Positions 1 to 39,359 of a DNA stretch of 39,359 bases are shown in pieces. Source of the DNA: a virus (lineage: Duplodnaviria; Heunggongvirae; Uroviricota; Caudoviricetes); the IMG/VR virus record IMGVR_UViG_2563366943_000021. The stretch is one strand, 5' to 3'. How positions within the stretch are numbered: position 1 is the stretch's first letter; each line of letters opens with the position of its first letter. The translations under genes and the position numbers were made by a program. The notes below the pieces were generated by a model. That model did not search any database and was not told where the DNA came from. It worked only from the letters and a program-made list of their open reading frames with translations.

Positions 1-516
1 ATGAAATTTAAAAAATGTCTTCTGCCTGTGGCAATGTTAGCGTCATTCACTCTGGCAGGATGCCAGTCAAATGCTGATGATCATGCCGCCGATGTTTATC
101 AAACCGATCAACTGAATACCAAACAAGAAACTAAAACCGTTAATATTATTTCCATTCTTCCCGCAAAAGTTGCCGTAGACAACTCCCAAAATAAACGAAA
201 CGCACAAGCCTTCGGCGCGCTTATTGGTGCAGTCGCTGGCGGTGTAATCGGCCACAACGTGGGGTCTGGCAGCAATTCCGGAACGACGGCAGGTGCAGTT
301 GGCGGCGGAGCTGTTGGCGCGGCAGCGGGTTCTATGGTGAATGATAAAACCTTAGTGGAAGGTGTTTCTCTAACGTATAAGGAAGGCACCAAAGTGTATA
401 CCTCCACCCAGGTGGGTAAAGAGTGCCAGTTTACGACAGGTTTAGCCGTTGTTATTACCACGACGTATAACGAAACGCGTATTCAGCCAAATACCAAATG
501 TCCTGAAAAGAGCTAA
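1..516 (+). CDS. yfgH: Glycine-zipper outer-membrane lipoprotein, YfgH-like; probably host gene
   Basis: Lipobox LAGC after signal peptide; Gly/Ala-rich GAVAGGVIGH glycine-zipper motif; 171 aa; sits next to a YfgI-like gene and a guaA 3' remnant, matching my recollection of the E. coli yfgH-yfgI-guaA locus. Confidence 0.55.
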   Translation: MKFKKCLLPVAMLASFTLAGCQSNADDHAADVYQTDQLNTKQETKTVNIISILPAKVAVDNSQNKRNAQAFGALIGAVAGGVIGHNVGSGSNSGTTAGAVGGGAVGAAAGSMVNDKTLVEGVSLTYKEGTKVYTSTQVGKECQFTTGLAVVITTTYNETRIQPNTKCPEKS

Positions 517-531
517 TGATCAGGAGGAGTC

Positions 532-1071
532 ATGAAGAAAGTTTTTCTTTGCGCCATCTTAGCCTCCTTAAGCTATCCGGCTATCGCCTCATCATTGCAG
601 GATCAACTCTCTGCTGTCGCAGAAGCGGAACAGCAAGGTAAAAATGAAGAGCAAAGGCAGCATGACGAATGGGTCGCGGAGCGCAACAGGGAAATCCAGC
701 AAGAGAAGCAACGTCGCGCAAACGCCCAGGCCGCGGCTAATAAAAGAGCGGCAACGGCAGCAGCGAATAAGAAAGCTCGTCAGGATAAACTGGACGCCGA
801 AGCCACTGCGGACAAAAAACGCGATCAAAGTTATGAAGATGAGCTACGCAGCTTAGAGATTCAGAAACAAAAACTGGCGCTGGCGAAAGAAGAAGCCCGC
901 GTTAAGCGAGAAAACGAATTTATCGATCAGGAACTGAAGCACAAAGCTGCGCAAACCGATGTGGTGCAATCTGAAGCTGACGCAAACAGAAATATGACTG
1001 AAGGCGGTCGCGATCTGATGAAAAGCGTGGGCAAAGCAGAAGAGAACAAATCGGACAGCTGGTTTAATTAA
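532..1071 (+). CDS. yfgI: Secreted charged coiled-coil protein, YfgI-like; probably host gene
   Basis: Signal peptide MKKVFLCAILASLSYPAIA, then highly charged K/E/Q/A-rich sequence; 179 aa; RBS AGGAGG upstream; symbol rests on recalled synteny only. Confidence 0.5.
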   Translation: MKKVFLCAILASLSYPAIASSLQDQLSAVAEAEQQGKNEEQRQHDEWVAERNREIQQEKQRRANAQAAANKRAATAAANKKARQDKLDAEATADKKRDQSYEDELRSLEIQKQKLALAKEEARVKRENEFIDQELKHKAAQTDVVQSEADANRNMTEGGRDLMKSVGKAEENKSDSWFN

Positions 1072-1110
1072 TCGATGTAAGTAACTTCAAGCCTATAATT
1101 CTTGAAGATA

Positions 1111-1140
1111 AAAAACCCTCTGTAGTAACAGAGGGTTTTG
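1111..1140. terminator. Bidirectional rho-independent terminator between convergent host genes and prophage end
   Basis: Stem AACCCTCTG / CAGAGGGTT with 6-nt loop, A-run on the left and T-run on the right. Confidence 0.55.
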
Positions 1141-1165
1141 TTCATTCATAGTGCAGGGATCAAAA

Positions 1166-1182
1166 TCATTCCCACTCAATTA
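1166..1182 (-). other. Putative attL core: duplicated 3' end of a guaA-like gene (IEWE-stop) at the prophage-host junction
   Basis: Minus strand reads ATT GAG TGG GAA TGA (I E W E stop), the conserved GMP synthase C-terminus, but an in-frame TAA lies immediately upstream, so only the last codons are present. Confidence 0.45.
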
Positions 1183-1209
1183 TTTACGATAACCATAACC
1201 AATTGAGTG
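1174..1209. repeat. Perfect 9-bp inverted repeat CACTCAATT / AATTGAGTG with 18-bp spacer, overlapping the putative att core
   Basis: Direct reading; candidate integrase core-type binding sites. Confidence 0.4.
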
Positions 1210-1290
1210 ATAACATTTTTCCAAATCTCAATTTTTCCCGTACCGTTTTATATACCGTCACCGGAAATCAGTACCATGAAAAATGCCATG

Positions 1291-1773
1291 CTATCTGGTC
1301 AAAGTGTCGTACTGTTTTTCGCAGACTCTTCCGGCTTCGGCTGCCCGGTCAGCATACTCTGCCAGTTGTCTGTTTCTCTCGAGAGATTTGCTGAGCACGT
1401 CGGCAAGCAAAACTCCGGTGTCTGCGGCTGACGACCCAGCGCCGACAATGGCGTTATACTGCCTGAGCTGCTCACGGATGGCAAAGAGTTGTTGCTGCAA
1501 CCGGCCAGCGCTAGCGGCAGCATCAAGAGCATCATTGCGCGCCTGGTCGATCCTCTGCTGAGCTTCACGTTCATTGGTCACTTTCTCCTGTTCGTAGTAC
1601 TGACGAACTTTGTCTTCTTCGGCTTTGCGGTCTTCTTCCGCCTGCGCATACCCGGCATCGTACTGGCGACTGCCGTGTATATTCCAGGCAACAACTCCTG
1701 ATATGACCAGAACAGCAAGCACTGCCACGATAAGAAACTGTTTCCAGTATGCTTTTACGAATGCCCAGATCAT
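1291..1773 (-). CDS. Rz: Rz-like i-spanin
   Basis: N-terminal TM helix then charged coiled-coil periplasmic domain; directly downstream of endolysin with ATGA overlap; embedded Rz1-like ORF in another frame. Confidence 0.7.
1299..1535 (-). CDS. Rz1: Rz1-like o-spanin lipoprotein embedded within Rz
   Basis: Out-of-frame ORF wholly inside Rz; signal peptide with lipobox LAGC; Pro/Ser-rich; start chosen at internal Met ([13 protein letters not shown]), exact start uncertain. Confidence 0.5.
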   Translation of the reverse strand: MMLLMLPLALAGCSNNSLPSVSSSGSITPLSALGRQPQTPEFCLPTCSANLSRETDNWQSMLTGQPKPEESAKNSTTL

Positions 1774-2399
1774 ACCGCCAGCACCTTACTGGCAGTGATG
1801 TACCGCGCTCGCCGGTCGTCGATGCCGTTCCGGCCACCATTGATAATCAGAGTTACACGTGCAATATCGCCGGTATACTTCATGCATCCTTTGCTGGCGA
1901 AGAACCACGCCGCGCTACGAGCCGCATATTCGTCCTGCGCCAGCAGTTCAGGGCTCTCCAGCAGGTCAACCTTCAGACCGTTTCCGCAATCACGATAGTT
2001 ATTCAAACCGGTAATCTGGATAAGTCCGCGCCCTCGGTAATTCCAGCCATCACCAGGGGCATTGTTCCCCATGCGTTTGCTGTATACCAGATTTGCGATT
2101 GCGCGCTGGCGCTCAAGTGGCAATGGTGGTTCACCAGCACGGCGCCCCAGTGCATTAGCCTGCCCCTGAGTGAGACGCCCAGCCCGAACGAAGTTAGCCA
2201 GTCCGCTGACACTGTAGTTGAAATTCTCCTGCAACCTGGTGAAGCCCCCAGACTCATGCCCGGCTTGAGCAATAAACATTGCCTGATCTTCTGCTTTGCT
2301 GATACCAAACTCTTTCATCGCAGAAGTTATATGCGAGAACCAGCGTGCGGCCAGTGCCTCGCTGATACCAGCAGCTCGCTGGAATTGTTTAATCTCCAT
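1770..2399 (-). CDS. Endolysin, glycoside hydrolase family 19 (chitinase-like)
   Basis: Motifs [12 protein letters not shown] and [11 protein letters not shown] typical of GH19 phage endolysins; start moved to internal ATG (MEIKQFQ) at 2399; lies between holin genes and Rz. Confidence 0.85.
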
Positions 2400-2697
2400 G
2401 TTTAGACCTCGATACTTTAAAAATTTGAACGACGTTACCGCGCGTTTTAATAACCGCAGCCAGCATGACAGCGTTGATAATGACCTCAGATAAATCCACA
2501 GCCATTGGCGTACGTAACCAGATTGCATAGGCGACTCGAACAGGAATACTGGCCGCAGCAACAATCAGGAAATAAGCAAGCCATCCTCCCCACCTTCGAT
2601 GTTGAGAGCCGTTACGCCGGAATGTGACAACGCGAATTGCTATGCCAGTGCAAATAACTGCATTGGTGATAAGCAAAAAAAACTCATGCGTTACCAT
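2389..2697 (-). CDS. Small membrane protein of the lysis cassette (second holin or antiholin)
   Basis: 102 aa with predicted TM helices; RBS GGGAGA before ATG; between holin and endolysin. Confidence 0.5.
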
Positions 2698-3088
2698 CGT
2701 CTTTTCTCCCCGGAATTAACTCGCGTGGATTATCGGAACGGTGATAGAGCCATATACCAATACGCACAGCGACAATTGCTGACACGAATGCGCCTGCAGA
2801 GAAAACAATCCCTTTTTCAAAAGAGTCCTGCGTGATGGTAGGGATCAGGCTGGCTATGCCGATAAGAATTGATGCTGCTGGTTTGTAAAAGAGAAGGCCG
2901 CAAAGAAAGCTGAGCATCGACAGGAGCACCCGGCGACGGATGGGGTACTCTACTGCAGAGGTAACAAAAATTACCGCCCCAGCCAAAGCCCCTAAAGCAA
3001 CCTCCGGAGGGACACCTGCAATAACTGCAGCAAGAGAACCAAAACTAAGCAACTGATTTAATTGCTCACTTGTTACTTGAGCAGACAT
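2684..3088 (-). CDS. Holin
   Basis: 134 aa with several hydrophobic helices and charged C-terminus; first gene of lysis cassette; RBS AGGAG. Confidence 0.6.
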   Translation of the reverse strand: MSAQVTSEQLNQLLSFGSLAAVIAGVPPEVALGALAGAVIFVTSAVEYPIRRRVLLSMLSFLCGLLFYKPAASILIGIASLIPTITQDSFEKGIVFSAGAFVSAIVAVRIGIWLYHRSDNPRELIPGRKDDGNA

Positions 3089-3368
3089 ACTTTCTCCTGT
3101 TTACTATCTATAAGCCAGTCAATTATTGATGACTAAACCCGCATAGTAAACCATATATGAATCATTATTGTTCCATATCATATATCTCAATAAAAGTACT
3201 AATGATTTTACAGAACGAGCCAGCAGAGTGGGGGCAGTTGTACAGGAACCATAGACTTAATTTTGTATTTAATAATGCTATGGTGTAATAAACCTGAACA
3301 TGTATTTAAAATACGTACTGATTCATGATAGAATTCAAAGATAACTTTTCACCAACTCCGTTTTTGAT

Positions 3369-3396
3369 ACCCGCAATATTTTGCGGGCTTTTTTTT
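3369..3396 (+). terminator. Plus-strand rho-independent terminator overlapping the tailspike stop codon
   Basis: Stem CCCGCAA / TTGCGGG, loop TATT, followed by 8 T on the plus strand; on the minus strand the hairpin is followed by A-rich sequence. Confidence 0.4.
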
Positions 3397-6300
3397 AACG
3401 TTCTTCCAGAGACTGAACCCGCTCTTTTATCTTATCCATTTCTCTGCGCTGCCATGCTGCCTCGATATAGAATAAGAGATCAGGTCTGACCCCCCATCTA
3501 GATCCTGCTGGCGTTATTTCAACGCGCTCAATGATGTCTTCTATTACCATCACTGGATTATCATCCTCATCAACAATGATGCTCCCGTCATTATCAGTCA
3601 GCGGCATTTCCCTTTGGCCAGTAATGACGTCATCATATACTGCGGGATAATCGTCATAGCAAAGAAAGGCATAGCGGCATGTTGTGCTTTCTTCTTCCAT
3701 GAGTCCGTGAGAAATAAGAACATCACGAAGTTGCTGCGCGATTACACCATGATGTATCCTCGCCCCTTCTTCCCCCTTTATAGCGACAGCGTTCAGCCAT
3801 TTATAAGCGATATACCTGACGTCACCCCAGGCATCCAGCAATGCTTCGTCAGGAGAGACCGGCTCTGTCTTTAATGTTCCGTCACTGGTAACCACAGGAT
3901 TGGAGCCAAGATAAACTGTCGAGAACCTGTTTCCCGGACCACCAAGAGCATTTACATTATCAAGATAAGGTTTAACATCTCCGTTCTCAAAAAGATGTTC
4001 GAGTGCGTTATATACCGCGCGACGTGGAGTACTGCTTCCGGAACCATGCAACGTTATCATTGCACCATCTGCTGAAGACGTTGTTTCACCGCCGCTAACG
4101 ATTAATCTCTGAGCGGTAACATCATCAGACGGTACTTTCTTCGCAATAATGGCGTAATTACCCTCAAGTTTGACTTCCGCGCGAACTTGTCCTGATGTAC
4201 CTGCATGGACAGTCAGTGACTGGACGGCAACATCATCTGTGAAATCAACGGGTACAGGAACCGTCCTCACGCCTGACGTCGACATAAAAGTAGGAAGCGT
4301 TCTGTTAGGAGTGGCTCCGTAGACAAAATCCCTTGAAACAAATTCTTCCTGTTTAATTTTCACCCTGAAACAATACAAATCAGCCGGGTGACCATCGTGA
4401 ACATAAGGATATTTTCTGTTGTTATCCCCTATGCTCCATGGGTTTAGAAAGTCTTCCCCACCGAAAATGTAGTACAGCCAGTTGTCTTTGATACAAACTG
4501 AACCAACACCAACCGCAGAGTTAACTATTCCGCCCTGATAAATCTGATCAGTAACATTAACCCACTCTACATTATCCAGACTCCACTCATTGACGTTAAC
4601 TCTGGTCATAAATGTTCTTGGATAATTTCCTGCATAACGGTTATCAGGTTCTCCTCCTTCCCACTCACCAAATGCGCGCTCACTGCCAAAAATAATCAGC
4701 TCATCGCCAACTTTGGCAAAAGGAAGGTTTGAGTGATGAACATTATTTGGGAAGCGAAGAGAATTCCATGATGTACCTAAATCAGAGCTTCTGTGCAATG
4801 AACTACCGGGTTGAGTACTTAATGTCCCCCTGGTCGTCAGATACAGAATGCCATCATAATATTTTACACATGGCTCAGATGCATTCGCCTCATATTCTAC
4901 AGGTATGCGTCTGCGAACAAAGCTACCAGGAGAACCGAAAGCATCAGAGAAATAGAGTATCCCAAGCTCGCGTGGACCAATATCACCATTATGGTAGCCA
5001 ACAGCAAAACTGTTATCGCTAATCGTCGCAAAACTGTGAATCTCAGTAACAGGAGTGCTTCCGTCAACAAAAGAAGGAATAGTTCCAAGACTGGTTTTTC
5101 TCCATGGTGACGAGTGAAATGATGTGCCAAAACTCCAGTATCTACCCTCGTTATTCTGATCCACATCCTGGGTATTTTGCGTCGTAACTGTAAAGGTATT
5201 TTTATCAATAACAGTAGTCACCGTCATATTCCCGGTAACACCTGTAACACCAGAGTTTGAGAAGTTGACAAAATCACCAGCAAATAATCCGTGATCAGTA
5301 ATGCGAATATAAGCGACTTGCTGATTTGCTGCTTTCGTTATACCACCATAAACGCGAAGGCTGCGACTCATTGGGCGATCCCACAACTCTGCAACCTGCA
5401 GTTTATTTCCTCTCACGGTCCGCGTCTCAATTACAGCAAAAAGGCGATTTCTGACAACCCCCATACTCATGCAGTGATAGTTAACTGTGGGATAGTTTTC
5501 ATGTAAATCTGTAAGCCATTCCGGCGTTGTCCAGGTCTTCCCGTCATCTCCTGAGCGAACCCATGCAACATGGAGGTTATTTACACCATGGCGGTCTCCA
5601 GCCATAAAAGGCGCATAGATGACATTGTCATATACAAACGTTTTATCCTGCGTCCAGGCGTTGTACCACGGTGTATCTGTAATTTTAAATAACTCTCCCT
5701 GGATAAAATCTTCAGAAGCATAAAAAAGAGGCTGGCCCGGTATTCTCTCAAATAAAAAACGAGCATTTTTAAATCGACTGACATCCGGAAGAGTTGATAC
5801 TTTAAAAGTAAGCCCTAATCCGTCAATTTTATAACCTGGAGATGAGGCTTCAAGGCACGCGCTTATTGCAGTGGAATCGTCATTTATACCATCACCAACA
5901 GCTCCAAAATCTTTGGGGCTAATAGCATCACGCATTTTATCCTGGAACGTTCGGTACACAGCCCCAGAACCATACTGAATAAACCAACCAAAACCACCAA
6001 CAACTCCGGCGATTGCAGCATCGACATAATTACGCATTGAGCGATTATTTACAGCGTCCTGCTCAAATGATGGATCTGCAAGGTTAGAAATTTTGTTTTG
6101 CTTTGCATCGTAATATTTTGCAAGCAAAGATGGTTTCATCAATGCACGTCTGAACCACCCAAAACATTGCTGGATCAGCATCGTCAGGTAGTCAAAGGCA
6201 TCTTCATGCACTTCGGGGAAAAATTTTCCCTGATTGCGAAGGTCTGTGTCCTGCACTACATCAAGCACACGATCTATCGTAATTCGCCATCCAGTAGCAA

Positions 6301-6514
6301 GCGGAGACGGAAGAACCACAGAACCGCCACTATAAGTGCCCGCCCCAGTTACCGTATAACCGGTATCCAGGACCAATTCTGTTACGTTCCCGTTCAGGTC
6401 AGACACCTGAACAACCAGGTCTGATTTTCTGAAAATTCGAAAAGTATACGGAAACGATGTCGTAACGCCGTTACCGGTGTATTCGTTGTGGTCAACTTCG
6501 GTTGAGACCGTCAT
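3395..6514 (-). CDS. Tailspike: N-terminal particle-binding domain, Asp-box sialidase-like beta-propeller, C-terminal intramolecular chaperone domain
   Basis: 1039 aa; two Asp-boxes SGDDGKTW (5531-5554) and SSDLGTSW (4766-4789); C-terminal about 150 aa resembles the auto-cleaving chaperone domain of endosialidases; N-terminus resembles epsilon15-type tailspike anchors (recalled). Confidence 0.8.
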   Translation of the reverse strand: MTVSTEVDHNEYTGNGVTTSFPYTFRIFRKSDLVVQVSDLNGNVTELVLDTGYTVTGAGTYSGGSVVLPSPLATGWRITIDRVLDVVQDTDLRNQGKFFPEVHEDAFDYLTMLIQQCFGWFRRALMKPSLLAKYYDAKQNKISNLADPSFEQDAVNNRSMRNYVDAAIAGVVGGFGWFIQYGSGAVYRTFQDKMRDAISPKDFGAVGDGINDDSTAISACLEASSPGYKIDGLGLTFKVSTLPDVSRFKNARFLFERIPGQPLFYASEDFIQGELFKITDTPWYNAWTQDKTFVYDNVIYAPFMAGDRHGVNNLHVAWVRSGDDGKTWTTPEWLTDLHENYPTVNYHCMSMGVVRNRLFAVIETRTVRGNKLQVAELWDRPMSRSLRVYGGITKAANQQVAYIRITDHGLFAGDFVNFSNSGVTGVTGNMTVTTVIDKNTFTVTTQNTQDVDQNNEGRYWSFGTSFHSSPWRKTSLGTIPSFVDGSTPVTEIHSFATISDNSFAVGYHNGDIGPRELGILYFSDAFGSPGSFVRRRIPVEYEANASEPCVKYYDGILYLTTRGTLSTQPGSSLHRSSDLGTSWNSLRFPNNVHHSNLPFAKVGDELIIFGSERAFGEWEGGEPDNRYAGNYPRTFMTRVNVNEWSLDNVEWVNVTDQIYQGGIVNSAVGVGSVCIKDNWLYYIFGGEDFLNPWSIGDNNRKYPYVHDGHPADLYCFRVKIKQEEFVSRDFVYGATPNRTLPTFMSTSGVRTVPVPVDFTDDVAVQSLTVHAGTSGQVRAEVKLEGNYAIIAKKVPSDDVTAQRLIVSGGETTSSADGAMITLHGSGSSTPRRAVYNALEHLFENGDVKPYLDNVNALGGPGNRFSTVYLGSNPVVTSDGTLKTEPVSPDEALLDAWGDVRYIAYKWLNAVAIKGEEGARIHHGVIAQQLRDVLISHGLMEEESTTCRYAFLCYDDYPAVYDDVITGQREMPLTDNDGSIIVDEDDNPVMVIEDIIERVEITPAGSRWGVRPDLLFYIEAAWQRREMDKIKERVQSLEER

Positions 6515-6618
6515 GTTAAATCTCCAGATAGTCGCAGCACCCGTTGCGCCGCATATCTGGTTATTCTATTACCTGAAAAACCATATATGGATAAAAAGAC
6601 TATAAATACCAATAGATA

Positions 6619-6633
6619 TTACCTTTCGGGTAA
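6619..6633. promoter_or_regulatory. Operator site TTACC-TTTCG-GGTAA
   Basis: Perfect 5+5 inverted repeat with 5-bp spacer; intergenic, upstream of LexA box and small antirepressor-domain gene. Confidence 0.6.
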
Positions 6634-6670
6634 TTTGCAAAACGTGCTGGATAGCAAACAAATTATTTGT

Positions 6671-6690
6671 TACTGTATAAACATACAGTT
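6671..6690 (+). promoter_or_regulatory. LexA (SOS) box
   Basis: TACTGTATAAACATACAGTT matches CTGT-N8-ACAG with AT-rich spacer; 20 bp upstream of ORF start at 6710. Confidence 0.65.
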
Positions 6691-6709
6691 ATTGCATGGA
6701 GAAGATAAG

Positions 6710-6967
6710 ATGCAGCAGTATCACTATCCACTGGAAGACGGATTTACCGAAAGGATTCACACGCCGGGAGGCGTCAGGTCACTGGTGGAGGGATCGCACT
6801 TGATGAAATTACTCCGGGATCTCGATAAGGATGGATTTAATGTCGATGGCCCACTTGCCGAACTGACTGCACTGATTAACTACGTCACCAGCTCACAGAT
6901 GTCTATGCAGGATCTGCAAACACATCTCGACTATTGTGCCGAACAATTACGAAAACAAACCAGATAA
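6710..6967 (+). CDS. Small protein paralogous to the C-terminal domain of the antirepressor; candidate SOS-induced antirepressor
   Basis: 85 aa from ATG at 6710 with RBS GGAGAAG; aligns with C-terminus of the 7283-7993 product (HTPGGV/HSPSGV ... AELT); upstream part of the tracked ORF overlaps the operator and LexA box. Confidence 0.55.
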   Translation: MQQYHYPLEDGFTERIHTPGGVRSLVEGSHLMKLLRDLDKDGFNVDGPLAELTALINYVTSSQMSMQDLQTHLDYCAEQLRKQTR

Positions 6968-6970
6968 GGT

Positions 6971-6999
6971 TTGCAATTACCAAATGGAGTGCTTATATT
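6971..6999 (+). promoter_or_regulatory. Sigma70-like promoter (-35 TTGCAA, 17 bp, -10 TATATT) abutting operator
   Basis: Hexamers read directly; the TTACC half-site starts at the last base of the -10. Confidence 0.5.
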
Positions 7000-7013
7000 T
7001 ACCTTTGCGGTAA
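6999..7013. promoter_or_regulatory. Operator site TTACC-TTTGC-GGTAA
   Basis: Perfect inverted repeat; overlaps predicted transcription start of the ant leader. Confidence 0.6.
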
Positions 7014-7103
7014 ATTTACATCGCACTCCTCTTGTGCCATAGTAATCGGGCACTGGCAAAATCCAGTGCCGGGATTGGCGTCCCGAGTTACTAAGTGGCG
7101 CAT

Positions 7104-7127
7104 ACCACGCCAGACGTGGTTTTTTTA
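7104..7127 (+). terminator. Rho-independent terminator or attenuator in the ant leader
   Basis: Stem ACCACG / CGTGGT, loop CCAGA, followed by 7 T; about 100 nt downstream of the promoter and 155 nt upstream of ant. Confidence 0.45.
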
Positions 7128-7282
7128 TGCGTTAAGCACAGCTATATCCGAATTATGGTGGGCTGGGCAGGGGTCCGAAAGGACGCCGGTACCACTTAGG
7201 CCGGTACGCCAACCTTGTCCAGTTCACCACCAGTAATTGGCGTTGCGGTGGTGATTAAAATCACTAAGTGGAGATAACCACC

Positions 7283-7993
7283 ATGGCTAATGCTCAAACT
7301 GCCATCTTCAAATTTGAATCTGTAAACCCTATCCGTTCCATCATTATCGATGGCCAACCATGGTTTGTAGCCCAAGACGTTTGTAGTGCGCTGCGTATCC
7401 AAAACGTCACCCAAGCACTTGAAAAACTGGATGATGATGAAAGGTCTATGTTCAACATAGGGCATGAACATCGTGCAATTTTTGACAGCCGAGTAAAAGA
7501 GATCAACATCATCTCCGAGTCAGGCCTCTACACACTGATCCTCCGCTGCCGCGACGCAGTGACACCAGGCACTATCCCCTACCGCTTTCGTAAATGGGTT
7601 ACAGGTGAGGTTCTTCCTCAGATCCGCCGCACCGGAAGCTACATTAAAAACTCGCTCCCGCAGGAAGAACGCATAAAGATGGTTGCCGACCAGGTAGCCA
7701 ACGCCACGGCGTCAGCAGTAATGCAGGCGATGAAGATAGAGAACAAAACCTACAGCGCCCCACTGAAGCCCGGCTACCGCAGCCTGATTCACTCGCCGTC
7801 TGGTGTTCTCGGCCTGACGGAGAACTCACTGCTGATGAATTTGCTGAACCAGTTGCAGGAAGACGGGCACGATGTATCGGGCGCGGCGGCGGAGCTGACC
7901 ACCATGTTCTGCTACATCGTTGGTGTGAGCAAATGCCTGCGTGATATCCAGACGCACGCGGAGTACATCAACGACAAGGCAGGATTCTTCTGA
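7283..7993 (+). CDS. Antirepressor (Bro-N / AntA-like N-terminal domain)
   Basis: N-terminal IFKFE...DGQPWFVAQDVCSAL matches Bro-N/AntA signature; start set at ATG 7283 with RBS GGAG (tracked start is GTG 7268). Confidence 0.7.
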   Translation: MANAQTAIFKFESVNPIRSIIIDGQPWFVAQDVCSALRIQNVTQALEKLDDDERSMFNIGHEHRAIFDSRVKEINIISESGLYTLILRCRDAVTPGTIPYRFRKWVTGEVLPQIRRTGSYIKNSLPQEERIKMVADQVANATASAVMQAMKIENKTYSAPLKPGYRSLIHSPSGVLGLTENSLLMNLLNQLQEDGHDVSGAAAELTTMFCYIVGVSKCLRDIQTHAEYINDKAGFF

Positions 7994-8038
7994 CAGAACG
8001 GCGGCACAGGGATGTGCCTTTAAATAATTCTGTACAGA

Positions 8039-8067
8039 TTGCAGACTGGGGGTGAATAGCGTACTAT
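8039..8067 (+). promoter_or_regulatory. Sigma70-like promoter (-35 TTGCAG, 17 bp, -10 TACTAT) abutting operator
   Basis: Same geometry as promoter at 6971-6999. Confidence 0.5.
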
Positions 8068-8081
8068 TACCTTAAAGGTAA
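8067..8081. promoter_or_regulatory. Operator site TTACC-TTAAA-GGTAA
   Basis: Perfect inverted repeat immediately upstream of RBS AGGAGG. Confidence 0.6.
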
Positions 8082-8093
8082 AGGAGGCGCGAT

Positions 8094-8261
8094 ATGACAG
8101 CGTTGAAAAATCGTACTCAGCACAATGAACAAGCCAAGCAATGCTGGGATGTCATTGGAAAAGTTATGCTTGGCCGCGCAAGCAAAGAGCGCGACAAGGA
8201 TATGGTTTACCAGACAGGAACATCTTTCAGCGACTTCAAGGCGGCATTTCGCTCCAAATAG
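8094..8261 (+). CDS. Hypothetical small protein (55 aa), first gene of a two-gene cassette
   Basis: Absent from ORF track (below 60 aa); strong RBS AGGAGG 6 nt before ATG; GC-normal; operator-controlled promoter upstream. Confidence 0.45.
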   Translation: MTALKNRTQHNEQAKQCWDVIGKVMLGRASKERDKDMVYQTGTSFSDFKAAFRSK

Positions 8262-8281
8262 AAGCACATCAGGAGTTTTCC

Positions 8282-8722
8282 TTGAAGTTTAACATTAGAA
8301 TATCTAATAGTTTTCTACATGGGGAAAGCAACACCCCTTTCGCTGTAGACGGACCTTTCCTTACTGATGATGAAATAAAAATCATACAAAGTTTTTTAGA
8401 GGATGTTGCCAATGGAAGGGCGCTTGTTGGAAAAAACAAGCCCTCGTGGGTTGATGATAACCATGATAAAATTCCCGGCTCAGACAATTATGAGCAAGAG
8501 AATTATTGGCATTATCATTGTGGGCCAACATGGTATCCAAACACATTTAAGAATTATACCATTAACTTAAATTTCAACCCTGGCGGAAGGCATTCTAATG
8601 AATGCATTCATTATGCAAAAAATGATAATGAAATTGTCATTGTTGGATTTTCAAGAGAACACATACCTTTCCTTTCATCAGATGGAAACAACAATCCGCT
8701 TTTTAATGATGAAGAAGAATAG
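8282..8722 (+). CDS. Hypothetical AT-rich protein (about 146 aa), second gene of cassette
   Basis: AT-rich relative to neighbours; putative TTG start with RBS AGGAG 6 nt upstream, in frame with tracked ORF 8141-8722; no family recognised. Confidence 0.45.
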   Translation: MKFNIRISNSFLHGESNTPFAVDGPFLTDDEIKIIQSFLEDVANGRALVGKNKPSWVDDNHDKIPGSDNYEQENYWHYHCGPTWYPNTFKNYTINLNFNPGGRHSNECIHYAKNDNEIVIVGFSREHIPFLSSDGNNNPLFNDEEE

Positions 8723-8743
8723 CCCGCGCTGCGGGCTTTTTTG
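8721..8743 (+). terminator. Rho-independent terminator after the cassette
   Basis: Stem AGCCCGC / GCGGGCT, loop GCT, then 6 T. Confidence 0.6.
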
Positions 8744-8814
8744 TGGACGAAACAAAAGTCAGTGCTACACTCATTGACGCCACATTGAGGTGGCTTATAG
8801 ATGGAAATTTCACA

Positions 8815-8976
8815 ATGAAAAAAGCATTTGCTGCACTGTTCGTTTTGTTGTCTCTGGTAGCTTCAACTCAGGCCTTTGCCGGTCGTTGTCAGCACGACAG
8901 CGACACTGCTGCTGACGGCTCCCGCTGCGGTGGGTGTTCTGCGGATTCCCGCCCGGGTGGCGGTGGCATTCGTTAA
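8815..8976 (+). CDS. Putative small secreted Cys-containing peptide (53 aa precursor)
   Basis: Internal ATG of tracked ORF gives MKKAFAALFVLLSLVASTQAFA signal peptide then 31 residues with 4 Cys and Gly-rich tail; weak RBS. Confidence 0.3.
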   Translation: MKKAFAALFVLLSLVASTQAFAGRCQHDSDTAADGSRCGGCSADSRPGGGGIR

Positions 8977-8998
8977 AAACAAGGCCGCGAAAGCGGCC
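8973..8998 (-). terminator. Rho-independent terminator for the minus-strand lipoprotein gene
   Basis: Stem GGCCGC / GCGGCC, loop GAAA; T-run on minus strand; directly downstream of lipoprotein stop. Confidence 0.55.
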
Positions 8999-8999
8999 T

Positions 9000-9011
9000 G
9001 TGACATGTCAC
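9000..9011. repeat. 12-bp perfect palindrome GTGACATGTCAC (copy 1 of 3)
   Basis: Identical 12-mer also at 26720-26731 and 28984-28995; all at gene ends. Confidence 0.7.
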
Positions 9012-9388
9012 GCAACGCAATTATTACCGCGCCATGTAACATTTTTAATAATCTTATCAGCACCAAACTCAACGTAAACAGAGCAACTGAAATGGAGTGT
9101 ATAACCGCCATCAGTTGTTGCGTATGTGTTTGAATATATAGTATTACCAATTAGATTAGACGTAGTATTATACGTTGTGGTTTGTGGTACGTTATAACTA
9201 CCAGAGCTTGAGTAAACATACACTCTGTTTCCATCTGGAGATGTAAGCTCTCCCTGAGGATACCCCCACTGCTGAACCATTGCGTCTATACTCTGCCCGC
9301 GCCACGTAAGCATATTTCTTTCAAACTGTGCAGCTGACTGGCATCCAACGAGAAGCATAAATCCAAAAATCAAAAATACTTTTCTCAT
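9008..9388 (-). CDS. Lipoprotein (126 aa), prophage moron
   Basis: Start moved to internal ATG (MRKVFLIFGFMLLVGC) giving signal peptide plus lipobox LVGC; low GC; own terminator. Confidence 0.55.
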   Translation of the reverse strand: MRKVFLIFGFMLLVGCQSAAQFERNMLTWRGQSIDAMVQQWGYPQGELTSPDGNRVYVYSSSGSYNVPQTTTYNTTSNLIGNTIYSNTYATTDGGYTLHFSCSVYVEFGADKIIKNVTWRGNNCVA

Positions 9389-9607
9389 AATTACCCCTAT
9401 CATGGAAAAACAGCACCAATCCACAAATTAACTAGTTATTTTATTATTCTTCCGAACAATACAATTCCGAATACTACAAAGCCGAACCATGCCGCTGCAC
9501 GCAACAGAGATTCCAATTGAAACCCATTTTTATCAAAATGTATGAATAGCATAAAAACGCTGCACATATTAGTACAATAAAAGTTATTTGAACCATCATA
9601 TCTCCTT

Positions 9608-12082
9608 TTATTGCGGAGTGACATCCTGTGGTCGCCACCAGTATGTCTGGTTAAACTCTTTCTTCGAACGTTGCTCCATTTTACGCAAATAGCCTGGTGA
9701 AAAATACTCCTGCATCTGGTTAAAGATCATGTGATCGAGAGCCGCCTTCAAGTACCAGAGATTCGCACCAGGCATCAAACCTTTCCCCAGCTTCACCAGA
9801 TCACCACCAGTCTGCTCACTCTTCCCTTCCACAGCATTTAACGGTATGCCCTGAGCAATCTTCACTACGTCATCAACCAGACCAGCTACCGGGCCAAGCA
9901 TCGACGCCAGCGCGCCGCTTCCGTACCTAGTGTGATCTGACAATAAAAAGTCACCGTAAAGGCCAAGACCACCACCTTTCAGTAGAGCACCAAGCCAGAA
10001 TTTTGCGGCATCTTCTCCTGTCATCTCTCGAGGATTACGACCAGACGCAAGGTCGTTAAGTTGCTGCGACAAAGCGCCAAGAATGGTCGTACTGGCAATA
10101 AACGTCGCAATATATGCCGCACGCCCACCAGCAGACGGCATACCCATAGCGCGTGACCAGTGACGCATAACAACCGAGATAGGGAACGATTTAAACAGGA
10201 AAACACTTCTCGTTAATTCACCTTTCCATGTTCCACGCTGAATACCAGAACCGGTTATCAGTTGCTCACGTGCTCCCGGTGTAATAACAGCCATATCAAC
10301 TTCTTCAGTTACGGCACCGAGCAGTTTACGCATTGCCTCAAATTTCACGCGTTCAGGCTCACCAAGATGTTTAACTGCTGAATCAGGGATACGCATAATG
10401 CTTTCCGGTGTCAGCATCGTATTATTACCGTTCCCCCAGTCCTCCTGTTTCGCCAGCTTCCATACGCTCCAGTCTGTGTCAGTAATCCCTTTGCTTTTCA
10501 GGATACGAAAATCAGAGTCATCGAGGCTACGAAGGTCTGGTGTCCGTGACACTACTTCTCCCAGGCTTCCCATCATGGTTACGCCATAGGCGCGCTTGTG
10601 CGCATCTGACCATGCTGTAAGCCCACTGGCACGCATTACCGCCGTTGCCGCCCAACGAGACACTGACGGCCCCATATTATCCATCGCCCAGCGGTTAACG
10701 CTGCCAAGTAGAGATTCCATCGCCAGACCAGCGCGGCGCGCCCGCGCAAGTTCTGTACGGTTCGTTGGGTCCATAGCTTCAAGCTGGTTGCGGAATAACT
10801 GGTTCATTGGAAGGTTGGTAACCTTCGCAGACAGATACATGGTTCCAAGATCAGAGAACGATGACAGCAACGCGGATCCGAGTCTGCTGGCAACCAGCCA
10901 GTTGCGGATATTGTCAGACCATCGCGCGATGTGCGGATTCGCTACAGGCTGTGTCTTTCCGGAAATAAAGTTGTACAGATTCTCTGTGTTGTTCGCCAGC
11001 CGCTCGACTTTACCGGTTTTACTCGGGTTAGCTGTTGCCGTTTCTGCCTTCACCTGATCAAGAAGAGAGCGGAAAACATGATCGGGGTTTGGGCCATATG
11101 TTTCCACCAGTGCAATATCTTTACTGATACCTTCCAGGTGACCGACCATGATTTCCCATAGAGAGCGATCGCCATAAAGTTGCTGATATTGCAGATAGGA
11201 ATCTGCATCTTTGAAATGTATCTGTCGTGATGCATTACCACGGTTAGCACGTGCGCCGGAAATTCGCATTCCGGTATCAGTAAGCTTATTCAGCCCACCA
11301 GTAGCGATCGTGTTATAAGCCTCTCCAAGAAATGAAGACAACTCGGCATCGTTCATCAGTTGTCCATCGGCTCGGATATAATATTTGCGATCCAGCTTAC
11401 CTATAACATCGCTAACCCACTTATCCTTTGATACTGCCCCAACCTTTTCCATAGAATGATGTTGAGGGATCCCCCAGTTTTCGAGATAGCCAATGTCCCC
11501 ACCAGCATCATTAAACCGGCGGCGCAGCAGCTCTGTAACTTCTCTCCACGCCTTAGCACCGTTTCTTGCTTTAGCATTGCCAGTATTTTGCCCCCGCATT
11601 TCATATACCAGGTCACGTACGCCCGCTTCATCTTCAAACAGACCAAAAAAGCGAGGATCAACTGCTTCGAATGCCTCCTGCAATTGACTCAATGCATAAT
11701 CACGGGTGGCTTTTGTTCTGGATTCAACAGAGAGGAAATTAGATTTACCGTCTGCATTAAAAGCTATAGTACGGTTAAGAGCGCCAAGTTTCCCATCAGC
11801 CCCTTGATAGCTATTGATAAATTTATCCAATCTCTGACGCGCGGCTATAGTGAGAGCCACACGACGTTTCTTTAATGCCGCTTCTCGCTGTAATTCTTCA
11901 GATGCCAATTGTGCTGCTCGATATAGCCGCTCTGATTCGGAAAGTTGTCGCCACGACATAGGGTCATCACGAGCAATGGAGCGCATATTTCGATAAATGC
12001 GGTCTTCAATGTTCTGTATTTCTCGCGCCGTTAACATGCGCTGCGCCGCCTGCTGAACCGCTTGTATACATTCCTGTCTCAT
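9608..12082 (-). CDS. Internal virion / DNA-ejection protein (824 aa)
   Basis: Large protein in the podovirus structural block between tail tubular genes and tailspike; C-terminal hydrophobic segments; by position analogous to T7 internal core proteins. Confidence 0.6.
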   Translation of the reverse strand: MRQECIQAVQQAAQRMLTAREIQNIEDRIYRNMRSIARDDPMSWRQLSESERLYRAAQLASEELQREAALKKRRVALTIAARQRLDKFINSYQGADGKLGALNRTIAFNADGKSNFLSVESRTKATRDYALSQLQEAFEAVDPRFFGLFEDEAGVRDLVYEMRGQNTGNAKARNGAKAWREVTELLRRRFNDAGGDIGYLENWGIPQHHSMEKVGAVSKDKWVSDVIGKLDRKYYIRADGQLMNDAELSSFLGEAYNTIATGGLNKLTDTGMRISGARANRGNASRQIHFKDADSYLQYQQLYGDRSLWEIMVGHLEGISKDIALVETYGPNPDHVFRSLLDQVKAETATANPSKTGKVERLANNTENLYNFISGKTQPVANPHIARWSDNIRNWLVASRLGSALLSSFSDLGTMYLSAKVTNLPMNQLFRNQLEAMDPTNRTELARARRAGLAMESLLGSVNRWAMDNMGPSVSRWAATAVMRASGLTAWSDAHKRAYGVTMMGSLGEVVSRTPDLRSLDDSDFRILKSKGITDTDWSVWKLAKQEDWGNGNNTMLTPESIMRIPDSAVKHLGEPERVKFEAMRKLLGAVTEEVDMAVITPGAREQLITGSGIQRGTWKGELTRSVFLFKSFPISVVMRHWSRAMGMPSAGGRAAYIATFIASTTILGALSQQLNDLASGRNPREMTGEDAAKFWLGALLKGGGLGLYGDFLLSDHTRYGSGALASMLGPVAGLVDDVVKIAQGIPLNAVEGKSEQTGGDLVKLGKGLMPGANLWYLKAALDHMIFNQMQEYFSPGYLRKMEQRSKKEFNQTYWWRPQDVTPQ

Positions 12083-12087
12083 TTAAT

Positions 12088-13890
12088 TTAACCTCTCAAG
12101 AAACACGCCACAGCGACATCAAACAGGCTGGAATCCTGTATTGCCTGCTCACTTTCCCTGTTCGCTTCATCCAGTGCTTCACGCGCACTGCGCGATTGTG
12201 GATTACCATCATCATCCAGCACGGTGATTATCATGTCAGGTGATTCAAGCAGCGAGTCTTCAGCTATGCGCAAATCAATATCTCCTGCCTGATCTGACAT
12301 CATTTTTTGTTCTGCCTGTTGCAATATTTTATCAGGCTCAAAAGGAGCTACTTCGTCTGGCGTCCTGACCTCTGCTGTTTTATAGAATGAAACAGCCTGA
12401 GCATTAAGTTCACTTTCTGCCTGCTGTCTCCGAGCCAGTTCTGCTCGAGCTTCAAAAAACTGACCGCCAGGCTCATGCGGTGCCAACGCGTTACGAGAAA
12501 ATTCCAGGCGTTCTTGTGCCTGCCGGATTCGTTGGTCAATATCGCGAAGTCTGGCCTGTTTATCTGATCGAGCACGAGATAAAGCCTTACCGCTACCGGC
12601 TGGATCTTCTGCAAGAATTTGTGCGCGCTGTTCAGTGAGATTTTCAATAATTCGTTGGCTATTAGCGATTTCAGACTGGTAAACCTGTCTATCGCCACGC
12701 GGCAAAAGCTGCGCGGCCTGTTCTTCAAGCAACCGATTTTCTATAGCGCGCGCCGTTACTCCATCATCTACAGATGACAGAGCCTCATTAACTGCCTGAG
12801 ACAGCAGACTCTTGCGTCCAGGAATTTCACTGAAAGATGCAGACTCAACAATGCTGGCAACGTCTACAGGTCTCCCCTGGCTAACATCAGACATGGCTTT
12901 TCGCAGAGCCTGAATGTGCGAATTACGCGAAAGCACGTTGATCGGCACGCCGGGAGCAATATCAATTTCAGCATGATGAGCGGCATTCGCCGCCAGTGCA
13001 GCATCGATATCAACTGGTGAAAAATTTGGTGCGCTTGTAGACTCGCCGCGAGAGTTAATAAATCTGCCGACACCACCAAACGCCACCCCAAGAACAGCAT
13101 CAATAGCAATTGCCTGTCGATCCAACACATCATACTGGTTAGCCATTTCGCTATAGCCACCATCACGAAGCGTTTTTGCAGTAAGCCCACGCTGTGCCAT
13201 ACCGAACGCAATATTTGTACCTGCGGCATAGGCAATATCTGGCGTTGCACGTACTGCTGTTGCTGCGGCGCGTCGCACTGAACTTTCACCCGTCCGCGCA
13301 AGCTGAGCCGCCACACCTTCCGCCAGCGCACCACCAGCACGTAACCCGAGGCTCATAGGGATCAGTGTTCCGGCACCAGCAGTAATACCCTGCACTAATC
13401 CCGCTTCCTGCGCCGTCCTGAAATCAACACCCTGTGCTGTAAGCCGTTCAAACTCAGAAAAACCCTGTAGAGAAGTTACCGCCGCAGCACCTCCGACCGG
13501 ACCACCGAGCGTTGTACCGACAACAGCCTGCCCGCCCATATCGAACAACCCATAAAGGACCTGCCCGGCGGTTCCGGTTGTCGCGGCATCAGGCGTCAGC
13601 CGCTTAACCTGCTGCTCTGCTAGTTTTCTCTGCTCAGCAATGTATGAAACTGAAGTGTCATTGATCGAGGTGTTTTCGTTAACAAACTGAGCAATCGGGG
13701 ATACGATTTTATCCATCCCTGCCCATAGCAACTGATCTGGCTTTGCCACCAGCCCGGAGTACAAACCAGACAATGCCGCTCCTACAGCATTGTCGAAAAA
13801 ACCAACATCGCTGTTAAAGCCAGCTGGATTTGATGCTGCTTCGTCAAGCTGCTGATTCTGGTTTACTGGATTAAGGCCAAAGTAACTCAT
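12088..13890 (-). CDS. Internal virion protein (600 aa), Gly/Ala-rich
   Basis: Position in structural operon; composition typical of internal core proteins; no specific family recognised. Confidence 0.55.
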   Translation of the reverse strand: MSYFGLNPVNQNQQLDEAASNPAGFNSDVGFFDNAVGAALSGLYSGLVAKPDQLLWAGMDKIVSPIAQFVNENTSINDTSVSYIAEQRKLAEQQVKRLTPDAATTGTAGQVLYGLFDMGGQAVVGTTLGGPVGGAAAVTSLQGFSEFERLTAQGVDFRTAQEAGLVQGITAGAGTLIPMSLGLRAGGALAEGVAAQLARTGESSVRRAAATAVRATPDIAYAAGTNIAFGMAQRGLTAKTLRDGGYSEMANQYDVLDRQAIAIDAVLGVAFGGVGRFINSRGESTSAPNFSPVDIDAALAANAAHHAEIDIAPGVPINVLSRNSHIQALRKAMSDVSQGRPVDVASIVESASFSEIPGRKSLLSQAVNEALSSVDDGVTARAIENRLLEEQAAQLLPRGDRQVYQSEIANSQRIIENLTEQRAQILAEDPAGSGKALSRARSDKQARLRDIDQRIRQAQERLEFSRNALAPHEPGGQFFEARAELARRQQAESELNAQAVSFYKTAEVRTPDEVAPFEPDKILQQAEQKMMSDQAGDIDLRIAEDSLLESPDMIITVLDDDGNPQSRSAREALDEANRESEQAIQDSSLFDVAVACFLRG

Positions 13891-16400
13891 TGCGGAATAT
13901 CTCCGGAGAATCTCTGACGCTTCTGTGTCAGATTAAGAACAACGGGAGAACCATCATCTTTCAGCAGATAACCAGTACCAAGTTTCACCAAGTACTGACT
14001 ATCGCCGTAACTTTGCAAACCATACTGACCAGGCGGTGTTTTTATCCCGGAGCCGACAACTTGTTCATTCCAAGCCTGATTAACCTGCTTATCGAATTGC
14101 TCTGCAGACATTCCCCACGGCAAAAGGACATTCCCCATTCCGTTATAGTCATGCACGCCACCTGTAGCTACGTTAACAGCCTGTTTCCAGACATCATTGT
14201 CAATTTCGCCTGATACCACGCCTTTTTTCGCCATCACACCAGCGTAATAATCCTTTGCGATCTCGTATGCCATTGATGCGCCCTGAGCGTCACCAGCAAA
14301 TGCATCCTTCACCATGTCAGAAAACTCAAGGCGAAGATCAGCATCTTTAGGCATCGGAATACCTTTCGCATCATCAGTACCTTTACGAGCCGCCGCGCCA
14401 GCAAGAATTGTCTGCGCAGCGGTTTCAGGAGACACGGAAACATCCGGATTAAACCAGTTTTTTTCTGCCAAAATACCACCAGGCTTATCCATCAGTATCC
14501 CGGCAACGGCAGCAGATGGAGCGTTGGCACTGATCTGCTGTAGTGCTGACATATACACCTGCCCACCACCAGTGCTCTGCCTGATGGTATCGAGATATGC
14601 TGCCTGTTGGGAAACTGGAGCATCACGAAAGAAAACACCGATCTGATTGGCCTCGTCTTTGGAAAAGAACGTCAGTGGAGTGCCATATGACTTAGCAAGG
14701 TCACTGACCTGAGCGGCACGCAAGGCAACGCTCTGTCCAAAGTTATCCTTATTGCTCATGTCGATAGGCTTTGCCTGTCCGGAGGCAAGAGAGAACTGCA
14801 CAGGATCCGACTGCCGCTGCTTTATCACCTGATTTGCAGCCGAAACAACGTTGTCATAAAGAGTTGCGCGTGCCGCATACCCCTCCCCTGTATCACCAGT
14901 ATCCGGGCGTAATTGCTCAACATATGCTGTAATGCTGCTTGTCGGCATGTTGCGGAAAGAGCCTATATACTGTCCGGCGATCTGCGTATTCTTAAACTCG
15001 GTATATCGCAGGTTTCCTTCTCTGACTCCATAAGCTGCAATAAAATCATCCTCACCAGGTGGGTTAGGAAATTCAATGCCACGCATATACGCAGCCGTCG
15101 CATCGCGAACCCGGCTGTCGAGCATCGTTTTATATTCAGCCTGCTGTTGTCTGGCTAGTGCATCAGTCTGTCGCAACACGCTGGCCTGATCTGATTCACT
15201 TAAAGCATCGAACCAGGCTACACCGGTATAACGTTTATTTTTTGTCGGTAGCTGAGAAAGCCCCAGCGCAGCACTAACACCTGCAGTTAACTGCTGATCA
15301 CTGTATGGCTGGCTACCGTTTTCATGATGGATAATGGCTGCACAAAGCGCCTTCAGGGTATCAGGATTTGATGCATCGAGAGGCTCATCAGCAGAAACGC
15401 CAAGTTGTTCGCACACTGCTTTGATATACGACATAGTGTCATTTTTATCAGTAGGCGGTGCCCAGCGATTAATTATCTCGCTGACGGTATCAATACCCTG
15501 CCGCTGATACGACATCAGGTTCCGCCCTAATGCACGAATACCGTGTTCAGGGGTTTCGAATTTGGCAAAGCGACCATCATCACCAGTCTGCCCAACCCAC
15601 GGATTAGTTTTGCTGTATTCAAGATTGCCGGGGTTATTGTTGCGTATACCGCGGGTACGATCGGAAGAGCCACTATCTGCTACAGCACGGCGAGAACCAG
15701 CAGCAGTATCGCTTAACTCGCCGTTTTGCTGTCTTACCTGAAGATAGTTTGCTCCAATAGCATTTTGAGCAGTTGCTTTTGCTGTTGCTTCTTTAAACTC
15801 GATTTTCTTGGCCTGGATTTGCTCGTCACTCCAGCCATGTGCAATGCCGTAATCCTCAATTTGCTGGAAAGTTTGCTTATTAGCCAATACGTATGCGGCG
15901 TTGTCGCCATACAATGCTGCGGCATTTTTACCATTGTTCAGCAGCGTAGCCTGAAACTGGCCTTCTTCGTAGGCATTTATTTGCCCTATCTCGTGCCGCC
16001 CGGCCTGCGTAGTGAACTGAATGCGCTGCTGCTGCGCCTGCTGCATGAAAGCATTACGAGCCTGTTCATCCGGCAGCGACATAGCCAGTTGTTCGACCTG
16101 AGCATCAAACTGCTGCGTATACTCCTGACCTTTTCCAATAGCATTTTTCCCTTTCAGGTTAAGCAAACCTGTTTCAGGGTTATTCAGCAGATCGCTGCTT
16201 ATCTGGCTTAAGCTAAGAGAAGCATCCTGAGCCATAGCAACATTCGCACGCTGTTTTGCCTGCGCAATAATACCTGCATATTGCTCTGCAACATCGCCAA
16301 GTACATCACCGACATTTGGTGTCTGAAACGATGAGAATCCCTGCGTCGAAATCCCTCTGCTCTGAACCTGACGGCCCGATGTTGTTGGTACAACTGGCAT
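13887..16400 (-). CDS. Internal virion protein (837 aa)
   Basis: Position in structural operon, translationally coupled to neighbours. Confidence 0.55.
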   Translation of the reverse strand: MPVVPTTSGRQVQSRGISTQGFSSFQTPNVGDVLGDVAEQYAGIIAQAKQRANVAMAQDASLSLSQISSDLLNNPETGLLNLKGKNAIGKGQEYTQQFDAQVEQLAMSLPDEQARNAFMQQAQQQRIQFTTQAGRHEIGQINAYEEGQFQATLLNNGKNAAALYGDNAAYVLANKQTFQQIEDYGIAHGWSDEQIQAKKIEFKEATAKATAQNAIGANYLQVRQQNGELSDTAAGSRRAVADSGSSDRTRGIRNNNPGNLEYSKTNPWVGQTGDDGRFAKFETPEHGIRALGRNLMSYQRQGIDTVSEIINRWAPPTDKNDTMSYIKAVCEQLGVSADEPLDASNPDTLKALCAAIIHHENGSQPYSDQQLTAGVSAALGLSQLPTKNKRYTGVAWFDALSESDQASVLRQTDALARQQQAEYKTMLDSRVRDATAAYMRGIEFPNPPGEDDFIAAYGVREGNLRYTEFKNTQIAGQYIGSFRNMPTSSITAYVEQLRPDTGDTGEGYAARATLYDNVVSAANQVIKQRQSDPVQFSLASGQAKPIDMSNKDNFGQSVALRAAQVSDLAKSYGTPLTFFSKDEANQIGVFFRDAPVSQQAAYLDTIRQSTGGGQVYMSALQQISANAPSAAVAGILMDKPGGILAEKNWFNPDVSVSPETAAQTILAGAAARKGTDDAKGIPMPKDADLRLEFSDMVKDAFAGDAQGASMAYEIAKDYYAGVMAKKGVVSGEIDNDVWKQAVNVATGGVHDYNGMGNVLLPWGMSAEQFDKQVNQAWNEQVVGSGIKTPPGQYGLQSYGDSQYLVKLGTGYLLKDDGSPVVLNLTQKRQRFSGDIPQ

Positions 16401-16412
16401 CTTATTATCCCC

Positions 16413-16952
16413 TTATCGACCGGTTGGAGTGCCAACAGCAGCAGAAATCGGCGCAGCCTTCTGAGAGAACGGGCTCCACGTTCCGCCGCCCATCTGGTAT
16501 GCACCGTATGCTTTTAGTGGTGCCGTTAACAAAGTGCTGGTCATCGATGATTTAGCAGCCGACTGAGCAGCAGCCCCCTGTGCCTGAGCATTCATTCCCT
16601 GAACCTGATACCCATATGCCTCACGCTGAGCATTATTCACTGTCGTTAACGCATCAAGAGTGCCGAACTGAGCATTATCCGCAAAAACGTCAAGAGCTGT
16701 TCCGCTACTTAATTCCGCACCGGTAGCCCCCATAGTGGCCGCCGCAGTGCCTGAGCGTTGACGCATTTCACGACGACGCTGATCCGCTTCAATATTCCCA
16801 CGATTGATTGAATCCTGTGCCTGAGCTTCAGCAATTTCAGCATTCCGATCAGCTATGGCTGACTGGTATTTTGCCTGCTTGCTCTGGCTGTACATTGACG
16901 CGGCTGTGGATGCCACTGTGACGGCAACCAAAGCGATGGCTGGGTTACACAT
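16413..16952 (-). CDS. Internal virion protein (179 aa)
   Basis: Position downstream of tail tubular genes; Ala/Gln-rich. Confidence 0.5.
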   Translation of the reverse strand: MCNPAIALVAVTVASTAASMYSQSKQAKYQSAIADRNAEIAEAQAQDSINRGNIEADQRRREMRQRSGTAAATMGATGAELSSGTALDVFADNAQFGTLDALTTVNNAQREAYGYQVQGMNAQAQGAAAQSAAKSSMTSTLLTAPLKAYGAYQMGGGTWSPFSQKAAPISAAVGTPTGR

Positions 16953-17416
16953 TATTTTCTCTCCATGTGAAATCTGTGGAAATTAAGACCAAGAGCACCA
17001 TAAGGCGCGGCTTCTTCAAGCCTGAATCCAAGCCAGTGCAGCCATGCTTTGGCAACATGGTTTCGCTCGTCGACGTAGTTTTCCAGGCGCGGATAAACTG
17101 CCAGCATCTGCTGCAATACATGGCGGCAGTGGCGAAGAAATGTCTTCTGATATTTTTCAATACGGCTGGTTCCTACCAGCCAGGGCGTACCATTGCCACC
17201 GATCATTGACGCCGGAGATACGCCAAACATGGTTACCAGTTCTCCGTTCGCAAATCCTGACCAGGCCATAGTCGCAGTACGCAGACCAACACGCAGCGCA
17301 TCTTCGGTAGTCATCAGTGATACCGCATACAGTTCGTCAATATCAGCCTGACGAACATCCGGCAAAATCATCTGAAGATGCTCTTCGGTTGCGGGAATAA
17401 TTTGAACATCGATCAT
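16952..17416 (-). CDS. Virion-associated hypothetical protein (154 aa)
   Basis: Position; ATGA-type overlap with upstream gene. Confidence 0.5.
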   Translation of the reverse strand: MIDVQIIPATEEHLQMILPDVRQADIDELYAVSLMTTEDALRVGLRTATMAWSGFANGELVTMFGVSPASMIGGNGTPWLVGTSRIEKYQKTFLRHCRHVLQQMLAVYPRLENYVDERNHVAKAWLHWLGFRLEEAAPYGALGLNFHRFHMERK

Positions 17417-19887
17417 CAGAACCCACCAACAGTAAGGCGAGGAATAACGGCAAGAACAGACAGCGGCAACGGATCAAGCTGACGGATTTTTACACGTCCG
17501 TTTTTGCCCCAGTTACTGTCCAGTTTCACTTCTACTTTTCCGGTAGCATCATCAACAGGATCATCGTAGAACTCGAATTCACGCTGTGGATATTCGTACC
17601 ATTTACCGCCGGGCGTAGTCGCCCAGATGCCGCGACTGGCATTCACAACCAGAGTAACGGACGGGATCACCTGTTTTTTGTCCAGCAGCGTTTCCTGTCC
17701 GTTAATGTTGATATCCAGTGTTTCGAATTCAGCAGTTATTGGCAGGCCGATGTGCACTACAGCCCCCGGTGATTCCAGCGTGACGGCACCTCCGGAAACC
17801 ACTTTCTGTGGTTCCACGTTCGCATCAGAGAGAATGTTTACGGTCTGGCCTTCAAGATGAGACAGGCCTCCAAATGTCCGGCGCGCCATCTGCCAGTTCG
17901 TGGTGGCCACATTCCTGAGGGATGGCGGGACGTTCCTGTTAGGACGAACCACTACAGCGGTATTGCTGGTTACAGAAATAATGTCGCAACGTAATTCTTT
18001 TGACACTTCATCGCCAGTATCAGGATCAGTTCCGGTATAAGGGAATTGTAGTTGCGCACCGACATCACTACTGGTGAAGTACGCACCACCAGAAATACTG
18101 ATTGTATATTCCGCGCGGTAATCCCATTCACCAGAACCACCAGTGATGGTCATCGTTCTGTCAGACGTATTTCTTCCATCATAGCTAAGGCCAGAATCAA
18201 CAAAGAAAGCATCTTCATCGCTGGTAAATAAACGGCTGGACAGTCGCTCGATGTATCTCACTGTTTGCCCGTTAACGGTTCGGTTAACGACGAAATACAC
18301 CGCATCTTCATTTCCTTCGCTGATACTGCATGTGCTTTCATATTTTCCGGTACTGGATTGTGGTGCCCATGCAAAAACCTGCTGATCACGCAAATAGGTC
18401 ATCACCAGTAATTTACCGTCATCACGAATGCAGAAGGCGCTGGAGTAAGGGACAATAGAGAAGCACCAGTCAACAATACTGTGCTTCTGAAAAAGATGAT
18501 TGGCAAGGATGGTCAGGTCGTTCCCCTGATAGCCGTCAACATCGAATGAGTAGGCCAGATCACGGACAACACTGCCTTTCTCCTGGACGAACAGAGCAAT
18601 ATTCGCCACGGCAATTGGTGGGACATTGCTCGAGCCATTTGATCCCTGAGAGCTGAATGCAAATGATGATGGGGTAAGCACTTTGTTCTGGTCGCCAGTG
18701 ATGACGTACTCACCTCCGGAAGTCAGCGCCACCAGCGAACCAACATCAATCAGGTGACGGATCTCATTAACCTGACGCCCGGCATAGGTGTAGATAATTC
18801 TGTCGTCATCCTGCGTAGGATTGCTTTTGCCAAAATCCTTATAATCCCCGGTACGGCTGGCCCAGATAGTCTGAGGAAACGCAGTCGATGCGGCGAAGTA
18901 AAGACGTTGTTGATAATAAACAACAGTGCCAGGATAACCATTAACACTGTTCCAGGCATATTTAGCCCATTTATAGCTGGCATTATCCTCGCCAACTACC
19001 TGCGAAGGGATATAGGAAATCACCTCGGCAGTTGCAGTAGTTCCATTTGCAGCAGTGATACGGGCAATGCCAAAACCACTGTGCAGATATTCCCACTCAA
19101 TGCCAGTATCATCATCACCGGATCCGCCCCAGCCATCCCATGATGTGCCTTCTGTATGCGAAGGGCGCAAAGTACCTGTTTTGCCTGCTTTAACGGCGCG
19201 ATAGTAGTTACTGTCTGCTCGGCGAATATCGCCAATCGACGTACTCTTACTGGTTTCCCATACCGGCACAGAATCCACTGCAGGCTGTTCCAGATAGAAC
19301 AATTTGCCTACCTGCTCCGCGCCAAAAATAGAGGCGCTTGCCGTTAGCGTAATTGTCCCGGTGCTGGCGCTGGCATAAACCGTCACTGACTCGTCAATAT
19401 TGATATCTTCAAATGGCCCGTTCTTCGTTACCACATCAACCAGTTGCCAGTTGTCATGCGCATAGCGGCGCAACTCTTTCGGCGGGTATGCCGGATGAAC
19501 CAGCGTAAGCACGTCTGCGCTTTGCGTGAATTTAATTCGGAACAGATCGGCTTCAGTATATGGCGTGGAAATTTCATAAATAACATTGCTGCTGTTCAGC
19601 ACCAACGCACCATCTTTGATAACGCGCATGTACTGGTGTCCGAACTCCAGAGCATAAGTCTGAACCGTCGAGAACTGGAACGGGATCAGGCGGCATTTCC
19701 GATTTGGATATTTGGCGGCACCGACAAAACGCGTACCAGGTCGATTCTCAACGCCGCCATACTGCCGCACGATAAAGTTATCGCACTTGCGCAATGCCAC
19801 CTGGTACTTCGCCATGTCGATACGTCCGTACAACGACGGTCCAATCTCACCACCAGCAAAGCTGGGCTGGATCCAACTGATAGCCAT
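17416..19887 (-). CDS. Tail tubular protein B-like (nozzle), T7 gp12-like
   Basis: 823 aa; N-terminal ISWIQPSFAGGEIGPSL resembles start of T7-group tail tubular B (recalled); follows tubular A-like gene. Confidence 0.6.
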   Translation of the reverse strand: MAISWIQPSFAGGEIGPSLYGRIDMAKYQVALRKCDNFIVRQYGGVENRPGTRFVGAAKYPNRKCRLIPFQFSTVQTYALEFGHQYMRVIKDGALVLNSSNVIYEISTPYTEADLFRIKFTQSADVLTLVHPAYPPKELRRYAHDNWQLVDVVTKNGPFEDINIDESVTVYASASTGTITLTASASIFGAEQVGKLFYLEQPAVDSVPVWETSKSTSIGDIRRADSNYYRAVKAGKTGTLRPSHTEGTSWDGWGGSGDDDTGIEWEYLHSGFGIARITAANGTTATAEVISYIPSQVVGEDNASYKWAKYAWNSVNGYPGTVVYYQQRLYFAASTAFPQTIWASRTGDYKDFGKSNPTQDDDRIIYTYAGRQVNEIRHLIDVGSLVALTSGGEYVITGDQNKVLTPSSFAFSSQGSNGSSNVPPIAVANIALFVQEKGSVVRDLAYSFDVDGYQGNDLTILANHLFQKHSIVDWCFSIVPYSSAFCIRDDGKLLVMTYLRDQQVFAWAPQSSTGKYESTCSISEGNEDAVYFVVNRTVNGQTVRYIERLSSRLFTSDEDAFFVDSGLSYDGRNTSDRTMTITGGSGEWDYRAEYTISISGGAYFTSSDVGAQLQFPYTGTDPDTGDEVSKELRCDIISVTSNTAVVVRPNRNVPPSLRNVATTNWQMARRTFGGLSHLEGQTVNILSDANVEPQKVVSGGAVTLESPGAVVHIGLPITAEFETLDININGQETLLDKKQVIPSVTLVVNASRGIWATTPGGKWYEYPQREFEFYDDPVDDATGKVEVKLDSNWGKNGRVKIRQLDPLPLSVLAVIPRLTVGGF

Positions 19888-20495
19888 CAGGACAACCTCG
19901 CAATGGTAAACTCGTCAACCGGTGGCTGTGGTTCCTGTGATTCATTCTGGCTATGCGAGCCAGCACTAAGAATCACGCGATTGTACATATTGAGGGCAAA
20001 CGTACCGAGGTCTGCATTCCCAGTCAGCGCCATGTTAATAGCTGCCGCAAGACGCCAGGCCAGCGCCTCCATAAAAATGGCATCAAACATGTTCACATCT
20101 GTAACGCGAGAGACATACTTGAGCCATGCCTGAGGCTGGTCTGTGTAGATCAACTTTCCTGTTCCGTTGGTGTCTGCACCAACTTCGTACTGAACGCGCA
20201 TTGCTGCTGTTGGATTGCGTACACCAGGAAGCATAATTTCAGTAATGCGCAGACAATCTGACGGGTACTGGTACGCATATTCCCAGTCAGGCGGTGGATT
20301 GCTCGTATCTGCAAGCGCCACGCGTTTGGTAGCAAAGTTCCAGTCAAAATCAGAAAGCACAGCATCACGGCAGGCCTCAAAGTGCAGCGAACATTCCCCC
20401 GCTTCCTTGCTGGCTTCCGTCAGGCTGTTAATGCTGCGGCTGTTGCCAATATTGGACAGCGCACGATTACAGATCTCTACTACAGAGGACATCAC
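19887..20495 (-). CDS. Tail tubular protein A-like (adaptor), T7 gp11-like
   Basis: 202 aa; position between head genes and tubular B; weak recalled similarity. Confidence 0.5.
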   Translation of the reverse strand: MMSSVVEICNRALSNIGNSRSINSLTEASKEAGECSLHFEACRDAVLSDFDWNFATKRVALADTSNPPPDWEYAYQYPSDCLRITEIMLPGVRNPTAAMRVQYEVGADTNGTGKLIYTDQPQAWLKYVSRVTDVNMFDAIFMEALAWRLAAAINMALTGNADLGTFALNMYNRVILSAGSHSQNESQEPQPPVDEFTIARLS

Positions 20496-20821
20496 TCACC
20501 TCCGTTACCGTACAGAGTTTCCGCCGCTGATTTTTCTACATCCCCGGAAACAGGAGCGATCGCCATATCAGTGATCTGCAGATCGGCGCTGCGATTAACG
20601 CCATCGTCAGTTTCTCTGGCAGACAGGCCTCGAATAACAGCCTTTGCAGTTATCATCACTTCTGTTCCGACGCCCTGAGGTTGCGCCTTCAGCTTATTCA
20701 ATGAGTCGTTATTCAGCGTGATGCACAGCCCCCACGGGTATTCATCGCGAGTTCTGGTTTCTCCGCTCTCATCCTGGTAGCTGTCAGTGCCGGTTTTGAG
20801 GTTTACGAGTTCCATATACAC
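20492..20821 (-). CDS. Hypothetical structural protein (109 aa)
   Basis: RBS AGGAG; position in late operon. Confidence 0.5.
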   Translation of the reverse strand: MYMELVNLKTGTDSYQDESGETRTRDEYPWGLCITLNNDSLNKLKAQPQGVGTEVMITAKAVIRGLSARETDDGVNRSADLQITDMAIAPVSGDVEKSAAETLYGNGGE

Positions 20822-20822
20822 T

Positions 20823-20849
20823 CCTGCAATAAAGGGGCCGAAGCCCCTT
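20823..20849 (-). terminator. Intra-operon hairpin / partial terminator
   Basis: Stem AAGGGGC / GCCCCTT, loop CGAA, followed by TTTATT on the minus strand. Confidence 0.35.
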
Positions 20850-20865
20850 GTCTGATCCGCGAGGC

Positions 20866-21201
20866 TTACACGCCCAGTTCTTTACGCTTATCTGCGATCT
20901 TCTCGCGGAGCGTTTCTGCTTTGGCGTTATGGTGTGGCTTCTCGTTAAAGAGCAATTCGTACTCTTCACGGAGCTTATCCAGTTCACCATCATCTGACAC
21001 ATCGTTGATGATTTTGGTGCTGGTTGCTGCCATTGACACCTTTCCTGCAACTTTTGCTTTTGCCTGTCTGGCTGCATCGTTAACAGGTTCCAGTGCGCTA
21101 CCAGGCTCACCTTCGTATTCGATTTCTGCCCCCTCCGGCCACAGAGTGTTATGGATATGAGAGAGGCGCAGAACGCGGTATCTTGGTTTCTCACCTGACA
21201 T
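20866..21201 (-). CDS. Hypothetical structural protein (about 111 aa)
   Basis: Start set at ATG 21201 with RBS AAGGTGA (tracked start is GTG 21210). Confidence 0.5.
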   Translation of the reverse strand: MSGEKPRYRVLRLSHIHNTLWPEGAEIEYEGEPGSALEPVNDAARQAKAKVAGKVSMAATSTKIINDVSDDGELDKLREEYELLFNEKPHHNAKAETLREKIADKRKELGV

Positions 21202-21211
21202 CAATATCACC

Positions 21212-21649
21212 TTAACCAGTTACTTTTGAGCGGATCGGATACGGCGTATTGGCATCAACATCAAGATTGATACCCGCAGTGAATTTGCCAGCCGTTAGTG
21301 GGCCAGTTGCGACGGAGTAGTTAACACGCAGATATCGCTGAACACCGGCTGGCACCTTTGCAGAAACAACTCGCTTACCTGCTGTCAGGGTGGCCTTTGC
21401 CAGTGCGCCACTATCATAAATAGTGGACCATGAGCTGTTATTCTCACTCGTCTGCAACTGGATGTTTACAGTTGCCTCACCACTTGCCGTGGCGGCTTCG
21501 TTAACCAGCACCCAAAACTCAAGCGGATAACCCACGCCGATATCGCGACGGTTTCCATCAATTGGACCGAGATCGATTACGTCAGTAGAAGCCGCGGTAT
21601 TCGTAACCGCCTGAGCTTCGGAGAACATCAACAGTTTGTCGGTGATCAT
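21212..21649 (-). CDS. Putative capsid decoration / head accessory protein (145 aa)
   Basis: Immediately downstream of major capsid gene; beta-rich Thr/Ser/Ala composition; assignment by position only. Confidence 0.4.
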   Translation of the reverse strand: MITDKLLMFSEAQAVTNTAASTDVIDLGPIDGNRRDIGVGYPLEFWVLVNEAATASGEATVNIQLQTSENNSSWSTIYDSGALAKATLTAGKRVVSAKVPAGVQRYLRVNYSVATGPLTAGKFTAGINLDVDANTPYPIRSKVTG

Positions 21650-21664
21650 CTTCTTTCTCCATTA

Positions 21665-21684
21665 GTGGGCCTGTTGCGGCCCAC
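21665..21684 (-). other. Stable hairpin immediately downstream of major capsid gene
   Basis: Stem GTGGGCC / GGCCCAC with 6-nt loop; no U-run. Confidence 0.35.
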
Positions 21685-21700
21685 AGGTTAATAACAGGCG

Positions 21701-22687
21701 TTACACCACGCGGGCTTCTGTTTCCAGAAGTGCGTCAGTTTCGCGAATCGGCACACCACGAAGTTCTGTCCACCATTCGCCTTCTGTCTCTTTCACGCTG
21801 ATCGCCAGAGAACTCTTCTCCAGAGATTGCAGGTCAAGCACTTCGTTAATGGTTCTGTTCATGTAGAAAATAGGACGTCCCATCCCACGATTTGGGATTC
21901 GATGAAGGGCACGAATCATCAGTTTTGCGATATTCGCAGCAGTAGAAGGAGCGTCAAGATTGCTGACATCGATGTTTGCAATGCGAACAACATAGCGCCA
22001 GTCACGCAATGTCAGCCCGTTGTCCCACTTATAATGGGTACGATAACCTTCGTACTTGCCGCCATTAGCATCTTCCAGTGTCACCTGGCCTTTATCTTCC
22101 ATCTGGATGCCAGCCTTCTGCCCTTTCGGGAAGATGCCATGCACGGTGTTTTCGCCCCACACCACTAACCAGATTGAAGTGTTATCTGTACCCGTGCCAC
22201 CAGCATCAATGATGTTCTGAGCATTACCCGCAGACAGGCTGGAATAGCGGGAGGACAGTCCCATAAACTGCTGAGGGTTAACGCTGGAATCACCGTAAAA
22301 CAGCGTCTGCGCCATCGCCTGATTCATCGCTTCAATAAATGCTCGGTCTTCAGACAGGCGGAATTCGGCAGTATTACCGTTCAGATCAGCCAGAGACTTA
22401 TCGACTTCAGCATAGGTTTCCAGCATGCCAATGGAATCAGTGACCTGCACCGTTGTTGATTTGCTCGGTTGTACGCCATAGTTCAGCAAACGCCAGGTAG
22501 CTGAAGGTAAACCAGAACGAATGGTGGTTCGGTGTCCGGTAGGAAGGTTCCCTTCGACAAAAGGCATATCCTGAAGGATCGGGTTAGTTTGACCGAGAAG
22601 CTCGATAATCTTATCGACTTTCCCGTTTGGATCGACGCGCTTACCCCAGTCAGCCAGCGTTAGCGCAGTTAAGCCTTTAACAGCCAT
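21701..22687 (-). CDS. Major capsid protein
   Basis: About 328 aa; follows scaffold gene; start set at third codon ATG for better RBS spacing (GAGAGG); recalled similarity to epsilon15-type capsid proteins. Confidence 0.75.
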   Translation of the reverse strand: MAVKGLTALTLADWGKRVDPNGKVDKIIELLGQTNPILQDMPFVEGNLPTGHRTTIRSGLPSATWRLLNYGVQPSKSTTVQVTDSIGMLETYAEVDKSLADLNGNTAEFRLSEDRAFIEAMNQAMAQTLFYGDSSVNPQQFMGLSSRYSSLSAGNAQNIIDAGGTGTDNTSIWLVVWGENTVHGIFPKGQKAGIQMEDKGQVTLEDANGGKYEGYRTHYKWDNGLTLRDWRYVVRIANIDVSNLDAPSTAANIAKLMIRALHRIPNRGMGRPIFYMNRTINEVLDLQSLEKSSLAISVKETEGEWWTELRGVPIRETDALLETEARVV

Positions 22688-22701
22688 TGTCATTTCCTCT
22701 C

Positions 22702-23403
22702 TTATTTGCCATAGAGCACTTCGGCCGCACTACGCTGGCCTTCATTACCACCGGTGACCATGCCATCTTCAGACATCGCCTTTCCGATTTTCACGAACGT
22801 TTTGACCAGATCAGGGTGATTACCCAGCCCGGTGGTGTTCAGATATTCTTTGAGTTCAGGTGTCCCGAACTGGTCAAGCGCACGCTGTGCGGCGCTAAGG
22901 TTAGAAATCAACTTGTCGCCACCGATTTCTTTGTCGGCTTTTACATCCGCAGCCCACTGCTCGGTTGTTTTCTGCCAGGCTTCTGCCTGGCGCTGCTGAA
23001 CACCTGCCAGAATCTTCGGATAAGCATCAACCAGCTTTTGCGCTTGCTCGTTGGTCAGGTTTAGTTCTCGCGCCACCGGCTCGAATTCCTTCAACGCTTC
23101 TGTATCCAGCTCTACGCCTTCGGCAGCCTGAAACTCGTACTTTTCAGGCGCACCCTCTGGTTTATCGCCGTCCTTTTTTTCATCCTGCTTATCGTTTTCA
23201 GGCTTTTTGTCATCAGCAGGTTTATCGCCATCAGCAACAGGTTGTGGCTTATCACCTTCCTGTTGTGATGGATCACCAACTGGAGCAGGGTTATCACCTG
23301 CAGGCGCTGACGGTTCTGACGCAGCCGGAGCTGCTCCACCATCGACTGGTTGCTCATTGCAAAGACGGCGATACAGCAAACGCTCAAATAAATTCATGAT
23401 CAC
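22702..23403 (-). CDS. Scaffolding protein
   Basis: 233 aa, highly acidic and Lys/Ala/Pro-rich, low complexity; between portal and capsid. Confidence 0.65.
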   Translation of the reverse strand: MIMNLFERLLYRRLCNEQPVDGGAAPAASEPSAPAGDNPAPVGDPSQQEGDKPQPVADGDKPADDKKPENDKQDEKKDGDKPEGAPEKYEFQAAEGVELDTEALKEFEPVARELNLTNEQAQKLVDAYPKILAGVQQRQAEAWQKTTEQWAADVKADKEIGGDKLISNLSAAQRALDQFGTPELKEYLNTTGLGNHPDLVKTFVKIGKAMSEDGMVTGGNEGQRSAAEVLYGK

Positions 23404-23696
23404 TCCTGTTCACTGGCCTCTTTGGCCATCTTCAAATACTGTTCAGGGCAATGCGCCATAACGCGCTGAAACAGTTCCAGCGCCAGATTGCGTTGCCCCT
23501 CATTAAATGCCATTGCCATAGCATCCATCGGAGAGATAGCGGAAAACACCCGGCCTTTCTCCAGCACCGACCAGACAACGCGACGCCCCTGTTCACTGCT
23601 CATGACAAAGCGAATGTCATCAATTTCACGCTGTGCCATGTCACGTTGCTTACGGGCGTTTTCTTCTTTCAGTTGATCGTCTTCGTAATCTGTCAT
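23400..23696 (-). CDS. Hypothetical protein (98 aa) between portal and scaffold
   Basis: ATGA-type overlaps on both sides. Confidence 0.5.
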   Translation of the reverse strand: MTDYEDDQLKEENARKQRDMAQREIDDIRFVMSSEQGRRVVWSVLEKGRVFSAISPMDAMAMAFNEGQRNLALELFQRVMAHCPEQYLKMAKEASEQE

Positions 23697-25372
23697 TGTG
23701 ATTGCCCACCCTGACCACTAACTGCATTCGCCATAGCTGACAAAACACTCGGATCCGAAGTTTTAGCTTCGCTTAGCGTCTTGGCACCCTGTGCCGCCGC
23801 CATCCCCATCGCCATCATTTGTTGCTGCTGTTGTTGCTGTGCCCGTTGCTGGCGAGCCTGCTCAACCTGTTCCTGCGGAACAATGACGGTTGGAGACACT
23901 CCGGACATATCAGCGAATGCATCGATCGCCTGATCAACGTTGAGTTTGTCGAGAGCTTCTGGTTTCGCTTGCGCAAGTTGACCAATGAAGTTAACCGTGG
24001 ACGCCAGACTGGACAGGCCGATAGACTTCTGCGCCTGAGCCATGACGGAAATGTATTCGACCTTCAGGGGCATACCTTCCATCACGTCTGGCGGTGGCGG
24101 CAGCATGTTTTTACGCACCATCATCGAGAAAGCGCGGTCAATGAGAGGATTAAGACATTCGTCGTTCAGACGCTCCAGAACCGGCCCCAACATCAGAAGT
24201 TTTTCTTCTTTCATTTCGATCACCGCTTCAACAGGCATCGAGCGGGTATTGATGTTCTGCAACATCATGAACAGATCGACAAAGTAGGCGCTGTTAATGA
24301 TTTGACGGGTGTCCTGAATGTCTGCCACCAAATCTGCTGTACTGGGGTTAACCAGATAAGCAGGCCTGAAACCATCCTGACCAGTAATCTGATCGATATA
24401 CGTGATGTCGCCAGGAAGAAGGGAGGCACGCTGATTCTTGAGGGAAGTCGGAGCAACCATCGGCGGATTGGTGGCTTTATCAATCAACTGCGACTTGCGC
24501 TTCTGGAGAAGCTGCAATGCCTTAACAGGTCCAAGCGCCAGCATACCCGGGCATGATGATCCATAAACATCTTCGCCGTTAACTTCCCAGCGCGGAGCCA
24601 TAATTGGAAACTCATCGAATCCGGACTCACGCAACAACTTGTCGTTATCGCCACCAACCTCGTAATAAACCGATTTGAATGGCTTGTTCTTGCTATCCAG
24701 CTTCGATGTATCGCGGTCAATGTTCGGGTAAACCGAATGCATCACTTCAATCCACTTCTCGTAGGTGCCGCTTTCCCACATGCTTTTTACGGATTCGCTG
24801 ACGTTATTTAGCCCGAACTCCTGAACAAGCTGACGAACAGTCATAGAGAACTTGCGAAAACAGGTGTCCACACTGCCACGAGGTGAGTTAGCCAGGTAGT
24901 AACTGCCTATCGGGAATGGCATTGTGCGAATGATGTCCTCGTCATCCTCCAGCACCGCCATTGCACCAGTGCTGTATGTGCCGAGGCTTCCGTATAACTG
25001 CGGAAGAGACTGGTAGAGATTCGACTTATTGAACATATCGTTCATGCGGTTCTGCACCGCCTCAAGCCACAACTTAACAGGGCCATAATCCATCATTTCA
25101 GGATCTGGCGTAGCCAGGCGAAACCACGGACGCGCGGGGCTTGTGATGCCTGACATCATGCCGCTGGCGAGAGTGCGCGCCGCCATAGTCCCGGTCGAAT
25201 CAATAATGCGTGTATTGCGTCGATCGTTACGGTTGACCTCAGAAGTCAGAAAGCGGGAACCACGCGGGTTGATGTAATCACTCAACTCGCGCCAGTGCGG
25301 CTCGAACGACTGACGCTCGCTTTCAAGTTGTGCGAACTGTTTGTTCAATCGCTCTTTAGTTGTTTCCGCCAT
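23693..25372 (-). CDS. Portal (head-to-tail connector) protein, T7 gp8-like
   Basis: 559 aa; Gln-rich C-terminus QQQQQQMMAMGMAAAQGA resembles T7 connector C-terminus (recalled); RBS GGAG; follows terminase region. Confidence 0.8.
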   Translation of the reverse strand: MAETTKERLNKQFAQLESERQSFEPHWRELSDYINPRGSRFLTSEVNRNDRRNTRIIDSTGTMAARTLASGMMSGITSPARPWFRLATPDPEMMDYGPVKLWLEAVQNRMNDMFNKSNLYQSLPQLYGSLGTYSTGAMAVLEDDEDIIRTMPFPIGSYYLANSPRGSVDTCFRKFSMTVRQLVQEFGLNNVSESVKSMWESGTYEKWIEVMHSVYPNIDRDTSKLDSKNKPFKSVYYEVGGDNDKLLRESGFDEFPIMAPRWEVNGEDVYGSSCPGMLALGPVKALQLLQKRKSQLIDKATNPPMVAPTSLKNQRASLLPGDITYIDQITGQDGFRPAYLVNPSTADLVADIQDTRQIINSAYFVDLFMMLQNINTRSMPVEAVIEMKEEKLLMLGPVLERLNDECLNPLIDRAFSMMVRKNMLPPPPDVMEGMPLKVEYISVMAQAQKSIGLSSLASTVNFIGQLAQAKPEALDKLNVDQAIDAFADMSGVSPTVIVPQEQVEQARQQRAQQQQQQQMMAMGMAAAQGAKTLSEAKTSDPSVLSAMANAVSGQGGQSQ

Positions 25373-25386
25373 TTCAATGACTCCGG

Positions 25387-25593
25387 TTACTGACCAAGCA
25401 GCGTTTTACCGCTGGTATTAGCGGTTGATGTGTCGCCCTGAGAACCGGTAAGCAGCGTAGAACTACGACCAGCAGCAGCGCGACGGCGACGAGTTTCTTC
25501 GTCGCGGGCATCAACAACGGCGGCATCCTGCTCCTGTGGTGCTGCCTGAACTTCTGGTGTTGCAGGCACTGATGGTGAGCTACCCATGCACAT
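25387..25593 (-). CDS. Hypothetical protein (68 aa) upstream of portal
   Basis: RBS GGAG; translation-initiation region GGAGTCATTGATATG nearly identical to that of portal. Confidence 0.4.
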   Translation of the reverse strand: MCMGSSPSVPATPEVQAAPQEQDAAVVDARDEETRRRRAAAGRSSTLLTGSQGDTSTANTSGKTLLGQ

Positions 25594-25683
25594 ATCAATG
25601 ACTCCGTACGCAATTAAATTATTACCAATTTAACCACATATGATTTATTTATCGTAGGTAGTTGACATTTAACGCACAAATTA

Positions 25684-25698
25684 TTACCTTTCAGGTAA
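25684..25698. promoter_or_regulatory. Operator site TTACC-TTTCA-GGTAA, with TTGACA hexamer 17 bp upstream
   Basis: Perfect inverted repeat at the upstream edge of the plus-strand tRNA moron. Confidence 0.55.
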
Positions 25699-26020
25699 CC
25701 AAAGAGTTCATTCCGGTTACTAACCTGACTGGCTTGTCGTTAAATTGAACAGGTGGAGTGAGCTTTTATTTTGAGCAGTACGGCGTATGGCACATGCGCC
25801 GATAGCGGTCTGGATACGTTTAAGGGGCACCCTCCTTTGCTCGGGCAAACGAACCAGGTAGCCGGAATGTGCAAGTCGAGCGGTTTTATTCCGCGCACGG
25901 GGATTCACCATCCCGGCGATTCGGTGTGACGCCTCGGAAGAGACGAGGGTACAACGATGAGAGCATTTATGGAGCCGCGACAAAGTGTGGCGCCTTAACA
26001 GGCTAAGTGCTCTCAGCGTT

Positions 26021-26097
26021 GTGGCATTAGCTCAGCTGGACAGAGCAACCGCCTTCTAAGCGGTTGGTCGCAGGTTCGAATCCTGCATGCCACGCCA
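26021..26097 (+). tRNA. tRNA-Arg (anticodon UCU)
   Basis: Hand-folded cloverleaf: 7-bp acceptor stem GTGGCAT/ATGCCAC, D-arm GCTC..GAGC, anticodon stem ACCGC/GCGGT with loop CTTCTAA (anticodon TCT), T-arm GCAGGTTCGAATCCTGC, discriminator G, encoded CCA. Confidence 0.8.
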
Positions 26098-26140
26098 GAA
26101 TCACGCCTAAGGACCGTGATGCCAGAAGTTCCAGGTGCTT

Positions 26141-26183
26141 GGCGGTGATGGTTTCCCTTGAAGAACTATCACCGCCCTTTTTA
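26141..26183 (+). terminator. Rho-independent terminator downstream of tRNA
   Basis: Stem GGCGGTGAT / ATCACCGCC with 17-nt loop, followed by CTTTTTAC. Confidence 0.5.
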
Positions 26184-26260
26184 CAGCAGGACGCCATTGC
26201 GATGACTTCATGCTGTAAACCAGTACAGCCACGGAAGGCATAACTCATTGCTTCCAGTTC

Positions 26261-26284
26261 GCCCGGGTCGCCGGGCATTTTTTT
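26261..26284 (+). terminator. Second rho-independent terminator, 12 nt upstream of the 139-aa ORF
   Basis: Stem GCCCGG / CCGGGC followed by 7 T. Confidence 0.5.
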
Positions 26285-26295
26285 AAGGTGAGATC

Positions 26296-26715
26296 ATGAA
26301 AACAATTGATATGTTGGCTAAGTATCTAAATGAATGGCCATTAAAATATTCTCGTATCGTTCAGGCTGAAGACTGCGTTTTTTATGGCGTTTTTGCTGGT
26401 AATGAAATGCATTACGAAGTAATTCAGAGTGAGGGACTGGCCGGGTTAACTCTTAGCGAAGACCATGGTACTAGCGTTACGTTCCATGACTGGATAACAG
26501 CACAACGTTCTGAAATGGAAAAAGGCGATGTGTTTGATATTTCTCGCGCTGTTTACGCTAAAGCAAAAAGTGATAATGATTACATGAGCGAACACTTATA
26601 CAACATGAAGTTACAATGCCTGCATGCGGCGCTTATTCAGAATGGGCACTTCGATAAAACAAGTGCCATCAATATTGCGGAAGCCATCAACGCTGGATTT
26701 GATGCCATTAAGTAA
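26296..26715 (+). CDS. Hypothetical cytoplasmic protein (139 aa), moron antisense to the late operon
   Basis: RBS AAGGTGAG; no TM or signal peptide; no family recognised. Confidence 0.55.
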   Translation: MKTIDMLAKYLNEWPLKYSRIVQAEDCVFYGVFAGNEMHYEVIQSEGLAGLTLSEDHGTSVTFHDWITAQRSEMEKGDVFDISRAVYAKAKSDNDYMSEHLYNMKLQCLHAALIQNGHFDKTSAINIAEAINAGFDAIK

Positions 26716-26719
26716 CACC

Positions 26720-26731
26720 GTGACATGTCAC
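26720..26731. repeat. 12-bp perfect palindrome GTGACATGTCAC (copy 2 of 3)
   Basis: Directly after the 139-aa ORF stop and before a terminator. Confidence 0.7.
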
Positions 26732-26735
26732 AAAC

Positions 26736-26762
26736 AGCCAGCCGATGAGCTGGCTTTGTTTT
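26736..26762 (+). terminator. Rho-independent terminator closing the plus-strand moron
   Basis: Stem AGCCAGC / GCTGGCT, loop CGATGA, then TTGTTTT. Confidence 0.6.
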
Positions 26763-26805
26763 ATCCTCATCAGAGGATATCAACGACATTATCCCCACTA
26801 GCGGA

Positions 26806-28281
26806 TTAAGCATAGGGATCGTAATCTGTGATGGCCTTGCCTTGCTGGTTCTGCTGTCCTGGTATATTTATGCGTTTCGAGACCGGGAAAGCAAACGTCA
26901 GCAATAGCGCATCGCCTTTCCCCGGCGAACGCCCAAGTCGCTCTTTGATATCTTCCTTCGGTTCGATAACGATTTTACCGTCCACGCGAACTTTGTACTC
27001 TGCCGTCGACAGGTCGTCCGCTGTTTCCCGGTCATCCAGCATGCCGCCGAGCCTCAGCCATGTCTTGCATGAGTTGAACATCTCCCCACGCTTGTTGAGC
27101 ATCTGCGGGTCAGTAGACGCGCCACCGAATGGAACAAGTTGCCATGTGCGCCCCCAGCCGTCACCGATTGACTTCAGCCCGGTTCCATAACCGAAGTCGA
27201 TGAACACCGCGTCAGCCTGATACTGGTCTTCAAAGTCAGCGATACGCTTCGCCATAATCAGATCGTCGGTGGTCTTGTTACCAGTCCATAGCACCTTACT
27301 GTGCAGCCCCTGCCGCAGGTATATCACAGCGTCATCAACGCCGGAGTATGCCGGGTCAACGCCGATTATCACCGGAGCATGTGCCACCTGCGCAGCGGTT
27401 ACCACCCGTTTCATTGCCTCGTCAGTAAGACCGGTAGGGATAAACTGCAATTCAGATGCATCAGGGAATATGCCGCGCACACGTATTTTAACGAAGTCGC
27501 TGTCTTCCCCGTAGTCATCAACCCATTTCTGCAACTGCTGTTTGTTGGTGCCTTCCACCGTCCGGCTGTCAATCTGCGCAGTTTTCCAGCGGTGTTTATA
27601 TTTGCGGAAACATTCGCGGAAACGTCCGGTATTACGCGTCGGGTTTCCGAACGCCACCCAGATAATCTCAGTGTCTTCGTCCGTTAGCGCACCCTCGGCA
27701 ACTTCCCACACCAGATCCGCAATGTTCGACGCTTCATCGAATACCACGATGATGCGTTTACGCTCGTTGTGTAGTCCGGCGAATGCCTCAGTGTTGTGCT
27801 CAGACCAGGGGATTGCGTCAGCTCGCCACCGCTTGTCGTGCCCAGGGTCATTGCTGTACATCGCGGTAGCGGTACAGGTAAACCAGTCTTTCGTGATAGC
27901 AAGGTTTGACCACTTGATAATTTCCGGCCAGGTCTTCGTTCGTAGCTGGTTGTCGGTGTTGGCGGTCACCACGACCTTACAATCCTCGCAAGTGGACATG
28001 CCCCAGTTGATCAGCATTGAGATGAATGCGGATTTACCAATACCGTGACCAGAAGCACGTGCCAGCATAAGCGGCTGATATCGCGTCTCTGGATTCTGCA
28101 GGTGATCACGTATCTCTCGGAACGCATCGGCCTGCCACTGACGTGGACCGGTGGCATGTGCCAGTTCAGTACCCTCTTCCCCCCACGGGAACGCATAGAG
28201 GGCATAGCCAAGCGGATCGTGAGTGAACCCTGCAATATCCTCGATCAACTGCTCTTCAGGAGATAACGCTGCATCTGTCAC
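26806..28281 (-). CDS. Terminase large subunit
   Basis: 491 aa; Walker-A-like GHGIGKS near N-terminus and nuclease-like C-terminal half; adjacent to small subunit gene with 4-nt overlap. Confidence 0.85.
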   Translation of the reverse strand: MTDAALSPEEQLIEDIAGFTHDPLGYALYAFPWGEEGTELAHATGPRQWQADAFREIRDHLQNPETRYQPLMLARASGHGIGKSAFISMLINWGMSTCEDCKVVVTANTDNQLRTKTWPEIIKWSNLAITKDWFTCTATAMYSNDPGHDKRWRADAIPWSEHNTEAFAGLHNERKRIIVVFDEASNIADLVWEVAEGALTDEDTEIIWVAFGNPTRNTGRFRECFRKYKHRWKTAQIDSRTVEGTNKQQLQKWVDDYGEDSDFVKIRVRGIFPDASELQFIPTGLTDEAMKRVVTAAQVAHAPVIIGVDPAYSGVDDAVIYLRQGLHSKVLWTGNKTTDDLIMAKRIADFEDQYQADAVFIDFGYGTGLKSIGDGWGRTWQLVPFGGASTDPQMLNKRGEMFNSCKTWLRLGGMLDDRETADDLSTAEYKVRVDGKIVIEPKEDIKERLGRSPGKGDALLLTFAFPVSKRINIPGQQNQQGKAITDYDPYA

Positions 28282-28874
28282 TGATTGCCATCCTGACGTT
28301 CTTTCAGTCTCTTCCTGGCTGCTGCTATGCGATCAGCAATTGTCACATTCACATTAACATCCAGGCGCTCTTTGAACGCGTTGACGTCGACGTGCTTACC
28401 GATAAGCTCGAGGTTCTTCACCTTGTCAGGCCATTTAATTTTTTTGAGGATTGTCTCTATCGAATCCTCGTTCATGTTCATGATGGTCGATGACAGATCA
28501 AAGCCGCTAAGCGTAGTGCGCCAGATTTTCGGCCACTCGCGGATTGGCTTAAGGCTCCCATCGTCGTTGAGGATATCAATCACGTCCATCTGGTCGATCT
28601 CCACCAGGCGCATGAGAACGTAATCAGCACTGACGCGCATTCGTTTGTTGCGCTCCTCCATCAACTCGGCAATGCGTTTTTGAATGCGTTCATCGCGCAT
28701 CATGACACTGGCTTTAACTGCCGCTGTATTTGGGGAGAATCCTGCGTTAATCGCTGCATGAGTCTGGTTTTCAGGCGTTTTGATGTATGACTGGCAATAA
28801 GCCTCCTGCATTGCTGTTAGTGGCTTAAATTGCGTTGATTTGCGTTTATAGGTTTTAGGTTCAGCAGGCATCAT
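28278..28874 (-). CDS. Terminase small subunit
   Basis: HTH-like segment NQTHAAINAGFSPNTAAVKAS typical of small terminases; immediately upstream of large subunit; start set at internal ATG 28874 (tracked 28970 start has no RBS). Confidence 0.65.
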   Translation of the reverse strand: MMPAEPKTYKRKSTQFKPLTAMQEAYCQSYIKTPENQTHAAINAGFSPNTAAVKASVMMRDERIQKRIAELMEERNKRMRVSADYVLMRLVEIDQMDVIDILNDDGSLKPIREWPKIWRTTLSGFDLSSTIMNMNEDSIETILKKIKWPDKVKNLELIGKHVDVNAFKERLDVNVNVTIADRIAAARKRLKERQDGNQ

Positions 28875-28983
28875 AACCACCGTGGTAATAGTTACCGTTG
28901 TGGTAATAGTACCATGCAAAATAAAGCCGCCATAGTTGGCGGCAGTATTCAAAACCATCAAATTCATCATGCATAATCTACTC

Positions 28984-28995
28984 GTGACATGTCAC
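28984..28995. repeat. 12-bp perfect palindrome GTGACATGTCAC (copy 3 of 3)
   Basis: Overlaps stop codon of the 112-aa gene, upstream of terminase small subunit. Confidence 0.7.
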
Positions 28996-29330
28996 ACTAT
29001 TAATTTCGTTTCATGCCAGCCTTTAGTCACCCAGCATTGCGAGTCACCATTACACGGGCATGAATTAACGGGAACTCTCTCGCCGCACTTACCGCAAAGT
29101 TTTCTGCTGATCGATTTTATACGCCCGCGCACACGTGCATCATCCTGGCGGATCAGCAGCGCGATGTACTCGGCCATTTCATAGGGATCGCGACCAGGGC
29201 GCCGGGCGGCGCAGTTCCGCGCCAGCATTTCCTGCTCCTGCTTATCCAGCACCAGTTCAATTTTGCGCTCACCGGCGGCGGACTGCCGAGCGCGCTGCGC
29301 GGCTTTGCGTTCTGCGGGGGATTTAGCCAT
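28992..29330 (-). CDS. Hypothetical protein with C-terminal Cys cluster (putative zinc ribbon), 112 aa
   Basis: Basic N-terminus, CGKCG...CPCNGDSQC cluster; last early gene before terminase. Confidence 0.5.
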   Translation of the reverse strand: MAKSPAERKAAQRARQSAAGERKIELVLDKQEQEMLARNCAARRPGRDPYEMAEYIALLIRQDDARVRGRIKSISRKLCGKCGERVPVNSCPCNGDSQCWVTKGWHETKLIV

Positions 29331-29673
29331 TCTGATTTTCCTGCATCATGAGAAATACAATCATGGCGGCTCGGAGTGGATTATTCGCATGAAAGCAAAT
29401 GTTCTCGGTATTAAAAACAGCTGACCACTCACCGCGAGATTGGTGGCAGGTTAGACTGATTTTATTATCAACAATAATAGGCCATGCATCCGATGGATTA
29501 TTGCAGTAGTCAGGTAAAGGGTTTAATGGCTCAAAAGTTGTATCAGTATTTCCGTAATACCATTTGTTGGTGTTATTCCCTGATGTTTCCGGTTTACACG
29601 CCCAAAGGCCTTTAAAAATTATGTCTCCTACCATTCTGTTAATTTCAAAATCACTTAACTGTGAATAGTCCAT
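29323..29673 (-). CDS. Hypothetical protein (116 aa)
   Basis: Start set at internal ATG 29673 with RBS GGAGGTGA and TGATG overlap with upstream gene. Confidence 0.5.
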   Translation of the reverse strand: MDYSQLSDFEINRMVGDIIFKGLWACKPETSGNNTNKWYYGNTDTTFEPLNPLPDYCNNPSDAWPIIVDNKISLTCHQSRGEWSAVFNTENICFHANNPLRAAMIVFLMMQENQNG

Positions 29674-30578
29674 CACTTCACCTCCTGCAGCGGTTCGGGT
29701 AGCGGCATCCAGAACAAGGCGTTCCCTAACCACGATAAAGTGCCGTCGCTCAACTCCACGTATTCCCCTTGTACCTGTCCTGCCATATACTCGCCGTGCT
29801 TTGAATAAATTAAAATCCAATCATCTTGAGGGGGCATTCGCTCACTACAGCTTATCCAACCATCCGGAGTTACCGGAACTTGCGGAATGGCTGTCTGCTC
29901 TCGAACGTCATTAGGCGCTATAGGTTCTGCTGCCAACTGACTGGCATATTTGTTAATGGTAACGATAAGCTCTTGCTCAGCCTCATCCAGACAATCACCG
30001 ATACCTCGCCTGTCACCGTCAAAATCATCGAAATCGGCACGAATCTTGGCAACCTTCAAGATTGCGGACAACACCTCACTAGGAATTACCGGATAGTTGG
30101 TTGACGTTTCCGCGATTTCCCGAAAATTATTGGTTGACGAATTCTTGTTTTCCCGAAAGTTTCCGGACTGAAGCATGGCGGCGCGGCAGGCGTTCCAGCC
30201 TCTTACCTCTGCAATAGCGGCAACAGCATCAACCGCGTACATGCTAAGAGGATTAGGCATTGGTTTTTCTTCCGGTACTACTGGAACGGGTGGAGCGGCG
30301 AATAGATGTCCTCCAAAGTCAGGAAGCTCTCCAATGGCCTGTACGAACTTTTGTTTGCCTACGTCAATTCCTAATGGGTAGTGAGCTATAATTTTTGCCA
30401 CTGGCTCTGCCTCCAGTGATGCCAGCGCATTAGCACGCACCAATTGCACTTCCAGTTGCGTTGCCAAATCGCTGATCAGCTTTGCCACACTGCGCATATC
30501 AACGGCACCACATTCTGCTTTCAGTTCCGAAGCCATCTCATGCCCGGCGGCAACTAACCCTTTGATATTACTTTCCAT
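29673..30578 (-). CDS. Ead/Ea22-like protein with C-terminal DUF551-like domain
   Basis: C-terminal Trp-rich segment (DGWISCSERMPP...WILIY...W) resembles DUF551 of lambda Ea22-type proteins; RBS GAGGG. Confidence 0.5.
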   Translation of the reverse strand: MESNIKGLVAAGHEMASELKAECGAVDMRSVAKLISDLATQLEVQLVRANALASLEAEPVAKIIAHYPLGIDVGKQKFVQAIGELPDFGGHLFAAPPVPVVPEEKPMPNPLSMYAVDAVAAIAEVRGWNACRAAMLQSGNFRENKNSSTNNFREIAETSTNYPVIPSEVLSAILKVAKIRADFDDFDGDRRGIGDCLDEAEQELIVTINKYASQLAAEPIAPNDVREQTAIPQVPVTPDGWISCSERMPPQDDWILIYSKHGEYMAGQVQGEYVELSDGTLSWLGNALFWMPLPEPLQEVK

Positions 30579-30639
30579 CTTTACCCTCGCTTATCCACAT
30601 AACTTATTGATTACATTGATAACTAAAAAGATCGTCGAT

Positions 30640-30984
30640 TCAGAACTCTTCGATGTTCCAGCCGCCACCTGCTTTCTTTGGTTTAACCGTTACCCCGATG
30701 ATTCGGAACGGATACTGATCTGCGGCGACTTTGGTTTTCACCCTGGCGTCGTCGGTCCAGAAACCTTTCACTTCGTGCAGTTCCATCTCGCCGGTGGCGA
30801 GCATCACAGCGAAATCTGGCGTATAAAACGTGTTATCAGCTAACCGCAGCTTGATACCCTCGAACCGATACCAGGCGATTTCCCCTGCACGTTTACGCTG
30901 CTCAAGGTGCTGGCAATACGCAGATTCTGTTTTGTTCATCTGGCCTGTTTTGAGTCGACCAAGAGCCTGTATCTGTTTTCTCAT
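30640..30984 (-). CDS. Putative PD-(D/E)xK nuclease-fold protein (DUF1064-like), 114 aa
   Basis: Motif YTPDF ... ELHEVKG consistent with a D...E.K nuclease core; operator-controlled promoter directly upstream. Confidence 0.45.
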   Translation of the reverse strand: MRKQIQALGRLKTGQMNKTESAYCQHLEQRKRAGEIAWYRFEGIKLRLADNTFYTPDFAVMLATGEMELHEVKGFWTDDARVKTKVAADQYPFRIIGVTVKPKKAGGGWNIEEF

Positions 30985-30987
30985 GAT

Positions 30988-31002
30988 TTACCCCTGAGGT
31001 AA
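30988..31002. promoter_or_regulatory. Operator site TTACC-CCTGA-GGTAA
   Basis: Perfect inverted repeat immediately upstream of the 30984 start, overlapping its RBS. Confidence 0.6.
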
Positions 31003-31030
31003 TTAAAAACCACATAAGACACTAAATCAA
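31002..31030 (-). promoter_or_regulatory. Minus-strand promoter (-35 TTGATT, 17 bp, -10 TTTAAT) abutting operator
   Basis: Read on the reverse complement; same geometry as plus-strand promoters. Confidence 0.45.
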
Positions 31031-31049
31031 TAGATTTTAGAATATTTTA

Positions 31050-31064
31050 TTACCCAGTAGGTAA
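31050..31064. promoter_or_regulatory. Operator site TTACC-CAGTA-GGTAA
   Basis: Perfect inverted repeat, 62 bp from the operator at 30988. Confidence 0.55.
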
Positions 31065-31101
31065 TCATCGAGACGTAAAAAAATGCGCTATCGCGCTGGT
31101 A

Positions 31102-31884
31102 TTACTTGATAAATCCTGCCGCCTTTCCCCGCCTGTATTCCTCCATCAGCCACTGCGCCGGTGTTATTCCCCCAAGGGTGGCGGCGTTAGGCATGCACCC
31201 GAAACTTCGCCCTGGTGGATGGTAAACGTCTCTCCCTGTGTCCGGAGGTGTACTCATGGGTTCTGGCTTTGCCTGTATGCTGATCACCGGATCGGGTATC
31301 TGCTGTCCGGAAGCCACCTTTTTCGCCCAATCATCGAGCAGCCTGCGCGCGTGTTTCTCAACCTCAATCTCGCTAAGCTGGCGCTGATACATTGCACGGC
31401 GGGTATCACATACGACCCAGTACATAACCGGATGTCGCCACGGGAATCTTTCGGGACCACCAGGATATAAACTTTTTTCCTTGCTGTACCGGTGAAACTC
31501 CGCCATCACATCGTCAATGGTGACGCCAAGAACCATCTTGCTGTCTTTGCACCACTTGATGAATTGCCCAGGCGACGGCCAGAACGGAGATTCACTGGCG
31601 CGGGCGTGGCGCATACCAGCGTTAACCTGTTCCATTGTTGTGATCCCATTCTCCAGAAACGCAAGCATCCATTGTTTTCGAAATTCGTTTAGCTTTCCTT
31701 GCTCGCTGATAGCAGCGATGCTGCCTGGAAATGCAGCCTGTAACTGGACAAACATTTCGTTGAAAATTCTTGCAACCTGCTCCTTCTTTGCCCTTTCATC
31801 GTCAGCAGAAGCAACCGCCGTCGAGTGGTCATGCCCACCACGAAAGCGATCGTACTCATTAAGAAGTTCTGGAGTTGATTTCAT
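31102..31884 (-). CDS. Replication protein, lambda P-like helicase loader
   Basis: WMLAFLENGITTMEQVNAGMRHARASESPFWPSPGQFIKWC closely matches lambda P (recalled); start set at internal ATG 31884. Confidence 0.8.
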   Translation of the reverse strand: MKSTPELLNEYDRFRGGHDHSTAVASADDERAKKEQVARIFNEMFVQLQAAFPGSIAAISEQGKLNEFRKQWMLAFLENGITTMEQVNAGMRHARASESPFWPSPGQFIKWCKDSKMVLGVTIDDVMAEFHRYSKEKSLYPGGPERFPWRHPVMYWVVCDTRRAMYQRQLSEIEVEKHARRLLDDWAKKVASGQQIPDPVISIQAKPEPMSTPPDTGRDVYHPPGRSFGCMPNAATLGGITPAQWLMEEYRRGKAAGFIK

Positions 31885-32692
31885 CCCACACCTCATCTAT
31901 CCAGTCAGTGTTATGCCAGTCAAGGCTCTTTCTGACTTCACCTGATTTCTGTCTACAGAACTGGATGCGCCTTGCCAGCTTCTGCTCCCACTGTGCCTGA
32001 TGGTATGCCTTACCCTCAGCCATCCAGTAAATTCTGAACTCTGCAAGTTCCTGTGCCGTTGGCAGACTGTCCAGGTAGATTCCCTGCAATGAGCTTTTCC
32101 GAAGAAAGTCATCTGATGGCTGCCATTGTTCATGCATGACAAATTTACCTAATTGCCCTGGCCCACCAGGAGGAACAAAGTTATTCATCACGGCGTTGTT
32201 TGCGCCGGGGTCATGAGGAACAGAATCCCCGGTTTTTGTCCTGCTCTCCCTCTCTTGGTTAAATGACTGGTTATATGACTGGTTCTGGATCCCGTTTTTG
32301 GGATCATTCAACATCCCGTTTTTGGGATCATTCAACATCCCGTTTTTGGGTATATTCCCGTTTTCGGTAACATTACCGTTTTCGGGTTCATTGCCCCCCT
32401 CCCGGTTGCCTTTAATGTTCCCGTTTTTGGTTATATTAAGAGAGAAAACCCGCACTCTTTTTGTCGCTCCCTTTCTCTCTCCGGTATCTGAAATAAGCCC
32501 CATTTTCATGAGCGATATAAGCCCGGCCTGCACGGTTTTTTTATTCAGGCAAGTGTCTTTAACGAGGCGTTCTATGCTGGGGTAGCAGAGGTTATATTCA
32601 TCGGCTCTGTCAGCCATCGAGAGCAGTATGAGCTTTAATGATGAGCTACCTGGATCTGTCTCCCAGGCCCAATCTGTTGCATGTCTGCTCAT
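31859..32692 (-). CDS. Replication initiator, lambda O-like, with N-terminal wHTH and internal repeat region
   Basis: N-terminal wHTH-like segment; central NG-rich tandem repeats that coincide with DNA iterons; immediately upstream of P-like gene. Confidence 0.65.
   Translation of the reverse strand: MSRHATDWAWETDPGSSSLKLILLSMADRADEYNLCYPSIERLVKDTCLNKKTVQAGLISLMKMGLISDTGERKGATKRVRVFSLNITKNGNIKGNREGGNEPENGNVTENGNIPKNGMLNDPKNGMLNDPKNGIQNQSYNQSFNQERESRTKTGDSVPHDPGANNAVMNNFVPPGGPGQLGKFVMHEQWQPSDDFLRKSSLQGIYLDSLPTAQELAEFRIYWMAEGKAYHQAQWEQKLARRIQFCRQKSGEVRKSLDWHNTDWIDEVWDEINSRTS
32289..32432. repeat. Iteron array (putative origin of replication) inside the initiator gene
   Basis: CCCGTTTTTGGG three times at 24-bp period (32291, 32315, 32339) plus degenerate copies near 32357, 32376 and 32420. 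Confidence 0.6.
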
Positions 32693-32707
32693 GATTAATC
32701 TCCGCTA

Positions 32708-32908
32708 TCAGCTTGAGTGTTGTGGGGAGGAATTAATCATGATCTGCTTAATCTCTGCCCTGATGCGACGGTTTGATTCCATGGTGCACTCAACACAGTG
32801 TCCGTTGTAAACCCAGCGTTCACTGTCATGTCCATGCTTACATGGTTTTCCGGTGTAGTAGCGTTTAAGTCCGCGCTTTGCGGCATCAATACGTGTAATG
32901 ATTTCCAT
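32708..32908 (-). CDS. Small putative zinc-binding protein
   Basis: Cys/His cluster CKHGH...HCVEC; start uncertain (candidates 32908, 32944, 32971), 32908 chosen for RBS AGGG. Confidence 0.4.
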   Translation of the reverse strand: MEIITRIDAAKRGLKRYYTGKPCKHGHDSERWVYNGHCVECTMESNRRIRAEIKQIMINSSPQHSS

Positions 32909-32988
32909 GGTAAGCCCTGCTATTAGTATTGGGGTTACGGTCATTTTGTGCTGACACAAAAAAAAGATCAACCAGATTTGGTTTTTTA

Positions 32989-33003
32989 TTACCTTTGAGG
33001 TAC
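32989..33003. promoter_or_regulatory. Operator site TTACC-TTTGA-GGTAC (9 of 10 half-site bases)
   Basis: Between cro-like terminator and the next minus-strand gene. Confidence 0.5.
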
Positions 33004-33017
33004 GAATAGATATGAAA

Positions 33018-33036
33018 AGACCGCCGGGTGGCGGTC
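33018..33036 (-). terminator. Rho-independent terminator after cro-like gene
   Basis: Stem GACCGCC / GGCGGTC, loop GGGT; followed by TTTTCAT on the minus strand. Confidence 0.5.
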
Positions 33037-33058
33037 TACAGAGGGTTGTAGCTGGATA

Positions 33059-33289
33059 TCATGAGTAGAAGAAGTATGCCAGTTCTGCTTTTGAGCGCAG
33101 CCATTGTCTTGTTTTACAGGCTTTAAAAAGCCCATTCATCAATACCTTACCTGGCATTTTGCGCTTACCTGTTAAGTGAGTCTGGATATAGTGACTCGTC
33201 GTTCCGGCTTCCTGTGCGAAGGCTTCACGCTCATCCGGAGTAAGTGCAAGCCAGTGCTTTTTGAAATCGAAATGTCCGTTATCGCTCAT
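33059..33289 (-). CDS. Cro-like small HTH DNA-binding protein
   Basis: 76 aa; divergent from repressor gene across the triple-operator region; HTH-like segment AGTTSHYIQTHLTGKRKMP. Confidence 0.5.
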   Translation of the reverse strand: MSDNGHFDFKKHWLALTPDEREAFAQEAGTTSHYIQTHLTGKRKMPGKVLMNGLFKACKTRQWLRSKAELAYFFYS

Positions 33290-33321
33290 AGCTATTGCCT
33301 GATATTTATTTCAGATAATAA

Positions 33322-33350
33322 ATATTCACCCATAAGGTAACAAAAATCAA
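33322..33350 (-). promoter_or_regulatory. Putative cro-side promoter (-35 TTGATT, 17 bp, -10 GAATAT) overlapping operator O1
   Basis: Read on reverse complement. Confidence 0.4.
33326..33340. promoter_or_regulatory. Immunity operator O1 TCACC-CATAA-GGTAA (9 of 10)
   Basis: First of three sites in the divergent intergenic region. Confidence 0.55.
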
Positions 33351-33356
33351 GGATAG

Positions 33357-33371
33357 TTACCTATGAGGTGC
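33357..33371. promoter_or_regulatory. Immunity operator O2 TTACC-TATGA-GGTGC (8 of 10)
   Basis: Degenerate site, 31 bp from O1 and 17 bp from O3 centre to centre. Confidence 0.45.
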
Positions 33372-33373
33372 AT

Positions 33374-33388
33374 TTACCTGTTGGGTAA
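33374..33388. promoter_or_regulatory. Immunity operator O3 TTACC-TGTTG-GGTAA
   Basis: Perfect inverted repeat nearest the repressor gene. Confidence 0.6.
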
Positions 33389-33443
33389 TATTGCTTTAAA
33401 TTGAATCATCTACTGATTCATATATGAGGCGATTTTCCAGAAA

Positions 33444-34028
33444 ATGAAAAGTATCCAGGACGTCCGCAGGCAAAATCTCAACGACTTGATCGACCGTGAA
33501 TTCAATGGTGTTCAGACGCGGATGGCAGAAAAACTTGGAACTCAGGCAAATCTGGTAAACCGCTGGGCTCTTGGCAAGAAGGTTATCGGCGACCAGGTTG
33601 CACGAAAAATTGAAGCTGCCGCCAATAAACCCCGTAACTGGCTTGATATCGATCGCTCGCTTTCTCAGGAAGGTTTTCAGCCTGTCGGCCCAAGCGACAT
33701 TGGTCAGCTGGCGGCTCACAACCTGGAACGCTGGATGAGCGAAAGCCGCGACCTTTCAACGCAGGGAAAACTTCACCGCGCATCCGGCGTCGCCCAGGTG
33801 ACAATCAGTCGCCTGTTAAACAATGAGGTCAGCGTTTCCATTTCCACCCTGGAGAATGTTGCATCCGCATTCGGGCGTCACGGCTATGAATTACTGATTC
33901 ACCCGCACGACCCTGCGACCATCAACTATGACCGCTCGCGCTACGCATTGTTACCCGAAACCGAGAAAGCAAAGATCGAAAGTTACATTGAATTTGTCAT
34001 CAACCAGAACGAAAAAAACAAACAATAA
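33444..34028 (+). CDS. Prophage repressor candidate with two HTH domains and no S24 peptidase domain
   Basis: 194 aa; HTH-like segments (AEKLGTQANLVNRWALG and ASGVAQVTISRLLNNE); no Ser-Lys autocleavage motif; divergent from cro-like gene; own terminator. Confidence 0.6.
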   Translation: MKSIQDVRRQNLNDLIDREFNGVQTRMAEKLGTQANLVNRWALGKKVIGDQVARKIEAAANKPRNWLDIDRSLSQEGFQPVGPSDIGQLAAHNLERWMSESRDLSTQGKLHRASGVAQVTISRLLNNEVSVSISTLENVASAFGRHGYELLIHPHDPATINYDRSRYALLPETEKAKIESYIEFVINQNEKNKQ

Positions 34029-34050
34029 AATCATACTTTTCAGTAAGTAA

Positions 34051-34075
34051 GCCGCCTTCTGGCGGCTTTTTTATT
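34051..34075 (+). terminator. Rho-independent terminator after repressor gene
   Basis: Stem GCCGCC / GGCGGC, loop TTCT, then 6 T. Confidence 0.65.
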
Positions 34076-34085
34076 GCCTATACTA

Positions 34086-34100
34086 TTACCTAATGGGTAA
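34086..34100. promoter_or_regulatory. Operator site TTACC-TAATG-GGTAA
   Basis: Perfect inverted repeat preceded by TACTAT. Confidence 0.55.
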
Positions 34101-34119
34101 TTTTTTTAACTCATATCTA

Positions 34120-34148
34120 TTGACATCAAACCAAATACGCATAATTAT
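34120..34148 (+). promoter_or_regulatory. Early rightward promoter (-35 TTGACA, 17 bp, -10 AATTAT) abutting operator
   Basis: Consensus -35; operator begins at the last base of the -10. Confidence 0.55.
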
Positions 34149-34162
34149 TACCTCAACGGTAA
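34148..34162. promoter_or_regulatory. Operator site TTACC-TCAAC-GGTAA
   Basis: Perfect inverted repeat at the predicted transcription start of the recombination operon. Confidence 0.6.
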
Positions 34163-34181
34163 CAGACCGAGGTAACAAGTT

Positions 34182-34334
34182 ATGCAGTGGAAAATCATCA
34201 ACGGTTGGTACTGCGTTACTGCATGCGGATTCATGAGCTGGAAGTTCCGCACCTTACAGGAAGGCATTAAGTGGGCTTTCGTCAGCAAAGAAGCTCGCGA
34301 TGTAGCCAACGATAACGAGATATGGGAGGGCTGA
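34182..34334 (+). CDS. Hypothetical small protein (50 aa), first ORF of early rightward operon
   Basis: Below ORF-track threshold; RBS GAGG; Trp/Cys-rich; existence uncertain. Confidence 0.3.
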   Translation: MQWKIINGWYCVTACGFMSWKFRTLQEGIKWAFVSKEARDVANDNEIWEG

Positions 34335-34336
34335 TA

Positions 34337-34636
34337 ATGAACGTTAATCAGCAGAAAAATCTTCAAAAAATCATGCTGGCATTCGACAAGGACTACCGCC
34401 TGTCAGAACAGCTATATGACCGACAAGTTGAACTGATTGAGAGCATCCGACTTCATCAACTGTCCTCAACTTTCGACGTTGTAACAGGCAAAGGCGTTCG
34501 TCAGGAAGTGCTGGAGGCTGCTAAAGACAGCCCTGAGTTCGAAGAACTGATGGATGCCTACCGGCGCGAGGCAATGGCAATTATAGCGCGCTGGGATCTG
34601 GCGGATCAGCTTGATGGGCAGAGGGACGCGGCATGA
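34337..34636 (+). CDS. Hypothetical early protein (99 aa)
   Basis: Start set at internal ATG 34337 with strong RBS GGGAGGG. Confidence 0.5.
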   Translation: MNVNQQKNLQKIMLAFDKDYRLSEQLYDRQVELIESIRLHQLSSTFDVVTGKGVRQEVLEAAKDSPEFEELMDAYRREAMAIIARWDLADQLDGQRDAA

Positions 34637-35532
34637 TGCGGAACGCTGGAATCATGGATAGAACAAAATACATCGGAGGAAGCGATGTTGCAGGGATTCT
34701 TGGAATTAGCCCATGGCGCACCCCGCTTGAGGTTTATCTGGATAAGGTCCAGCCACGTGTCAAACCAGTAGACCCAAGCAAGCAGAAAGTTTTCACGCGT
34801 GGCCAGCGTATGGAGCCATACGTAATAGACCTGCTTTCTGAGGAAACAGGGATGGAAATCGTTCATCGCGGAAACCGCTATATCCACCGTGATTACGATT
34901 TTATTGCAGCTGAGATCGATGCAGAAGCAGCGTCAGGCGAGAACATTGAGATCAAAACAGTTAGTCCGTTCAAAGCCAAAGAATGGGGAGAAATCCAGAC
35001 AGATGCAATTCCTGTGCATTACACGGCCCAGGCCATGCACGGGTTGATGGTTACAAACAAACAGGTATGCGTTTTCGGTGTGCTTATCGGTGGCGACGAC
35101 TTCCGAATCTATCGGGTTGAGCGTGATGAAGAAACTATCCAGGCGATCTTAGAAAAAGAAATCGCTTTCTGGGACCGAGTGAAAAATCTTAACCCGCCGG
35201 AAGCTACCAGCGTAAGCGATGTATCGCTGATGTTTGAGAAAGATGCCGGGACAAGTATCGAGGCTGACGGAAAGGCACTCGCACTATTCAACGATCTACG
35301 AGACATGAAATCACGCAGAAAATCACTGGAAGAAGAAATAGCTATATCAGAAGAGAAGCTGAAGATGTACATGCAAGAGCACTCAGTCCTGACCCTGGAC
35401 GGAAAGCCGCTCTGCACATGGAAATCTCAGATCAGCAACAGATTCGACCAGAAGCTATTCCAGTCAGTACACCCTGAGTTATTCGAAAAATTCAAAACAA
35501 CAACGACACAACGCGTCTTCAGAATGAAGTAA
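34633..35532 (+). CDS. YqaJ-like viral recombinase exonuclease (PD-(D/E)xK)
   Basis: N-terminal YIGGSDVAGILGISPWRTPLEVY signature; paired with downstream RecT. Confidence 0.8.
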   Translation: MMRNAGIMDRTKYIGGSDVAGILGISPWRTPLEVYLDKVQPRVKPVDPSKQKVFTRGQRMEPYVIDLLSEETGMEIVHRGNRYIHRDYDFIAAEIDAEAASGENIEIKTVSPFKAKEWGEIQTDAIPVHYTAQAMHGLMVTNKQVCVFGVLIGGDDFRIYRVERDEETIQAILEKEIAFWDRVKNLNPPEATSVSDVSLMFEKDAGTSIEADGKALALFNDLRDMKSRRKSLEEEIAISEEKLKMYMQEHSVLTLDGKPLCTWKSQISNRFDQKLFQSVHPELFEKFKTTTTQRVFRMK

Positions 35533-35541
35533 GGAGAAAAA

Positions 35542-36564
35542 ATGTCTATCAATGCACTTAAGGCAGCGGCTACCGGTAACCAAGTTGCACATCATAATGA
35601 GAAACCAACAACTCTGGCCGGACTTCTGGCAGACCCAAAAATTAAAGCTCAGATGGCTTTGGCACTTCCAAAGCACATGACAGCAGACCGTCTGGCGCGC
35701 ATAGCAACCACAGAGATCAGAAAGGTTCCAAAACTTGCATCATGCGACCAAGCCAGCTTCCTGGGGGCAATTATGCAATGTGCCCAATTGGGTCTTGAAC
35801 CAGGCGGAGCTCTTGGACACGCTTACCTGATACCGTTCGACAAACGCCAGAAAGTAAATGGAAGATGGGAAACCGTATCTACAGAAGCACAGCTGATTAT
35901 CGGCTATCGCGGAATGATTGACCTTGCCCGCCGCTCTGGGCAGATCCTGAGTATCTCGGCTCGTACCGTACATACAAACGACAAATTCAGCTACTCATAC
36001 GGCCTGGAAGAAACGCTCGAGCATTTACCTTGCGAAACAGGTGACCGCGGAGAATTAACGCACGTTTACGCCGTTGCACGACTGAAAGATGGCGGAGTCC
36101 AATTTGAAGTTATGAGCCGGGCAGACGTTGAGAAAGTTCGTGCACTGAGCAAAGCCGGTAGCAGTGGCCCATGGGTTGATCACTTCGATGAGATGGCTAA
36201 AAAAACAGTAATTCGCCGACTGTTCAAATATCTTCCTGTTTCTATTGAAATGCAGAAGGCTGTTGTTATGGATGAGCGCGCTGAAGCTGGACTTAGCCAA
36301 GATAACGCAGCTGTTATCACTGGTGAATATTCCGTAGTTGACGATGAGCGTCAACACCTGTCGCCAATTTCAGATTCAGAACGAGAAGAAGCTCGAGAAT
36401 ATATCATCGCGATACTTAATAGCCTGGATCCATCTGCTGAAGATGCAAAAACGATGTTCAAGCGCGCTGAAAATGAAATTAACACCATGGCTGAAAAGCT
36501 CGGTGATGAATATCACCAAAAATTCATGATGACGCTTAACGATATGCGTCCAGAATTCGAGTAA
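35542..36564 (+). CDS. recT: RecT-family single-strand annealing protein
   Basis: 340 aa; conserved RecT core (GAIMQCAQLGLEPG ... IGYRGMIDLA); RBS AGGAG. Confidence 0.8.
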   Translation: MSINALKAAATGNQVAHHNEKPTTLAGLLADPKIKAQMALALPKHMTADRLARIATTEIRKVPKLASCDQASFLGAIMQCAQLGLEPGGALGHAYLIPFDKRQKVNGRWETVSTEAQLIIGYRGMIDLARRSGQILSISARTVHTNDKFSYSYGLEETLEHLPCETGDRGELTHVYAVARLKDGGVQFEVMSRADVEKVRALSKAGSSGPWVDHFDEMAKKTVIRRLFKYLPVSIEMQKAVVMDERAEAGLSQDNAAVITGEYSVVDDERQHLSPISDSEREEAREYIIAILNSLDPSAEDAKTMFKRAENEINTMAEKLGDEYHQKFMMTLNDMRPEFE

Positions 36565-36613
36565 CCACCACCGCGGCGCCACGTGCGCCGCACTGCAACC
36601 AAGAGAGGTATTC

Positions 36614-36862
36614 ATGAAAGGTGCATTAGGTAAGAAAGAACTCCTGGCGGTGGTGCCACTGTCATGGAGCACTATCGACCGTATGGAGCGCGCAGGGGAA
36701 TTTCCTAAACGCTGGTATATCACCGATAAACGCTGCGCATGGAACCGTGATGAAGTTGAGCGTTGGCTTGATGAACGTCAGGCAGCAAGCCCGGCAGAGT
36801 TCCAGGGTAAAAAGCCTCCTGTTCAGCAACGTGTATATCGTCCCGTGAGCAACGCTGCATGA
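36614..36862 (+). CDS. AlpA-family small HTH regulator / excisionase-like protein
   Basis: LLAVVPLSWSTIDRMERAGEFPKRWYITDKRCAWNRDEVERWLDER resembles AlpA/Xis MerR-type HTH; near integrase. Confidence 0.65.
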   Translation: MKGALGKKELLAVVPLSWSTIDRMERAGEFPKRWYITDKRCAWNRDEVERWLDERQAASPAEFQGKKPPVQQRVYRPVSNAA

Positions 36863-36971
36863 GTGCGCTGCTAAGGCACTGGAGCAAATGGTCAGGATGG
36901 TACTTATTCCTGGCCTCTGTTTCAGCATGGCTTTATCTGCTGGCATTAATTTTCAGAGAGGGTTGGATTAA

Positions 36972-37271
36972 GTGAGAAAGTTAAGCCGACTTGAAAAATA
37001 TCACATGAATAAGGTTTCAATGCGCAGTCCGTCAAAGATTGTCGCCGTTACTCCTGCGGCGATAGAGATCGAAAAACGCGCGATTGAAAGAGAGAAAAAA
37101 GGGCAATTCCGCATTGCCGCTCACCTTTGGCTTCAGTGTATGGATGTTGCTTCTGGTGATGTTGAACGTGCAAGGATCGCGGTTCGCAGGGACCAATGTA
37201 TCACAAAAGGTAACGGCCTTCGCCGTGGCGACTATAGCGGCATAGGATGTTGTGGGGTGGTTTATGACTAA
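36972..37271 (+). CDS. PerC-like putative transcriptional regulator (99 aa)
   Basis: Weak recalled similarity to PerC family; GTG start with RBS GAGGG. Confidence 0.35.
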   Translation: MRKLSRLEKYHMNKVSMRSPSKIVAVTPAAIEIEKRAIEREKKGQFRIAAHLWLQCMDVASGDVERARIAVRRDQCITKGNGLRRGDYSGIGCCGVVYD

Positions 37272-37914
37272 GAAATACACACTAATCTATGCAGATCCAC
37301 CCTGGGTATACCGGGACAAAGCCGCAGATGGTAATCGCGGTGCCGGTTTTAAATATCCGGTTATGAGTGTGCTGGATATCTGCCGCCTTCCTGTGTGGGA
37401 TTTGGCCGATGAAAACTGTCTGTTGGCCATGTGGTGGGTGCCAACACAACCACTCGAAGCACTAAAAGTTGTTGAAGCCTGGGGATTCCGTCTGATGACG
37501 ATGAAGGGCTTCACGTGGATAAAATGTGGTAGTCGACAACCAGATAAACTGGTTATGGGTATGGGACACATGACTCGCGCCAATAGTGAAGATTGCCTGT
37601 TTGCGGTAAAGGGAAAACTACCTACGCGCATTAATGCAGGGATCGTTCAGTCATTTACCGCACCGCGGCTTGAGCATTCAAGAAAGCCAGATATCGTTCG
37701 TGAAAAACTTGTGCAATTATTAGGCGATGTTTCTCGCATTGAACTGTTCGCCCGCCAGACGTCTCATGGCTTTGATGTTTGGGGTAATCAGTGCGAAGAC
37801 CCGGCAGTGCAACTACACCCTGGATACGCGTTGGATATTGGCGGATTAACAAATGCATTCAGCAATGCTCCGCTGTCACCAACAGACATCCAGGGGCGGG
37901 AGCGTGCTGCATGA
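37264..37914 (+). CDS. MT-A70 family DNA N6-adenine methyltransferase
   Basis: Catalytic DPPW motif (IYADPPWVYRD) and EHSRKPD motif; start set at ATG 37264. Confidence 0.8.
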   Translation: MTKKYTLIYADPPWVYRDKAADGNRGAGFKYPVMSVLDICRLPVWDLADENCLLAMWWVPTQPLEALKVVEAWGFRLMTMKGFTWIKCGSRQPDKLVMGMGHMTRANSEDCLFAVKGKLPTRINAGIVQSFTAPRLEHSRKPDIVREKLVQLLGDVSRIELFARQTSHGFDVWGNQCEDPAVQLHPGYALDIGGLTNAFSNAPLSPTDIQGRERAA

Positions 37915-38105
37915 ACAGGGCATCACCAGCAGATTTAAGAAAATGCCTTGAAACTGCAAACATGCTTGCACACAGCGGGATCAGGTTTGTTCCAATTCCC
38001 GCTGTCACTGATGCTGAATTTGCAACACTGTCAGCAATATTCGAAAACAAAATTGAATCACTGGCAGCAGAAGCAGAGATGGAAGAAAATCAGCAGAACT
38101 ATTAA
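37911..38105 (+). CDS. Hypothetical small protein (64 aa)
   Basis: ATGA overlap with methyltransferase stop; convergent with integrase. Confidence 0.4.
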   Translation: MNRASPADLRKCLETANMLAHSGIRFVPIPAVTDAEFATLSAIFENKIESLAAEAEMEENQQNY

Positions 38106-38108
38106 ACG

Positions 38109-39359
38109 TTATTCCCCCGCCATCCACTTCTCAAACTTCGACGGGGAGAACGGAATCAGATCCGTATGCTCCCCGTCAATCCATGAATCAATCATATCGG
38201 CCCACTGCTGCAACATGTAGGCGCGCTGTCTGGCGTATTCCGCTTTGTTATATACGGCGCGCACACCTTTCTGCTCATGTGCCAGAGCCTTTTCAATCCA
38301 GTCTGAAGGATAACCAGCCTCATGCAACAACGTACTGGCTGTACGGCGCATATCGTGTACGGTGAAGCCCTGAATATGCTCACCATCTTCATTTATTATT
38401 TTCACCGTTCTGTCGATCAGAGAGTTCAGCGCGGCATTAGATAATGGCTTCCGGAAATTGTAACGACCAGGAACCAGATATTCACTTCCACCAGCGCACA
38501 TCTGCAACCCAACCAATATATCCTGTGCCTGTTTAGGCAGGTAAATAACGTGCGCCCGGCTTCCCTTCATGCGGTCTGAAGGAATTGTCCATGTCCATTT
38601 TTTAAAATCTATTTCATCCCACGTTGCATTGGTGAATTCGCCTTTACGAACCATAGTGATAAGCACCAGCTTTAAAGCCATTTTCATAGTGCCCATAGCA
38701 CCAATGGCATCCAGCGTGCGGAAGAACAGGCCAATTTCTTCTGGTGTCAGTGTTCGCTCTCGTGGTTTAAATATGGCGATAGACGAAGGTTTAATGTCAG
38801 CCGCAGGATTAAACAAACCATGACCACGGTCATTGGCGTGACGGTATACGCTGCTGATGATCTCCCTGGCCTGTACTGCTGTTGCCCGACCACCGCGTTC
38901 GACAATCCGGTCACACAAATCACGAACCATCGATGTGGTAATTTCAGCCATCATTTTGTTACCAAGAACAGGAAGTATGTCACGGTCGATCACCGCCTGC
39001 TTCATTGCGCGGGTACTGTCAGCCAGGATGACGTGTTTCATATAACTGTCGGTATGTACCGCAAACGTCTCGGCACCACGAATCTTTTTGATACCGTCAC
39101 GTTTAGCCGCAGCCGGTGACTGGCCTGCTTTAAGCAGCTTCTTTGCAGCAATCAGTTCTTCTCGCGCTTCTGCCAGGCTGATACCGTCACGCCCATACTG
39201 CCCGATTACCAGTGTTTCGCGGCGACCGTTGATACGGTAGTCATAGCGAAACGAGACCGTGCCTGACGTAAGCACAGCTACATACAGCCCGTCACGATCG
39301 GAGACCTTGTACAGTTTGTCCTGCGGCTTGAGGTTTTTTAATTTTGTATCGGTAAGCAC
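38109..39359 (-). CDS. int: Tyrosine integrase, P4-type; N-terminus truncated by window edge
   Basis: N-terminal LTDTKLKNLKP arm-binding signature; C-terminal catalytic domain with R...HxxR...Y-type residues (HDMRRTASTLL ... VRAVY); ORF runs off the window at 39359. Confidence 0.9.
   Translation of the reverse strand: MLTDTKLKNLKPQDKLYKVSDRDGLYVAVLTSGTVSFRYDYRINGRRETLVIGQYGRDGISLAEAREELIAAKKLLKAGQSPAAAKRDGIKKIRGAETFAVHTDSYMKHVILADSTRAMKQAVIDRDILPVLGNKMMAEITTSMVRDLCDRIVERGGRATAVQAREIISSVYRHANDRGHGLFNPAADIKPSSIAIFKPRERTLTPEEIGLFFRTLDAIGAMGTMKMALKLVLITMVRKGEFTNATWDEIDFKKWTWTIPSDRMKGSRAHVIYLPKQAQDILVGLQMCAGGSEYLVPGRYNFRKPLSNAALNSLIDRTVKIINEDGEHIQGFTVHDMRRTASTLLHEAGYPSDWIEKALAHEQKGVRAVYNKAEYARQRAYMLQQWADMIDSWIDGEHTDLIPFSPSKFEKWMAGE

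Follow-up and report, generated by a model that had tools for sequence, protein, structure and literature searches.

The stretch of DNA analysed here (the window; 39,359 nucleotides) represents a prophage of the phiV10/epsilon15 type, and it carries a 12-nt palindrome, GTGACATGTCAC, which in a scan of the whole window has exact copies only at 9000-9011, 26720-26731 and 28984-28995. Base composition predicts 0.0023 copies (Poisson P for three or more, ~2e-9), and the value is still ~8e-6 after correction for all 4096 possible 12-nt palindromes; each of 100 dinucleotide-preserving shuffles of the window yielded zero copies, and no other 12-nt palindrome is repeated in it. The three identical 12-mers are genuine and non-random, as originally predicted. 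A one-mismatch variant at 23633 lies within a coding region, and epsilon15 lacks a conserved counterpart. No copy is present in 107 kb of E. coli K-12, which is a weak test of whether the 12-mer is common in the host genome. In a full-text literature search, no paper contained the 12-mer and related terms returned nothing relevant, although the repeat may have been mentioned in the papers on the epsilon15 genome (PMC2698709) or phiV10.

All three copies are found at gene ends, with an intrinsic-terminator-like element (a GC-rich hairpin followed by a T-run) 0-40 nt away in each case, in agreement with the proposed association with terminators; the hairpins do not include the palindrome itself, which forms no part of the terminators. 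Copy 1 marks where the long structural operon on the minus strand ends, and holds the TGA stop (9010-9008) of the operon's last ORF (9008-9424, minus strand; 138 aa as listed; PHROG 3716, function unknown). It is abutted by a minus-strand terminator at 8972-8999 (hairpin 8999-8982; AGGCCGCTTTCGCGGCCT plus TGTTTTTAAC). On the plus strand, this hairpin comes after a 77-aa gene (8743-8976), and the palindrome takes the place of a T-run behind it. While the original prediction described copies 2 and 3 correctly, it placed copy 1 between the stop of this plus-strand “lipoprotein” gene and its terminator; in fact, the canonical terminator is a minus-strand one that serves the ORF at 9008-9424, and the palindrome lies beyond the hairpin as seen from the 77-aa gene. 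Copy 2 lies where the large terminase gene (26806-28281, minus strand) and a 139-aa accessory gene, or moron (26296-26715, plus strand; PHROG 4846, function unknown), converge, 4 nt past the moron stop in the context TAA-CACC, and 4 nt ahead of a plus-strand terminator at 26736-26765 (hairpin 26736-26755; AGCCAGCCGATGAGCTGGCT plus TTGTTTTATC).

Copy 3 overlaps the TGA stop (28994-28992, minus strand) of a 112-aa regulator-like gene (28992-29330, minus strand), which belongs to the phiV10 gp55/epsilon15 gp49 family (PHROG 536, no Pfam), and is upstream of the small terminase gene and of a minus-strand terminator-like element, t1, at 28916-28943 (hairpin 28943-28926; GCCGCCAACTATGGCGGC plus T-run). 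The latter is 40 nt downstream of copy 3 and separates the early-right operon from the terminase genes. Two operator-like repeats, ATTACC-N5-GGTAA (28874-28907), lying past t1 and before the ATG at ~28871 that probably starts the small terminase gene, are part of the context of copy 3, outside the palindrome system proper; an extended -10-like element, read by eye, and repressor-type operators are situated directly ahead of the small terminase gene. A promoter-like match can be drawn at copy 3 with the palindrome as the -35 element (GTGACA-18-CATGAT, 9/12; GTGACA resembling TTGACA), a role that we rejected on finding no such match at copies 1 and 2 or in other lineages.

The same 12-mer is kept at the three equivalent junctions of phiV10, epsilon15 and Tyrion, its absence from such positions having been named beforehand as a possible refutation; epsilon15 and Tyrion share only ~77-82% DNA identity with the window. 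In TL-2011b, it is found at two of the three junctions. A degenerate fourth copy at the lysis-gene end (GTGACATGGCAT at 26618 in epsilon15) was considered and discarded, being absent from the window. Among the relatives, copies away from the 112-aa-type gene are no more than 12 nt from a hairpin with a T-run in 54 of 58 cases. Similarity between relatives ceases 0-7 nt from the palindrome at all three sites, with at least four unrelated contexts downstream of copy 3 and about five at copy 1, where the neighbouring gene differs and the palindrome and terminator are retained; at copy 2, the 139-aa moron is one of at least nine unrelated genes, all of which end beside the palindrome. The sites thus coincide with mosaic/moron breakpoints, and this part of the proposal that they act as a recombination hotspot is upheld; however, such a coincidence is expected of any conserved short element, which by virtue of its conservation becomes a breakpoint for exchange of adjoining accessory genes, and it does not demonstrate a dedicated recombination function.

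The palindrome represents, in its local version, a general motif, GTGAC-NN-GTCAC, and the decisive result of the sequence comparison is the linkage of this motif to the gene family of 28992-29330. At most of the loci examined, including those of N15, phiKO2, P2-like Yersinia phages and Xenorhabdus prophages, in which the flanking DNA is unrelated, the motif is found at or just past the stop codon of the 112-aa gene family. It overlaps the TGA stop at 132 of 153 family loci and is 4-31 nt past the stop at six, and at 32 loci from different bacterial species (52-88% protein identity) it is over the stop in 12 and 5-7 nt past it in 11, although many of the loci counted are kin, which makes independent events fewer than these site counts suggest. 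Distant homologues (~37-44% identity) retain it as GTGACTGGTCAC in N15 and phiKO2, and as GTGACGCGTCAC in P2-like Yersinia phages. It is not a coding by-product, because in some cases the stop is TAG or TAA, or the TGA is separated from the motif. Additional copies are present in the same genomes as the linked gene. No motif was found near the gene in the Proteus loci and in three other homologue loci (L090, L093 and L174), and a genome scan with the Vibrio homologue as a query yielded no matches. In 2.39 Mb of loci, arms with a 2-base spacer occur at 255 sites in 133 distinct contexts, while spacers of 0, 1 and 3-9 bases yield 0-6 sites each, and permuted arms a median of one site; the arms are invariant and the centre is variable.

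The 112-aa protein is predicted to have an N-terminal basic, arginine-rich helix, a ribbon-helix-helix (RHH)-like core and a C-terminal Cys4 zinc module. R13 and three cysteines are invariant in the family, and R8 nearly so. The AlphaFold model (pLDDT 92) finds its best Foldseek match in the structure of TTHA0139 (5ytp; probability 0.82), which we take to be an RHH protein, and a few family members yield weak Pfam RHH_5/RHH_1 matches; a fold search of BFVD returned nothing informative. The model is that of a putative RHH-like DNA binder with a Cys4 zinc module, making this protein, in our best reading of the gene-site linkage, the proposed reader of the palindrome.

As a whole, the data would best be explained if GTGAC-NN-GTCAC were the cognate double-stranded DNA site of the 28992-29330 protein, to which we assign a probability of about 0.6. 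A phage regulator, perhaps the zinc-ribbon protein, was among the roles initially suggested, and is now the best-supported option, with the gene of the candidate reader carrying the motif at or beside its stop in very distant phages. Judging by gene-site co-occurrence, a dimer would bind the site, the RHH-like core and the conserved N-terminal arginines (R8 and R13) reading the two GTGAC arms. The sites would mark operon junctions by intrinsic terminators, one closing the early-right operon, one closing the structural operon and one at the convergent junction behind the terminase genes, and the bound protein would most likely act on transcription across them. Adjacency to terminators might merely reflect where a compact genome has non-coding space. 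The motif is variably placed relative to neighbouring signals: it can precede a terminator or, by 9-19 nt, a start codon, cover a start codon or, in N15, stand ~60 nt ahead of a promoter-like site. The regulatory outcome is therefore unreadable from sequence.

For this outcome, we tentatively prefer, with low confidence, an insulator or roadblock at junctions. At the two convergent junctions, the palindrome flanks the hairpin where no T-run is present, and protein binding there would in effect turn a unidirectional terminator into a bidirectional one. Roadblocks and bidirectional terminators formed by LacI, CodY or CcpA offer a parallel, in that a DNA-bound protein beyond a hairpin without a T-run could stop transcription, and two of the three copies have this geometry; in contrast to those systems, the roadblock role is one that we infer, and other carriers display a different geometry, before start codons. 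We are not aware of any phage-encoded protein dedicated to such a roadblock at junctions.

The RHH regulators Arc, Mnt, CopG, MetJ, omega and the toxin-antitoxin antitoxins resemble the 112-aa protein in small size, predicted fold class and the use of a short inverted repeat as target, and omega likewise has several sites scattered over a replicon. Their operators, however, overlap promoters, usually their own, whereas the palindrome is at the 3′ end of a gene, often in the stop codon, or at operon ends, and the lone promoter-like match is not conserved; moreover, they lack the extra C-terminal zinc module. RHH regulators do not typically have their operator at the 3′ end of their own gene. 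The arrangement at copy 3 is reminiscent of the lambda Q/QBE-PR′-tR′ cassette, in which the regulator is the last early gene, with its DNA site directly downstream, followed by a terminator and the late (packaging) genes, and gene and site travel as one cassette. This order holds at copy 3, but the 9/12 promoter match there is absent from other lineages, the additional copies have no promoter, and no homology of the 112-aa protein to any Q family was found, with no Pfam or NCBIfam match to one. A late-gene activator analogous to Q is further weakened by the separate Q-like protein encoded by N15 and phiKO2 and the Ogr-type regulator of the P2-like carriers, as well as by the repressor-type operators and -10-like element ahead of the small terminase gene.

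It is rather unlikely that the palindrome and its linked gene constitute a previously undescribed widespread cassette, in which an RHH domain is fused to a TraR/DksA-like zinc finger, or which is a small version of MatP. In the former case, a protein parked on operon-end DNA would act directly on arriving RNA polymerase, providing DNA-tethered, site-specific control of termination or read-through; in the alternative architectural version, a phage “mini-MatP” would bridge the 12-bp sites and fold the genome into operon-sized loops. DksA/TraR-type C4 zinc-finger proteins are secondary-channel factors of RNA polymerase. The C-terminal helix and the segment C-x2-C-G-x2-[LIV]-P...G...C align with TraR and YbiI, which are also the best PDB sequence matches (E 0.28-0.4 database-wide, not significant); hhalign of the 112-aa family against TraR gave a probability of 59.6%, and NCBIfam PRK11019 matches one family member (E 0.096). 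Neither a Pfam zf-dskA_traR match in the family nor a structural match to TraR was found, and a free channel-inserting tip is doubtful, because the TraR-aligned helix is helix B of the RHH-like core.

Could the palindrome and terminator form a passive module boundary without a protein partner, where morons and modules are exchanged through homology or microhomology with the help of a RecT-like system? The relatives have an annotated RecT/RecE-type module, and their loss of similarity 0-7 nt from each palindrome copy, with many unrelated neighbours, is in keeping with this scheme. We nevertheless consider it improbable, as it leaves unexplained why the motif stays with one gene in podo-, sipho- and myovirus-type genomes whose flanking DNA is unrelated, and why the arms and the 2-bp spacer are fixed while the centre drifts; furthermore, any conserved functional site would likewise turn into a breakpoint.

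Action at the RNA level, with a small hairpin at the 3′ end or next to the ribosome-binding site serving as a translational operator, nut-like antiterminator or processing signal, is likewise unlikely. Every copy is in transcribed DNA at gene ends, several precede a start codon by 9-19 nt or immediately precede a terminator hairpin, the 112-aa protein has an arginine-rich N-terminal helix, and copies with an asymmetric centre in N15 and K308 are mostly in one orientation relative to transcription. However, the palindrome in RNA makes a 4-bp hairpin of -1.2 kcal/mol, no better than shuffles (z ~0), and neither a shared fold nor an Rfam family was found at the three sites. The arms keep their sequence, and not merely their pairing, across lineages down to ~31% protein identity; no compensatory arm changes were seen, imperfect copies simply losing pairing. 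Close relatives carry the same duplex in opposite orientations with respect to the gene (AG versus CT, AC versus GT), and the fold matches of the protein are to DNA-binding RHH proteins. The suggested processing signal was abandoned on these grounds, as was an N/nut-type antitermination site, with its negligible hairpin and a stem without covariation.

The GTGAC and GTCAC arms are identical to those of matS, the 13-bp site (GTGAC[AG]N[TC]GTCAC; PMC3603311) of the E. coli Ter macrodomain organiser MatP, and a host factor, either MatP or another enterobacterial regulator, might bind the palindrome instead of a phage protein. The two systems also share a palindromic site, an RHH element in the reader (predicted in the case of the phage protein), and a few dispersed copies kilobases apart, mostly in non-coding DNA. 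Nonetheless, a host reader is very unlikely: the phage spacer is two bases and not three, the 13-bp form is not enriched (6 versus 255 sites), prophages have been reported to avoid matS, and the phage-borne motif is coupled to the gene of its proposed reader, a phage gene, which points to a phage-encoded reader. Homology of the 112-aa protein to MatP was also rejected, since hhalign was negative (probability 0.2), and MatP has a four-helix bundle and a coiled coil, as opposed to the Cys4 zinc module.

Recognition by a methyltransferase or by a restriction, homing or packaging (cos/pac) enzyme is extremely improbable: the phage does encode an MT-A70-type methyltransferase, the phiV10 and Tyrion GenBank records start and finish within the palindrome, and one copy is just upstream of the small terminase gene in the window and in K308, but Tyrion is reported to be circularly permuted and terminally redundant (PMC5754475), making its record ends arbitrary, the phiV10 record is simply cut after its last stop codon, three packaging sites per genome would be odd, and no nuclease or methylase signature was found in the linked protein. 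As for methylation by MT-A70, put forward earlier, the motif variants have no common methylation core (those of N15 and the P2-like phages lack CATG), and an annotated P2-like Yersinia phage has no methyltransferase.

If the 112-aa protein does read GTGAC-NN-GTCAC, an unannotated “hypothetical protein” would acquire a defined DNA target, and the precision, to one nucleotide, with which accessory genes are swapped in these prophages would be accounted for. To our knowledge, late regulation in epsilon15/phiV10-type phages is uncharacterised, and the sites would provide a testable handle on how these phages separate their early, packaging, structural and accessory transcription units. The identity of the arms also raises the question of how the phage 12-bp site is related to the 13-bp matS of the host. 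The protein family ranges over phages of many Enterobacterales and Vibrio phages, and DNA matching the gene-plus-palindrome region is present in ~12% of complete E. coli genomes.

The window belongs to the phiV10/epsilon15 type of prophage (genus Uetakevirus), with the genes for packaging and structure on the minus strand, running from about 28871 to 9008. The palindrome GTGACATGTCAC, the local form of GTGAC-NN-GTCAC, is present at 9000-9011, 26720-26731 and 28984-28995 (copies 1, 2 and 3), and these are its only exact copies in the 39,359 bp. As the original prediction maintained, chance does not explain their number: base composition predicts 0.0023 copies (P for three or more about 2e-9, or about 8e-6 once corrected for all 4096 possible 12-nt palindromes), none of the dinucleotide-preserving shuffles of the window yielded even one, and no other 12-nt palindrome of the window is recurrent. 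A one-mismatch copy, GTGCCATGTCAC, lies at 23633-23644 within a minus-strand ORF (23400-23696), and is also found in the related phages phiV10 (5306) and TL-2011b (16873); given its position within a coding region and its lack of conservation in epsilon15, it probably reflects coding or chance and was regarded as irrelevant.

Copy 3 covers the stop codon (TGA) of the final early-right gene (28992-29330, minus strand), and is located 40 nt upstream of a terminator-like hairpin (28943-28926), which is followed by two operator-like repeats, ATTACC-N5-GGTAA, and then by the small terminase start. Copy 2 is where the large terminase gene meets, in convergent orientation, a plus-strand accessory gene of 139 aa, and the plus-strand terminator (26736-26755) begins 4 nt past it. 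A tRNA-Arg (anticodon TCT; 26021-26097, plus strand) also belongs to this accessory region, which stands between the terminase and portal genes, and is located just upstream of the 139-aa gene. In copy 1 lies the TGA that ends the final minus-strand ORF (9008-9424), and a minus-strand terminator (8999-8982) abuts the palindrome. Here the predicted proximity of palindrome and terminator stands, but the order stop-palindrome-terminator proposed for the plus-strand “lipoprotein” gene does not, since the terminator is a minus-strand one and, viewed from that gene, the hairpin comes before the palindrome.

The identical 12-mer was found at the three equivalent junctions in phiV10 (2262, 19493, and one split across the record ends), epsilon15 (2142, 19517 and 39612) and Tyrion (2702, 20377 and the record ends), and at two of the three in TL-2011b; DNA identity to the window in the structural region is about 77-82% for epsilon15 and Tyrion. 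Of 80 IMG/VR loci, 77 carry the palindrome where the homologous gene stops, and a second copy after the large terminase gene is present in many of the 80. At most a few bases away from the palindrome, similarity between relatives ends: at least four unrelated contexts occur downstream of copy 3 (including a terminator with the small terminase gene, an inserted 70-aa gene, and a LexA box with umuD-like genes), at least nine unrelated accessory genes adjoin copy 2, with TAA CACC preceding the palindrome in most, and about five different ORFs are found upstream of copy 1. In eight relatives (L053, L057, L077, L082, L083, L156, L157 and L161) the stop palindrome is followed, about 10-60 nt further on, by a consensus-like promoter, a LexA box (CTGT-N8-ACAG) and a umuD-like gene, a unit which is an SOS-controlled moron inserted between the regulator and terminase genes.

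The gene ending in copy 3 codes for a 112-aa protein of the phiV10 gp55/epsilon15 gp49 family, and GTGAC-NN-GTCAC overlaps the TGA stop in 132 of 153 family loci, being 4-31 nt downstream in another six. Distant homologues also have these arms over their stop codons: the gene for N15 gp46 and its phiKO2 counterpart end in GTGACTGGTCAC, and the homologue from P2-like Yersinia phages ends in GTGACGCGTCAC. With each species represented by one genome, a scan yielded 32 loci with 52-88% protein identity (Citrobacter, Klebsiella, Pantoea, Erwinia, Enterobacter, Xenorhabdus, Providencia and Proteus), in which the motif was over the stop in 12 and 5-7 nt past it in 11, as in the Xenorhabdus arrangement TGA-nnnn-palindrome-hairpin; in most of the remaining loci it was 1-4 kb away. 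The motif is not a by-product of C-terminal coding, since TAG or TAA stops and detached TGA codons also occur. In Vibrio phage K308, which has a homologue at 37% identity, 36 kb contain three copies of the motif; a start codon follows two of these at exactly 19 nt, in one case that of the small terminase gene. In three Xenorhabdus prophages (L176, L181 and L183), 3-4 kb upstream of the homologue, a conserved gene (M-S-H/R-...ALNAI.PRL) appears to start at the central ATG of GTGACATGTCAC, with an AGGAGG ribosome-binding site 7 nt before that ATG.

Both the spacing and the arms are specific. In 2.39 Mb of fetched loci, GTGAC-Nk-GTCAC with k=2 gave 255 sites in 133 distinct contexts, any other k from 0 to 9 gave 0-6, and 60 permutations of the arms gave a median of one; the loci are related and the counts are thus not independent events, a bias that the spacer and arm controls share. 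As for the objection that the 12-mer might be common in the host, 107 kb sampled from E. coli K-12, a weak test, contained no copy. Of 5426 complete E. coli genomes, 659 have DNA that matches the region of gene plus palindrome.

An element acting as RNA is unlikely. The longest hairpin open to the 12-mer has 4 bp (-1.2 kcal/mol, not improving on shuffles), no fold is common to the three sites, and Rfam gave no match at any of them. Even where protein identity falls to about 31%, the arms retain their sequence and not merely complementarity; changes in imperfect copies (GTGTCCGGTCAC and GTGACCGGCCAC, for example) have no compensating partner, and both orientations of the same duplex are found relative to the gene. 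The central dinucleotide differs even among close relatives (AT, AG, AC, CT, GT, GC, TG, CG and GG). Judged from sequence, such fixed arms around a variable center are what would be expected of duplex DNA with two half-sites read by a symmetric dimer.

The candidate reader is the 112-aa protein itself, which matches PHROG 536 (“transcriptional regulator”) and no Pfam or NCBIfam family. An AlphaFold model built from a 40-sequence alignment (pLDDT 92) has as its top Foldseek match TTHA0139 (probability 0.82), which we take to be a ribbon-helix-helix protein. In the same alignment R13 and three cysteines are invariant and R8 nearly so, which suggests a basic N-terminal arm and a Cys4 zinc module. 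The best matches of the family profile to PDB sequences, YbiI and TraR of the DksA/TraR zinc-finger family, are non-significant (E 0.28-0.4), and the likeness to TraR (hhalign probability 60%) is a lead only. A dimer of this protein would bind the palindrome and, once bound, may affect transcription where operons meet. Small proteins of ribbon-helix-helix type that have a palindromic site are already known as a kind of system; what is unusual is that the site is tied to its own gene at the 3′ end and stop codon, that it is placed at operon ends and that it is spread over podo-, sipho- and myovirus-type temperate phages.

The arms are identical to those of matS, the 13-bp MatP site (GTGAC[AG]N[TC]GTCAC), which prophages are reported to avoid (PMC3603311). 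The phage spacer lacks one base by comparison, the fetched loci show no enrichment of the 13-bp form (6 sites), and hhalign detected no homology between the family and MatP (probability 0.2%). The palindrome is a putative docking site in the manner of matS, and not a member of the matS system. GTGACACCGTCAC, which fits the 13-bp consensus, occurs in K308 (L155, 19491-19503), where it and the TGA stop of a gene for a small membrane protein overlap, and in locus L090 (9363).

Among copies in relatives that are not linked to the gene, 54 of 58 are within 12 nt of a hairpin plus T-run, and at both convergent junctions the palindrome is on the hairpin side without the T-run, so that a bound protein would stop the opposing transcript there. 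We tentatively prefer such a junction insulator or roadblock, a doubtful choice given that in other carriers the site precedes or overlaps start codons or is upstream of a promoter-like element, as in the antirepressor leader of N15, where it is about 24 nt before a TTGACG-18-TAGAGT match. The adjacency to terminators may reflect merely where a 12-bp site fits in a compact genome, and the protein may instead be an antitermination factor loaded onto DNA or serve in architectural bridging. A methylation target, for which the original prediction proposed a test, is not supported, the variants having no common core and one carrier no annotated methyltransferase. Also disfavored were a Q-type late activator (other carriers possess their own), a promoter -35 element (not conserved) and a cos or pac site (Tyrion is reported to be circularly permuted; PMC5754475). 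A full-text literature search for the 12-mer found nothing within a scope that excluded the epsilon15 and phiV10 genome papers, where an earlier mention is possible; the epsilon15 GenBank record annotates terminators and repressor sites, and not the palindrome.

That record assigns repressor binding to the inverted repeat ATTACC-N5-GGTAA(T), present in about 12 places in the window versus 0.26 expected (6618, 6998, 8066, 25683, 28873, 28891, 30987, 31049, 32988, 33373, 34085 and 34147). Some copies stand ahead of late units, among them those for terminase and portal, and others ahead of the immunity region, an arrangement that suggests direct action of the prophage repressor at late promoters. 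Two copies reach into the stretch immediately preceding the small terminase start; an extended -10-like TGGTACTAT, read by eye, comes before them. At 32289-32350, inside a minus-strand replication-initiator-like ORF (31859-32692), ATCCCGTTTTTGGG stands three times in direct orientation, without mismatch and at a period of 24 bp; these repeats look like origin iterons. Above the Rfam gathering score, an isrK Hfq-binding RNA (7050-7126) and a C4 antisense RNA (7151-7234), both on the plus strand, are upstream of ORF 7268-7993, in an antirepressor control locus of the P1/N15 style; in N15, one of three GTGACNNGTCAC sites is in the leader region of the analogous operon.

Follow-up and report, generated by a model that had tools for sequence, protein, structure and literature searches.

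A covarying structured RNA upstream of a tRNA-Arg gene in an epsilon15-like phage belongs to an RNA family shared with lambda-like and P1-like phages

GOLLD and ROOL are large, complex, covarying RNAs borne by phages or prophages and associated with tRNA genes. Phages also carry free-standing accessory tRNA genes. RNAs of the put type are antiterminators that act in cis and independently of dedicated factors, an effect blocked by mutations in the beta' zinc-binding domain. In phage HK022, the put noncoding RNA lies just downstream of the lambdoid PL promoter and ahead of terminators; it is ~70 nt long, consists of two stem-loops and is present twice per genome, as putL and putR (PMC9378689). 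The dicBF operon of the Qin prophage in E. coli K-12 is an early operon under a cI-type repressor (DicA), and its DicF RNA (RF00039) is excised from a polycistronic RNA, in which RNase III and RNase E make the 5' ends of a 190-nt and a 53-nt form, respectively (PMC10448788). Phage P1 has a C1-controlled ban operon, with an annotated 'dicF-like region' near its start.

We analyzed a 39,359-nt stretch of DNA from a Caudoviricetes virus (IMG/VR record IMGVR_UViG_2563366943_000021), referred to here in its entirety as the window. A preliminary description of this DNA had placed a plus-strand unit between terL and the portal gene, both of which are on the minus strand. This unit is present as described, and its tRNA-Arg(UCU), TTGACA promoter/operator, three plus-strand terminators and 139-aa ORF were all recovered in place. 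The features of the unit and its flanks are as follows.

23693-25372, minus strand: portal gene, flanking the unit
25387-25593, minus strand: gp3 homologue of 68 aa, flanking the unit
25662-25698, plus strand: putative early promoter and operator (sequence; operator enrichment; conservation)
25699-25779, plus strand: variable 5' spacer from the putative transcription start to the structured RNA (alignment A3)
25780-25950, plus strand: core of the structured RNA (covariance model R1, 140.7 bits; pair counts on alignment A1)
25952-26021, plus strand: long helix P6, CAACGAUGAGAGCA ... UGCUCUCAGCGUUG, with a variable tip (covarying strand pairs)
26021-26097, plus strand: tRNA-Arg(UCU), CCA encoded (ARAGORN; Rfam tRNA)
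26100-26120, plus strand: hairpin AUCACG-CCUAAGGAC-CGUGAU just 3' of the tRNA (conserved motif)
26121-26183, plus strand: DicF-type module (terminator scan; homology to Qin dicF)
26184-26284, plus strand: inter-terminator segment and terminator 2 (terminator scan; conservation)
26296-26715, plus strand: 139-aa ORF (phrog_4846), in a slot whose gene differs among related phages
26720-26765, plus strand: palindrome GTGACATGTCAC at 26720-26731 and terminator 3 (sequence; terminator scan)
26806-28281, minus strand: terL, flanking the unit

The modules are thus ordered as structured core, P6, tRNA-Arg, hairpin and DicF-homologous terminator. The structured RNA (25780-26021) starts with a 171-nt core, made up of five helices and a pseudoknot, and continues with the 70-nt helix P6. 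Like GOLLD and ROOL it is phage-borne, complex and covarying and lies directly beside tRNA genes, but it matches neither in sequence or structure, is smaller (~240 nt), is found almost only in Enterobacterales and appears to be under prophage-repressor control. As with put, it is a noncoding RNA that in lambda-like phages lies just downstream of PL and ahead of terminators; it is set apart from put as described by its length (a core of 150-177 nt across the family, with P6 in addition), its pseudoknot and its single copy per genome, and, unlike put, it also occurs beside tRNAs and outside PL leaders. The P1 ban operon has the same core RNA as the window, but the P1 modules are scattered across 2.5 kb with protein genes in between, and the core follows a tRNA and has no P6; a stretch overlapping the 'dicF-like region' resembles, by eye only, a type-2 form of the domain that elsewhere fills slot 3, the position held by tRNA-Arg in the window. 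The Qin dicF locus lies in an early operon under a cI-type repressor, a setting that the unit of the window would share, and Qin positions 2170-2445, which include the annotated dicF, align with the 3' strand of P6, the slot-3 position and the terminal hairpin/terminator. Unlike the window, Qin has no structured core (best R1 score with filters off, 3.1 bits) and carries ydfABC there instead, and in place of tRNA-Arg it has a structured domain of 100 nt. The same tRNA-Arg(UCU) gene is found among the accessory tRNA genes of related Uetakeviruses, but in the window it is a slot insert with no promoter of its own rather than a free-standing gene.

A -35 hexamer TTGACA (25662-25667), a 17-nt spacer and a -10 hexamer TACCTT (25685-25690) can be read off the sequence upstream of the unit, and a perfect palindrome, TTACCTTTCAGGTAA at 25684-25698, overlaps the -10 hexamer as an operator. 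A consensus promoter scan of 25300-27000 called no promoter, the TTGACA/TACCTT pair included. The operator motif TTACCTnnnAGGTAA occurs at 16 sites in the window (two or fewer mismatches) compared to 0.85 expected, a number reached by none of 100 shuffles, and it clusters in the putative immunity region. The promoter/operator region is nearly invariant in six Uetakeviruses from E. coli, Salmonella, Enterobacter and Klebsiella hosts, and a repressor site is annotated at the corresponding position of epsilon15. Both the overlap of promoter and palindrome and the excess of motif sites support the earlier proposal that the promoter is operator controlled. The same description had called the unit a moron. 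It is not a typical moron of the kind expressed in lysogens: since this operator motif overlaps its promoter, the unit is expected to be kept off by the repressor in the prophage and to be transcribed early on once infection or induction has occurred. Transcription would start at ~25698. The spacer that follows varies in length elsewhere, from ~35 nt in SPN1S up to ~250 nt in epsilon15 and PAT1 (alignment A3).

Within the core, P1 spans 25781-25801 and the base of P2 is formed by 25810-25813 with 25854-25857. An invariant 19-mer, GGTAGCCGGAATGTGCAAG, occupies 25857-25875, and GCC/GGC closing pairs join 25861-25863 to 25915-25917. P4 pairs 25900-25903 with 25911-25914, the pseudoknot pairs 25906-25909 with 25923-25926, and P5 pairs 25932-25936 with 25944-25948 around an invariant GAAGAGA loop. 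The peripheral hairpins P2 and P3 are variable, while the junctions are conserved. Pair counts were made on alignment A1, comprising 37 sequences that were all <93% identical. Across 29 pairs in six helices, 96.0% of the cells were paired, as opposed to 26.9-48.1% when the partners were slid by 1-3 columns. Compensatory changes were present at 12 pairs (79 cells), and the observed value was matched in 0 of 500 shuffles. One pseudoknot pair was C-G in 32 sequences, A-U in the other five and never unpaired. The preliminary description had offered a structured noncoding RNA or a long tRNA precursor as explanations for this leader; the covarying fold bears out the former, making the leader neither junk nor a mere tRNA precursor. 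Its remark that no convincing ORF lies upstream of the tRNA holds for 25699-26020.

The covariance model R1 has 156 positions and covers the 19-mer, P1, the P2 base, P4 and P5, with the pseudoknot left out. R1 matched the window at 25780-25950 with 140.7 bits (E value 3e-37, model positions 1-156), the sole copy in the window, a match that follows by construction because the window sequence is part of the seed alignment. Copies outside the seed, for example those at loci L146, L007, L014 and L141, scored 149-159 bits. None of the 4227 models of Rfam 15 matched 25700-26020 at gathering thresholds, and a search of the structured-RNA region using permissive filters and E values up to 10 gave nothing credible and no riboswitch or ribozyme. 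At gathering thresholds over the whole window, Rfam matched only the tRNA and, elsewhere, isrK and C4.

Hypothetical proteins have been called over the element in several records, including mEp460 gp37 and phiV10 p04 (minus strand), and 28 of the 37 cores have a stop-free frame on the minus strand, both of which would fit a protein-coding sequence on that strand. However, the lengths of the cores are spread 14/10/13 over the three remainders modulo 3, with no preference for multiples of three, and the variable columns have no third-position excess and no 3-periodicity. On these grounds the coding hypothesis was rejected for the core. In addition, the substitutions are compensatory for RNA helices, the folding z score is -3.5 for the plus strand versus -1.8 for the minus strand, and the annotated ORFs vary in frame and extent among records. 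We give next to no credence to minus-strand coding sequence, or to a chance hairpin-rich spacer, as the explanation.

Searches for the family ran on sequences fetched by exact pattern or BLAST. The structured RNA was found in 86 phage records, in at least 120 IMG/VR contigs and in 1064 of 5426 complete E. coli genomes (~20%). Species-representative genomes yielded 23 loci, all from Enterobacterales except for one on a 1.7-kb contig binned as Bacillota. The carriers include P1, lambda-like phages (among them Stx2-converting ones) and epsilon15-like temperate phages. The leader is not specific to the phage of the window but is a modular RNA common to lambda-like and P1-like phages. The records inspected had no RNA annotation over the element, and every E. 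coli row listed read 'none'. A full-text literature search with 15-mers of the invariant motif returned no paper, and a topic-wise search found no description of the element. The structured RNA is therefore an RNA family that matches no Rfam model and is previously undescribed in the literature searched. A complex, covarying RNA has been overlooked in systems as well studied as P1, the Shiga-toxin prophages and E. coli genomes, and it accounts for "non-coding" gaps of 0.3-1 kb, or dubious ORFs, next to cI, ban or terL in hundreds of phage records. Its strong structural constraints and model-organism hosts make it a tractable new RNA.

The family lies just downstream of repressor-controlled early promoters in three contexts, seen independently: in lambda-like phages it occupies the PL leader, in P1 the ban operon and in epsilon15-like phages the plus-strand unit between terL and portal. 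This is the prime regulatory position in temperate phages, where the RNA would belong to the very first stretch to be transcribed when repression ends. In lambda-like carriers, the stretch from the cI terminator to the element contains OL operators and a PL-like promoter, and one or two terminators follow it ahead of the first early-left gene; a cI-type gene is located just upstream on the same strand at ~70 loci. In these carriers and in the window the element is 30-80 nt downstream of the early promoter. In P1 it lies between trnI and ban (R1 score 134.9 bits), downstream of a tRNA, as a core alone without P6, slot 3 or a DicF-type module.

Such a lambda-like layout, with the element before terminators, would also suit a leader that controls elongation in cis, a point against the interpretation that we prefer. 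In that case the nascent fold, either alone in the manner of HK022 put or together with Nus factors, would cause read-through of the terminators, and so express the early-left genes in lambda-like phages and the promoterless 139-aa ORF in the window. The short distance from the early promoters fits this idea, as does the finding of at least one terminator-like hairpin between the element and the first ORF in 77 of 122 distinct contexts, usually 35-70 nt before the ORF. Moreover, mEp460 has no N-like gene between PL and the terminators, the consensus scan gives the 139-aa ORF no promoter, and put RNAs are likewise found just downstream of PL (PMC9378689). The put-like location, downstream of an early promoter and before terminators, was seen in the lambda-like carriers and the window but not in P1, where 2.4 kb separate the element from the promoter and the ~100 nt ahead of ban contain no evident terminator. 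Also at odds with elongation control, the RNA is conserved even where the downstream gene is swapped or absent, and in the window the element is directly followed by a tRNA. In epsilon15, nearly the whole RNA has been deleted between two copies of TTCCCTTGATGCT, yet both terminators and an intact downstream ORF are kept. The element is unlike the 70-nt, two-stem put in size and structure, and the collection that the mEp phages belong to is Nus dependent (PMC11893012), while put works without a dedicated protein factor (PMC9378689). Finally, the leader of some carriers or near relatives (L093; SfIV) also has a separate hairpin and a boxA of the rrn type, GCTCTTTAACAA, which suggests that a conventional Nus-type site does the antitermination job. 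Taken together, elongation control appears fairly unlikely to us.

The RNA behaves instead like a gene and not like the regulator of a neighbor, because it is kept while the downstream ORF is swapped between related phages, and because it directly abuts tRNAs, which adjoin the element at 45 of 133 loci and can be on either side. The same behavior follows from the core standing alone in P1, from a different 'head' in place of the structured RNA in phiNP and SfIV, which have the same leader, and from the presence of ydfABC at this position in Qin. Since epsilon15 has lost almost all of the RNA, it is dispensable for at least that phage, which counts against our preferred interpretation.

The last G of P6 is position +1 of the tRNA. 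Fixed-register pair counting failed for P6 because two register classes exist, and P6 was tested in its place by folding cognate against non-cognate strands. Approximately 32 genuine, distinct strand pairs carry compensatory variants, and cognate strands folded at -19.2 kcal/mol compared to -14.1 kcal/mol for non-cognate strands, so that P6 also covaries. Where the structured core is accompanied by P6, it always sits upstream of it.

The tRNA-Arg(UCU) of the preliminary description was confirmed by an ARAGORN call and by Rfam (RF00005, 71.7 bits versus a gathering score of 29). Its anticodon, tct, is at position 35, its 3' end reads ...GCCACGCCA, and the same gene is annotated in O157 typing phages 9 and 10, phiv142-3, SPN9TCW and ST512. 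The tRNA may supply decoding of AGA codons. E. coli uses AGA and AGG ~2 and ~1 times per 1000 codons; the corresponding values in the window are 7.6 and 5.1. AGA is enriched overall, but this does not extend to the late genes as a whole: the codons are concentrated in a few genes, and only 0-1 AGA codons are present in portal, terL and the genes of the major capsid region. In other carriers, slot 3 holds a domain of 70-290 nt with a GUUGUGG/CCACAAC closing helix. The tRNA-Arg proves to be an interchangeable insert in a conserved slot of what would be a larger RNA operon. The slot-3 domains of lambda-like phages were considered as tRNAs and rejected; they were called by neither ARAGORN nor Rfam, and we do not claim tRNA-likeness because there is only a T-arm-like hairpin, in some of them. 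Rfam searches at E values up to 10 of the lambda-like and Klebsiella slot-3 domains and the phiNP leader gave only terminator matches below threshold, resembling DicF, RprA and RyhB.

The hairpin that follows the tRNA has a Shine-Dalgarno-like loop, UAAGGA, and its AUCACG/CGUGAU motif is found at 40 of 135 loci, tRNA-less copies included. The DicF-type module next to it is composed of a single-stranded stretch (..GUUCCAGGUGCUU), the hairpin GGCGGUGAUGG...CUAUCACCGCC at 26141-26176 and a U-tract. Previously described as the first terminator of the unit, this hairpin is indeed present but is more than a terminator, being homologous in both sequence and position to the hairpin/terminator of Qin DicF. 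A homologous hairpin occurs at 91 of 135 loci, with covarying stems. In alignment A5 with the annotated K-12 dicF, the two share TTGGCGGT...CCGCCCTTTTTA and an upstream ...GTTGTGG. We assign the module to the DicF type by this homologous position and hairpin/terminator in a probable early prophage operon, downstream of P6 and slot 3. Unlike DicF itself, the module does not reach the Rfam DicF threshold of 48 bits (26130-26177, 13.1 bits, E value 1.9; the phiNP counterpart scored 20.5 bits), and complementarity to ftsZ was not detected in a crude test, pairing with the ftsZ translation start being no better than for shuffles (ViennaRNA duplexfold, z = -0.09; K-12 DicF, z = -1.6 in the same test). 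A score so far below threshold and ftsZ pairing no better than random both weigh against our preferred interpretation. A target search with the complement of the DicF-like loop found no second site in the window.

A processing model is suggested by the K-12 dicF locus, to which P6, slot 3 and the terminal hairpin of the window are homologous. Counting back 190 nt from the 3' end of dicF leads into the 3' strand of the Qin P6, and by analogy P6 of the window is probably an RNase III processing helix. A sigma-70 promoter overlapped by the phage operator would give rise to one transcript of ~485 nt, containing in order the 241-nt structured RNA (core and P6), tRNA-Arg(UCU), the small hairpin and a DicF-type sRNA module whose hairpin would double as the first terminator. 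Host RNases would then release separate stable RNAs from it, RNase III by cutting inside P6, RNase P by cutting at 26020/26021 and RNase E by cutting ahead of the DicF-like module. The structured RNA would itself be the gene product and, by the logic of its contexts, may work in trans, on some component of the host, when lytic growth begins, in an accessory function dispensable for phage viability. We see an even chance that all of this holds together, namely that 25662-26183, with these boundaries, is an early, repressor-controlled operon encoding RNAs only, which is processed into stable RNAs, the structured one acting in trans. On this view, the classical dicF locus becomes the last section of a bigger RNA operon built from exchangeable modules, which begin with a head RNA, go on to a helix for RNase III and then to either a tRNA or a domain of similar size, and end with an sRNA doubling as terminator.

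The core could also be a scaffold for processing or stability with no function of its own, shielding the tRNA and the DicF-like sRNA from 5'-end-dependent decay or positioning RNase III or RNase P. Its constant place upstream of P6 where it has one, its linkage to tRNAs and its location at or near the transcript 5' end are consistent with such a role. We nevertheless hold it to be distinctly improbable: protection would require no more than a simple hairpin, while 19 invariant junction nucleotides, a pseudoknot and the GAAGAGA loop suggest that the RNA has a particular tertiary fold or a particular partner, the P1 core has neither P6 nor DicF and is downstream of a tRNA, and Qin makes DicF without the core.

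The invariant junctions and pseudoknot are just as compatible with ligand sensing or ribozyme activity, which is another argument against the preferred interpretation. Together with the variable P2 and P3, they make up an architecture typical of aptamers and ribozymes; the RNA is an autonomous module in several genomic settings, and a GUUG segment able to pair with CAAC either upstream or downstream could form a switch. On the other hand, there is no consistent expression platform, since a tRNA, P6 or a leader peptide follows depending on the phage, no Rfam family of either kind matched even at an E value of 10, and no cleavage site is inferable from the sequence. The prospect that this is a riboswitch-like RNA, or a new self-cleaving or otherwise catalytic one, seems slim. 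Somewhat short of an even chance, in our estimation, is that 25780-26021 is the founding example of an unrecognized class of phage noncoding RNA with a specific biochemical job new for phages, such as binding and redirecting RNA polymerase, a ribonuclease, the ribosome or a defense protein, or catalysis. An RNA that manipulates a host machine or defense would add an RNA effector to the early program of temperate phages, Stx-converting phages included.

The 139-aa ORF at the end of the unit starts 12 nt after the T-run of terminator 2 and has no evident promoter, both as previously stated. It belongs to a real protein family (phrog_4846, E value 1.4e-89) with 103 homologues, all from Enterobacterales genera among the source names listed, and it had no match in Pfam, PADLOC or PDB. 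An AlphaFold2 model (mean pLDDT 65, pTM 0.35) was too poor for a fold search. The same slot is occupied by a Phage_gp49_66 gene in phiV10 and by a DUF2829 gene in ST512.

A terminator scan located plus-strand hairpins at 26141-26176, 26261-26276 and 26736-26755, in agreement with the tandem and third terminators of the preliminary description, and found no terminator-like hairpin on the minus strand between 25300 and 27000. Terminator 2 (26261-26284) is GCCCGGGUCGCCGGGC plus a U-run, and terminator 3 has a T-rich tail. The inter-terminator segment contains an inverted repeat, ACAGCA...UGCUGU, and a hairpin, GGAAGG...CUUCC, and is kept in Klebsiella, Salmonella and epsilon15 relatives. A YCCUUG motif is common to the P2 loop and the terminator loop; in a check of this likeness, the longest common substring averaged 5.8 nt within a locus, 5.1 nt between loci and 4.5 nt after shuffling, values that are suggestive only.

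The DNA surrounding the plus-strand unit matches phiV10-/epsilon15-type temperate podophages (genus Uetakevirus), with which it shares 90-98% identity. The unit and its flanks are arranged as follows, with the promoter parts and palindrome read from the sequence:

23693-25372, minus strand: portal gene
25387-25593, minus strand: gene for a 68-aa gp3 homologue, flanking the unit on the portal side
25662-25667, plus strand: putative -35 element TTGACA, followed by a 17-nt spacer
25684-25698: perfect palindrome TTACCTTTCAGGTAA
25685-25690, plus strand: putative -10 element TACCTT
25780-25950, plus strand: core of a structured RNA (the element)
25952-26021, plus strand: P6, a long helix
26021-26097, plus strand: tRNA-Arg(UCU)
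26100-26120, plus strand: hairpin AUCACG-CCUAAGGAC-CGUGAU
26141-26176, plus strand: terminator 1, hairpin GGCGGU...ACCGCC then CUUUUUACA
26261-26276, plus strand: terminator 2
26296-26715, plus strand: ORF139, a 139-aa ORF
26736-26755, plus strand: terminator 3
26806-28281, minus strand: terL, the other flank

The tRNA, terminators and ORF of the preliminary description were all recovered: the tRNA was called by both ARAGORN and Rfam, a terminator scan found the three terminator-like hairpins, and ORF139 belongs to a genuine phage protein family (phrog_4846). The same scan of 25300-27000 found no minus-strand terminator-like hairpin at the unit, and thus no obvious block to late transcription. 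Neither the tRNA gene nor the overall arrangement is unusual, and relatives already have both annotated.

The leader, proposed earlier as a possible structured non-coding RNA, proved to be a widespread, conserved structured RNA with strong covariation support and no match to any described family. We aligned 37 copies of the core that were less than 93% identical to one another, in which variable hairpins separate invariant blocks. The fold proposed on this alignment consists of P1 (a hairpin of 9 bp, loop GCA), the base of P2 (a variable hairpin), a closing helix GCC/GGC, P4, a pseudoknot in which the P4 loop CACC pairs with a GGUG further downstream, and P5 with an invariant GAAGAGA loop. Standard pairs made up 96.0% of the proposed pairings, versus 26.9-48.1% when the partners were slid by 1-3 columns. 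Changes on both sides occurred in 12 pairs (79 cells), values reached by 0 of 500 shuffles, and one pseudoknot pair, C-G in 32 sequences, switched cleanly to A-U in the other 5. Of the two strands, the plus strand gave the better fold. A coding sequence was ruled out, as core lengths were evenly distributed modulo 3 and substitutions lacked 3-periodicity. A covariance model of the core found exactly one copy in the window (25780-25950, 140.7 bits) and a full-length copy in every true locus.

The element is conserved across unrelated temperate phages. By BLAST, 25700-26020 alone matched 86 phage records extending beyond the Uetakeviruses, including lambda-like phages (mEp460, cdtI, 2H10, Stx2c-/Stx2a-converting phages, 1720a-02), P1, P7, D6, SJ46 and RCS47, Klebsiella and Enterobacter phages and one phage labelled Stenotrophomonas. 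The invariant 19-mer GGTAGCCGGAATGTGCAAG was present in at least 120 IMG/VR contigs, and megablast placed the element in 1064 of 5426 complete E. coli genomes. Among species-representative genomes the 18-mer GTAGCCGGAATGTGCAAG occurred at 27 loci, 23 of them full-length copies, all from Enterobacterales except one 1.7-kb contig binned as Bacillota, which we suspect is mis-binned. The other four were chance matches. The 18-mer also turned up on three gut Bacteroidales/Oscillospiraceae MAG contigs (L140, L144, L150) with flanks that are alike but do not contain the RNA; the stretch looks like shared, probably protein-coding sequence, so these were counted as chance matches with no relation to the RNA. 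No Rfam family matched 25700-26020 even at E = 10, a full-text literature search with 15-mers of the invariant motif returned no match, and no annotated feature lay under the element among the E. coli genome matches listed. It was unannotated as RNA in every record inspected. Several GenBank records carry hypothetical proteins over the core, P6 or tRNA on either strand (L002 2943-3311, L001 3434-3685, L013 2011-2253, L006 2211-2372), which are probably mis-annotations.

P6 is a 14-16-bp helix (CAAC..GAGAGCA / UGCUCUC..GUUG) whose tip varies widely in length. Its two strands occur in about 32 genuine, distinct combinations, with GAUGGCU/AGUCAUC and GAGAGUA/UACUCUC as fully compensated examples, and cognate strands folded at -19.2 kcal/mol versus -14.1 for non-cognate strands. 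In SPN1S and two other loci (L008, L009) the tip holds a 135-nt insertion with a T-arm-like hairpin CTGGTTCAATTCCAG, probably a tRNA fragment, which would make P6 and the adjoining slot 3 a recombination hotspot with tRNA genes. Slot 3, the position 3' of P6, begins at a conserved GUUG|UGG and contains tRNA-Arg in the window. Where it lacks a tRNA, 58 of 70 distinct versions have a domain whose ends form a perfect helix of 7 bp or more (GUUGUGG../..CCACAAC), with the 3' strand 71-286 nt downstream (shuffled controls, 6 of 97). The GUUG ending P6 (26017-26021 and homologous sites, for example L002 3238-3250 with 3366-3375) can pair with the upstream CAAC or, in tRNA-less versions, with a conserved downstream CAAC in the slot-3 closing helix, and the two pairings are mutually exclusive.

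Hairpins like that of terminator 1, with covarying stems, are present in 91 of 135 loci. In phage phiNP, weak Rfam matches to DicF and RprA pointed to the dicF locus of the E. coli K-12 prophage Qin. In a direct alignment, Qin 2170-2445 proved homologous to P6, slot 3 and the terminal hairpin, and the annotated 53-nt DicF aligns with 26121-26183 of the window. The element is embedded in a modular, presumably early RNA operon with the classical dicF locus as its tail. DicF is released from the dicBF polycistronic RNA in two forms, one of 190 nt whose 5' end is made by RNase III and one of 53 nt whose 5' end is made by RNase E (PMC10448788). Measured from the dicF 3' end of Qin, a length of 190 nt reaches into the 3' strand of P6, which suggests that P6 is the RNase III helix.

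The Qin locus lacks the core and has the ydfABC genes in its place; phiNP keeps the P6-slot 3-DicF part behind a different head of about 380 nt; SfIV has the same head followed by an inserted coding stretch, keeping only the slot-3 and DicF-type parts; and P1 has the core alone. These arrangements argue that the core is an autonomous, exchangeable module. The alternative head begins with GAACAGGCAGGACGCCCACGAAGTAGCCGCC, is unmatched (phiNP locus 1310-1680, in a non-coding leader of about 1 kb; SfIV locus 970-1100) and may represent another undescribed RNA module. In P1, close to where the ban operon starts, 205-305 of the P1 locus overlaps an annotated 'dicF-like region' and by eye resembles the slot-3 domain of type 2 seen in lambda-like carriers and Qin (GCGCGGCGGTAAG.ATGGC...CAGGTTGACCAT.CGCCT.AGTG).

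The operator/TTGACA element described earlier is present, although the promoter is a reading of the sequence and a consensus scan called nothing at 25662-25690. The palindrome motif TTACCTnnnAGGTAA occurs 16 times in the window versus 0.85 expected, at sites including 6619, 6999, 8067, 30988, 31050, 34086 and 34148; five sites (32989-33388) lie between divergent genes at 32.99-33.39 kb, taken to be the putative immunity region. The scattered copies suggest a P1-like dispersed repressor regulon with the RNA operon as one member. In the epsilon15 record a repressor site is annotated at the corresponding position, and the control region is almost invariant across Uetakeviruses of four host genera. 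From the operator position we infer that the unit is part of the regulon of the prophage repressor and would be silent in the lysogen and on early. Just downstream of sites 6619 and 6999, at 7050-7234 (plus strand), an isrK-like RNA (67.2 bits, gathering 50) directly precedes a C4 antisense RNA (66.0 bits, gathering 45); together they make up an antisense immunity module of the P1/P7 type, here in a Uetakevirus.

Elsewhere, too, the element lies behind early promoters bearing operator motifs. In about 70 loci of lambda-like carriers a cI-type repressor gene precedes it by 150-280 nt on the same strand. In mEp460 the element follows the cI terminator, two OL-type operators (TTGCnnnnnnnGCAA, which OR has as well) and a PL-like promoter, making it the first thing PL transcribes. 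In P1 it is part of the C1-controlled ban operon, where trnI and ban flank it, and in Uetakeviruses it follows an operator-controlled promoter of its own. A co-oriented tRNA abuts the element in 45 of 133 loci: tRNA-Arg(UCU) immediately 3' in Uetakeviruses and tRNA-Ile2 immediately 5' in P1-like elements.

In the window, one transcript of about 485 nt (~25698 to 26183) would be processed by three enzymes, RNase III within P6, RNase P at 26020/26021 and RNase E ahead of the DicF-like module, releasing the structured RNA, tRNA-Arg and a DicF-like sRNA separately. We favor a trans-acting accessory RNA, since it persists where the ORF downstream changes from phage to phage (ORF139 in this one, a Phage_gp49_66 gene in phiV10 and a DUF2829 gene in ST512), shares operons with other adjacent stable RNAs, moves as a cassette between genomic positions, and was lost by epsilon15, which remains a phage with its downstream ORF intact. 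That loss arose by recombination between two TTCCCTTGATGCT copies, one in the P2 loop and one in the terminator loop. It shows that the loops of P2 and of the DicF-type terminator hairpin have this motif in common and that epsilon15 can do without RNA and tRNA. Only P1 and half of P2 are left, fused to the terminator loop (epsilon15 locus 2050-2112).

The strongest alternative is a cis-acting leader controlling elongation, as in 77 of 122 contexts the first gene is separated from the element by terminators, and in mEp460 these are not preceded by an N gene. Arguing against it are the settings of the element in P1 and beside tRNAs, the epsilon15 deletion, and separate hairpin-plus-boxA sites in the leaders of SfIV and of a carrier (L093). 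There, a hairpin AAAAAAGCGCCC..GGACGC followed by GCTCTTTAACAA, which matches E. coli rrn boxA, looks like a Nus-type antitermination site in PL leaders (SfIV locus 1040-1085; in L093 just after the core). The mEp phage collection, moreover, is Nus-dependent (PMC11893012). Besides the favored trans-acting role, a scaffold, riboswitch or ribozyme is possible.

AGA and AGG occur at 7.6 and 5.1 per 1000 codons in the window, several-fold above the E. coli level. This enrichment was not a general late-gene effect, because AGA is concentrated in two minus-strand genes (17 in 3395-6514 and 8 in 31859-32692) and almost absent from the portal, terL and capsid-region genes (0-1 each). Codon supplementation by tRNA-Arg is plausible.

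ORF139 has 103 homologues, with only Enterobacterales names where the source is named, and no Pfam, PADLOC or PDB match; its AlphaFold2 model was poor (pLDDT 65). As first described, it has no evident promoter of its own by consensus scan, and it may be expressed by read-through of terminators 1 and 2 or from a non-consensus promoter in the conserved 26184-26260 segment. The interval between these terminators (26184-26284), which is conserved in E. coli, Klebsiella and epsilon15 alike, is laid out like an Hfq-type sRNA (stem-loop, short single strand, terminator) and could be a further small RNA.
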